Source: Selaginella moellendorffii
Taxonomy: Eukaryota; Plantae; Lycopodiophyta
DNA: 64,000 nt
Assembly (NCBI RefSeq): GCF_000143415.4
Contig: NW_003314309.1
Location: 124,001 to 188,000, forward strand
Reading direction: 5' to 3'
The position numbers were made by a program, and so were the translations under genes. Under the pieces are notes generated by a model that worked only from the letters and a program-made list of their open reading frames with translations, had not been told where the DNA came from and made no database searches. Below are positions 1 to 64,000 of the stretch, one piece after another. The stretch's first letter is position 1; every line of letters begins with the position of its first letter.

Positions 1-2812
1 AGGCACATTCGAGCTCTCTTGCATCAATACACCTCCAAGACCAATGTCAAAAGCATCCACACGCAAAATAAAAGGTTGAGTGTAGTCAAGATATGCCAAA
101 ACCAGAAGAGTTGTTAATAGCTCTTTGAGATCCACGAACACCCACTCACAATCCGGAGACCAGATGAAAGATGACGCTGATGACTTCAGCAACACTCGCA
201 ACAGTGCAGTGCAATCAGAAAGATGATCCACAAAACAACCAAGATACTGCACCTTGCCCAGGAAGCATTGCACATCATTCACACACTTCGGAGTAAGGAA
301 CTTTAGAACAGCCACAAGTTTGTCAGGATCAACTTGCAAACCCTCACGAAAAACACAATACCCAAGATAAATTGTGTTTTTGGACCCAAACACACACTTC
401 GACCGCTTCAGCTTTAAACCAACATCGCATAGCCGATCCAACACTTTACAAACATCATGAATGTGTTCCTCCCACGTCCCCTCCAAGTGGATCAAGACAT
501 CATCAATGAAGTCAGTAGTCACCTTTGGCATATCGCAAAGAACCTTGTCCGTTATCCGCTGAAAAGTTACTGAAGCATTGTTCAAACCAAATAGCATCAC
601 TAAGAACTTGTACAAACCAAATAGTATACAAAAAGTAGTCTTAGGAATATCTTCTTCGGCCATCGGTACTTGCTAGTACCCAGAAGTAAGATCTAGCTTG
701 TTGAATCAACGACTTTGCCCCAAGCAATCCAAAGGATCAGTAGTGTGATGAAGAGGGTACACATTTAGGATCATCACTTTGTTTAACAAACGATACTCGA
801 TGTAGAAACGAATACTCCCATCAGGCTTCGTCACAAGATGAGGTTCATATGCCCAAGGACTCCACGACTTCTGAATAACACCCTTTTCCAACATCTCTTT
901 GACGTTTGCACGTAAAATCTTAATCTCCTTGGGTGATTGACAACAAACAAAAACCTTGATTCAATGAGCATCCTCGGTTGGAATCGAATGACATGTGGCA
1001 ATCTTAGCTTTAGATGATAGGTCAAATTCAAAGAGATTAGAATACTCTTTTATGAGCTGGTCAACTACTGCAACACAAAGATTGTCAAAAGGATTGGAAA
1101 AGGGAAGAGCAGAATAAGACAGAAACATAAGAGGAAATAGTGGGGGAACAAAAGTAATGGAAGTAGAGGTAAAAGTAGAGAGACAAAGAGGTATGGAAGT
1201 GAGAGGAATGGATGAAACATAAGGAAGTATGAGACAAGGGGGAGAAGCTTCAAAGTCACACTTAGCATGATTGCGCTGTAACCAATCCATACTAAGAATG
1301 AGGTCAAAAGCTTGACTCGGCACCACCTGCAATGACTGCAACTCAAGCTCAAGATCGCCCACATACACAACCAGGTCTGCCTCATCCCGTGCACATACAT
1401 ATGTACGGCTGTTGCCATAAAGAATGAAAACTGGTTCCACCGCACGATGCAAGTGTAGATGGCAACGTGTGGCAATAGGTCGAATAATAGAAGATAAACT
1501 TGAACCTGTATCAACCAACACAGAGAGAATAATAGGAGACCTCTTGTTATAAAAATGAGCTTGGAAAGCAAACACTGGATGAACCGATACCAAGTGAACC
1601 CCTTGATGATACTCTCGAAAGAAAGATGGAGGGGTCACTAACTTATTTGTGCAAGGTCCTCTATTACTTGTGCGACTCCTCATTTCCCAAATGCATCTTG
1701 GTGTCCAAACCTTCCACTTCAGTAGCACCAACGGGATGTTGCTGACGCCAAAGTCTCCACCTAGGAAATAGAGGTCGCTAATCCGGAAAATGCTGACAAC
1801 GCCGATAAGTATGACCAACTTCATCACACGCCCAGCAGCGAATATCACGGCCACAACTACGTCCTCGCCCTTGTCCTTGGACTTGAGTAGCAGTAGCATC
1901 AACCTCCATTGGAATATAACCATCACCCATAGGAAGTGGAGCTGAAGGATGTGTAACGAGAAGTGGAAGAGGCGACATCTCATAACATTGTGCCAAGTGG
2001 AGAGCATCATCAAGGGTGGCAGGAGTAAGTGCATGCACAATTCTGACAAGATCTTGACGAAGTGCTGGCCATAACATTCCTAGTTTGATCCGCTCCGACA
2101 TATTTGGCTCCACACGAAGCAAAAGACTTCGGAAACGAATGCCAAATTGCATCACTGACTCAGATGGCCTTTGGCGAAGATGATGCAATTGTTGGAAGGC
2201 ATCATCACAATCGTCGGCATGTCCGAAGGCGCATTTGAAGATGTCAAGGAGAACACTCTAATCCCCACGAGTGGCTTTGCTCAAACCATTGTACCACTAT
2301 AATGCTATCCCTTGAAAACACATGGGAAACTCACGCAAATGTTGAGCATCATCCCAAGAATGATATGTGGCAATCACCGTGAAGTGATCGAACCAAAGGT
2401 ACATATCATCCCTAGGATTTCTGCGAAAGAACTCCGGCCGAACGTGAGGATTGGCACCAAGAGCAGGAGGAGTTGTACCATGTGTTGTGAATGCCACCAT
2501 CAACTGAGTTTCGTTGTTTAATTGCAAATGCATAGCATCAAGCAATTGTACCAACTGCTGCTCCAGAGTCAAAAGAGGAGATTGTTGATTTGCCATGAAG
2601 ATGAACAAAAAAGAAATAGCAAAAGAAGAGAAATGATAAAAAGCTAGAATGAAATGGTAGATCTAGACAATGCAAAAAGCTAAATCTAAACTAAAATCAT
2701 GAAAGGAAAGAATAAAAGAAAGGAAATGGAAAAAGCTAGATCTAGACGATGCAAAAGCTAAATCTAAACCAAAATCCTAAATCCAAACACTCTTTAGGGA
2801 CAATCAAAGTTG

Positions 2813-2828
2813 CCCCTCATCTCCACCA
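2813..2828 (-). promoter_or_regulatory. Primer-binding site complementary to tRNA-Ala 3' end
   Basis: Minus strand TGGTGGAGATGAGGGG, 1 nt after the LTR end; tRNA-Ala typically ends ...CATCTCCACCA. Confidence 0.7.
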
Positions 2829-2829
2829 A

Positions 2830-2984
2830 TGTGAGTGCTTGGAATATGAAAAGGGAATACAAAAATTGTGCATATCAATTAGCCTAAAAACCATGGTTTG
2901 GATTGAAACCAATCCAATGGTTACCAAAATCCCATTACGCTAATATTAGTATATAGCATCATAGCCATACACTTGGCCCTCACA
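2830..2984 (-). repeat. Short 155-bp 5' LTR of the gypsy element (TGTGAG...CTCACA)
   Basis: 6-bp terminal inverted repeat tgtgag (2830) / ctcaca (2979-2984), directly adjacent to the PBS. Confidence 0.75.
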
Positions 2985-3379
2985 TAGTGTAACTAAAAGA
3001 ACAAACACAAAGAATACTTGTCTAAAAAAAAAACCTATTCTTTACTTTTGTCTTTAAGTAATAGCTTCTAAAGTGAAACTTTGAGGAGTAGTGACTATGA
3101 TGTTGTATAGCCTCCTAGATATCAAGAACATTTAAGATCCTATACTATTTTATTGCAGGTGCCATAGCGTAAGAAAGAATAGGGGGTGAGAGAGCACAAG
3201 ATAAGGACATGAATCTGTAGAAAGATGCTTGTTGAGAGCTCTCACCACCTTTCTGAATTATTAAAAATAGCAGATTAAGATTCTTCTACCTAATCAGACA
3301 TCCATTACAAACCATGGTCAGCACTCAGACTCAGAGTGTATGGAGTGAATATACTTGATGGGCCGCCCTAATCACGTGA

Positions 3380-4340
3380 ATGGCAAGGTCCATGCTCGTG
3401 ATCAACTCTAGCAGCTCATCGATCAAGTGAGTAAAGATTTTTGTGAAGAAAGAGTTCCTCTAGAGGGTCAATGTATTGTAGGTATGCCCTGTATCATCTG
3501 GGAAGAGTGGCTTCTTGCATTTTCCAGGGCAGTGTGGAAGGCATTGGAACTTCCAAGAGCTCCATCTCCCACAAGAGCATCTCCACTGCCCAAGATCTAA
3601 AAATCATGGTATTTATGTTTCAGCAATCTTAAAGCCTTTGTACATGGATAGCTGGGTTGCTAATAGTTTTTGGTTTTCTTCCAGGGAAAATGTATTGGAG
3701 ACCACGAAGCTGGTCTCAAGAAAGTGATGGATTTGCTCCAGCAGCCACAAAATGTTTGCACTGTTGGGCACCAAGTCGTTCACGGCAATGAGAAATTTAG
3801 CAAACCAACGCATATAACGCAAGAGGTGAAGAAAGCAATTGAGAGGGCTATTCCTCTAGCTCCACTTCACAATCCAGCAAACTTGGAGGTAACAGATCTT
3901 TACTTTCTTTTTCCAAAAAGAAAAATCCATTTATTTGTCCCATTTTTTCTCCAACCTTTCTCTTAAAATGATCACAAAAACTTTCTAGGGAATTCGAATT
4001 GCTGAGGAGCTCTTCCACTGCCCCCACATAGCCGTCTTTGACACAGCCTTCCACTCCACCATCCCCCAGCTATCATACATGTATAGAATCCCCTAGAAGC
4101 TGTACAAAGAGCTGGGTGTACGGTGCTATGGCTTCCACGGGACGAGCTACCAGTTTCTTCTTGGCGAGGCCTCCTGCGCTCTTGGAAGGCTAGCGCTGGA
4201 ACTTAATCTCATTGCCTTCCATCTCGGCACTGGAGCGAGAGTGTGTTTGATCAAATATGTGGAATTGATTGATACAAGCATGGGAATGACTCCACTCGAA
4301 GGTTTAGTGATGGCTACTCGGAGTGGTGGTGTTGATCTTT
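3380..4340 (+). pseudogene. ackA: Acetate kinase pseudogene, 4 exons, 3'-truncated
   Basis: Spliced translation (exons ~3380-3426, 3482-3608, 3685-3888, 3989-4340): MLVINSSSSSIK...GSVEGIG...GHQVVHGNE...LAPLHNPANLEGI...AVFDTAFHSTIP...YGFHGTSY...HLGTGA...DTSMGMTPLEGLVMATRSG, which are classic AckA motifs. In-frame TAG at 4094-4096, catalytic R of GHRVVHGG changed to Q, C-terminal third missing. Confidence 0.92.
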
Positions 4341-4938
4341 TAGAGACTTAATTATTAGTGAATAAAGCTTATATTAAAACACAAAAGTATTCCAAATAAG
4401 TTATCATCCAATCAATCAATAGTAGAGTACATGAACCACTAAGATCAACATATTTGGAAAATATAGGATTCACCATCCAACAAAATTCAATAGCCAGTGT
4501 ATCATCAAGGAAACTTAATGATAAAACTTAACTACTAAAGATTGTAAATAGCATGTCAAACAACTTACAAAAGATAACTTAAAGAACACAAAGTATCATT
4601 AACTAGCAAGTAAGATGCTCGTGAATGTACCACTTAAAGGAAATAACATCCAATCTATTGAATGTATCACCTAATGCCAATCATTGCACTAGCTATTTTG
4701 AATAAATCCCAGTCAATAATATGAAGGAACTCAAGTTGCTTAAACAAGTGTTAGCAACATCCTATCAATGTCTCAAACCCGAAAGACCAATCCAAAGCAA
4801 ACCACAAAAACATGTGGTATTGTGAAAAGCCATAAGCCATTAAAGTAAATAACTAACTATCACAAAAGATCATCAATCATCCTATGCCATCCGCCTCTAT
4901 CCTTCACTAGAGCTAAGAAAAAGGCTCCGATACTAAAT

Positions 4939-7900
4939 TGTAAGCCATAAATTTTTCCTTTCCAATTTGCCAGGTTACCTTGTCTATCTGACCAACACTG
5001 CCTTGGCTTTTGCCAAATTCCCTCACCAAGGTTCCTGCCTATGGTACCAACTCCTACTTGGTCCTACTTGGTTTCAGTTACTCACTACATGAGCAATAGA
5101 GCGTTAACCATCCATTCATGGATTCCCAAATCTCTCCCAATCCCCCTCCCCGGGTTAGATTGAACTTAAGGTTCGACTACACTCCCCATAAGCACAAGTA
5201 GCCAAGCACACCAAGCCTCCAAGTTCCTAACATCCCTTGGTACCACAATACTTGATCATGGGACCCTCTAAATCCCAAGTCTTGAGTGCAACACATGCTT
5301 CAGGACGCCGGGGCGAAACACGATGGCCTAACGGCCTCTACCCCCCCCCAACGGAAAGGCCCAATGAGCCACAAGGTACTCAAGTGGGGCACCACTCCAC
5401 ATGAGCCGAGAGCACCATAGTCGGTTTCCCTTTCAGGAGTGGGAGCTGCTCTTGAGCACTTCCTTGGGTGGCCCCTCTGGCACCATCCGAGTCCATGCTC
5501 ACTCCCACCCAAGGCCCCTCGGCCCCGGTCTCAACCTCAAGTCAGTTTGGAAGCACCACTGAAGAGTTCCTTCAAGACTGGTTCTTAGACCTCACTATCC
5601 TTACTATACGAACATCTCTTTTTATCCTATGACTTGTTGACTATGTCTTCGGGGGCATCCCCCAACTTAGCAGTGTGCCTAAGTTAGCCTCCCCGGCCAA
5701 GAGTCCATAGCAACGGAATATAGGTGTCCCTATACCCCTCACCTCACTATGCTTTAGTATAGGGTCGGGACTTGAACCCAGCCTTGCTTTACTAGGGGGT
5801 TGGGACTCGAACCCAACCTCCGTAGAATATGTCTACGGATTTGACATCCCCGCAAGGAGTCGGGTATAGTTTCCTACGCCTGGTTGACCTAGCTAGCCCA
5901 TGCTAATTAGCTTACCTTCGGCGTGCCTTCGGGTCCCAACATACAACTTCACAAATTGATACTTTAATTGAACTTTGCATAAATACATAGAGTTCTGCCT
6001 TGTAGAAATTCCTCCACTAAATCTCGCTCATTCGCTAGGTTCTCCTTCGGTTCCCATGTTTCTTCGCAGTGTGGAAATCCTTTCCACTTCACATGGAACT
6101 CTCTCACCTCGCGTCCTTGTCACTTGCTCTTGTGTGCATTGATGATGGCCTCGACTTCATATTCCTCCTCCCCTTGGATAACCTCAGGTAAAGGTGTTAC
6201 TTGGTCCTTGTGAAACGGATCTTCAAAGTATGGCTTGAGTAAGTTCACATAGAACACTAGGTGCATCTTCCCCATCTCTCGAGGAAGTCGGAGACGGTAA
6301 ACCACTTTACCGATTCGTGCCTCAATCTCGTAAGGCCCTGCAAACCTGCTTAAGGAACTCAAGATCAATTCAATTCTAGGAATACATGCATTTTTACCTT
6401 TGGGTCAACTTCCAGCTGATCCCACTTGGCAGCCTGAGGTTCTTGGTGTTCAACCACACCTTCTTCCCAACTTGGAACTCTACATTCCGACGCTTCTGGT
6501 TCGCATATTTGGTTTGCCTTTGTTGAGCCCGTTCCAAGGAATCCCTCACTAGATTCCAAATGTTGAATCTTTCCGCCATGAATGCCTCCACTGCGGGTAA
6601 CTCTCCATGGTACTCAACCATGCCAAGCTCCATAGGACCTTCAATAGCTCGCCCATTGATGACTTCCCATGGACTCACCCCGATACTCGAATGTGGTGAG
6701 TTGTTATAACATATTTCCGCAAGTCTCAAATGACTTACCCAATCGGTCTGGTCTCCTGAGACATAGCATTGCAAATAATCCTCCAGTTGCCTATTCACCC
6801 TTTCTGTTTGTCCGTCTGTCAAGAAGTGTTAGTGCCATCAAACTTGACTTAATACCCAATACCTATCTATGGGTGATAAGCTGTGCTGAATTTCAACTTG
6901 GTGCGATATTGTTCTAGAAGAGTTCTCCAGAACCTACTAGTGAAGATCTTATCTCAATCTGAGATGATCTCTTCCGGCCTTCCCTGCACTCGAACCACTT
7001 GTTCGAAGAACAACTTCGCTACACCTTCCGCATCCACTTCCGTTGTGGTGGGTATGAAATGTGCCATCTTCGAAAATCGGTTGGTGCTTGAGCTCCTCGA
7101 GTTCTTTTTGGTTTGGCCCCTTTGCTAAATGTGAACCCCAACCTTATCGTGTTCCCCTTTCGTAGGTTATCGTTGAAATGCACCTTGATGGCTGCATCCA
7201 ACGCTTCCTTGTAGTTGGTCGTGTTCCAATGCATTACCTCATCGCGAGCCTAGGTTTGCAAGCTTGATATGAAGGCATGGAACGCATCCATATCCCCCAT
7301 GTCTGTGACAAGTATCCTCTTTGCCATAAACCCATTCACATACTTCTGAATGGTTCCAGTCTACTTTAGCCTACTAAGCTCGTTTTTTAGATGTAGAGTA
7401 GCATTTGGAGGAACGTAAGTCACGCGGATCCTTGCCTTCATCATTTCCCAAGTGGCCACCGGTCCTTCGTTGGCCTTTATCGTTCCCCACCAAGACTTGG
7501 CATTATCTGCTAAGTATGGTTTTGCACATGGGACCTTCTCTAAGCTTGGTAACCGCAACGCTTGAAAATAGTCCTCCATATTGTAAAACCACTCCTTCAC
7601 CACCTTATAGTCATTCACTCCCTTGAAGATCGGTGGGGGCTTTGGTTTGTACTTGGGACTGATTCTACTTTGGTCTGTTCGACCTTGTTTGGTTTTGCCT
7701 CAGTCTCTACCGAAGGGTCCACACCTTCTACACTGCCAGCATCCGCAGTTTTTTGCCTTTTCTTCCGCTTTTTATCATGCTTTAGCTTGCATCCGAGAGT
7801 CTTCAGTAGGGCATTGGTCTATGCCAATTGTCCTTCTAGAATGTCCAATTGAGCCTTGGACAACCGAACCTTACTACCGGACTCTTGTTTGGAAGTTTCC

Positions 7901-8493
7901 TCACTGGAGTTCTCCTTATGCAAGGATTCCTCATCCATAGCCTTTTGTTCGACCAAAGGCTCCAGCTCGGAAGGAGGTTCCATCTCCGCCTTGGTTTGTT
8001 TCTGCCCTGCCTTTGCCATCTCCCAGCAATCCGCCTCTATCCTTCGCTAGAACTGAGGAAAAGGCTCCAATACCAAATTGTAAGCCACAAATTTTTCCTT
8101 TCCAATTTGCCAGCTTACCTCGTCTATCCAACCAACACTACCTTGGCTTTTGCTAAGTTCCCTCGCCAAGGTTCCCGCCTATGGTACCAACTCCTACTTG
8201 GTCCTACTTGGTTTCAACTACTCACTACATGAGCAACAGAGCATTAGCCATCCATTCATGGATTCCCAAATCTCTCCCAATCCCCCTCCCCGGGTTAGAT
8301 TGGACTTAAGGTTCGGCTACACTCCCCGCAAGCACAAGTAGCCAAGCACACTAAGCCTCCAGGTTCTTAACATCCCTTGGTACCACAATACTTGATCATG
8401 GGACCCTCTAAATCCCAAGTCTTGAGTGCAACACATGTTTCGGGACGCTAGGGCGAAACACCATGGCCTAACGGCCTAGTATGGGTACCTCTA
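4939..8493 (-). mobile_element. Internally deleted chromodomain Ty3/gypsy (chromovirus-like) element, copy 1
   Basis: LTR parts at 8079-8493 and 4939-~5953; PBS TGGTATTGGAGCC (tRNA-Met type) at 8063-8075; gag fragments 8019-7100; integrase (KMAHFIP..., TDGQTERVNRQLEDYL, GPYEI) 7080-6200; chromodomain (EEEYEVEAII...TWEPKENL) 6180-6030. PR, RT and RNase H absent. Confidence 0.88.
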
Positions 8494-8499
8494 CCCCCC

Positions 8500-8746
8500 T
8501 AGAAGCTGTACAAAGAGCTGGGTGTACGGTGCTATGGCTTCCACGGGACGAGCTACCAGTTTCTTCTTGGCGAGGCCTCCTGCGCTCTTGGAAGGCTAGC
8601 GCTGGAACTTAATCTCATTGCCTTCCATCTCGGCACTGGAGCGAGAGTGTGTTTGATCAAGTATGTGGAATTGATTGATACAAGCATGGGAATGACTCCA
8701 CTCGAAGGTTTAGTGATGGCTACTCGGAGTGGTGGTGTTGATCTTT
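8500..8746 (+). pseudogene. ackA: Duplicated 3' part of acetate kinase exon 4
   Basis: Copy of 4094-4340 carried by the tandem duplication. Confidence 0.9.
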
Positions 8747-9344
8747 TAGAGACTTAATTATTAGTGAATAAAGCTTATATTAAAACACAAAAGTATTCCA
8801 AATAAGTTATCATCCAATCAATCAATAGTAGAGTACATGAACCACTAAGATCAACATATTTGGAAAACATAGGATTCACCATCCAACAAAATTCAATAGC
8901 CAGTGTATCATCAAGGAAACTTAATGATAAAACTTAACTACTAAAGATTGTAAATAGCATGTCAAACAACTTACAAAAGATAACTTAAAGAACACAAAGT
9001 ATCATTAACTAGCAAGTAAGATGCTCGTGAATGTACCACTTAAAGGAAATAACATCCAATCTATTGAATGTATCACCTAATGCCAATCATTGCACTAGCT
9101 ATTTTGAATAAATCCCAGTCAATAATATGAAGGAACTCAAGTTGCTTAAACAAGTGTTAGCAACATCCTATCAATGTCTCAAACCCGAAAGACCAATCCA
9201 AAGCAAACCACAAAAACATGTGGTATTGTGAAAAGCCATAAGCCATTAAAGTAAATAACTAACTATCACAAAAGATCATCAATCATCCTATGCCATCCGC
9301 CTCTATCCTTCACTAGAGCTAAGAAAAAGGCTCCGATACTAAAT

Positions 9345-12300
9345 TGTAAGCCATAAATTTTTCCTTTCCAATTTGCCAGGTTACCTTGTCTATCTGACCA
9401 ACACTGCCTTGGCTTTTGCCAAATTCCCTCACCAAGGTTCCTGCCTATGGTACCAACTCCTACTTGGTCCTACTTGGTTTCAGTTACTCACTACATGAGC
9501 AATAGAGCGTTAACCATCCATTCATGGATTCCCAAATCTCTCCCAATCCCCCTCCCCGGGTTAGACTGAACTTAAGGTTCGACTACACTCCCCATAAGCA
9601 CAAGTAGCCAAGCACACCAAGCCTCCAAGTTCCTAACATCCCTTGGTACCACAATACTTGATCATGGGACCCTCTAAATCCCAAGTCTTGAGTGCAACAC
9701 ATGCTTCAGGACGCCGGGGCGAAACACGATGGCCTAACGGCCTCTACCCCCCCCCCAACGGAAAGGCCCAATGAGCCACAAGGTACTCAAGTGGGGCACC
9801 ACTCCACATGAGCCGAGAGCACCATAGTCGGTTTCCCTTTCAGGAGTGGGAGCTGCTCTTGAGCACTTCCTTGGGTGGCCCCTCTGGCACCATCCGAGTC
9901 CATGCTCACTCCCACCCAAGGCCCCTCGGCCCCGGTCTCAACCTCAAGTCAGTTTGGAAGCACCACTGAAGAGTTCCTTCAAGACTGGTTCTTAGACCTC
10001 ACTATCCTTACTATACGAACATCTCTTTTTATCCTATGACTTGTTGACTATGTCTTCGGGGGCATCCCCCAACTTAGCAGTGTGCCTAAGTTAGCCTCCC
10101 CGGCCAAGAGTCCATAGCAACGGAATATAGGTGTCCCTATACCCCTCACCTCACTATGCTTTAGTATAGGGTCGGGACTTGAACCCAGCCTTGCTTTACT
10201 AGGGGGTTGGGACTCGAACCCAACCTCCGTAGAATATGTCTACGGATTTGACATCCCCGCAAGGAGTCGGGTATAGTTTCCTACGCCTGGTTGACCTAGC
10301 TAGCCCATGCTAATTAGCTTACCTTCGGCGTGCCTTCGGGTCCCAACATACAACTTCACAAATTGATACTTTAATTGAACTTTGCATAAATACATAGAGT
10401 TCTGCCTTGTAGAAATTCCTCCACTAAATCTCGCTCATTCGCTAGGTTCTCCTTCGGTTCCCATGTTTCTTCGCAGTGTGGAAATCCTTTCCACTTCACA
10501 TGGAACTCTCTCACCTCGCGTCCTTGTCACTTGCTCTTGTGTGCATTGATGATGGCCTCGACTTCATATTCCTCCTCCCCTTGGATAACCTCAGGTAAAG
10601 GTGTTACTTGGTCCTTGTGAAACGGATCTTCAAAGTATGGCTTGAGTAAGTTCACATAGAACACTAGGTGCATCTTCCCCATCTCTCGAGGAAGTCGGAG
10701 ACGGTAAACCACTTTACCGATTCGTGCCTCAATCTCGTAAGGCCCTGCAAACCTGCTTAAGGAACTCAAGATCAATTCAATTCTAGGAATACATGCATTT
10801 TTACCTTTGGGTCAACTTCCAGCTGATCCCACTTGGCAGCCTGAGGTTCTTGGTGTTCAACCACACCTTCTTCCCAACTTGGAACTCTACATTCCGACGC
10901 TTCTGGTTCGCATATTTGGTTTGCCTTTGTTGAGCCCGTTCCAAGGAATCCCTCACTAGATTCCAAATGTTGAATCTTTCCGCCATGAATGCCTCCACTG
11001 CGGGTAACTCTCCATGGTACTCAACCATGCCAAGCTCCATAGGACCTTCAATAGCTCGCCCATTGATGACTTCCCATGGACTCACCCCGATACTCGAATG
11101 TGGTGAGTTGTTATAACATATTTCCGCAAGTCTCAAATGACTTACCCAATCGGTCTGGTCTCCTGAGACATAGCATTGCAAATAATCCTCCAGTTGCCTA
11201 TTCACCCTTTCTGTTTGTCCGTCTGTCAAGAAGTGTTAGTGCCATCAAACTTGACTTAATACCCAATACCTATCTATGGGTGATAAGCTGTGCTGAATTT
11301 CAACTTGGTGCGATATTGTTCTAGAAGAGTTCTCCAGAACCTACTAGTGAAGATCTTATCTCAATCTGAGATGATCTCTTCCGGCCTTCCCTGCACTCGA
11401 ACCACTTGTTCGAAGAACAACTTCGCTACACCTTCCGCATCCACTTCCGTTGTGGTGGGTATGAAATGTGCCATCTTCGAAAATCGGTTGGTGCTTGAGC
11501 TCCTCGAGTTCTTTTTGGTTTGGCCCCTTTGCTAAATGTGAACCCCAACCTTATCGTGTTCCCCTTTCGTAGGTTATCGTTGAAATGCACCTTGATGGCT
11601 GCATCCAACGCTTCCTTGTAGTTGGTCGTGTTCCAATGCATTACCTCATCGCGAGCCTAGGTTTGCAAGCTTGATATGAAGGCATGGAACGCATCCATAT
11701 CCCCCATGTCTGTGACAAGTATCCTCTTTGCCATAAACCCATTCACATACTTCTGAATGGTTCCAGTCTACTTTAGCCTACTAAGCTCGTTTTTTAGATG
11801 TAGAGTAGCATTTGGAGGAACGTAAGTCACGCGGATCCTTGCCTTCATCATTTCCCAAGTGGCCACCGGTCCTTCGTTGGCCTTTATCGTTCCCCACCAA
11901 GACTTGGCATTATCTGCTAAGTATGGTTTTGCACATGGGACCTTCTCTAAGCTTGGTAACCGCAACGCTTGAAAATAGTCCTCCATATTGTAAAACCACT
12001 CCTTCACCACCTTATAGTCATTCACTCCCTTGAAGATCGGTGGGGGCTTTGGTTTGTACTTGGGACTGATTCTACTTTGGTCTGTTCGACCTTGTTTGGT
12101 TTTGCCTCAGTCTCTACCGAAGGGTCCACACCTTCTACACTGCCAGCATCCGCAGTTTTTTGCCTTTTCTTCCGCTTTTTATCATGCTTTAGCTTGCATC
12201 CGAGGTCTTCAGTAGGGCATTGGTCTATGCCAATTGTCCTTCTAGAATGTCCAATTGAGCCTTGGACAACCGAACCTTACTACCGGACTCTTGTTTGGAA

Positions 12301-13598
12301 GTTTCCTCACTGGAGTTCTCCTTATGCAAGGATTCCTCATCCATAGCCTTTTGTTCGACCAAAGGCTCCAGCTCGGAAGGAGGTTCCATCTCCGCCTTGG
12401 TTTGTTTCTGCCCTGCCTTTGCCATCTCCCAGCAATCCGCCTCTATCCTTCGCTAGAACTGAGGAAAAGGCTCCAATACCAAATTGTAAGCCACAAATTT
12501 TTCCTTTCCAATTTGCCAGCTTACCTCGTCTATCCAACCAACACTACCTTGGCTTTTGCTAAGTTCCCTCGCCAAGGTTCCCGCCTATGGTACCAACTCC
12601 TACTTGGTCCTACTTGGTTTCAACTACTCACTACATGAGCAACAGAGCATTAGCCATCCATTCATGGATTCCCAAATCTCTCCCAATCCCCCTCCCCGGG
12701 TTAGATTGGACTTAAGGTTCGGCTACACTCCCCGCAAGCACAAGTAGCCAAGCACACTAAGCCTCCAGGTTCTTAACATCCCTTGGTACCACAATACTTG
12801 ATCATGGGACCCTCTAAATCCCAAGTCTTGAGTGCAACACATGTTTCGGGACGCTAGGGCGAAACACCATGGCCTAACGGCCTAGTATGGGTACCTCTAG
12901 CCCCCCCCCCCCACTTCCATTGGGAAGGGCGAGGACCAATGAGCCGCAAGGTACTCAAATGGGGCACCACTCCATATGAGCCGAAAGCACCATAGTCGGT
13001 TTCCCTTTCGGGAGTGGGAGCTGCTCTTAAGCACTTCCTTGGGTGGCCCCTCCGGCACCACCCGAGTCCATGCTCACTCCCACCCAAGGCCCCTCAGCCC
13101 CAGTCTCAACCTCAAGTCAGTTTGGAAGCACCACTGAAGAGTTCCTTCAAGACTGGTTCTTGGACCTCACTATCCCTATTATACTTTTGGAACCCCTTGA
13201 GGCCCCCCCCCCCCCCCCCCCCGGGAGACGCACGCTTTGGGCTTTCACCCCTTGACCTGTATTAGTACTTGGACTCGATCTCGGACTTGATCTTGGACTT
13301 GATCTCGAACCCGACTTTGGACTTGGTCTTGGACTCGATCTCGGATCCAATCTCGGACTCGACTTCGGACTCGACCTCGGACTCGGTCTTAGAACCGATC
13401 TCGGATCTTGGACTTTATCTCGAACTAGGTCTCGGAGTCGGCCTCAGACTTGAGCCCGGACTCTATCTCGAACTTGGTTTTAAAGTCGGTCTTAGACTCG
13501 ATCTCAGACTCGGTCCCATCCGATGAACTCTTTGTCATTTCGGTCATGCTTTTGGGGATCCTTTAGCCTACGACACCTCGGGGAGTTGGTTCCTTACA
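9345..13598 (-). mobile_element. Internally deleted chromodomain Ty3/gypsy element, copy 2, with complete 5' LTR
   Basis: Same gag/integrase/chromodomain ORFs as copy 1; complete LTR 12485-13598 with TGTAAG...CTTACA termini and PBS at 12469-12481. Confidence 0.88.
13269..13516. repeat. 12-bp tandem repeat array (consensus ~TCGGACTCGATC) within the LTR U3 region
   Basis: ttggactcgatc tcggacttgatc ttggacttgatc tcgaacccgact ... about 20 degenerate units. Confidence 0.85.
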
Positions 13599-13599
13599 G

Positions 13600-16300
13600 T
13601 AACTCACTTTATAATAAGCATAAGAATTATCATCAATGATCAATATAAAGGATTCAACATCTTCAATATTGATCATTAACTCTTCCCCTTGTAAAGTTAG
13701 TATAGTCCACGACTGAATCACTTTTCAAGGAAAAGCTAAAGTTGTTGACCCCTACTAAACAATCTCGTCTAGAACACAACTAACTCAACTTGCAACTCAG
13801 TTTATTTGAACGTCAACATAATTGCTAACTAGTAAATACATGAATGCCAATAACATAAAGCTATAGCCCAAACATCAACACTATTTACATCAAGACTAAT
13901 GAAATTCAATATCAATCTTATGGAGAGATATTTCATTTCAGTCAAATCTCAACAACAAGGCATCACTTCAATGCCATCAACACCATAATAAAGCTAAAAG
14001 AAAGCAAGAGCGAATCACCACTCAAAGCTCTTTAGCAACCAAGCTATACAAAGTCAAAGATACCTTAGTTAGTATCTGAGACCAATCCTTCAACATTACT
14101 TAGTTACAAATAACACACTATCAAAGAGTGATTCACCACATCCAAGACTCCATGAAATCCAACACCATGGACTAAATGCAAACAAATGACATCGACAAAG
14201 GTAGAATTTATATACCAACATGGAAAAACTATATAAGTTTAATGACATGATCTTCTACAACACCATTTGGTAAAGCAAGCCTATCACTGCTAAATCATCA
14301 TCGAGCAAAGCAAGTGTTAAATAATCCTTAACAAAGTCTACAATCAATCATTAGTTTCTAAACAACTAACAATCACTCTTCAACTTGCCTTCACAAGACT
14401 TGAACACTAAACTCATGCCATCAAATCATATACTTGTCTAATATAAATGTAATACCTCAAGTACGAGATAAAGGTTTATGGACAGGCATAAATTAAATGA
14501 CTACTTGAATCCAACTCAACCGCAATAAGCTCATCAATATGTTTAGATAATAGCTCTGAGCATGCCTTAAAGAGGCTAGCTATGCATGATCAACATTTAG
14601 TCATAACTAAAGTGAAAATCATGAGATGGACTCATATCAGTACACAACCTCCTCATATACAAAGTTATAGTATGGGTACCAACATTTTAACCTCAGACAA
14701 CTAAGTTGGACATCACCATCCTCAGCTAAGGCACAAGGCCACCAAAACTAAGTTAAGATCAGTGAGAGCTCACTACTCTCATATAGTTTAACAAAATGCA
14801 AAGTGAACCTACCACCAAGCACAATGCTACAGAAAAAAGGCACAAGAGTCACATTTCTAGAAAATTGTAATAACTACTTTTCTACATCAACTCCAGACTC
14901 TATCCAACTCAATTGCTTTAGCCTCAAAAGTTAGCATCCCTTTCGGGCCGTATTATACAAACTACTTACTAGGGTTTAAGCTAACCAAAATTAACTTCAA
15001 CTCCTTCACTAGTTTGGATTGGCTTACAAAAATAGATTAATTTTTGAGCAAAGTGATCAATAGATCAACCATTGAAAAATCCTGAAAAAAATTTGTAGAA
15101 AATTTTCCATCCTAGAGAAAGAATGACTCTCAGTCTAGGAATGCAAACTTTCAAGACTCAACCAACTTCCTCCTACTAACAACTTCACATATGTTCACCT
15201 CAACACTAATTCTCATGACTCAACAATATATTTAAGCATCGAACATCATGCCCATATTTCGACATCCAACACAGACATCTGCAAAAATGCATAATGAACA
15301 TTTAAGGCTTGATCATGAAGACCATATCTTTAGATATCCATATTACACTAACACTATTCTTCAATTACCTTCAACATTTAATATGAAGCCAAAACACTAA
15401 CAAGAAAAATGACATGGAAAATCAAGTTCTAAAGAAAATTCCTCATCACTTGAAACAACAATGCTACTTCCTTAACACAAGTGCTAACAATGTCAATGCT
15501 TCAACTACACACCTTCTCCATCCAACAATCTACTCCAAGTGCTAACGGATCAACTAACAAGCTATAGCAAGTGAATGTTATAACCCTTTTTAACACCTTA
15601 TGGGCAAACCCTTAAGTAAATAATGTATTAACTTAAGCTTAGCATAATGGATCATCATCCAGAATCTAGTCAAAGCTATTATATGTAAGTAGACTAGTTT
15701 TTCCATCAACCACTTTGGGGTTTATCATCATTTACAACTTCATAAACACATTGCACACTATCACATGGGTATGATATAAATTCACAATAACTTAATCATT
15801 AATTAAGCAACACCACAAGCAATACCCATGTCACTACTACAAAGTTTATGTGAGTATCAAGTATTAACTCAATTTGACAAAATGCAACATAAATGCCACA
15901 CCCCATCGATAGAGATTTACAACACCCAATACCACTAACTTTTGTTCACAATATGGACAAACTCATACCACTTTTTTTTTTACTAAACTCAAAACTAATT
16001 TAACACCAAGCTACTTAAGGAGCAATAGCAAGGTTCTCTAGAAAAGATTTGAGCATTATAACCCAAGTCTTCTAATAGTAAGTCAAGTTAAAATGGTTTA
16101 ACATTTCACGATTATCCATCTTTAACCAAACCTCAAGCTTGCGTTTGCACTGCCTTCAGTCCAATCCAAGAAAATTTTATGAGAGAGTACGGCAATGATT
16201 ATTTGAACCAATAGACTTATCCCTATAGTCTTGATTGATCCACTTATAATTATGCCTAGGAATGATCCACTAGTGTCATGCTAAACAACTATAGGCCAAC
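13600..16300 (-). mobile_element. Highly eroded retroelement internal sequence (probable gypsy gag-pol relic)
   Basis: No ORFs; faint minus-strand motifs (LFDS protease-like near 14120, GVVED..IK near 14260, VVDY near 13705); strong A/C strand skew. Confidence 0.35.
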
Positions 16301-16428
16301 CTATTTACCACTCTTAGAAAACTCAAGGAAGGTTTACTTTTTCTCACGGTACATAGAACAACTCATGGAACCATTGGAATAACTTATGGAATCATTGATA
16401 GGTTAATATTAATCCTATTAACTCAAAG

Positions 16429-17340
16429 TGTAACCTCGAGTTGCTAATGTGCTTCACTCACGAGCCTAAGCACAAACTCGTGTATAATGGTACATCTCAG
16501 TCCTTCTTAGGAGCCCAAGAGCAAACTCATATAATAAGGTACAAAAATGCAACCAAATCCATACCCAAGAAACAAATGTGAAGCCTTTGCACCCAAACGT
16601 GTACCCACTCGGATCATCATTTTCATCTCTACATATTCAACGAAATTAGTTGCCCAATCTCATTGGATAGTATTTACTAAGACTCATCCTCTGATACTAA
16701 TTGTAGCGCATGTGGTTTTCACCCTTTATCCTATGGTGATTTACCATAGGATAACCACGAAGCGGAACCTAAACCCTCTATATACCATGTGTCACATGCC
16801 ACGTGTCCAAAAGATAGTGGAGTGGAGCTTGAGTTTCAAAGCCTTGGGCCACTGAATGAAAGAATGGTGCCAAACTCCCAAGTATAGAACCAAAGAGTAA
16901 TGGCACTAGAGCATGGAATGAATCCCAAGCATATAGCCCAAAGAGTGAAGAGATAGAAGCACGAAGCGATTTGGAATAGTTATAGAGCATCTAACATCCC
17001 AATGCCAGAACCAACACGTAAAATGGTGCCAAATGGAGTCTGGCGTTATTTCAGCATATCGGTGGCCTAACATAAAGATATAAGTACTCCACCTGGAACT
17101 TAGGTTTAAACCCAAGCCGGATGTAGAATAAAGATAAACACACAAACGAGAGCTAGATTATGCCCCAAGTTGGTCAGCTATGCCCAACCTACCCATTATC
17201 CCTACTATACATTTGGAACCCCCTATATCCTGCTACACCTCCTCCCCCTCCCCCCCCCCCTGAGGAACACATGCTTTGGGCTTTCACCCAAGCTTCCCTT
17301 AGTATTAGGAGTTAGTTTCTGAGACAAGCTCGAAACTTAC
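16429..17340 (-). mobile_element. Degenerate solo-LTR-like sequence of a family related to the 12485-13598 LTR
   Basis: Shares the block tatccctactatac..ttggaacccc..polyC..gctttgggctttcaccc (17195-17290) with 13170-13250; a second copy lies at ~29700-30160. Boundaries uncertain. Confidence 0.5.
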
Positions 17341-17511
17341 TAAATGTGGAATCCCCCTAAATTGTGAATTTGAACATGGGACAAACACCATTGTGTTCAA
17401 GACAATCTCTACATTCTGTAAATATGTCAAATGAGCAAATCTAAACACTTTTCATAAATAACATTTGGGACTAAAATGAGATTAATACAAAGAACATGAT
17501 AGTGAGGGTAT

Positions 17512-17706
17512 TGTAAGCTCTTGAGTTTTGGACTTCCCGGGAGGTCACCCAGCCCAGTACTATTCAAACCCAAGGACGCTTAACCCCAAGTATCCCAAGA
17601 CCCTTAACCGATTGGAAAAGGGGGTGCACTCTTGTTCATGGGCCCTTTCCCTCTATATTTGAACCCCATGGATCGTCTCTCGAGTCGTTCCCTTTGGTTG
17701 CTTACA
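17512..17706 (-). mobile_element. Cassandra-like solo LTR carrying the 5S rRNA internal control region
   Basis: TGTAAGC...GCTTACA 7-bp TIR; 5-bp flanks ggtat/agtat (TSD, 1 mismatch). Minus strand 17584-17530 GTTAAGCGTCCTTGGGTTTGAATAGTACTGGGCTGGGTGACCTCCCGGGAAGTCC matches the 3' half of plant 5S rRNA (A box, IE, C box). Confidence 0.85.
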
Positions 17707-17959
17707 AGTATTTGGCAAACACAGTAAGCTATCGTTTAGTGAATATTGAGGGACGAAGCTCAATATTACAAGGGTTCTTAACACTAGCAAGTGCAAATCA
17801 ACAACACGAGTTTCTCGTTACCATGTTTAGTATGCTTGATTTAATAATAACTTAGGATTTCCTTCTTTAGTGCCCTTCTGGCTTAAGTGCATATGTGCTA
17901 ACCAGTTTCTCAACTAGCTTGGGTGGAGACCATAAGGGAACTAACAGTAGTAACCTTTT

Positions 17960-19665
17960 GCTATTATGGTAATATGGAGAGAGTGTATGTAAGGATTGGT
18001 TGACAAATATCTTTTGATACCTGAAGTCATATTTGCGACAAAAATGTGCTTGTGTTGTCATAACTATTGTAAGTAATGTTACTTCCAATAAACACACACA
18101 TATGATTAACTTTTCTTTCATAAAAAGTATCAAAGATTTATCTACTTCTTGAGCAGTTAAAAATCTAATTAAAATTAAAATTAATTGAATTCAAAAAATT
18201 AAATCAATTAGTACCATAAAACTTCTCCAAGTAAATATATTACTTTCTAGTGTTGTGTTTCCCATTATAAAAATGGGATAAAAATCCTAATAACTATATT
18301 AATTAACATTTTAGTAAATTTAGAAACGTACTCATAGTAAATGAAGCCAATTGTTTTCATACCTATTAAATTACCTTTCTCATCTATACAATTTGAAAAT
18401 TCAGTTCCATATATTGTAAACACTTTAAAAGCCTCTATATTATCAATAAATCATTTATTTTGATGACTTGTTAATGTCCAAGTTCTATGATCAATTTTTC
18501 CATCATGTAGCAGCCACATATTTTACTTCATTTTGCACACAACTAAGTCTTTTTTAGTACTTAATTCATCATTTTTACCAGTAATAGTTTTATATATAAT
18601 TTCAAAAACATTCTTAAATATATGCGTGTAATCCTTTAAAAATGCTATTGGCAACTTATAAAAATATGGAAGTTGATAAAATGTGGATATAACCATTTCA
18701 TACCATTAGGTAATGATATTTGATCTTCTTGTCTAACCAAATAATAATATGGTACCTATTTTTTTGGATTCATTTGTCCTAGTATTGGTCAAATATAATT
18801 ATGACTATTAAATAAACTACTTAAAATTATGCTTTAGAAATAATAACTAAAATCTTACATTCTATTAGTAGACCTAAATAGATGATCTATAGGTAAGAAA
18901 CACCAATGACCAATATATATGCTTTTTTATAAACTTCTTGACTATATTCTAAGAATCTAGATCCACAATCTGGGTAAAAGTATTTTCCCATTAGTTCAAA
19001 GTCTTGGAACAAAATCATAATCCAGGAAAATCATGAATAAACTATCACACTACTTCTCTAAGCTTAAAAAATTGTTGACCCTCTAGCTTAGAATTATCTT
19101 TGCATGGCACTCCATCCCATAATTGTTTTAACTCTTCCAAAAATAATAACCAATAAATATTAAGTACCTTAGGAAGTTTTGGGCCTAGAAAAATTATAGA
19201 TATAAATATTTCAATTTATTTTTTTAAACTAATACCTAGTATAATCATAATAAGGAATATAAATGAAGGCTTAATTGCTAGAGTTGGTGGTATATTATTA
19301 TTAATTGCAACAATTGCCTAACATGAATATATTTTTGCCATTAATTTTGTTGGAGAAAGATCATCTGCAGCCATACTAAGATGTATATTTCTTGGATCTA
19401 CTGCAAAATCTGGATAATCATCTTCGAATTTTATTTTAAGTTGAACCATCTGCAGGCATTTTCATTATTCCATTAGTGGATTGATGATAAAATGATAAGT
19501 TATATATTGTGTTATTTCTCTATATTGAAATTATTGTTGGGTATAATAAATAAATAATGCATTATTTTCTCAGGTATATAATTATTAAAATCTTTGTGCT
19601 TGCTAGCATTAGAAATTCTACAAAATTGAAGGTCCTTATTCTCCTTATAAAATAACATACAATCA
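17960..19665 (-). mobile_element. CACTA/En-Spm transposase (Transposase_21/Tnp2-like) relic, unit 1
   Basis: NDCMLFYKENKDLQFCRIS...IPEKIMHY resembles the Tnp2 motif CPNDCMLF.KE...L..C..C....P.KV.RYF; extremely AT-rich; homologous to 35250-36470, 48050-49720 and 62270-64000. Confidence 0.7.
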
Positions 19666-19973
19666 TTCTTCCTTTTTTCTTCCAAAAGGTACTCTGACAC
19701 TAGAGCATACAGTCAATCCAAGCTTGCAAACATCTTTCACGCCAAAGAACTGGCAATGAGATTCAAGGTATTCATCTAATGCTTTGAAATCTCTCCCACC
19801 TTTCTCTTTTGTCAATGCTTTCTCTTTTAGGCTGAAGGAGTTGACATCACAGCTAATGCTGTTCATCCAGAGTTTATAATGACACCTTTGATGTGGTACA
19901 CATTCTACATAATGAGTTTGTCTCTTTGCCTTATTTGTTTTCGGTTACTTATGGAACTTTGATCTTCATGCAG

Positions 19974-20257
19974 GGGTTCTCAAGTTCCTCTCCAGCTTCC
20001 TTTGGAAAAATGTCCCACAGGTAAGAAAAATTCTCTCAATTATCTGGAAGTTTTTTGTGACTAATACGTGATCGATCTCTCAGGGCGCTGCTACGACGTG
20101 CTACGCGGCTTTACATCCAAGCCTCAAGGATGTCACCGGGCAATACTTCGTGGATTCCAACAAATCCAACTGTAGCGCTTATGGCAGAGATCCCGAGCTC
20201 ACTCACAAGCTATGGACCTTCTCCCAGGAGCTTATAGACAAGCATTCTCCATCCTAA
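19974..20257 (+). pseudogene. Last two exons of a TIC32/retinol-dehydrogenase-like short-chain dehydrogenase (orphan fragment)
   Basis: Exons 19974-20020 (VLKFLSSFLWKNVPQ) and 20084-20257 (GAATTCYAALHPSLKDVTGQYFVDSN...LWTFSQELIDKHSPS*), with canonical GT-AG intron; no upstream SDR exons nearby. Confidence 0.85.
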
Positions 20258-20519
20258 AGGTAAAAGGTTGATAGTGCTAGAGAGCGAGTGAGCAAACAAG
20301 GACAACTCAGCTGTTTACCATAAAGACGAATATGATTTATAATAATTTGTATAAGGTAAATATAATTACTTCTACACCTTAAACACCAACATGCAACTCT
20401 CATTCCTAAATCCTAAACAAAAAACTTAATACAGATCTGAGGAGAAAAACAAATTAGGAAATTATGTGTTAAAAGTGGGTACATTATACTACTATTAGTA
20501 AGTTAGTTGATGTAAATAT

Positions 20520-20860
20520 TGTTGAAATTTATGACTAAAAATTTTGGAACTACAAACCTTAAGAACTTACATTTTAGTCACAGTTTAAAAGTTGTAAATT
20601 GCAACTCTAATTAGCAGCATATATGAACTTATCTAGCTTTAAAGAACAAATTATGATTTATATTTTAGTTGTAAAGGAAAACTATAATTTCCAACTTAAA
20701 TTTGAGTAACTATAAAGCTATCACAAATTACAACTTAAAATTTGTAACTAAAGCCAATTTGCTACATTTAAGTTGAGTTGAAAATTACAACTTAGATTTC
20801 AAACAAACACAAAAATTTCGTTGGAAAAACATATCATTATAATGCTTTTATGTAGTAGTG
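20520..20860 (-). mobile_element. CACTA element terminus: TIR plus subterminal repeats
   Basis: Ends ...atgtagtagtg at 20860 (reverse complement CACTACTACAT); multiple TTACAACT/AGTTGTAA-type motifs in both orientations at 20530-20800; lies at the 5' side of the minus-strand transposase relic. Confidence 0.7.
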
Positions 20861-20874
20861 TACGGACTCGCAGA

Positions 20875-21069
20875 AGTCAAGTCTAAGTCTTGACCTGCCG
20901 AAGTCCACATTGTATCCACCGTGGCCAAAAAATCACCACAAGAAAAAATTGTGCAAAGGTCTATGTTATGTAATATAGTTGATAGCCCAGTATACCAATG
21001 GCAAATCCCAAATCCCCCACTTTATTGACTACCAAGGCTTTCATCAAGGTTCAATCGGCTCGAAGTCAA
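20875..21069 (+). promoter_or_regulatory. W-box cluster (4 x TTGACY) upstream of LRR-RLP copy 1
   Basis: agtcaa 20875, ttgacc 20890, ttgact 21025, agtcaa 21064. Confidence 0.6.
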
Positions 21070-21165
21070 GTGTGCCAAGAATTGATTAACATTTGTGCGT
21101 GTAAACTCTGCGAAAAGAAGAACCTCATCTTTCATGATAGCTCCCACTCTTTGATGTTCTGATCC

Positions 21166-23706
21166 ATGGCCATGTCTCTCGCGGATTTGCTGCTGCCTTT
21201 GTTTCTACTCGTCTTTCTCACAAGATCCCGGTCACAGTGCCCCACAAATCCATCCGCAATCGTGAACGACACACAGGTTCTTCTCTCTCTCCGTGACAGG
21301 CTTGGCATCAAAGTGTGGAACGAGACTGCCGATCCAAGAGCATGGCGGGGAGTGGAGTGGAGCTCGGACAACCAAGTGGAGGGCCTCGCTCTGTCCAGGT
21401 TTAATCTCTCGGGAGTTTTTCCTGCCACCTGGGCCGAGCTTCCATCGCTGGCTCGCCTGGACCTCTCGCAAAACGGCCTCTCCTCGCTGGAAGTCCCTTG
21501 CAAAAATACGCAGCTCAACCTCCTCAACTTGAGCTCCAATTCCCTGCAAGAGTTCCCCGGAAATCTCTCCAACCTCAAGAGTTTGGAAAGCCTGGACCTC
21601 AGTGGGAACTTCTTAACAGTGGCCGGACTCCCAAAGTTTAGCTTGACGCTGCGATCGCTCAACCTGTCCATCAACAACTTAACTGGGAGCTTTTCCATTG
21701 GTGGTAACCTGGGACTGGAGGCACTGGAACTCTCGCAGAACGGACTCAGCGGCTCCATTCCAGAAACTTTCGGGGAGATGACGAACTTGACGCGCCTGGA
21801 CATATCGTATAACAGGTTTAGAGGAGATCTACCCGATATTTGGAGCAAGAACTTGGAGCTCAGGTACATGCGTATCTCCAACAATTCGCTCCATGGTGGT
21901 TTGCCACCGAGCTTGAGAAGGCTACGCAAGCTCTCTGTTTTACGCGCTGCATACAACTCTCTCTCCGGGCCACTGGAGCTGGAAGATGGCAACTTTGCAA
22001 GCATCGAGGTTTTGAACCTCGGGCTAAACGGGTTTAGCGGAACGATCCCGGCTACGCTGGGAAGCTTGAGGAACTTGAAGATCCTGGTTCTCACGGGGAA
22101 TCATTTTAGTGGCGCCATACCACTGGAGCTTGGAAACTGGTCGAACATCAGAGAGATATGGCTTGACAGCAATAACTTGACTGGAACAATCCCAGGCGAG
22201 CTCTCGAAGCTCTCGCATCTCCAGAGGGTGGTTCTCACGGGGAATCGTTTTAGTGGCGCCATACCGTCGGAGCTTGGAAACTGGTCGAACATCAGGGAGA
22301 TATGGCTCAACAGCAATAACTTGACTGGAACAATCCCAGGCGAGCTCTCGAAGCTCTCGCATCTCCAGAAGCTGGTTCTCACGGGGAATCGTTTTAGTGG
22401 CGCCATACCTCCAGAGCTTGGAAACTGGTCGAACATCAAAGAGATATGGCTCGATAGCAATAACTTGACTGGAACAATCCCAGGCGAGCTCTCGAAGCTC
22501 TCGCATCTCCAGCAGCTGGTTCTCACGGGGAATCGTTTTAGTGGCGCCATCCCAGGCGAGCTCTCGAAGCTCTCGCATCTCCAAAGGGTGGTTCTCACGG
22601 GGAATCGTTTTAGTGGCGCCATACCTCCGGAGCTTGGAAACTGGTCAAACATCAGGGAGATATGGCTCAACGGCAATGATTTGACTGGAACAATCCCAGG
22701 CGAGCTCTCGAAGCTCTCACATCTCCAGCAGCTAGTTCTCAGCAGTAACGACATCGGTGGGGAGCTCCCTTCCGGACTCTCCAACTGCACTGAGCTCGTC
22801 GTTCTCTGGCTGGGGCAGAACAAGTTCTCTGGAAATCTCCCTGACAGCTTCGGGAATTTGAGCCGCCTGCTCCTTCTGTCGCTTTCCAGCAACGATCTTG
22901 TCGGTTCAATCCCGGCCATATTGCAAAACATGTCGTCTCTGCAGTTCCTCTTCCTCTCAAACAACAGCTTCAGCGGCTCCATACCGGACTGGCTTCCCAG
23001 GCTCACGAACTTACGAGCCATGGACTTCTCGGTTAACAGGTTCTCTGGGGAGATGCCGGAAAGCATTGGCCGACTGTTTGCCAACGTCCAGCTTTACAAC
23101 AAGAACAAACGGTCTGTGATGATTCAAACCACGCGAGGACTCCTCTACAACGGCTTCGCCTTCCCGACCTCCATAGACTTCTCCTTCAACCAGCTGACTG
23201 GAAGCATTCCAGCTGCCATTGGCGACCTCTACAAGCTCCAGGTGCTGCACCTGAGCCACAACCAGCTAACAGGTCCCATTCCCGAGTCCCTGGGGAAGGC
23301 AAGGAATCTCTCCTGGGTGGCGCTCGCGAGCAATCGTCTCAATGGCTCCATACCATCGTCCGTGGCGGACCTCTCGTTTCTCACCATCTTCGACGTCTCC
23401 AACAACAGCCTGGTGGGACGGATACCTGACAGCCCGCAACTCTCGTCCATGGACGCGGCTCTCTTCGCTGGGAATCAGCTCTGTGGCTTGCCACTGACCA
23501 ACACCTGTTCGAGCACTGCTATGCCGCCACATAAGCTTAGAACAGAGGGACAAGGTGGTAGCGAACAGGACCAAAGAGAGGTGATAACACTTGTCAGCGT
23601 TGCCATCTTCGTGGCAGCCTTCTTCAACGCGTTCTTCTGGACCTACTTTGCGGCAAACCGCAGAGCTCATTCCCAGCTCTGTGGATGCTGGCAATCAAAT
23701 CTCTAG
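21166..23706 (+). CDS. LRR receptor-like protein (Cf-like RLP), copy 1, apparently intact, 846 aa
   Basis: Signal peptide, LRRNT, >25 plant extracellular LRRs (LxxLxLxxNxLsGxIP), island region (ANVQLYNKNK...FAFP), final LRRs, GNxLCG cap, TM helix (VITLVSVAIFVAAFFNAFFWTYF), short tail, no kinase; intronless. Confidence 0.93.
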   Translation: MAMSLADLLLPLFLLVFLTRSRSQCPTNPSAIVNDTQVLLSLRDRLGIKVWNETADPRAWRGVEWSSDNQVEGLALSRFNLSGVFPATWAELPSLARLDLSQNGLSSLEVPCKNTQLNLLNLSSNSLQEFPGNLSNLKSLESLDLSGNFLTVAGLPKFSLTLRSLNLSINNLTGSFSIGGNLGLEALELSQNGLSGSIPETFGEMTNLTRLDISYNRFRGDLPDIWSKNLELRYMRISNNSLHGGLPPSLRRLRKLSVLRAAYNSLSGPLELEDGNFASIEVLNLGLNGFSGTIPATLGSLRNLKILVLTGNHFSGAIPLELGNWSNIREIWLDSNNLTGTIPGELSKLSHLQRVVLTGNRFSGAIPSELGNWSNIREIWLNSNNLTGTIPGELSKLSHLQKLVLTGNRFSGAIPPELGNWSNIKEIWLDSNNLTGTIPGELSKLSHLQQLVLTGNRFSGAIPGELSKLSHLQRVVLTGNRFSGAIPPELGNWSNIREIWLNGNDLTGTIPGELSKLSHLQQLVLSSNDIGGELPSGLSNCTELVVLWLGQNKFSGNLPDSFGNLSRLLLLSLSSNDLVGSIPAILQNMSSLQFLFLSNNSFSGSIPDWLPRLTNLRAMDFSVNRFSGEMPESIGRLFANVQLYNKNKRSVMIQTTRGLLYNGFAFPTSIDFSFNQLTGSIPAAIGDLYKLQVLHLSHNQLTGPIPESLGKARNLSWVALASNRLNGSIPSSVADLSFLTIFDVSNNSLVGRIPDSPQLSSMDAALFAGNQLCGLPLTNTCSSTAMPPHKLRTEGQGGSEQDQREVITLVSVAIFVAAFFNAFFWTYFAANRRAHSQLCGCWQSNL
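22069..22740 (+). repeat. Near-identical 144-bp (two-LRR, A/B) tandem repeats inside RLP copy 1
   Basis: Alternating ...VLTGNRFSGAIPxELGNWSN / IREIWLxxNNLTGTIPGELSKLSHLQ units, one unit shortened by 72 bp. Confidence 0.9.
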
Positions 23707-26065
23707 CTCGTCCACCATGTTGCTGCCGTCCTTTCTACCTTCCAGTTTGTAATCCATCACGACTGCTTGATGAAGTGAACTCTTCTTATCCGCTTTCAAG
23801 GCCGCCTCCTGTATAGTCTTGAGCTTATCATGATCCTCCCACAGCCCCGCGCTCCGGTAGATGCTCGCCAGCAGAACGTACGCAGCCGAGTCATTCTCGT
23901 CGATCTTCGTCAGTGCCTCGAACGCACTTCCACTTACAGCAGGCCCCGAGGACGCTCCTCCAAACCACAGCATCCGCTCTCAAAGGCATGCTCTCGAGGA
24001 CTTTCACGGCCTCTTCCAGTCGGTTAAGAGATCCACCAAGCTGCTGTAGTGATGAATCCCGCAAAAAATGCCAGAGTCCGGGTCCATTGCCTGGAAAAAC
24101 TCCCTGCCTCGTTCAACTAGGCCGCCGTGGCTGCAAGCAATGATGACCGAGACAAACGTGATTGCGTTTGCTCGCACGCCATCTTCTCGCATCTCACGAC
24201 AGGCTTCGAACATGCGCGACGTGTCACCCTGTTGGCCGAATCCTGTGATCAGTGCATTCCAGGCGACGATATCTCGGACTGCCAGAGATCCAAACAAGTG
24301 CTCGCACTCATAACTCCGCACTTCCTGTAGAAGTTTACTCCCCACAACTTGATCGTCTTCCAGCCCACGCCTGTAAAGCTCAACCTGGATTCCTTCCAGC
24401 TAGGCCGTAAGTGCTACAAGAGTCCGAGAGGTTGGAGCACAGTCCACTCCAAGAGTTCCAGCCCGAGCTCACTCTCACCGTTGTCTATATATCCCTGTAT
24501 CGAGCTCGTCCAAACGACAACGTCCCGGCTAGGCATGCGTTTGAAAACTGCTCGAGCTTTCACCATATCTCCACACTTGGCATACATATCCACCAAGCTG
24601 CTCCCAGCGTCCAAACTTCGCGGCGAGAGAATGAATCTCCATCCCCTTTTCTAGGCTCTGGATTCGCACTAGCTTTCCATCTTCTCGCGGAACAGGTGGC
24701 TCGGACGCTGAAAGGTGGACGCAGGCCATGAGCGCAGCAACAAACGTTCTCTCGTCCGGATCGTTCTCCCGAGCCATGCCAAAGAACAGCTCCAAGGCCA
24801 GCTTGCTGTCTCCACTTACATCGGCCAGCCATGCCATCGAAGACCTTGCGAGCTTCCTCTAGCTTCTCACACTTCGCGTACATATCGATCAGAGTGTTCC
24901 CCACGAACACGTCCTCACAGCACCTGCTGTTTGAAGCTTCACCGTGGATAGCCACCCCGGTTTCCAAGCTCTTTCTCTTCACGAGTTTGCCGTCGACATC
25001 CACCGCTTCTTCTCGCATTGCCGAGCTCGCACAGGCGGCAAGCGCAGCAACACACGTCCGAGAGCTTGGACAGCACCCAGATAGCTTCATATCTTCGAAG
25101 AACACGAGAGCCAGCTCGCTTTCCCCGTTGTCCACAAAGCCTTGTATCAAGCTCGTCCAGAGCACGACATCACGATGAGGCATGCTCTCGAAAACCATCC
25201 GCGCGTCGACCATGCTCCCACACTTTGAGTACCTGTCACTTGGCTGCTCCCCACGAAGATATCTCCACAGCAGTGGCTTTTCACAGCTCCATCGTGAACA
25301 GCGAGCTCCTTCTCCAGGCTCTTCGTCTTCACCATCTTTTGGTGGCCTCCTCTTTCACTGCTAGATTCGCACAGCCCTTGGCAGCAGCAACGAAAGTCCG
25401 AGAGTTTGGCGAGCAGCCCATCTTCCGAAAGAACTCGAGAGCGACCTCGCTTTCTCCATTCTCTACGTAGCCCAGTATCAACGCGTTCCAGGAGACCACG
25501 TCTCGCTGTGGCTCTCATCGAAGACCGATCGAGCATCGGGCATGATGCCGCACTTAGCTCGAGAGGAAAACGTCTTCGCTGCAAGACGGTCCCATCTGCT
25601 TGGCTTGAGAATGGATGCCTCTGCCGGTCTCGAGACTAGCCTCCTTGACGAGCTTCCCATCGACCAAAACAGCGTCTTCCTTCGCCGCGAGGCTGCTACA
25701 AGCCTTTGCCGCGTCCTGGAGTTTGGCTTGCAGCCCGACCGCCTGGCTTGCATCCTCTCGAAGAGATCCAGAGCCACATCGCTCTCGCCATTGGAGACGT
25801 AGCCCAGCATCAAGGACATCACGTTTGGGTGAAGAATGCTGTCGAACAGTCCTCCATGCTGCCGCATTTCGCGTACATGTCCACCAGCGCATTGACAACA
25901 AGCTGCTTGTTCTCCGCCGCCTGGCCGTGGATCGCCCAGGCGCAAATTGCCCTTGCGCAAATCCCTTGTGACCTTCAACGCCGACACCTGCTGATCGGGC
26001 GCCCGCGGCGGCGCTGCCGAAGGAGCGAATGCCGGTGCGGCGCATCGAATCGCTGCCATCACCAA
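23695..26065 (-). pseudogene. PLS-class (E-type) PPR protein pseudogene, copy 1
   Basis: Fragments LVDMYAKCG..ARxVFxxMPxRDVVxWTSLI, ITFVSVIIACSHGGLVERG, E-domain AAYVLLASIY spread over several frames; multiple frameshifts. Confidence 0.9.
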
Positions 26066-26199
26066 GTCTCATCCATCGCAAGAACCCTAAAAATTTGCTA
26101 GCAACATGGAAATTCAATCAAGGCCGTCGATTCAAGAATATCTGACGGTTGGAATGAATCGGGGATGGAAATGCTCGGCCTCCGAATGCTCGATGCTGA

Positions 26200-26660
26200 G
26201 GTACTCAGGAAAAATCGCCCTGTACAACCCAGCGTAGCCTTGGGTGCGAACAATGTGCCTCAGCGCGCTCGCAATCCCAGGCTTGTAAGCCGGTGTCCAT
26301 CTCCGGTCGCCCTCCGAGTTAAGTCGATCGGAAACACCGCTGAAAACAGGAACTATGGCGATCAAGCGTAATCGCTCTTGAGACTCTTACCTGTTGAGGC
26401 AGCGATTCCTGCTACTCCACCGGAGATCAAGCTCGTCACCATCCTACTCGGGCCTGAAAGTAACCATGCAATGCCAGGAGGCCTAAGCATGTCAAAACTG
26501 TGTTTACCAATGCGATGGTGCTCTGTGCCTGTAAAGCTTTTCCAAAAATTTCTCACTCTGAAACTAAAAATAATCCAACTTTGAGCGTTCCAGTAGTTGT
26601 AGAGAGTGTCATACAAGCAGAAGTTTATTGCAATCGTTGGGCCTATGGCAGGAGTCAAGT
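26200..26660 (-). pseudogene. Mitochondrial carrier (SLC25) family gene fragment
   Basis: IGPTIAINFCLYDTL, LISGGVAGIAAST, YKPGIASALRHIVRTQGYAGLYRAI motifs in separate small exons; further-deleted copies at ~41040-41370 and ~55200-55540. Confidence 0.75.
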
Positions 26661-28682
26661 CTGTGGCATTTGGCAGGGAGGAAAACCAATACCAAAAGCG
26701 TCGGTCAGAGTTCCTTATAAAGGCTAAGAAAGCTCTCCTGTTGATGGATTGTGGAAAGCGTGTGATAGATGTGGACGCACAGCAACATCTACACGCAAGA
26801 ACACAAAAGCTGTAAAGGGAACAACTAACAACAAAGATCACAAAGCTCAAGGTGAGGAAATTCAGGAGAAGATTCCAGAACAAGATCCTGAACATGTAAC
26901 CACCTTGCAGGTTCCAAACTGACAGGTGTCAAACCAGTGTAACGTGAACATGACCCAGCAGGAGCAGTCTCCAGCATCCCCACCGCACACAGCAACACCA
27001 ACACAACTAGCTCTCAATGCCGACACCGACAACATGCTACATCACGGCAAACACCACAGTTGAGAGCATCCCGAGCAAGAGTGATGCTGCAAGCCTGAGC
27101 TTACACTGGATCTTAAGCTTGGCATTTCTCCAGTTTGTGGACAAAATGCAATGTCTCCAGTCAACACCATAGATGCCAATACCAGCAAATTTTGCAAGGC
27201 TTTTCCACGACAAGCAGATGAGCATTTTCATGTGAGACAAAGTCCAATCAACACCTTTGTCTACCAGCCCCTAGATGTGAAGTTCACGAAGATCCAGAAC
27301 CATATTTTCCAGCTCAAGAGGAGCATTCAAGGTACAATTTTCTAGGAATTTGTATGCACAAAGACTTAGCACATGAATAAAGAACTCCCCAAGGAGAATG
27401 CAGAGCTTCACAATGAGATCTGACAACTCAAGGTGAAGCAGCTATAGGGATAGGGTGCGCTACAACAGAAGAACAAGTTCAAGAATGAGCTCTCTGGAGT
27501 CATAGTAACAATAAAACAGCCCAATGCTATGGAGAAATGAGAGCTTCAAAATGAAACTCAACTCAGTTATGGGAGAAAGTGGAGCATAGAAAATCAACGT
27601 TATATTTAGAAACATCATCCTAAGTCTTGAAATTTAAATCTTAAGACTGGCAGTTGCCAGAACTTATTAAGGAGGTGAGTTAACACTCAAACTCTATCCC
27701 TTTCTTTTGTATTCCAACTTTCCATCATCAATGCACATCTATTTGTGCAAAATCTACAGTACTCAAGTGATGTTAAGTTTATCTTTGCTCATGACTTCAA
27801 CAAAAGCCTTCATAGAAATTGAAGGACTCAAGTCATTCCTTTTTTACTTTTTATATGTTTATTTGTGTTTAACTGAAGCAAAATGCAAAATCAAGTCAAA
27901 CAAGTGTAGTAGTAAGCATCCACTTTACTCTTACCTTCTTTTATCTTTCACTCTTATTTTCTTTTCCTCTTTCTTTTTTTTCTAGTACAAGCTTTTAGCA
28001 TACAGACTTTTACCCAAGTTTCTAGGAATGGCTTGTTTTAACATTTAAAGGAATGATTGCAAAACATATAAAATTTTAGCATTTAAATTGGGATGGATAT
28101 TTGTCGTTTCTTTGGTATACATATATCATAGGGTATAAAGTTCCATTGGTGCTTCACTTTATAAACTTTTATGTGGTCATTATTTGATACTACTAATGGA
28201 GTTGAGTTTACCTTCGTGATTGCTATAAAATGCCAATACTAAGTCTTGGGATCAACATTTGATGAGTATTTTTCCATTCATTCAAGTGGAGTTTATTGAG
28301 CATTTAAGCTATGTATAAGTGGGATAATAACAACACAACAACTTCCATCATCGTCCACCAATGGAGTATAAAGTGGATGATTTGGTGTTAATCCATTTTC
28401 CTAATGTTACAATATATGGTTTGTGTAAGGGGCTCTTTATTCAGTGGAAGAGACTATATTAAGTGTTTTGGTAAGTTAAACTGCATGTTTATAAAGTTTG
28501 GCAAAACATTCAATAAACTAATCCTCCAGAAATTATATATATGCAATAACTTAAATGCTTTGTATAAAGGGATCAAACACTACCTATAATCCACCAGTGC
28601 CTCCTTCTGATGTTCCTCTAGATCCTAGTCTCTCAACTTGAAAACCTTAACTACCTTTCATCCTTCTAAAAGAATAAGATAA

Positions 28683-28800
28683 TATGAGGTCTAAGTGTAT
28701 AGCTATGATATTGTATATAAATATTAGTATAATTTTCAAACCACTCACTTTTGTATATAAACTATGGTTTTTGGGCTAATTAAGATGCATATTTCTATAT
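28683..28800 (+). repeat. Degenerate copy of the short gypsy LTR found at 2830-2984
   Basis: tatgaggtctaagtgtatagctatgatattgtatat..atattag and aaactatggtttttgggctaatt match the reverse complement of 2830-2984. Confidence 0.6.
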
Positions 28801-29247
28801 ACACTAAGAGTGCTACTTAAACTATAAGTGAGGCTAGAAAATAAACCCTTTTATGGCATCTTTTTTAATATTAGATCAAGAGAGTAATAAATAACTCAAT
28901 GAAGTTATCAGTCTTTATACTTTTTCTTAGTGAAAATCTTATAACTTAATATACATATCTAATCAATATAATTCATTGGGAGTAGGTAAAAATACCATAA
29001 TATAACTAGTAAATTTTAGAAATATAATAAATTTACTTTTAAATAGGACAGAAAAAAATTAAAAAAAGAATGGATAAAAGTGAAAATACAAGTGATAGAG
29101 AAGAAACCATTGATATTTTATCCACTTGAAAAGTTCTTCACCACTTAAGAAATAATAAGCTTAAATAGAATATTAATTATATAGTATTTTAATTCCTTTT
29201 GAAAAATTAGATATCCTCAATGTTTTTAAGAGGAGAAATTTAGAAGC

Positions 29248-29430
29248 TGTAAGCTCCTGAATTTAGAATTCCCAGAAGGTCATCTAGCCTAGTACTATTC
29301 AAACCCAAGAACATTTAATACAAAATATCCCAAAACTTTTAATCGATTGGAAAAAAAGGTACACTCTTATTTATAGGCCTTTTCCTTTTATATTTGAACC
29401 CTATGAATTATCTCTCTCTTTGGTTATTAA
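29248..29430 (-). mobile_element. Second, eroded 5S-containing Cassandra-like LTR
   Basis: Colinear with 17512-17706 (tgtaagctc...ttcccagaaggtcatctagcctagtactattcaaacccaaga...tatatttgaacc); differences mostly C->T/G->A. Confidence 0.8.
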
Positions 29431-29699
29431 GAATCTACTACACTTCTTTGCAAATTCATGCCTTTGAGAATGGAAGTTGAGAGCAATAGCTCTCCAGAAA
29501 GCCCTGCTCTTTTGACACCCTACCCCTTGGGTTGAACCTAGCCGGAGCAAATTGAACCTGCCAAATATCAATTAACATATAGTGCAATTCCCTTAACCAA
29601 CCAACAATATAGACTGTTTCTTGAGTCATTTTTTTTGGTTGCATTTTAAGTTACCAAATGGTATTACTTAAAAAACAAGCAAGTATATTTCTAGGGGCA

Positions 29700-30160
29700 A
29701 TTTGTAATGCATGTGGTTTTTACCTTTTATCTTATAGTGATTTACTATAAGATAAAAATGAAGTGGAACATAAACCCTCTATGTGCCACATGTCATCCAA
29801 AGGACTTTGAGTTTCAGGGCTTTGGGCCAATAGTGCCAAACTCTTAAGTATGGACCCAAGGAGTGAAGGTATTATAGCACAGAGTGACTTGAAACAGTCC
29901 TAGAGTATTTAATATCCCAATGCTAAGACTAACATATAAAATAAAGCCAAATGGAATTTAACATTATTTCAACATACTAATGGCATAATACAAGGATATA
30001 AATACTCCACCAACTAACATCATATGAAACTTAAGCTTAAACTCAAGCCAAATACAAAACAAGGACAAACACGCAAGCAAGAGCTAAATTATACCTCAAG
30101 TTAACCAGCCATGCCCAATCTACCCACTATCCTTATTATATATATGGAACCCCTATAACA
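29700..30160 (-). mobile_element. LTR-like fragment (homolog of 16700-17225) abutting the MSH3 3' end
   Basis: Colinear similarity with 16700-17225; MSH3 homology stops at its edge. Confidence 0.65.
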
Positions 30161-30165
30161 CCGAA

Positions 30166-33100
30166 CTAGAGCTTGTAGAGGAACGTCACCTTTTGTACCA
30201 CTTCTTGCACGGAGCTTTTGTCAAGGTCTCCTTCCAGGCTCTCCACAAGATATGACATATGGTATGCTTGAACCTGGCTGGGAAAGAGCTTCACCACCTC
30301 CGTGACGTTCAAGTAGTGAGTATGAACCTCTTGGAGAAGGTGATGGAGCATCGCATACGCGATGGTGATGCCGTCGTGCGTGCTGGTTCCTCTTCCCAGC
30401 TCGTCGATGACTACCAGCGAGCGAGAAGTTGCCTTGTGGAGAATAGTTGAAGCTTCACTCAGCTCCTCGAAAAACGTACTGGAGCCCCTCTGGATTCTGT
30501 CCATCGCCCCCATTCTCGTAAACACGGCATCGAATACATGCAGTTTGGCTGTCGCGGCTGGAACATACAATCCTATCTGCACGATAACAAAACATACGGA
30601 GTGAAAAGAAATAAAGATAGTTGCGAACCTGGGACATGATTGTGATTAGAGCAACTTGACCGATGTAGCAACTTTTACCACCCATTTTTGGACCAGTGAT
30701 TATTTGCGATCGTTCACCCTCACCAGAAACAACTGTGTCATTTGGTACAAATGCATCTTGCAGAGTCGAATCTAGGACCTGCTCACGGAAAGACATTCCA
30801 GTAAAAATATTAAACGACAAGAGCAAAAGAAACAAACCGGATGTCCTATCTTCAAAAGGCACGCTTCATCCACGAACTCCGGTCGAACATACCCCTGAAG
30901 CACATTATTCATTCAGATAAGCGTTGAAAAACACAAGGAGACAGACCTGATTGCACGAGACAACAGCAAGGGAATAAAGACAGTCGAGAGCTGCTAGTGC
31001 CTGTACTGCAGCCCGGAACTCCATGTGATAGGAGGTAAAGTCAGTCAGGAACATGTCCCATGCTTTGGCGCAAGATATATTTAATTGCTCCTTTGCAAGT
31101 GCCATTCTTTCCGATGCTTCCAAGACCTCCGGAGGATGATAGCGGTTTGCCTTTTTCGTACTGTTTATTTTAACCCAATCTGCGCGCACATGGAACCTGA
31201 AACTACAAGCTTTTAGCAATCAAATAACTGAATTGAGAAAAAGAAAGTACCTCGACCAAAAACGACGTTCCCGAGACGCTCAAGTATTCCAGATTTGAAC
31301 ACTTCAACAGTTCCCGATAACTGGGAAGAAAACTTTCGAGATCCTTCTCAATACTTTTTATGGTCTCTTTGCATTCGTCTACCTGAAGCACGACTTAAAC
31401 GAAGTCTGGGAAACGATAACAAACCTCGGGAAACTGGCCGGCAACAAACAAGTTAATCTTATCCCCGGCAGCTGCTGCCTCTGCATTCAAACTTGTCACA
31501 AGCTTGTTTGCGTGATCTATCACTGAAGTTGAAGTCACTGCGGAGATTAGCCTGCTGAGGAGCGCAGACCTGGCGTCGCGAACCCGTTGAAACTGGGACG
31601 CTGCTTTCATAATCGCATTAATCACGTTAATGAACTGCAGCAAACATTACGGTCAGAAAAGAATTAACCACAGGATTACAGAAAAGGAAAGGTACCTCAT
31701 ACGTTGTTGCTGTTTTGTGATAAATTCTTGTGATACCACGCTCAAGATCAGGCAATTTTCCCAGCAGCAACAACGTTGAAGCTAAAGTTGCAACTGTTGT
31801 ACCTCTGCCTTTATCTCCAATGGATTCGGCAATTTCCGCAACGGCGTCTAAACGTTGAGAAATAAGCATGCGGTCTCTTAACGGATGGGTCACCTGAAAA
31901 TAGACATGAATGAAAAAACGAAAAATCCAAGATTGTGACTGAGACCAAACTCCTTACCCAATACTTAAGCAGCCTCGCGCCAAAAGCAGTTTTTGTGTGA
32001 TTCATAAGCCAGAATAAATATCCGTTTTCAGTACCATCAGTTTGGTTATGTAGAATCTAGAAAGAAAAAACTTGTTACTGGTAAGTAAACATCGCATTCA
32101 GTGGTTACCTCAAGCTGGCGGATGGTATTGGGCGAGAGCGTCATCTCTTGCTGCCCGGCAAATGGTCGGAAAAGAGCTCCCAAGCGCAGTACATTTTCCA
32201 GGTTAAACTGCTTCAGATAAGCAAATATATGCGCAAACGCAGCAACCACGATTTCTGGCATCGTCATCAACGCCTGCAAACTTCAATTCTCATCCGATAA
32301 TGTAATCAAGACAACTAGAAAATTACCTCTAACCCTGCATCAACCTTCTCGTCCAGACAGCCTTTCTTAGAAGACGCCAAGCTCCCGTAGAAGTCCGCAA
32401 GAGCAGCAACAGTACCGCCATTTTCAAACGAGTTCTCAGGCGTCTTCTCGACTCGAACATCCGCTGCGCCTGCATAGTCCATCAACAACTATAGAAAAAT
32501 CACCATCATTCATATACAACCCGATCAGAGAAAAGAAAACAGCTTACCTTCTTTGTAGAAGCGGACAAGGACGCAGATAAAAGAAGTTCTGCGGGAGCAC
32601 ACGCAAGCAACCGTGATTCCAGTTCCGTCCTGGTGACAGTGTCCAGAAAGTGGCCATACATCACGTCTCCGGTCGAGGTTTCCACGGCCACCACCCCAAA
32701 TCTAGCATCAAAACTTCCCCTCACTTCATCCTTTCCAGCGTTGGCCTTGTGCTCGGTGATTGCCTCCTCCACAACACACATGATATAGCTGCTAAGACGA
32801 ATAGGTCCATCCCTTTCCCCGCTCTCTTCTCCCCCAAGAAACTCGCCCGCCTCGAGCGTGGCCTTGGTATATAGCGCCGAGAGATCTCTCGAGAACGGGC
32901 CAGCCTTGTTCGTCCCGTGAGCTTTGATAGCCGCTGTCTCGGTCTGCTTGACAACGCCAACTTTGTAGCCAGCTTCCACAAGCCTTCTCACATGTACGTG
33001 CAGCCGGAACGTTGGAACGCTGGCAGTGAGAAAGTTGTGGCTGTAGTAAGCAACGATTCCCAAAACATTGGCTGCTTTCTCCGCATCCTCTCCGAAAAAT

Positions 33101-33543
33101 CGAAACTTGTATCCCACCTCGACCATGAGAAGGATGTCTGGGAATTTCTTCTTGAGCTCCACAATCTGCTGCTCCAGAGGAGTAAGCTTCTCCTTCCCTG
33201 ACGGCGGCTTTCCATAAAAGGAGGAATTTCCACCACCGCCATCCCTGTCCCCCTCTCCAAGAAGAACATCTACAAACTTTCTACGCCTGTCTTTAATCGC
33301 TTCCCCCGATACTCCACAATCGGCATCCTTCCCATCGCCCGACCCGGCGTCTACATCTAAATTCAAGCACCGTTTCTTACTCGCGCTGGCCGCATTCTCG
33401 GCTGATCGCCTGAGATGATGCGGCGATGGCCACACAAGTGTGGGAGCCCGCGATGCATCGGTCTCACCTCGCTTGAAGAAGCTGGGGATGATCGCCTGGC
33501 CCTTGGCGGCGGCAGCGCCCTCGTCCTTCTTTCTCTTTCCCAT
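30166..33543 (-). pseudogene. MSH3: DNA mismatch repair protein MSH3 (MutS-beta subunit), 11 exons, frameshifted and C-terminally truncated
   Basis: [34 protein letters not shown] (K rather than F, typical of MSH3), KQTETAAIKAHG, FSRDLSALYTKAT, Walker A and DELGRGTSTHDG. Exons 33543-32548, 32488-32327, 32273-32109, 32056-31958, 31893-31696, 31634-31425, 31382-31251, 31196-30947 and three more. Frameshift near 31184; stop at 30166 before the C-terminal dimerization helix-turn-helix. Confidence 0.92.
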
Positions 33544-33599
33544 TCAAAAACTTATAAACCCTAAGATTCTTGCCTGGCCCAACAATATTATGGATAACC

Positions 33600-34145
33600 C
33601 CAAATCTAGCAGACAAATTGGTCCATCTCTTTCACCACCCTCTCCTCCCAGAAGCTCCTTAGCCTGGTATATAGAGCCCAAGAAATCTCTGGAGAATGGG
33701 CCAGCCTTGTGTCTTGGTAGGCCAACTTTGTAGCCAACTTCCACAAGCCTTCCCATACATGCAACCGGAATGAGAAAGCAGCCAATTTTCTTAGAATTTG
33801 CTTATCATAGCCACAGCTTTCTCACTGCCAGCGTTCCAACATTCTGCCACATCCTCTCCAAAAAATTGAAACTTTGTATCCCACCTCAACAATGAGAAGA
33901 GTGTTCAGAAATTTTTTCCTGAGCTCCACAATCTGCTGCTACAGAGGAGTAAGCTTCTCCTTTCCTGACGGCAACTTTCCATCACAGGAGGAATTTCCAT
34001 TAGAAGCATCCTGTCCCCAATAACATTTACAAGATTTCTATACCTGTGTGCTTGCTTTAGATGTAGAAGCCAGGTTAGGGTATTGATTGGCTGCATTCTC
34101 AGCTGGCCGTTTAAGATGATTCTTGAAAAAGCTGGTGGCGGCAGT
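33600..34145 (-). pseudogene. MSH3: Scrambled, degenerate duplicate of MSH3 exon 1
   Basis: RLVEVGYKVG...KAGPFSRD...GGEGGERDGPICL, colinear with 32790-33510 apart from deletions and one inversion. Confidence 0.85.
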
Positions 34146-34252
34146 GGTTAGTATATTTATTATAAGATTCTTATATTATTTTGTTAGAATAATATTATTT
34201 GTAGGTGAACCATATATTATAGCTTACTTGCTACACTAAATCTGAGAGGGAG

Positions 34253-34570
34253 ATGGAAACTCTTTGGCTAATTATTTTCCTGTTGCATTTGTTAGTTATT
34301 ATTGTTAGTTATTGCAAGAGTGAAATTTCTACAATATTTATCTTAGATTCATTGGTAGATTATGGAAATAATAATTACATTTTAAACACTTATGCAAAGG
34401 TCAATTTTCCTCCCTGTGAAAGAGAATTCCTTAGTGAAGCAACAAGGAAATTTTCAAATAGAAATCTCATTCTTAATGTGAATAAAGTGTTTAACTTTGT
34501 TCATTTGCAACTTCATATTGGAATCTTTAATTAATTCAACCATTTTTGTCACCCACAAAGAATATATAAT
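34253..34570 (+). pseudogene. GDSL esterase/lipase 5' fragment
   Basis: Signal-peptide-like start then IFILDSLVDYGNNNYILNTYAKVNFPP...ATRKFSN, equivalent to GDSL block I (FGDSLVDxGNNNY...ANFPPYG...TGRFSNG). Confidence 0.8.
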
Positions 34571-34579
34571 AATCAAAAT

Positions 34580-37460
34580 AATCTTTAATTTAGTCAGTGA
34601 ATTAAATTAAAAATAACACTATTCTTTTATACATATAAAGTTATTTTTATCCCATAATATTAATAATAAACATTTCTTCTATAAACCTCATACAATGTTT
34701 TATTAAGAAACTTCATTTAATTAAATTTATTTTAAAATTTTCCGATTCAGCTATATCAAGGTATGCATATATTACATTTTACTTAATTAATCTTTGGTTT
34801 TTCCTTGATGTTGGTTCAAATAAATATATTAATAACTGTTCATTATATAAATGGGAAGAAACTATGATTTGTTACAATGGCTTGAAATATTTTTGAAAGT
34901 TGAAATTTGAAAATTGAAATCTCTATAATAGGATTTGCATAAGTTAACTCTTTAAATAATAAAGTTATTTTTTTAAAAAAAATATTTACCATATAATATT
35001 AAATATATTTTATAATTAATTAATTAAATATTCATTTTAAAAAAAACTTCTTACTTGAAAGAACTCTTGTTTATTTTTATTTTAGATTAGACTATATTTA
35101 CAATATTTCTTGTTTTATTTAAAGTGTTCTTCATTTTGGTTGCTATATCTCTCTGGAAAATTAAATTATAAATTATTTTCAGAAATTTTAAATTAACTTT
35201 TAATCCTAATATCCTAATCATTGTTGTAAATCTATTCAATTTATTGTTGTAAGCACTTTAAAAGTTTTTATATTATCAATAAATAATTTATTTTGATAAC
35301 TTGTTAATGTCCAAGTTCCATGATCAATTTTTCCATCACATCACAGCCATATATTTTACTTTATTCTGCACACAACTAAGTCTTTTTTAGTACTTATTTC
35401 ATCATTTTTATCAGTAATAGTTTTATATATAGTTTCAAAAATATTTTTAAATATATACATATAATCCTTTAAAAATGCTACCGGCAACTTATAAAAATAT
35501 GAAAGTTGATAAAATGTGACTATATTATTGGGTAATGATATTTGATCTTCTTGTCTAACCAAATAATAATATATTTCTTATTGTTATGGAGTCATCTGTC
35601 CTAGTACTAGTCAAATATAATTATGACCATTAAATAAACTAATTAAAATTAAAAATTAATTTATGTTTTATAAATAATAACTAAAATCTTACGTTCTATT
35701 AGTAGACATAAATGGATGATCCATAGGTAAAAAACACCAATGACTAATATATATAAATTTTTATAAACTTCGTGACTATATTCCAAGATTGCAGATCCAT
35801 AGTCTAGGTGAAAGTATTTTCCCATTAGTTTGAAGTCCTGAAAAAATTTATAATTCAGGAAAATCATGAATAAACTATCACATTGCTTCTCTAAACTTAA
35901 AAAACCTTTTAGATTAAAATTATCTTTCCATGGCAGTTAATCCCATAATTGTTTTAACTCTTCCAAAAATAATGACCAATAAATATTAGGTACCTTTGGA
36001 AGTTTTGGGCCTAGAAATATTATAAATATAAATATGTAATTTTATTTTTTAAACTAATACTTGGTATAATCATAATAAGGAATATAAATGAAGGCTTAAT
36101 TGCTAGAGTTGGTGGTATATTATTATTAATTGCAACAATTGCCTAACATGAATATATTTTTGCCATTAATTTTGTTTGAGAAAGATCATCTACAGCTATA
36201 GTAAAATGTATGGATTGATGATCAAATGATAAGTTATATATTGTGTTATTTCTCTACATTGAAATTATTATTGAAATTAAGGTATAATAGAGAAATAGTG
36301 CATTATTTTCTCAGGTATATAATTGTTAAAATCTTTGTGCTTGTTAGCAATAGAAATTTGACAAAATTGAAGGTCCTTATTCTCCTTATGAAACAACATA
36401 AAATCATTGATGCATAAATCAATCTTTTTATATGTAAGTCCATTATGTTTAGTGATATTTACCATTATTTATAATTATTTGAAAAACTTTATTTGTAAGC
36501 AACATTTTTTTGAAGAGTTTTCATCCAAATAATGAAAAATTTAATACTAAATAATAAATAAAAATTAATTACTTTAAAAAATGATCCGTTGCTTGGCTTG
36601 ATATTCCAATATTAACTTGGACATCTAGAAATATTAAACAAGCCAACAAAATAGAAGCACTTGCCCCTTTATAAATAGGTAATAAATTGTCTTCATTTCC
36701 ATGTAAGCAATTTTAGAAATAATTAAATACATTATTATCCTCAATATCATCATTGCCACTACCATTATCACCACTCAAATTAATATAACAATCATTTGGA
36801 ACTATAAAGCTTTTATCAATTTCAAAAAATTGTTATACTAAAGTAGTAGATCTGCATAATCTAATCCCTTGAATATTTTCCATTGAAAACCATGCATCAT
36901 GTGATGCTAAAGGATGTTTACCATAAAGACAAATATGATTTATGATAATTTGTATAAGGTAAATATAATTACTTCCACAACATGCAACTCTCATTCCTAA
37001 ATCCTAAACAAAAAGCTTAATACAGATCTGAGGAAAAAAACAAAGTTCTTTTATTAGGAAATTATGTGTTAAAAGTGGGTACATTATACTGCTATTAGTA
37101 ATTTAGTTGGTGTAAATATTGTTGAAATTTATGACTAAAACTTTTGGAACTACAAACCTTAAGAACTTACATTTTAGTCACAGTTTAAAAGTTGTAAATT
37201 GCAACTCTAATTAGCAACATATATGAGCTTATCTCGCTTTAAAGAATATGTTACTACAAATTATGATTTATATTTTAGTTGTAAAGGACAACTATAATTT
37301 CCAACTTAAATTTGAGTAACTATAAAGCTATCACAAATTACAACTTAAAATTTGTAACTAAAGCCAATTTGATACTAACATTTAAGTTGAGTTGATTACA
37401 ACTTAAATTTCCAACAAACACAAAAATTTCGTTGGAAAAACATATCATTATAATGCTTTT
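34580..37460 (-). mobile_element. CACTA transposase relic and subterminal region, unit 2
   Basis: KKIDLCINDFMLFHKENKDLQFCQIS...IPEKIMHYFSIIP (36277-36465); 36915-37460 homologous to 20313-20850. Confidence 0.7.
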
Positions 37461-37813
37461 ACGGACTGGCAGAAGTCAAGTCTAAGTCTCCACATTCCAT
37501 CCACCGTGGCCAAAAAATCACCACAAAAAAAAATTGTGCAAAAATCTATGTTATGTAATATAGTTGATCAGTATACCAATGGCAAATCCCAAGTCCCCCA
37601 CTTTATTGACTAGCAAGGCTTTCATCAAGGCCCTTTGCTAGTCAATAAAGTCAATAAAGTATTTTACAATGGTAAATCCCAAGTCCCCCACTTTATTGAC
37701 TAGCTCAATTGACTCGAAGTCAAGTGTGCCAAGAATTGATTATCAAATGTGCGTGTAAACTCTGCAAAAAGAAGAACGTCATCTCGCACGTTCACTCTTT
37801 GATGTTCTGATCC

Positions 37814-39102
37814 ATGGCCATGTCTCTCGCGGATTTGCTGTTGCCTTTGTTTCTACTCGTCTTTCTCACAAGATCCCGGTCACAGTGCCCCACAAATCCA
37901 TCCGCAATCGTGAACGACACACAGGTTCTTCTCTCTCTCCGTGACAGGCTTGGCATCAAAGTGTGGAACGAGACTGCCAATCCAAGAGCATGGCGGGGAG
38001 TGGAGTGGAGCTCGGACAACCAAGTGGAGGGCCTCGCTCTGTCCAGGTTTAATCTCTCGGGAGTTTTTCCTGCCACCTGGGCCGAGCTTCCATCGCTGGC
38101 TCGCCTGGACCTCTCGCAAAACGGCCTCTCCTCGCTGGAAGTCCCTTGCAAAAATACGCAGCTCAACCTCCTCAACTTGAGCTCCAATTCCCTGCAAGAG
38201 TTCCCCGAGCCTCGAGAGTTTGGAAAGCCTGGACCTCAGTGGGAACTTCTTAACAGTGGCCAGACTCCCAAAGTTTAGCTTGACGCTGTGATCGCTCGAC
38301 CTGTCCATCAACAACTTAACTGGGAGCTTTTCCATTGGTGGTAACCTGGGACTGGAGGCACTGGAACTCTCGCAGAACGGCCTCAGCGGCTCCATTCCAG
38401 AAACTTTCGGGGAGATGACGAACTTGACGCGCCTGGACATATCGTATAACAGGTTTACAGGAGATCTACCCGATATTTGGAGCAAGAACTTGGAGCTCAG
38501 GTACATGCGTATCACCAACAATTCGCTCCAGGGTGGTTTGCCACCGAGCTTGAGAAGGCTACGCAAGCTCTCGGATTTACGCGCTGCATACAACTCTCTC
38601 TCCGGGCCACTGGAGCTGGAAGATGGCGACTTTGCAAGCATCGAGGTTTTGCACCTCGGGCTAAACTGGTTTAGCGGAACGATCCCGGCTACGCTGGGAG
38701 GCTTGAGGAACTTGAAGATCCTGGTTCTCACGGGGAATCGTTTTAGTGGCACCATCCCAGGCGAGCTCTCGAAGCTCTCGCATCTCCAGCTGCTGTTTCT
38801 CATGGGGAATCGTTTAAGTGGCGACATACCTCCGGAGCTTGGAAACTGGTCGAACATCAGGGAGATATGGCTCGACAGCAATGACTTGACTGGAACAATC
38901 CCAGGCGAGCTCTCGAAGCTCTCGCATCTCCAGCAGCTAGTTCTCAGCAGCAACGACATCGGCGGGGAGCTCCCTTCTGGACTCTCCAACTGCACCGAGC
39001 TCGTCGGTCTCTCGCTGAACCAGAACAAGTTCTCTGGAAATCTCCCTGACAGCTTCAGGAATTTGAGCCACCTGCTCCTTCTGTCGCTTTCCAGCAACGA
39101 TC
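37814..39102 (+). pseudogene. LRR-RLP copy 2: frameshifted and truncated
   Basis: Near-identical to copies 1 and 3; 11-bp deletion at ~38207, CGA->TGA at 38289, fewer A/B repeats; homology ends at ~39102 where it is fused to GDSL sequence. Confidence 0.92.
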
Positions 39103-40230
39103 TTAAACACTTATACAAAGGTTAATTTTCCTCCATGTGAAAGAGAATTCCTTAGTGGAGCAATAGGGAGATTTTTAAATAGAAATCTCATTTTTGATAT
39201 GAATAAAGTGTTTAAATTTGTTCATTTGCAACTTCATATTTAAATCTTTAATTAATTCAACCATTTTTGTCACCCACAAAGAATATATAGCAAGGTATAA
39301 ATTATGGAAGTGTTGGATGTGGATTGTTCAATACTATTGAAAATACATTTCTAAGTTTGTCTAAAGATAATTCCTTTAATTTTTTATTTTTTGTCAAGAG
39401 AATCTTTCCAATCCAAAATTATCTATGACATATCTATCTACAAGAGAAAAATTTCATTGAAGATAAATATATATTCATATCTCAAATTAGTCTAAATGCA
39501 ACACTAAACATTATAAATAAATCTATATTTTACATAACATATGGATTTAATGATATAATTAATAATTACTATGAACCTAGTTTTTTTTTGCCAAATCAAT
39601 ACATAATCTTAGAGTTTCTTGATATTTTGATGCAACTTTATGATACTCACATTCGTAAAATAATTTAAAGCTTACTCACATTCAAATAAATATAATTCAT
39701 AGCTTTAAATTATTTTATGACCTCTTTATTTATGTTATAAGTCTTGTATCAAAAAGGAGCATCCAAAATTGTGATTGCATAGTTATTTCTGTTAGGTTGT
39801 AGTACACTCTTTTTTATCAAACACCATTAACCAACCTAACAAAATAGCAATACAGTTTAACTGCAAGTTTAATTTAATTTAATTTTATCTTAGATTAAAT
39901 TTACCATCACTCAACATTTTCTATGCAGACTTTTACACTATACTATTTGATATTGTTCAAAATCCTCTATCATATAATAAATTTGTATTAAAGTGAAAGT
40001 ACTTATTGATACATTTTAATTATGGAAAATTGTAACAAGCTTCACAAATCTTAATGTTGAATGTTACAACTTTATAGGACCAAGTAAAAAAACTTTAGTG
40101 ACAGAATGTTTACCCTTAACTTCATTTTATTTAAATCCAATAAATTATATTTATTGGGATCAATTTCATCCTACCTCCAAAATTTATAATATATTTATTG
40201 ATCTATTTTGAATGAAAATGATTATATATA
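39103..40230 (+). pseudogene. GDSL esterase/lipase pseudogene (blocks II, III, V), strongly AT-shifted
   Basis: QGINYGSVGCGLFNT (~39290), KSIFYITYGFNDIINNYY (~39520), LYQKGASKIVI..LLGC (~39765), YIYWDQFHPTSKIY (~40147-40190). Confidence 0.8.
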
Positions 40231-40424
40231 TCTTATAAACATCCAGCAAGTAACTGTTATATATAATAAAAGTTTAATACAAAGTTTTGTTAGTCTGATT
40301 TTATTTAAAAAATTTATAACAAAATTTTAAACTGAAACTTTTTAAAGTAATTTAAAATATCTTAAATACTATATTATAATAATATTTATGTTTAATGTTT
40401 TAGAAAAATGATGAAGCATGATGC

Positions 40425-40930
40425 CGCATGATGGCGCACTTAGCTCGAGAGGAAAACGTCTTCGCTGCAAGACGGTCCCATCTGCTTGGCTTGAGAATGG
40501 ATGCCTCTGCCGGTCTCGAGACTAGCCTCCTTGACGAGCTTCCCATCGACCAAAACAGCGTCTTCCTTCGCCGCGAGGCTGCTACAAGCCTTTGCCGCGT
40601 CCTGGAGTTTGGCTTGCATCCTCTCGAAGAGATCCAGAGCCACATCGCTCTCGCCATTGGAGACGTAGCCCAGCATCAAGGACATCACGCTTGGGTGAAG
40701 AATGCTGTCGAACACGCGGCGGGAATCCTCCATGCTGCCGCATTTCGCGTACATGTCTCCCCAGCTGCTTGCTCTCCGCCGCCTGGGCGTGGATCGCCCA
40801 GGCGCAAATTGCCCTAGCGCAAATCCCTTGTGACCTTGGGCGCCCGCGGCGACGCTGCCGAAGGAGCGAATGCTGGTGCGGCGCATCGAATCGCTGCCGT
40901 CGCCAAGTCTCATCCATCGCAAGAACCCTA
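40425..40930 (-). pseudogene. PPR pseudogene, partial copy 2 (5' part only)
   Basis: Homologous to 25540-26090 and 54555-55090. Confidence 0.88.
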
Positions 40931-43274
40931 AACATTTGCTAGCAACATGGAAATTCAACCAAGGCCGTCGATTCAAGAATATCTGACGGTTGGAAATGAA
41001 TCGGGGTGGAAAACCTTAGGAAAAATCGCCCTGGTCGCCCTCGAGTTAAGTCGACTGAAAACAGGAACTATGGCGATCAAGCGTAATCGCTCTTAAGACT
41101 CTTACCTGTTGAGGCAGCGATTCCTGCTACTCCACCGGAGATCAAGCTCGTCACCATCCTACTCGGGCTTGAAAGTAAACATGCAACGCCAGGAGGCCTA
41201 AGCTTGTCAAAACTGTGTTTACCAATGCGATGGTGCTCTGTGCCTGTAAAGCTTTTCCAAAAATTTCTCACACTCGGAAACCACAAAAAAATCCAACTTT
41301 GAGCGTTCCAGTAGTTGTAGAGAGTGTCATACAAGCAGAAGTTTATCGCAATCGTTGGCCCTATGGCAGGAGTCAAGTCTGTGGCATTTGGCAGGGAGGA
41401 AAACCAATACCAAAAGCGTCGTCAGAGTTCCTTATAAAGGCTAAGAAAGCTCTCCTGTATGTGATAGATGCGGACACAGAGCAACGTTTACACGCAAGAG
41501 CACAAAAGCTGTCAAGGGAACAACCAACAACAAAGATCACAAAGCTCAAGGTGAGGAAATTCAGGAGAAGACTCAGGAACAAGATCCTGAACATGTAACC
41601 ACCTTGCAGGTTCCAAACTGACAGTCATCAAACCAGTGTAACGTGAACATGACCCAGCAGGAGCAGTCTCCAGCATCTCCACCGCACACAGCAACACTAA
41701 CACAACCAGCTCTCGATGCCGACACCGACAACATGCCGCATCACCGCAAACACCACAATTGAGAGCATCCCGAGCAGGAGTGACGCTGCAAGCCTGTGGA
41801 TCTTAAGCTTGGCATTTCTCCAGTTTGTGGACAAAATGCAGTGTCTCCAGTCAACACCATAGATGCAGATATCAGCAGATTTTTCAAGGCTTTTCGACGA
41901 CAAGCAGATGAGCATTTTCATGCGAGACAGAGTCCAATCAACACCTTTGTCTACCAGCCCCTAGATGTGAAGGTCATGAAGATCCAGATCCAGAACCATA
42001 TTCTCCAGCTCAAGAGGAGCATTCAAGGAATCTGTATGCACAAAGACTTAGCGCATGAATAAGGAACTCCCCAAGGAGAATGCAGAGCTTCGCAATGAGA
42101 TCTGACAGCTCAAGGTGAAGCAGCTGTAGGGATAGGGTGCGCTACAATAGAAGAACAAGTTCAAGAATGAGCTCTCAGCAGCAATACAACAGCCCAATGC
42201 CATGAAGAAGTGAGAGCTTCAAGATGAAACTCAACTCAATTGTGGGAGAAAGTGGAGCATAGAAAATCAACCTTATATTTAGAAACATCATCCTAAGTCT
42301 TGAAATTTAAATCTTAAGACTGAAGAACAAGTTGCCCCATGTAAAATTAATTAAGGAGGTGAGTTAACATTCAAACTTTATCCCTTTCTTTTGTACTTTA
42401 GCCTTCCATCATCAATGCATGTCCATTTGCTCAAAATCTAGAATACTTAAGTGATGCTAAGCTTATTTTTGCTCATGACTTCGACAAAAGCCTTTCTAGG
42501 GATTGAAAGACTCAAGTAATTCCTTTTTTACTTTTTATATATTTATTTGTGTCTAGCTGAAGTAAAATGCAAAATTAAGTCAAACAAGTGTAGTAGTAAG
42601 CATCCACTTTACTCTTACCTTTTTTTATTTTTCATTCTTATTTTCTTTTCCTCTTTCTTTCTTTTCTAGTACAAGCTTTTAGCATACAGACTTTTGCCCA
42701 AGTTTCTAGGAATGGTTTGTTTTAACATTTAAAGGAATGATTGCAAAACACATGAACTTTCAGCATTTAGATTGGGATGGATATTTGCCATTTCTTTGGT
42801 ATACGTATATCATAGGGTATAAAGTTCCATTGGTGCTTCACTTTATAAACTTTTATATGGTCATTATTCGATATGGTTAATAGAATTGAGTTTACTTTCG
42901 TGATTGCTATAAACTGCCAATATTAAGTTTTGGGATCAATATTTGATGAGCATTCTTCCACTCATTCGAGTAGAGTTTATTAAGCACTTAGGTTGTGTAG
43001 AAGTGGGATAATAACAACATAATAACTTCCATCATAGTCCATCAATGGAGTACAAAGTGGATGATTTGGTGTTAATCCATTTTCCCAATGTTACAATATA
43101 TGGTTTGTTTAAGGGGCTCTTTATTCAGTGAAAGGGACTATATTAAGTGTTTTGGTAAGTTAAACTACACATTTATAAAGTTTGGCAAAACATTCAACAA
43201 ACTAATCCTCCAGAAATTATATATATGCAATAACATATATTGCTTATAGCCACCACAACCACCACCCCAAATTT

Positions 43275-43830
43275 AACATCCAACTGCTAAGACAAATTGG
43301 TCCATCTCTTTCACTACCCTCTTCTCCTCACATAAACTCCTTAGCCTCAAGCATGGCTTTGGTATATAGAGAGAATGGGCCAGCCTTGTGTCTTGGTATG
43401 CCAACTTTGTAGCCAACTTCCACAAGCCTTCCCATGCACGCAACCGGAATGAGAAAGCAGCCAATTTTCTTAGAATTTGCTTATCATAGCCATAGCTTTC
43501 TCACTGCTAGCATTCCAATATTCTGCCACATCCTCTCCAAAACATTGAAACTTTGTATCCCACCTCAACAATGAGAAGAGTGTCTAGAAATTTCTTCATG
43601 AGCTCCACAATCTGCTGCTACAGAGGAGTAAGCTTTTCCTTTCCTGATGGCAACTTTCCATCACAAGAGGAATTTCCATTGGAAGCATCTTGTCCCCAAT
43701 AACATTTACAAATTTTCTATACCTGTGGTTGCAAGAGGATTTAGATGTAGAAGCCAGGTTAGGGTATTGATTGGCTGCATTCTCAGCCGGTCGTTTAAGA
43801 TGACACAACGATTATTCTTGAAGCAGCAGT
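43275..43830 (-). pseudogene. MSH3: MSH3 exon 1 degenerate fragment, copy 2
   Basis: Colinear with 33600-34140. Confidence 0.8.
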
Positions 43831-43916
43831 GCCTAGTATATTTATTATAAGATTCTTATATTATTTTATTAGAATAATATTATTTGTAGGTGAACCATAT
43901 ATTACAGCTTACTGAG

Positions 43917-44085
43917 ATGGAAACTTTTTGGCTAATTATTTCCCTGTTGCATTTGTTAGTTATTGCAAGAGTGAAATTTCTGCAATATTTATCTTTAGAC
44001 TCATTGGTAGATTATAGAAATAACAATTACATTTTAAACACTTATGCAAAGGCTAATTTTCCTCCCTATGGAAGGAAGATTTTTT
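43917..44085 (+). pseudogene. GDSL lipase 5' fragment, copy
   Basis: DSLVDYRNNNYILNTYAKANFPPYGR. Confidence 0.8.
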
Positions 44086-45025
44086 AGGAATTTAAACATT
44101 ATCTACTAATTTAAGAGCATTAGATTATATACAAAATAGTTTTACTTATATTTTCTTCACCATTATAGTTTTAAAGATAAAATAATCCTTAATTTAGGTA
44201 GAGAATTAAATAAAAATAACACTATTCTTTCATAGATATAAATTTTTTTTATCACACCAAATTAATAGTAAACATTTCTTCTATAAACCTCATATAATGT
44301 TTTACTATGAAAGTTCATTTAAGTAAATTTATTTTAAAATTTTTGAATTCAGCTTTATCAAGCTATGTATATATTGGATTTTTCTTAATTAATCTTTGGT
44401 TTTTCCTTGATGTTGGTTTAAATAAATATATTAGTAACTGAATGGGAAGAAACTATATTTTGTTGTTTAAATTTTTATTACAATAACTTGAAACATTTTA
44501 TTAAAAAAATTTGAAATTTCTATAGTAGGATTTGGATCAGTTAACTCTTTGAATAATAAATTTATTTTATAAATAAAATTATTTACCATATAATCTTGAA
44601 TAAAATCTAATGAATAATTAAATAATATATTAACTATTTATTTTCAAAAAGACTTCTTACTTGAAAGGGCTCTTGTTTTTTTCCTTTTATATTGGAATGT
44701 ATTTGCAATATTTCCTGTTTTATTTAAAGCCTTCTTCTTTTTGGTTGCCATATCTCTTTTGAAAATTAAATCATAAAATTATTTTCAGAAATTTTAAGTT
44801 AACTTCTAATCCCAATCTCCTAATAATAGTGCTAAATCTATGCAATTTATCGTTCATCCAATGCTAATGCCATCCTAATCACGATATTAATGGCTTCCTA
44901 ATTGCAATCCTAATCCATGTAATCAGTATTAATTATACTCCTAATTGCAAGGTAATGGCACAAACCTAATCACATCCTCTCAAGGATTCAAGGTTTTTTT
45001 GATTCAAGCTTTTTGTTCTTTCAAT

Positions 45026-45097
45026 CAAGCATTGCTGAGAGTTGGAATTCAAGGAGTAACGGTGAGCAATGTTCGTGGTTTAGGCACTCAAGGTGGA
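45026..45097 (+). pseudogene. Isolated fragment of nitrogen regulatory protein PII (GLB1-like)
   Basis: QALLRVGIQGVTVSNVRGLGTQGG resembles the PII motif ALL..GIRGVTVSDVRGFGAQGG; no other PII exons nearby. Confidence 0.75.
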
Positions 45098-47329
45098 GCT
45101 GTGTTTTCTTTCTTTTTTCCCTGTGGAGAACAAAAGCTTCCAGGAGAAAAGAAACCAGTTCTTACCCTTGATACTTGGGAGTCTCCAAGGTCTAGAAAAA
45201 AAAGAGAGAGAAGCAAAGAAATTGGTATCACTGCGTTACTAGTCAGATCCGAGCTCCAAAGAATCCGTCCACATCAGCAATCCAAAAGAAAAGAGAAAGA
45301 AAGCTCAAACCTTTCTGCAGCATGTTAAGATCCTTGAGCCCTCCAAGAGCGGTGCATCTATCCCTGCCCTCTCCAAATCCTGGCGCCTACCACACCCAAT
45401 GGTGTGTGGGACGAGGCTATTGCCACTGGCCAGCATCGCTCGGTACAGAATCTCGCCTTAGCGGCCAAGAAGATTTCCCATTTAGCCCTAAATTCTGACA
45501 CCTCTTCATCTGGCAATTGGATGATTTTATCTGACTCATTCATTTTGACAGCATTTAATGAGCCAGCTGAGGCAAATGATATACACTTCTAGGAGTCACT
45601 GAGGTATAGAAGTATCTGTGCTGATATCCTTGATCACAGAACTTTGGATATCTAAAACTATTCCCATCCAAAAGTTTTACTTGATCAATCACCATGGATA
45701 GCATATGATTTTCCTCTCCTTCCTTAATATTGAACCACTGAACTTTAAAAATAATTCTCTTGAATGATCTAAACTTTACCTCATAAATATAAAAGGTATC
45801 TATAATAATAAGAACGAATAACCCAAACCCCTGCAGCCGTCTGGGGCAGCCTCGGAAGCCATGGTTCTCAACAAGGGGAGGCCAGCTTAGGCTTTGGCCA
45901 GGGCCGGTGGCCATGGTTAGCGGGAATATTGGCTCAATGTTGTGGCGGCCAATGGGTGGGATGCATGCGTGGCAGGGAAGGGAAGAGGGCGTGGTGACAT
46001 GTGTTATGCCATGCACTCCTAGGGCTCCATTGGTGCTCTGGTCGGACACGGTTGTGTGGGCATTTCCGGGAGAGCCTGTGCATGGTAAGTAACAGGGGCG
46101 GGTAGAATGGTAGTCGGGCACACAATCCAGGCTCCTCTTGGGATCAACTCAGGACTGTGAGAGGCAAATTGGCTCATCTCCAACTCAGCAAAGCTTTGAT
46201 CCCTGTTTGCCATTGCCTCACGAGCTCTTTGGCCTGTAGGAAAGCAATTATCAAGGACACTCCCTCTTCATCCCTGGATTCTCTCGAGGAATCCCTTGTT
46301 GCTGGGCCTGGTGAGGGATTGTTGTTTCAGCACATGCTCGGGATCAACTCCATTTGTAGGAACCTGTTTTGAGTTGACGTAGGGCTGTCGAGTGGCTGTG
46401 CCAGCCAACACTGCTCCTGAAGTTTTGGAAATCTGACATGGCACTGATGTCTGGGTTCTCTCGAAAGAGAAGGAGAGAAGCAGAAGGTGCCACCGCAAGC
46501 ATCCCGCCAACTGTTGGGAAAGGATGGGAAAGCTGGCATCAATCGATTTGTTGCAGTAGCCCATGGATAAAACTGTAGTCCATGGATAGATGTATGACAT
46601 TATAGTCAGCATTCCAGAATCAATCCTAAGATAAATTTGTTTAGTATGATCATGTTAAACTAACAAAATTCACCTACATTGTCTGGAGTTCAGTCAAGCC
46701 TACAAATGATGGAACTGGCTGAGGAGAAAAGGAGTTGTTTCCAATGCTTCTGTTATGCATACACATGCATCAGGTAAACTCCAAGTTAAGAAGAAATATT
46801 ACATTAGTTGGAGAGCTTTCAACCTGCTTAGATCAGGTAACGTTCCAGTAAAAGCATTATCATTGATGTGTCTGTAAATGAAACAAAACTTGAGTGCAAA
46901 GTAGTTACCATATTAGCTATTTACATTTCAAAGAGGGTTGATATCCGCCCCAAACTGCTCGGCAATGATCCAGCAAATCGATTTTTGTCAAGTCTCCTGA
47001 AAATACATCTCTGGAGAAGTTCCCGATGAAATTGGAAACTTTTCCAAGCTGACCATCATGTAAGTCATTGATGGCTAGAATACAATCTCGTGTAATAGAG
47101 CAGTTATTGTCCAGTAACCTGAAGGACAACAGGTCCAAAAACCTCCATGAAAATGAGAAAAATACGTACAAGTGCCTGAGTTCAGGTAAGAAATATATTT
47201 CTGGTGCGTCCACCTCTTTGTAAACCACCCAGCATTTGCTGGGCAAGTACTCGTAAAAAACTAAGATAGATCAAAATACATACCTGGAAAATCAATATGA
47301 GGTTGTTGTGGATTCCTTAACGTAATTAT

Positions 47330-50030
47330 AATGCTGTCCATTGTTTTCTTATTTGCATCAATTTGAGAAACTCTAAAATGCTTTCCATTAATCTAATATA
47401 CTGTATAACTCATGGCCTAAAATTTAAAACTAATTAATGATTAATTAATGTTAATTATGACTTTGCATCCATTACCCAAATCCTTAAAAACATTTGATAT
47501 TGATTCACCTCTTTGAATAGTATATTGTATGATTTCATATATAATAGCCATAATAGGTAATAGTGGTAGCTATTTTAAATTTTCAGGAATCTATTAGTTT
47601 GGATGGTCAATAACATATTGCATTCTTGCATTATCTCTTTCAATTCTTGCTTGTTGATACTTTTGAAGGATAAGTTGCATTTCCTCTTCATTAAAGTAAA
47701 TATATAGAGAACTATTTTCATATGCTTCTTAACTAAGTTGAATTTGTTTTCCTAGATGCTACAATCGAATACTACTATAATCAAATGGAGATATAAACTA
47801 TGAAATACTTAAGCAAATTAGAACTAAAATATTATGCATATAAAAACTCTTTCTTAATAGCAGACCTTCAGCTATAGATCTTCAAGTTTTACTTTTTGTC
47901 TTACCAAAGATTTTAAAACCCTTAAATAACACTCAATAAAAAATATATTTCAGCTAGTTCTAGGACCAACCATCTTTAACTCATCAATTAACTATACTAA
48001 TAAATGAACTTGTGTTGTCATAGCTGTTGTAAATAATGTTGCTTCCAATAAACACACATAAATGATAGACTTTTCTTTCATAATAGGTTTCAAAGATCTA
48101 TCTACTTCTTGAGCAGTTTAAAATCTAATTAAAATTAAAATTAATTGAATTAAAAAAATTAAATCAATTATTACCATACAACTTCTCCAAGAAAATATAT
48201 TGCATCCTGTAATTGAGGTGTTGTGTTTCCCATTATAAAAATGAGATAAAAATCCTACTAAATATGTTAATTTACGTTTTAGTAAATTTAGAAACTTATT
48301 TATAGTAAATAAAGCCAATTGTTTTCATACCTATTAAATTACCTTTCTCATCGACACAATTTGAAATTCAGTTCCATATGTTTTAAGCACTTTAAAAGCC
48401 TCTATATTATCAATAAATAATTTATTTTAATAATTTGTTAATGTCAAAATTCCATGCTTAATTTTTCCATCACATCACAACCATATGTTTTACTTTATTC
48501 TGCGCATAACTAAGTCTTTTCTAGTACTTAATTCATCAATTTTACCAGTAATAGTTTTATATATAGTTTGAAAAACATTCTTAAATATATGCATGTAATC
48601 CTTTAAAAATGCTACTGGCAACTTATAAAAATATAGAAGTTGATAAAATGTGAATATAACCATTTCATACTATTAGGTAACAATATTTGATCTTCTTGTC
48701 TAACCAAATAATAATATGTTGCCTAACGTTTTGGAGTCATTTGTCCTAGTATTGGTCAAATATAATTATGACCATTAAATAAACTAATTAAAATTTAATT
48801 TTAATTTATGTTTTAGAAATAATAACTAAAATCTTATATTCTATTAGTAGACCTAAATGGATGATCCATAGGTAAGAAACACCAATATCCAATATATATA
48901 TGCATATTTATAAACTTCGTGACTATATTCCAAGGATCTAGGTCCACAGTTTAGGTAAAAGTATTTTCCTATTAATTTGAACTCCTGAATAAAATCATAA
49001 TCCAAGAAAATTATGAATAAACTATCACATTGCTTCTCTAAGCTTAAAAAACTGTTAACCCTCTAACTTAGAATTATCTTTGCATGGCACTCCATCCCAT
49101 AATTGTTTTAACTCTTCCAAAAATAATAACCAATAAATATTAAGTACCTTAGGAAGTTTTGGGCCTAGAAAAATTATAGATATAAATATTTCAATTTATT
49201 TTTTTAAACTAATACCTAGTATAATCATAATAAGGAATATAAATGAAGGCTTAATTGCTAGAGTTGGTGGTATATTATTATTAATTGCAACAATTGCCTA
49301 ACATGAATATATTTTTGCCATTAATTTTGTTGGAGAAAGATCATCTGCAGCCATACTAAGATGTATATTTCTTGGATCTACTGCAAAATCTGGATAATCA
49401 TCTTCGAATTTTATTTTAAGTTGAACCATCTGCAGGCATTTTCATTATTCCATTAGTGGATTGATGATAAAATGATAAGTTATATATTGTGTTATTTCTC
49501 TACATTGAAATTATTATTGAAGTCAAGGTATAATAGAGAAATAATGCATTATTTTCTCAGGTATATAATTGTTAAAATCTGTGTGCTTGCTAGCAATAGA
49601 AATTTGACAAAATTAAAGGTCCATATTCTCCTTATGAAATAACATAAAGTCATTGATGCATAAATCAATCTTTTTATAGGTAAGTCCATTATGTTTAGTG
49701 ATATTTACCACTTCCTTATATATATTTGAAAATGTTTATTTGTAGGAAACATTTTAGTAACAGTTTAAAAGTTGTAAATTGCAACTCTAATTAGCAACAT
49801 ATATGAGCTTATCTAGCTTTAAAGAATATGTTACTACAAATTATTATTTATATTTTAGTTGTAAAGGACAACTATAATTTCCAACTTAAATTTGAGTAAG
49901 TATAAAGCTATCACTTAAATTTTGTAACTAAAGCCAATTTGCTACTAACATTAAATTGAGTTGATTACAACTTAGATTTCCAACAAACACAAAAAAATTG
50001 TTGGAAAAACATATCATTATAATGCTTTTA
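47330..50030 (-). mobile_element. CACTA transposase relic and subterminal region preceding RLP copy 3
   Basis: Homologous to 18050-19650, 35250-36500 and 20580-20850. Confidence 0.7.
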
Positions 50031-50400
50031 CGGACTGGCAGAAGTCAAGTCTAAGTCTTCACCTGTCGAAGTCCACATTCTATCCACCGTGGCCAAAACA
50101 TCACCACCAAAAAAAATTGTGCAAAAATCTATGTTATGTAATATAGTTGATAGTCCAGTATACCAATGGCAAATCCCAAGTCCCCCATTTATTGACTAGC
50201 AAGGCTTTCATCAAGGCCCTTTGCTAGTCAATAAAGTCAATAAAGTATTTTTACAATGGTAAATCCCAAGTCCCCCACTTTATTGACTAGCTCAATTGAC
50301 TCGAAGTCAAGTGTGCCAGGAATTGATTAGCAAATGTGCGTGTAAACTCTGCAAAAAGAAGAACCTCATCTCGCACGTTCACTCTTTGATGTTCTGATCC

Positions 50401-52515
50401 ATGGCCATGTCTCTCGCGGATTTGCTGCTGCCTTTGTTTCTACTCGTCTTTCTCACAAGATCCCGGTCACAGTGCCCCACAAATCCATCCGCAATCGTGA
50501 ACGACACACAGGTTCTTCTCTCTCTCCGTGACAGGCTTGGCATCAAAGTGTGGATCGAGACTGCCAATCCAAGAGCATGGCGGGGAGTGGAGTGGAGCTC
50601 GGACAACCAAGTGGAGGGCCTCGCTCTGTCCAGGTTTAATCTCTCGGGAGTTTTTCCTGCCACCTGGGCCGAGCTTCCATCGCTGGCTCGCCTGGACCTC
50701 TCGCAAAACGGCCTCTCCTCGCTGGAAGTCCCTTGCAAAAATACGCAGCTCAACCTCCTCAACTTGAGCTCCAATTCCCTGCAAGAGTTCCCCGGAAATC
50801 TCTCCAGCCTCGAGAGTTTGGAAAGCCTGGACCTCAGTGGGAACAACTTAACAGTGGCCAGACTCCCAAAGTTTAGCTTGACGCTGCGATCGCTCAACCT
50901 GTCCATCAACAACTTAACTGGGAGCTTTTCCATTGGTGGTAACCTGGGACTGGAGACACTGGAACTCTCGCAGAACGGCCTCAGCGGCTCCATTCCAGAA
51001 ACTTTCGGGGAGATGACGAACTTGACACGCCTGGACATATCGTATAACAGGTTTAGAGGAGATCTACCCGATATTTGGAGCAAGAACTTGGAGCTCAGGT
51101 ACATGCGTATCTCCGAAAATTCGCTCCAGGGTGGTTTGCCACCGAGCTTGAGAAGGCTACGCAAGCTCTCGGAATTACGCGCTGCATACAACTCTCTCTC
51201 CGGGCCACTGGAGCTGGAAGATGGCGACTTTGCAAGCATCGAGGTTTTGCACCTCGGGCTAAACGGGTTTAGCGGAACGATCCCGGCTACGCTGGGAAAC
51301 TTGAGGAACTTGAAGATCCTGGTTCTCATGGGGAATCGTTTTAGTGGCGCCATACCTCTGGAGCTTGGAAACTGGTCGAACATCAGAGAGATATGGCTCG
51401 ACAGCAATAACTTGACTGGAACAATCCCAGGCGAGCTCTCGAAGCTCTCGCATCTCCAGAAGCTGGTTCTCAGGGGGAATCGTTTTAGTGGCGCCATACC
51501 TCCGGAGCTTGGAAACTGGTCGAACATCAGAGAGATATGTCTCGACAGCAATAACTTGACTGGAACAATCCCAGGCGAGCTCTCGAAGCTCTCGCATCTC
51601 CAAAGGGTGGTTCTCACGGGAAATCGTTTTAGTGGTGCCATACCTCCGGAGCTTGGAAACTGGTCAAACATCAGGGAGATATGGCTCAACGGCAATGATT
51701 TGACTGGAACAATCCCAGGCGAGCTCTCGAAGCTCTCACATCTCCAGCAGCTAGTTCTCAGTAGTAACGACATCGGTGGGGAGCTCCCTTCCGGACTCTC
51801 CAACTGCACCGAGCTCGTCATTCTCGGGCTGGACCAGAACAAGTTCTCTGGAAATCTCCCTGACAGCTTCGGGAATTTGAGCCGCCTGCTCCTTCTGTCG
51901 CTTTCCAGCAACGATCTTGTCGGTTCAATCCCAGCCATATTGCAAAACATGTCGTCTCTGCAGTTCCTCTTCCTCGACAACAACAGCTTCAGCGGCTCCA
52001 TACCGGACTGGCTTCCCAGGCTCACGAACTTACGAGCCATGAACTTCTCGGTTAACAGGTTCTCTGGGGAGATGCCGGAAAGCATTGGCCGACTTTTTGC
52101 CAACGTCCAGCTTTACGACCAGAACAAACGGTCTGTGATGATTCAAACCGAGCAAGGACTCGTCTACAACGGCTTCGCCTTCCCGACCTCCATAGACTTC
52201 TCCTTCAACCAGCTGACTGGAAGCATTCCAGCTGCCATTGGCGACCTCTACAAGCTCCAGGGGTTGTACCTGAGCCACAACCAGCTAACAGGTCCCATTC
52301 CCGAGTCCCTGGGGAAGGCAAGGAATCTCTCCTGGGTGGAGCTTGCGAGCAATCGTCTCAATGGCTCCATACCATCGTCCGTGGCGGACCTCTCGTTTCT
52401 CACCATCTTCGACGTCTCCAACAACAACCTGGTGGGACGGATACCTGACAGCCCGCAACTCTCGCCCATGGACGCGGCTCTCTTCGCTGGGAATCAGCTC
52501 TGTGGCTTCACATAA
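50401..52515 (+). CDS. LRR-RLP copy 3, open through the whole ectodomain (704 aa) but lacking the TM helix (secreted variant or young pseudogene)
   Basis: Paralog of copy 1 with 3 fewer LRRs; 38-bp deletion after GNQLCG shifts the frame (CGFT*), leaving the TM-coding sequence out of frame at ~52560-52630. Confidence 0.8.
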   Translation: MAMSLADLLLPLFLLVFLTRSRSQCPTNPSAIVNDTQVLLSLRDRLGIKVWIETANPRAWRGVEWSSDNQVEGLALSRFNLSGVFPATWAELPSLARLDLSQNGLSSLEVPCKNTQLNLLNLSSNSLQEFPGNLSSLESLESLDLSGNNLTVARLPKFSLTLRSLNLSINNLTGSFSIGGNLGLETLELSQNGLSGSIPETFGEMTNLTRLDISYNRFRGDLPDIWSKNLELRYMRISENSLQGGLPPSLRRLRKLSELRAAYNSLSGPLELEDGDFASIEVLHLGLNGFSGTIPATLGNLRNLKILVLMGNRFSGAIPLELGNWSNIREIWLDSNNLTGTIPGELSKLSHLQKLVLRGNRFSGAIPPELGNWSNIREICLDSNNLTGTIPGELSKLSHLQRVVLTGNRFSGAIPPELGNWSNIREIWLNGNDLTGTIPGELSKLSHLQQLVLSSNDIGGELPSGLSNCTELVILGLDQNKFSGNLPDSFGNLSRLLLLSLSSNDLVGSIPAILQNMSSLQFLFLDNNSFSGSIPDWLPRLTNLRAMNFSVNRFSGEMPESIGRLFANVQLYDQNKRSVMIQTEQGLVYNGFAFPTSIDFSFNQLTGSIPAAIGDLYKLQGLYLSHNQLTGPIPESLGKARNLSWVELASNRLNGSIPSSVADLSFLTIFDVSNNNLVGRIPDSPQLSPMDAALFAGNQLCGFT

Positions 52516-52669
52516 GCTTAGAACAGAGGGACAAGGTGGTAGCGAACAGGACCAAACAGAGGTGATAACACTTGTCAGCGTTGCGATCTTCGTGGCAGCC
52601 TTCTTCAACGCGTTCTTCTGGACCTACTTTGCGGCAAACCACAGAGCTCATTCCCATGCTGGCAATCAA

Positions 52670-55090
52670 ATCTCTAGCTCGTCCACCATGTTGCTGCCGT
52701 CCTTTCTACCTTCCAGTTCGTAATCCATCACCATCGTGTGACCGCTTGATGAAGTGAACTCTTTTTATCCGCTTTCAAGGCCGCCTCCTGTATAGTCTTG
52801 AGCTTATCATGATCCTCCCACAGCCCCGCGCTCCGGTAGATGCTCGCCATCAGAACGTATGCAGCCGAGTCATTCTCGTCGATCTTCGTCAGTGCCTCGA
52901 ACGCAATCCTCCCCACTTCCACTTACGGCAGGCCCCGAAGACGCTCCTCCAAACCACAGCATCCGCTCTCAAAGGCATGCTCTCGAGGACTTTCAAGGCC
53001 TCTTCCACTCGGTTACGAGATCCACCAAGCTGCTGTAGTGATGAATCCTGCAAACAATGCCAGAATCCGGGTCCATTGCCTGGAAAAACTCCCTGCCTCG
53101 TTCAACTAGGCCGCCGTGGCTGCAAGCAGTGATGACCGAGACAAATGTGATTGCGTTTGCTCGCACGCCATCTTCTCGCATCTCGCGAAAGGCTTCGAAC
53201 ACGCGCGGCGTGTCACCCTGTTGGCCGAATCCCGTGACCAGTGCATTCCAGGCGACGATATCTCGGACTGCCAGAGATCCAAACAAGTGCTCGGCCGCAC
53301 TCATAACTCCGCACTTCCTGTAGAAGTTTACTCCCCACAACTTGATCGTCTTCCAGCCCACGCCTGTAAAGCTCAGCCTGGAGTTTCCTTCCAGCTAGGC
53401 CGTAAGTCCCGCTACAAGAGTCTGAGAGTTTGGAGCACAGTCCACTCCAAGAGTTCCAGCCCGAGCTCACTCTCACCGTTGTCTATATATCCCTGTATCA
53501 AGCTCGTCCAAACGACAACTTCCAGGCTAGGCATGCGTTTGAAAACTGCTCGAGCTTTCACCATATCTCCACACTTGGCATACATGTCCACCAAGCTGCT
53601 CCCGACAAATCTGTGCTCGCAGCGTCCAAACTTCGCGGCGAGAGAATGAATCTCCATCCCCTTTTCTAGGCTCTGGATTCGCACTAGCTTTCCATCTTCT
53701 CACGGAACAGGTGCCTCGGACGCTGAAAGGTGGACGCAGGCCATGAGCGCAGCAACAAACGTTCTCTCGTCCGGATCGTTCTCCCGAGCCATGCCGAAGA
53801 ACAGCTCCAAGGCCAGCTTGCTGTCTCCACTTACATCGGCCAGCCATGCCATCGAAGACCTTGCGAGCTTCCTCTAGCTTCTCACACTTCGCGTACATAT
53901 CGATCAGAGTGTTCCCCACGAACACGTCCTCACAGCACCTGCTGTTTGAAGCCTCACCGTGGATAGCCACCCCGGTTTCCAAGCTCTTTCTCTTCACGAG
54001 TTTGCCGTCGACATCCACCGCTTCTTCTCGCATTGCCGAGCTCGCACAGGCGGCAAGCGCAGCAACACACGTCCGAGAGCTTGGACAGCACCCAGATAGC
54101 TTCGTATCTTCGAAGAACACGAGAGCCAGCTTGCTTTCCCCGTTGTCCACAAAGCCTTGTATCAAGCTCGTCCAGAGCACGACATCACGACGAGGCATGC
54201 TCTCGAAAACCATCCGCGCGTCGACCATGCTCCCACACTTTGAGTACCTGTCACTTGGCTGCTCCCCACGAAGATATCTCCACAGCAGTGGCTTTTCACA
54301 GCTCCATCGTGAACACCGAGCTCCTTCTCCAGGCTCTTCGTCTTCACCATCTTTTGGTGGCCTCCTCTTTCACTGCTAGATTCGCACAGCCCTTGGCAGC
54401 AGCAACGAAAGTCCGAGAGTTTGGCGAGCAGCCCATCTTCCCAAAGAACTCGAGAGCGACCTCGCTTTCTCCATTCTCTACGTATCCCAGTATCAACGCG
54501 TTCCAGGAGACCACGTCTCGCTGTGGCATCTCATCGAAGACCGATCGAGCATCGAGCATGATGCCGCACTTAGCTCGAGAGGAAAACGTCTTCGCTGCAA
54601 GACGGTCCCATCTGCTTGGCTTGAGAATGGATGCCTCTGCCGGTCTCGAGACTAGCCTCCTTGACGAGCTTCCCATCGACCAAAACAGCGTCTTCCTTCG
54701 CCGCGAGGCTGCTACAAGCCTTTGCCGCGTCCTGGAGTTTGGCTTGCAGCCCGACCGCCTGGCTTGCATCCTCTCGAAGAGATCCAGAGCCACATCGCTC
54801 TCGCCATTGGAGACGTAGCCCAGCATCAAGGACATCACGTTTGGGTGAAGAATGCTGTCGAACACGCGGCGGGAATCCTCCATGCTGCCGCATTTCGCGT
54901 ACATGTCTCCCCAGCTGCTTGCTCTCCGCCGCCTGGGCGTGGATCGCCCAGGCGCAAATTGCCCTAGCGCAAATCCCTTGTGACCTTGAACGCCGACACC
55001 TGATCGGGCGCCCGCGGCGGCGCTGCCGAAGGAGCGAATGCTGGTGCGGCGCATCGAATCGCTGCCGTCGCCAAGTCTCATCCATCGCAA
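52670..55090 (-). pseudogene. PLS-class PPR pseudogene, copy 3
   Basis: Colinear with 23695-26090; shares some frameshifts and lacks others. Confidence 0.9.
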
Positions 55091-57459
55091 GAACCCTAAA
55101 CATTTGCTAGCAACATGGAAATTCAACCAAGGCCGTCGATTCAAGAATATCTGACGGTTGGAAATGAATCGGGGTGGAAAACCTTAGGAAAAATCGCCCT
55201 GGTCGCCCTGAAACTCCGCTGAAAACAGGAACTATGGCGATCAAGCGTAATCGCTCTTAAGACTCTTACCTGTTGAGGCAGCGATTCCTGCTACTCCACC
55301 GGAGATCAAGCTCGTCACCATCCTACTCGGGCTTGAAAGTAAACATGCAACGCCAGGAGGCCTAAGCTTGTCAAAACTGTGTTTACCAATGCGATGGTGC
55401 TCTGTGCCTGTAAAGCTTTTCCAAAAATTTCTCACACTCTGAAACTAAAAATAATCCAACTTTGAGCGTTCCAGTAGTTGTAGAGAGTGTCATACAAGCA
55501 GAAGTTTATCGCAATCGTTGGGCCTATGGCAGGAGTCAAGTCTGTGGCATTTGGCAGGGAGGAAAACCAATACCAAAAGCGTCGTCAGAGTTCCTTATAA
55601 AGGCTAAGAAAGCTCTCCTGTATGTGATAGATGCGGACACACAGCAACGTCTACATGCAAGAGCACAAAAGCTGTCAAGGAAACAACCAACAACAAAGAT
55701 CACAAAGCTCAAGGTGAGGAAATTCAGGAGAAGACTTAGGAACAAGATCCTGAACATGTAACCACCTTGCAGGTTCCAAACTGACAGTCATCAAACCAGT
55801 GTAACGTGAACATGACCCAGCAGGAGCAGTCTCCAGCATCTCCACCGCACACAGCAACACTAACACAACCAGCTCTCGATGCCAACAACGATAACATGCC
55901 GCATCACCGCAAACACCACAGTTGAGAGCATCCCGAGCAGGAGTGGCACTGCAAGCCTGTGGATCTTAAGCTTGGCATTTCTCCAGTTTGTGGACAAAAT
56001 GCAGTGTCTCCAGTCAACACCATAGATGTGGATATCAGCAGATTTTTCGAAGCTTTTCGACAAGCAGATGAGCATTTTCATGCGAGACAGAGTCCAATCA
56101 GCACCTTTGTCTACCAGCCCCTAGATGTGAAGGTCATGAAGATCCAGAACCATATTCTCTAGCTCAAGAGGAGCATTCAAGGAATCTGTATGCACAAAGA
56201 CTTAGCGCATGAATAAGGAACTCCCCAAGGAGAATGCAGACCTTCGCAATGAGATCTGACAGCTCAAGGTGAAGCAGCTGTAGGGATAGGGTGCGCTACA
56301 ACAGAAGAACAAGTTCAAAAATGAGCTCTCAGCAGCAATAAAACAGCCCAATGCCATGAAGAAGTGAGAGCTTCAAGATGAAACTCAACTCAATTGTGGG
56401 AGAAAGTGGAGCATAGAAAATCAACCTTATATTTAGAAATATCATCCTAAGTCTTGAAATTTAAATCTTAAGATTGAAGAACATGTAAAATTAATTAAGG
56501 AGATGAGTTAACACTCAAACTCTATCTCTTTCTTTTGTACTTTAGCCTTCCATCATCAATGCATGTCCATTTGCTCAAAATCTAAAAAACTTAAGTGATG
56601 CTAACTTAGAGTACTTAAGTGATGCTAAGCTTATCTTTGCTCATGACTTCAACAAAAGCCTTTCTAGGGATTGAAAGACTCAAGTCATTCCTTTTTTACT
56701 TTTTATATATTTATTTGTGTTTAGCTGAAGTAAAATGCAAAATCAAGTCAAACAAGTGTAGTAGTAAGCATCCACTTTACTCTTACCTTCTTTTATTTTT
56801 CATTCTTATTTTCTTTTCCTCTTTCTTTCTTTTCTAGTACAAGCTTTTAGCATACAGACTTTTACCCAAGTTTCTAGGAATGGCTTATTTTAACATTTAA
56901 AGGAATGATTGTAAAACACATGAACTTTCAACATTTAAATTGGGATGGATATTTGCCATTTCTTTGGTATACATATATCATAGGGTATAAAGTTCCATTG
57001 GTGCTTCACCTTATAAACTTTTATATGGTCATTATTCGATACGGTTAATAGAATTGAGTTTACTTTCGTGATTGCTATAAACTGCCAATATTAAGTTTTG
57101 GGATCAATATTTGATGAGCATTCTTCCACTCATTCGAGTAGAGTTTATTAAGCACTTAGGCTGTGTATAAGTGGGATAATAACAACATAATAACTTCCAT
57201 CATCGTCCACCAATGGAGTACAAAGTGGATGATTTGGTGTTAATCCATTTTCCCAATGTTACAATATATGGTTTGTTTAAGGGGCTCTTTATTCAGTGAA
57301 AGGGACTATATTAAGTGTTCTAGTAAGTTAAACTGCACATTTTAAAAGTTTGGCAAAACATTCAACAAACTAATCCTCCAGAAATTATATATATGCAATA
57401 ACATATATTGCCTACAGCCACCACAGCCACCACCACAGCCACCACCCCAAATCTAGCAT

Positions 57460-57995
57460 CCAACTGCTAAGACAAATTGGTCCATCTCTTTCACCACCCT
57501 CTTCTCCTCACATAAACTCCTTAGCCTCAAGCATGTAGAGAGAATGGGCCAGCCTTGTGCCTTGGTATGCCAACTTTGTAGCCAACTTCCACAAGCCTTC
57601 CCATGCACGCAACCGGAATGAGAAAGCAGCCAATTTTCTTAGAATTTGCTTATCATAGCCATAGCTTTCTCACTGCTAGCATTCCAATATTCTGCCACAT
57701 CCTCTCCAAAACATTGAAACTTTGTATCCCACATCAACAATGAGAAGAGTGTCTAGAAATTTCTTCATGAGCTCCACAATCTGCTGCTACAGAGGAGTAA
57801 GCTTCTCCTTTCCTGATGGCAACTTTCCATCACAAGAGGAATTTCCATTGGAAGCATCTTATCCCCAATAACATTTACAAAATTTCTATACTTGTGCTTG
57901 CAAGAGGATTTAGATGTAGAAGCCAGGTTAGGGTATTGATTGGCTGCATTCTCACCCGGTCGTTTAAGATGACACAACGATTATTCTTGAAGCAG
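57460..57995 (-). pseudogene. MSH3: MSH3 exon 1 degenerate fragment, copy 3
   Basis: Colinear with 43275-43830. Confidence 0.8.
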
Positions 57996-58101
57996 CAGTG
58001 CCTAGTATATTTATTATAAGATTCTCATATTATTTTATTAGAATAATATTATTTGTAGGTGAACCATATATTATAGCATACTTCCTAAATCTGAGAGGGA
58101 G

Positions 58102-58270
58102 ATGGAAACTCTTTGGCTAATTATTTCCCTGTTGCATTTGTTAGTTATTGCAAGAGTGAAATTTCTGCAATATTTATCTTTAGACTCATTGGTAGATTAT
58201 AGAAATAACAATTACATTTTAAACACTTATGCAAAGGCTAATTTTCCTCCCTATGGAAGGAAGATTTTTT
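58102..58270 (+). pseudogene. GDSL lipase 5' fragment, copy
   Basis: Nearly identical to 43917-44085. Confidence 0.8.
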
Positions 58271-59231
58271 AGGAATTTAAACATTATCTACTAATTTAAG
58301 AGCATTAGATTATATGCAAAATAGTTTTACTTATATTTTCTTCACCATTACTGCCACTATAGTTTTAAAGATAAAATAATCCTTACTTTAGGTAGTGAAT
58401 TAAATAAAAAATAACACTATTCTTTTATAGATATAAATTTTTTTTATCACACCAAATTAATAGTAAACATTTCTTCTATAAACCTTATACAATGTTTTAC
58501 TATGAAAGTTCATTTAAGTAAATTTATTTTAAAATTTTTGAATTCAGCTTTATCAAGCTATGTATATATTGGATTTTACTTAATTAATATTTGGTTTTTC
58601 CTTGATGTTGGTTTAAATAAATATATTAGTAACTGTTCATTATATAAATGGGAAGAAACTATATTTTGTTGTTTAAATTTTTATTACAATAACTTGAAAC
58701 ATCTTATTACAAAAATTTGAAATTTCTATAATAGGATTTGGATCAGTTAACTCTTTGAATAATAAATTTATTTTATAAATAAAATTATTTACCATATAAT
58801 CTTGAATAAAATCTAATGAATAATTAAATAATATATTAACTATTTATTTTCAAAAAGACTTTTTACTTGACAGAATTCTTGTTTTTTTCCTTTTATATTG
58901 GAGTGTATTTGCAATATTTCTTGTTTTATTTAAAGCCTTCTTCTTTTTTGTTGCCATATCTCTCTGGAAAATTAAATCATAAGATTATTTTCAGAAATTT
59001 TAAGCTAACTTCTAATCCCAATTTCCTAATAATAGTGCTAAATCTATGCAATTTATCGTTCATCCAATGCTAATGCCATCCTAATCACGATATTAATGGC
59101 TTCCTAATTGCAATCCTAATCCATGTAATCAGTATTAATTATACTCCTAATTGCAAGGTAATGGCACAAACCTAATCACATCCTCTCAAGGATTCAAGGT
59201 TTTTTTGATTCAAGCTTTTTGTTCTTTCAAT

Positions 59232-59303
59232 CAAGCATTGCTGAGAGTTGGAATTCGAGGAGTAACGGTGAGCAATGTTCGTGGTTTAGGCACTCAAGGT
59301 GGA
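59232..59303 (+). pseudogene. PII (GLB1-like) fragment, copy
   Basis: QALLRVGIRGVTVSNVRGLGTQGG. Confidence 0.75.
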
Positions 59304-61599
59304 GCTGTGTTTTCTTTCTTTTTTCCCTGTGGAGAACAAAAGCTTCCAGGAGAAAAGAAACCAGTTCTTACCCTTGATACTTGGGAGTCTCCAAGGTCTA
59401 GAAAAAAAGGAGAGAGAAGCAAAGAAATTGGTATCACTGCGTTACCAGTCAGATCCGAGCTCCAAAGAATCCGTCCACATCCTCTATCCTCAGCAATCCA
59501 AAAGAAAAGAGAAAGAAAGCTCAAACCTTTCTGTAGCATGTTAAGATCCTTGAGCCCTCCAAGAGCGGTGCATCTATCCCTGCCCTCTCCAAATCCTGGC
59601 GCCTAGCACACCCAATGGTGTGTGGGACGAGGCTATTGCCACTGGCCAGCATCGCTCGGTACAGAATCACGCCTTAGCGGCCAAGAAGATTTCCCATTTA
59701 GCCCTAAATTCTGACACCTCTTCTTCTCGTGATTGATCTGGCAATTGGATGATTTTATCTGACTCATTCATTTTGACAGCTCATTTAATGAGCCAGCTGA
59801 GGCAAATGATATACACTTCTAGGAGTCACTGAGGTATAGAAGTATCTGTGCTGATATCCTTGATCACAGAACTTTGGATATCTAAAACTATTCCCATCCA
59901 AAAGTTTTACTTGATCAATCATCATGGATAGCATATGATTTTCCTCTCCTTCCTTAATATTGAACCACTGAACTTTAAAAATAATTCTCTTGAATGATCT
60001 AAAGTTTACGTCATAAATATCCATTAATGTACCTGTGTAATATAAAAGTTATCTATAATAATAAGAACGAAGAACCCAGACCCCCACAGCCGTCCGATCC
60101 TAGGCTCGGGGCAGCCTTGGAAGCCATGGTTCTCAGCAAGGGGAGGCTAGCCCAGGCTCGGGCCAAGGCCGGTGGCCATGGTTAGCGGGAATATTGGCTC
60201 AATGTTGTGGCGGCCAATGGGTGGGATGGATGCGTGGTGGGGAAGGGAAGAGGGCATGGTGACAGGTGTTATGCCATGCACTCCTAGGGCTCCATGGTTG
60301 CTCTAGTTGGACATGGTTGTGTGGGCATTCCCATGAGAGCCTGTGCATGGTAAGTAACAGGGGCGAGTAGAATGGTAGTCAAGCACACAATCCAGGCTCC
60401 TCTCGGGATCAACTAAGGACTGTGAGAGGCAAATTGGCTCATCTCCAACTCAGCAAAGCTTTGATCCCTATTCACCACTGCCTCATGAGCTTTTTGGCCT
60501 GCAGGAAAGCAATTATCAAAGACACTCCCTCTTCATCCCCGGATTCTCTCGAGGAATCCCTTGCTGCTAGGCCTGGTGAGGGATTGTTGTTTCAGCACAT
60601 GCTCGGGATCAACTCCGTTTGTAGGAACTTGTTTTGAGTTGACATAGGGCTGTCAAGTGGCTGTGCTAGCCAACACTGCTCCTGAAGTTTTGGAAATCCG
60701 ACATGGCACTGATGTCTGGGTTCGAGAGAGAGAGAAGGAGAGAAGTAGAAGGTGCCACCACAAGCATCCCGCCAACTGTTGGGAAAGGATGGGAAAGCTG
60801 GCATCAATCGGTTTGTTGCAGTAGCCCATGGATAAAACTGTAGTCCATGGATAGATGTATGACATTATAGTCAGCATTCCAGAATCAATCCTAAGATAAA
60901 TTTGTTTAGTATGATCATGTTAAACTAACAAAATTCACCTACATTGTCTGGAGTTCAGTCAAGCCTGCAAATGATGGAACTGGCTGAGGAGAAAAGGAGT
61001 TGTTTCCAACGCTTCTGTTATGCATACACATGCATCAGGTCAACTCCAAGTTAAGAAGAAATATTACATTAGTTGGAGAGCTTTCAACCTGCTTAGATCA
61101 GGTAACGTTCCAGTAAAAGCATTATCATTGATGTGTCTGTAAATGAAACAAAACTTGAGTGCAAAGTAGTTACCATATTAGCTATTTACATTTCAAAGAG
61201 GGTTGATATCCGCCCCAAACTGCTCGGCAGTGATCCAGCAAATTGATTTTTGTCAAGTCTCCTGAAAATACACTATTACACGAGATTGTATTCTAGCCAT
61301 CAATGACTTACATGATGGTCAGCTTGGAAAAGTTTCCAATTTCATCAGGAACTTCTCCAGAGAAGCTGTTATTGTCCAGTAACCTGAAGGACAACAGGTC
61401 CAAAAACCTCCAAGAAAATGAGAAAGATACGTACAAGTGCTTGAGTTCAGGTAAGAAATATATTTCTAGCGCGTCCACCTCTTTGTAAACCACCCAACAT
61501 TTGCTGGGCAAGTACTCGTAAAAAACTAAGATAGATCAAAATACATACCTGGAAAATCAATATGAGGTTGTTGTGGATTCCTTAACGTAATTATAATGC

Positions 61600-64000
61600 T
61601 GTCCATTGTTTTCTTATTTGCATCAATTTGAGAAACTCTAAAATGCTTTCCATTAATCTAATATACTGTATAACTCATGGCCTAAAATTTAAAACTAATT
61701 AATGATTAGTTAATATTAATTATGACTTTGCGTCCATTACCCAAATCCTTAAAAACATTTGATACTGATTCACCTCTTTGAATAGTATATTGTATGATTT
61801 CATATATAATAGCCATAGTAGGTAATAGTGGTAGCTATTTTAAATTTTCAGGAATCTATTGGTTTGGATGGTCAATCACATATTGCATTCTTGCATTATC
61901 TTTGCTTGTTGATACTTTTGAAGGATAAGTTGCATTTCCTCTACATTAAAGTAAATATATAGAGAAATATTTTCATATGCTTCTTAACTAAGTTGAATTT
62001 GTTTTTCTAGATGCTACAATCGAATACTACTATAATCAAATGGAGATATAAACTATGAAATACTTGAGCAAATTAGCACTAAAATATTATGCATATAAAA
62101 ACTCTTTTTTAATAGCAGACCTTCAGCTATAAATCTTCAAGTTTTACTTTTTGTCTTACCAAAGATTTTAAAACCCTTAAATAACACTCAATAAAAAATA
62201 TATCTCAGCTAGTTCCAGGACCAACCATCTTTAACTCATCACTTAATTATACTAATAAATGAACTTGTGTTGTCATAGCTGTTGTAAATAATGTTGCTTC
62301 CAATAAACACACATAAATAATAGACTTTTCTTTCATAATAAATTTCAAAGATCTATCTACTTCTTGAGCAGTTTAAAATCTAATTAAAATTAAAATTAAT
62401 TGAATTAAAAAAATTAAATCAATTATTACCATACAACTTCTCCAAGAAAATATATTACTTCCCATAATTGAGGTGTTGTGTTTTTCATTATAACAATGAG
62501 ATAAAAATTGTACAAAATATGTTAATTTACGTTTTAGTAAATTTAGAAACTTATTTATAGTAAATGAAGCCAATTGTTTTCATACCTATTAAATTACCTT
62601 TCTCATCGACACAATTTGAAAATTGAGTTCCATATGTTTTAAGCACTTTAAAAGCCTCTATATTATCAATAAATAATTTATTTTAATAACTTGTTAATGT
62701 CAAAATTCCATGATTAATTTTTCCATCACATCACAACCATATGTTTTACATTATTCTGCACATAACTAAGTCTAAACTAAATTTAGAAACTTACTCATAG
62801 TAAATGAAGCCAATTGTTTTCATACCTATTAAATTACCTTTCTCATTGACACAATTTGAAAATTCAGTTCCATATATTGTAAGCACTTTAAAAGCCTTTA
62901 TATTATAAATAAATAATTTATTTTGATAACTTGTTAATGTCCAAGTTCTATGATCAATTTTTCCATCACTTCACAACCGCATATTTTACCTTATTCTATA
63001 CACAACTAAGTCTTTTCTATTACTTAATTCATCATTTTTACCAGTAATAGTTTTATATATAGTTTCAAAAAAATTCTTAAATATATGCATGTAATCCTTT
63101 AAAAATGCTACTGGAAACTTATAAAAATATAGAAGTTGATAAAATGTGAATATAACCATTTCATACCATTAGGTAACGATATTTGATCTTCTTGTTTAAC
63201 CAAATAATAATATGTTGCCTAACGTTTTGGAGTCATCTGTCCTAGTATTGGTCAAATATAATTATGACCATTAAATAAACTAATTAAAATTAAATTTTAT
63301 TTTATGTTTTAGAAATAATAACTAAAATCTTACATTCTATTAGTAGACCTAAATGGATGATCCATAGGTAAGAAACACCAATATCCAATATATATATGCA
63401 TTTTTATAAATTTCATGACTATATTCCAAGGATCTAGGTCCACAGTTTAGGTAAAAGTATTTTCCTATTAATTTGAACTCCTGAATAAAATCATAATCCA
63501 AGAAAATTATGAATAAACTATCACATTGCTTCTCTAAGCTTAAAAAACTGTTAACCTTCTAACTTATAATTATCTTTGCATGGCACTCCATCCCATAATT
63601 GTTTCAACTCTTCCAAAAATAATGACCAATAAATATTAGGTACCTTAGGGAGTTTTTAATCTAATATCTGGTATAATCATAATAAGAAATATAAATTAAT
63701 TGCTAGAGTTGGTGGTATATTATTATTAATTGCAAAAATTGCCTAACATGAATATATTTTTGCCATTAATTTTGTTGGAGAAAGATCATTTTCAGCCATA
63801 GTAAAATGTATATTTTTTGGATCTACTGCAAAATTTGGGTAATCATCTTTGAGTTTTTTTTAAATTGAACCATCTGCAGGCATTCTCATTATTCCATTAG
63901 TGGACTGATGATCAAATGATAAATGATGTATTGTGTTATTTCTCTACATTGAAATTATTATTGAAGTCAAGGTATAATAGAGAAATAGTCCATTATTTTC
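61600..64000 (-). mobile_element. CACTA transposase relic, last unit; runs off the right edge
   Basis: Homologous to 47330-49560. Confidence 0.7.

What the first reader, a model, noticed from the sequence alone, without database searches (positions are those of the whole stretch)
21166..52515. LRR-RLP paralogs differ mostly at solvent-exposed LRR positions: diversifying immune-receptor cluster
Seen: copies 1/3/2 are near-identical in DNA, yet their amino-acid changes cluster in or next to the xxLxLxxN strand. Examples: RISNN/RISEN/RITNN, SVLRA/SELRA/SDLRA, VLNLG/VLHLG, VLTGN/VLMGN/VLRGN, VVLWLGQN/VILGLDQN/VGLSLNQN, FLSNN/FLDNN, QVLHLS/QGLYLS, WVALA/WVELA. The island region also differs (NKNK..TTRGLL vs DQNK..TEQGLV). 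Known: this is the signature of tomato Cf-type RLP clusters under pathogen-driven selection. Inference: an uncharacterised, fast-evolving pathogen-recognition locus in a seed-free plant.
Basis: partly seen in the sequence, partly recalled or inferred. Interest (0 to 1): 0.75.

Follow-up and report, generated by a model that had tools for sequence, protein, structure and literature searches.

The report
Spikemoss kinase-less LRR receptor triplet
A spikemoss (Selaginella moellendorffii) DNA segment carrying a kinase-less leucine-rich-repeat surface receptor gene is present three times; the copies differ mainly on the predicted ligand-binding face, as in tomato Cf resistance genes, but only one copy is still intact.

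Summary
Three LRR genes (96.6-97.3% identical DNA) lie in a triplicated 13-17 kb segment of S. moellendorffii scaffold GL377613.1. Outside the repeat array, 14 of 95 exposed LRR codons vary in amino acid against 13 of 354 other LRR codons (p 2.7e-4).

A codon model I wrote gives omega 2.7 at exposed positions on the window branches (p 0.004). Background branches give 0.49 and convex-side control positions 0.78. With lineage-specific multi-nucleotide codon changes set to missing, omega is 2.0 (p 0.06). With all multi-hit codons dropped it is 1.1.

- Only copy 1 (846 aa) is intact.
- Copy 3 has a 38-bp deletion that stops translation before the membrane anchor.
- Copy 2 has an 11-bp deletion, a stop codon and a 3' truncation.
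- LRR number differs through a two-LRR tandem unit: 9, 6 and 3 array LRRs, against 2 in paralogs elsewhere.
- The genes are truncated relatives of a same-genome BRI1/PSKR/PSY1R-type receptor kinase. They are not Cf-clade members, and the membrane helix has no GxxxG.

Verdict: a young, partly decayed receptor-like cluster with a moderate signal of diversifying selection. It is a new member of a known kind. Expression and function are untested.

The parts
18042..35248 (.). Segment A of the tandem triplication (about 17 kb). It holds c1, a PPR pseudogene and a roughly 5-kb stretch (28560-33611) with MutS-homolog exons that segments B and C lack.
   Evidence: Self-BLAST blocks; MutS domains I, II, III and V in minus-strand ORFs.
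21166..23706 (+). c1: intact intronless ORF of 846 aa. It has a signal peptide, 28 plant-type LRRs, a 27-residue island (residues 640-666) followed by 4 LRRs, a C-cap, an acidic juxtamembrane stretch, a membrane helix and a 16-residue tail. There is no kinase.
   Evidence: ORF; Pfam LRR families; LRR parsing; AlphaFold model with pLDDT 83.7 and TM helix 800-837. The PPR pseudogene on the other strand starts about 70 bp after the stop.
22075..22722 (+). c1 tandem LRR array: nine 24-residue LRRs built from a 144-bp two-LRR unit, in the pattern A B A B A B hybrid A B.
   Evidence: Tandem Repeats Finder period 144; unit listing.
23083..23163 (+). c1 island domain (residues 640-666). Five residues differ from c3 and no change is synonymous.
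   Evidence: low model confidence at 640-665.
23779..26135 (-). PPR pseudogene of segment A. It is about 96% identical in aligned columns to the intact 862-aa PPR gene of locus L001 but is broken by about 25 indels, mostly deletions of 9-38 bp.
   Evidence: tblastn frame changes; gap lists and alignment.
35234..48517 (.). Segment B (about 13 kb). It holds c2 and a 5' remnant of the PPR pseudogene (40416-40976, minus strand). The 3' part of the LRR gene and most of the PPR are missing.
37814..39104 (+). c2: pseudogene. It has an 11-bp deletion at 38207/38208, TGA at 38289-38291 (codon 163 of c1), only three array LRRs, and homology that ends at 39104 (c1 position 22899).
48002..62773 (.). Segment C (about 14 kb), holding c3 and a PPR pseudogene (52758-55144, minus strand). 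From 62257 the sequence again matches the start of a segment, so a fourth unit may begin at the window's end.
50401..52515 (+). c3: 704-aa ORF with an intact ectodomain carrying six array LRRs. A 38-bp deletion at 52508/52509 shifts the frame and gives a stop 7 nt later, before the membrane helix. The helix-coding DNA persists out of frame up to about 52700, with a further 10-bp deletion at 52655/52656.
51310..51741 (+). c3 tandem LRR array: six LRRs in the pattern A B A B A B.

Best explanation
This is a young tandem cluster in Selaginella moellendorffii. Each unit carries a kinase-less LRR receptor-like gene followed by a PPR pseudogene.

The LRR gene descends from a subgroup-X (BRI1/BRL-PSKR-PSY1R type) LRR receptor kinase by loss of everything after the membrane helix (shown by comparison with paralogs). 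After the segment multiplied, three things happened. The copies changed LRR number by unequal exchange within a two-LRR tandem unit. They exchanged sequence with each other. They accumulated amino-acid replacements preferentially on the concave beta-sheet face and in the island, faster than synonymous or neighbouring pseudogene sites. I read this as diversifying selection on ligand binding while the reading frames were still maintained (inferred from rates).

Decay followed. c2 is dead and c3 has lost its membrane anchor. c1, which keeps most ancestral surface residues, is the only complete receptor.

By analogy with island-plus-four-LRR receptors, c1 would bind a ligand on the concave face and island. 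It would recruit a SERK-type co-receptor through the last four LRRs, where a QxxS motif is present. It would signal through a partner kinase, because it has none itself. This mechanism is inference. Neither the ligand nor an immune role is shown.
For: Identity and source:
- The c1 and c3 ORFs occur exactly on GCA_000143415.2 scaffold GL377613.1.
- The triplication is shown by self-BLAST.

Descent from a receptor kinase:
- c1 is collinear from the signal peptide to just past the membrane helix with the 1056-aa kinase P0001.
- That protein's kinase is closest to BRI1 among solved structures. It is 55-56% identical to Selaginella BRL1 and 50-53% to PSY1R-named proteins.
- Two further kinase-less paralogs, each followed by PPR sequence, lie at L001 and L002.

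Selection:
- Fixed-sites by clade codon model: omega is 2.69 at exposed positions on window branches, 0.49 at exposed positions on background branches, and 0.62 and 0.40 at other positions. The likelihood-ratio test gives p 0.0038.
- The result is stable over three topologies. Adding the island gives 2.84 (p 0.0011). Convex-side control positions give 0.78.
- Replacements at exposed sites, c1 versus c3, are 6.8%. Synonymous sites are 2.7% (p 0.0125) and the adjacent PPR pseudogene is 2.1% (p 0.0003).
- No small indel occurs in 2109 bp of the c1-c3 ectodomain, although the neighbouring pseudogene predicts about 8 (Poisson p 3e-4). Both frames were therefore kept while the surface changed.
- The derived surface states of c3 are absent from the three other known paralogs.

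Structure and exchange:
- In the model, strands fall at LRR positions 3-5.
- Array LRR numbers are 9, 6 and 3 in the window against 2 elsewhere.
- Shared-derived sites switch partner along the gene: c3+c2 at codons 154 and 193, then c1+c3 at 289 and 494-527.
Against: - The test rests on three short-branched copies and about 20 replacement events.
- Dropping the nine codons with two or more nucleotide differences gives omega 1.1. Setting only lineage-specific multi-nucleotide codons to missing gives 2.0, p 0.06. Two of c3's multi-nucleotide changes are TT to AA, which hints at a mutational process.
- Against AT-rich intergenic DNA between segments A and C (6.7% divergent), exposed-site divergence is not elevated.
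- Most derived surface changes sit in the two copies that are now broken.
- Omega at other positions on window branches (0.62) cannot be distinguished from 1.
- Sequence exchange violates the single-tree assumption of the model.
- No expression data were available.
- The membrane helix has no GxxxG.
Confidence: 0.55

Rival explanations
1. There was relaxed constraint and no positive selection. After duplication the extra copies drifted. Replacements collect at the least constrained LRR positions, and a few multi-nucleotide mutations push omega above 1 artificially.
For: Two of three copies are broken. Whole-gene omega is 0.73-0.95 between copies. Omega at exposed sites falls to 1.1 when multi-hit codons are removed. 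Omega at other positions on window branches is not distinguishable from 1. c3 carries tandem TT to AA changes at codons 149 and 258. Over longer distances, exposed positions run near neutral, not above it.
Against: Pure drift should spread replacements evenly, but 14 of 27 variable LRR codons fall on 21% of positions. The convex-side x positions, which are also weakly constrained, give omega 0.78. Exposed sites run about 3 times faster than synonymous and pseudogene sites. Three adjacent exposed codons (546, 548, 550) each carry a different residue in each copy. The ectodomain frames stayed free of indels while the neighbouring pseudogene gained 9.
Confidence: 0.25
2. The differences are patchy gene conversion from unsampled, older paralogs. 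They were imported as short tracts from family members that had diverged at hypervariable sites over a long time.
For: The copies are mosaics: different pairs share derived states in different parts of the gene. The 3' part of c2 is 6.5-7.8% from both others, against 2-3% in its 5' part. The family has at least six members on three scaffolds. The PPR coding region is far more similar between loci than its flanks, which suggests ectopic exchange.
Against: None of the derived surface states of c3 or c2 occurs in the three paralogs available. Changes such as codon 598, where all three bases differ and the flanks are identical, would need tracts of a few bases. Synonymous differences do not cluster with them beyond what the small numbers allow.
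Confidence: 0.12
3. It is an assembly artefact. Diverged haplotypes of one locus were stacked in tandem in this two-haplotype assembly, so the 'paralogs' are really alleles.
For: The assembly is known to hold both haplotypes (my own recollection of the genome paper). L002 and L005 are such a pair, about 97% identical.
Against: Three units, and the start of a fourth, cannot be two haplotypes. The units differ by kilobase-scale structure: the MutS insert, the c2 truncation and the array size. A-C intergenic divergence is 6.7%, well above the 1.6% mismatch of the L002/L005 pair.
Confidence: 0.04

Closest known systems
Tomato Cf-2/Cf-5 and Cf-4/Cf-9 LRR receptor-like protein clusters
   Same: Both are tandem paralogs of kinase-less receptors with a signal peptide, extracellular LRRs and a membrane helix. 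Both have an island followed by four LRRs and hypervariable residues in the xxLxLxx strand. In both, LRR number varies through a super-motif of two nearly identical LRRs; Cf-2 and Cf-5 differ by six LRRs (PMC4030839, read). Here the counts are 9, 6 and 3 array LRRs.
   Different: Descent from the Cf/RLP clade is not shown. The nearest full-length relative is a same-genome receptor kinase. There is no GxxxG in the membrane helix (criterion from PMC10834447). The N-terminal cap lacks the usual cysteine pair, and Pfam LRRNT_2 was not hit. Only one copy is intact, and no recognised ligand or phenotype is known.
Truncated LRR receptor kinases, e.g. Arabidopsis RLP2/RLP3 as kinase-less paralogs of PSY1R (Man et al. 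2020, PMC7318236)
   Same: Both are LRR-only genes that arose from a clade-X receptor kinase by loss of the kinase part. That paper counts 30 putative truncated LRR-RLKs in S. moellendorffii.
   Different: Here the truncated form has been multiplied together with a PPR gene. It shows LRR-array expansion and a concave-face replacement excess. I did not see either described for those cases in the passages I read.
LRR-RLK subgroup Xb receptors with island plus four LRRs (BRI1/BRL, PSKR1, PSY1R)
   Same: The ectodomain aligns end to end with BRI1, BRL2/3 and PSKR1 chains, including the island and last four LRRs. A QxxS motif sits in the position of the SERK-binding QxxT/S (PMC10834447). The paralog's kinase is BRI1-like.
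   Different: The window copies have no kinase. The island is short, 27 residues by my parsing, against 36-38 in PSKR/PSY1R and 67-70 in BRI1. The end of the outer juxtamembrane stretch is acidic in the kinase-less copies but basic in the kinase paralog.

Membership tests
LRR receptor-like protein (architecture class) | Signal peptide plus extracellular plant-type LRR solenoid | tested here: met
   Hydrophobic N-terminus, 28 LRRs and Pfam LRR_8/LRR_1 hits. The model has pLDDT 83.7 and matches plant receptor ectodomains.
LRR receptor-like protein (architecture class) | Single membrane helix, short cytoplasmic tail, no kinase | tested here: met
   Met for c1 only: helix 800-837, a 16-residue tail, and the next gene starting about 70 bp after the stop. 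c3 stops before the helix. c2 is truncated.
Immune-type island+4LRR LRR-RLP clade (Cf-9, RLP23, RXEG1; criteria of Ngou et al. 2024) | Island domain followed by exactly four LRRs | tested here: met
   The island is at residues 640-666, followed by LRR25-28.
Immune-type island+4LRR LRR-RLP clade (Cf-9, RLP23, RXEG1; criteria of Ngou et al. 2024) | QxxT/S motif after the last LRR (SERK contact) | tested here: met
   c1 reads QLSS at residues 758-761. c3 reads QLSP because of S761P. The motif definition was read.
Immune-type island+4LRR LRR-RLP clade (Cf-9, RLP23, RXEG1; criteria of Ngou et al. 2024) | Negatively charged end of the outer juxtamembrane region | tested here: inconclusive
   The last eight residues before the helix carry E, D and E against one R (net -2). 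The kinase paralog ends in RRK. This is weaker than the strongly acidic stretch described.
Immune-type island+4LRR LRR-RLP clade (Cf-9, RLP23, RXEG1; criteria of Ngou et al. 2024) | GxxxG motif in the membrane helix (SOBIR1 association) | tested here: not met
   The helix contains no glycine, only AxxxA spacings. The criterion was read.
Immune-type island+4LRR LRR-RLP clade (Cf-9, RLP23, RXEG1; criteria of Ngou et al. 2024) | Constitutive SOBIR1 and ligand-induced BAK1/SERK binding | not testable with these tools
   Needs co-immunoprecipitation.
Truncated derivative of an LRR-RLK subgroup X gene | Collinear with a full-length receptor kinase paralog up to and past the membrane helix | tested here: met
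   c1 against P0001: 86-91% DNA identity (BLASTN blocks) over the ectodomain, and shared residues just after the helix.
Truncated derivative of an LRR-RLK subgroup X gene | The parent's kinase belongs to subgroup X | tested here: inconclusive
   The best solved match is BRI1 kinase. The highest identities are to lycophyte and liverwort LRR kinases, Selaginella BRL1 (56%) and PSY1R-named proteins (50-53%). No kinase tree was built.
R-gene-like cluster under diversifying selection | Replacement rate above the synonymous rate at solvent-exposed LRR positions | tested here: met
   Omega is 2.69, p 0.0038. It drops to 2.03, p 0.06, without lineage-specific multi-nucleotide codons, and to 1.11 without all multi-hit codons.
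R-gene-like cluster under diversifying selection | Recognition specificity differs between paralogs | not testable with these tools
   No ligand is known.

The most novel reading that the evidence does not exclude
Selaginella independently made its own class of variable cell-surface immune receptors. It did so by cutting the kinase off a BRI1/PSY1R-type receptor kinase and letting the copies diversify in LRR number and binding surface.
Probability: 0.2. Interest if true: 0.7.

Novelty: new member of a known kind. Interest (0 to 1): 0.45.

Why it matters
How lycophytes recognise pathogens is poorly known. If c1 and its relatives are real receptors, they would show that two hallmarks of resistance-gene clusters arose in an early vascular plant lineage from a hormone/peptide-receptor-type kinase, independently of the angiosperm Cf/RLP clade. 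Those hallmarks are tandem duplication with LRR-number change, and surface diversification followed by gene death.

The locus also gives a compact test case. It holds one intact gene, one anchor-less copy and one dead copy side by side, next to a pseudogene that serves as a neutral yardstick.

If the signal is only relaxed constraint, the finding is an ordinary decaying duplicate.

Tried and rejected
- A scan of genome contigs for paralogs was useless, because that collection holds only bacteria and archaea.
- I first treated the S. moellendorffii loci L001 and L002 as orthologs from another species. The exact look-up showed they are paralogs in the same genome, so they serve as outgroups only.
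- Exposed codons seemed to have a higher synonymous rate. That turned out to be mostly fractional synonymous steps assigned to multi-hit codons.
- Exact look-up of c1, c3 and SmB in the protein collection found nothing, so no source names were obtained.
- I tried to reach beyond the window's end to look for a fourth copy. The look-ups could not go there.
- The Foldseek search did not separate receptor subfamilies.
- PAML is not installed, so I wrote a fixed-sites by clade codon likelihood instead.
- The large HMMER representative search was not used, because no claim here rests on absence of relatives.
Full report
**What is there.** The window is S. moellendorffii assembly GCA_000143415.2, scaffold GL377613.1, roughly 124001-188000. 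The c1 and c3 ORFs are found there exactly.

Self-comparison shows a tandem triplication. The units start near 18042, 35234 and 48002, and a fourth start appears at 62257. Each unit carries an intronless LRR gene on the + strand, followed on the - strand by PPR sequence.

**The three LRR copies.**
- c1 (21166-23706) is an intact 846-aa ORF. It has a signal peptide, 28 plant-type LRRs, a 27-residue island, four more LRRs, a C-cap, a membrane helix and a 16-residue tail. An AlphaFold model (pLDDT 83.7) gives a regular solenoid with strands at LRR positions 3-5 and 10-13, a disordered island and a helix at 800-837.
- c3 (50401-52515) matches c1 over the whole ectodomain. It lacks 38 bp right after the C-cap 'LCG', which creates a stop 7 nt later. 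The helix-coding DNA follows out of frame and has a further 10-bp deletion.
- c2 (37814-39104) has an 11-bp deletion and a CGA-to-TGA change at 38289-38291, and it ends abruptly at 39104.

So there is one complete gene, one anchor-less ORF and one pseudogene.

**Checking the observation.** Pairwise identity is 96.6-97.3%. All quoted peptide differences are real, except that 'VLRGN' belongs to c3 unit 4 and not to c2.

I took positions 2, 3, 5, 7 and 8 of each LRR (first L of LxxLxLxxN = position 1) as the a priori exposed class. Outside the repeat array, 14 of 95 exposed codons are amino-acid variable among the copies, against 13 of 354 other LRR codons (p 2.7e-4). Inside the array, differences between units also sit mostly at those positions.

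**Selection test: data and tree.** Three paralogs from other scaffolds served as outgroups:
- SmA, the 1056-aa receptor kinase P0001.
- SmB, an intact 696-aa kinase-less gene.
- SmC, the frameshifted gene behind P0002.

The tree is (c1,(c3,c2)) against the three.

**Selection test: result.** PAML was not available, so I wrote a codon-likelihood model with two site classes and two branch classes. It covers 599 codons outside the array.

| Site class | Window branches | Background branches |
|---|---|---|
| Exposed positions | 2.69 | 0.49 |
| Other positions | 0.62 | 0.40 |

Fixing the first value at 1 costs 2ΔlnL 8.38, p 0.0038.

**Selection test: robustness.**
- The result is the same on all three resolutions of the window clade.
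- It rises to 2.84 (p 0.0011) when the island is added.
- Convex-side x positions used as a control give 0.78.

**Selection test: counts.**
- On the c3 branch, 11.8 of 17.8 LRR replacements are at exposed sites (p 5.5e-5).
- On c2 the figure is 7 of 11 (p 0.004).
- On c1 it is 3.5 of 8.5, not significant.

**Neutral yardsticks for c1 versus c3.** Exposed-site replacements are at 6.8%.

| Yardstick | Divergence | Test against exposed sites |
|---|---|---|
| Gene-wide synonymous sites | 2.7% | p 0.0125 |
| Adjacent PPR pseudogene | 2.1% | p 0.0003 |
| AT-rich intergenic DNA downstream | 6.7% | no excess |

In the 3' half of the gene, next to the 2%-divergent pseudogene, exposed sites reach 9.3%.

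**Weak points.**
- The signal leans on multi-hit codons. These are 239, 258 and 598 in c3, 550 in c2, and the triple-state codons 546, 548 and 550.
- Removing all nine such codons gives omega 1.11.
- Setting only the lineage-specific multi-nucleotide changes to missing gives 2.03, p 0.06.
- Two c3 changes are TT to AA, so a mutational contribution is possible.
- The copies are mosaics. c3 and c2 share derived states at codons 154 and 193, while c1 and c3 share them at 289 and 494-527. A single tree is therefore an approximation.
- Most derived surface changes lie in the two broken copies.

**Were c2 and c3 simply drifting?** The indel record argues against it.
- The PPR pseudogenes of segments A and C differ by 9 indels in 2340 bp, and flanking DNA shows 6-22 indels per kb.
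- The c1-c3 ectodomain has none in 2109 bp, where about 8 are expected (p 3e-4).
- c1-c2 has one in 1291 bp, where about 5 are expected (p 0.04).

The frames were therefore protected for most of the time in which the surface residues changed, and the disabling lesions look recent. The derived surface states are absent from the three other known paralogs. That gives no support to conversion from those, although unsampled donors remain possible.

**LRR-number variation.** A 144-bp unit encoding two LRR types (A and B) is tandemly repeated. The paralogs elsewhere have A B. c2 has hybrid A B. c3 has A B A B A B. c1 has A B A B A B hybrid A B. The 216-bp and 432-bp length differences between copies are whole LRRs. 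This mirrors the two-LRR super-motif and six-LRR difference of Cf-2 and Cf-5 (PMC4030839).

**Family placement.**
- c1 is collinear with the kinase paralog P0001 through the membrane helix and the first residues beyond it.
- P0001's kinase is closest to BRI1 among solved structures. By identity it is closest to lycophyte and liverwort LRR kinases, Selaginella BRL1 and PSY1R-named proteins.
- The ectodomain aligns end to end with BRI1, BRL and PSKR1 chains.

The window genes are therefore truncated subgroup-X-type receptor kinases. This kind of gene has been described, including in this species (PMC7318236).

Against the criteria for immune-type island+4LRR RLPs (PMC10834447):
- The island plus four LRRs is present.
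- The QxxT/S motif is present (QLSS in c1, QLSP in c3).
- The juxtamembrane end is mildly acidic.
- The membrane helix has no GxxxG.

I therefore do not file the genes as Cf/RLP-clade members. They work like them in architecture and in evolutionary pattern.

**Verdict.** The diversifying-selection reading is moderately supported but fragile. The 'Cf-type' label is an analogy, and the 'locus' is one live gene plus two casualties. Function and expression are untested. Earlier notes of this scan reported hypervariable LRR-Roco genes on other DNA of the same genome. This LRR-RLP-like cluster itself was not found among them.

Noticed in passing
window 23779-26135, 52758-55144, 40416-40976 (minus strand); L001:12177-14765: The PPR sequence behind each LRR gene is a pseudogene. 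It is about 96% identical in aligned columns to an intact 862-aa PPR gene on another scaffold, yet it is riddled with 19-25 indels, mostly deletions of 9-38 bp and many near 10 bp. The low substitution divergence (2-5%) is confined to the PPR coding region, while the LRR gene and the flanks are 7-20% diverged from that locus. A high deletion-to-substitution ratio, or ectopic exchange between PPR copies, might explain it. I did not resolve this.
   Followed up: partly
window 62257-64000: The last 1.7 kb again matches the AT-rich start of the repeated segment (18042, 35234, 48002). A fourth unit, with a fourth LRR copy starting roughly 0.6 kb past the window's end, is therefore possible.
   Followed up: partly
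window 28560-33611, minus strand: MutS-homolog exons (domains I, II, III and V) lie in a roughly 5-kb stretch present only in segment A. Segments B and C join the flanks within about 45 bp.
   Followed up: partly
window 4090-12906 and 961-2049: A 4.4-kb stretch is repeated head to tail at 99.9% identity (4090-8499 and 8496-12906). An ORF upstream has a retroviral-type aspartyl protease domain. This is probably retrotransposon-derived.
   Followed up: no
L002:16889-18979 versus L005 (GL377573.1): L005 is the other-haplotype counterpart of L002, about 97% identical over 16.8 kb. It shows no kinase-less LRR gene or PPR sequence where L002 has them, which suggests a presence/absence difference between haplotypes. 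That L002 gene is closer to the L005 kinase allele (94.8%) than to its own neighbour.
   Followed up: partly
window 39105-40415: About 1.3 kb of AT-rich sequence with no long match elsewhere in the window replaces the 3' part of c2 and most of its PPR pseudogene. Its origin was not determined.
   Followed up: no
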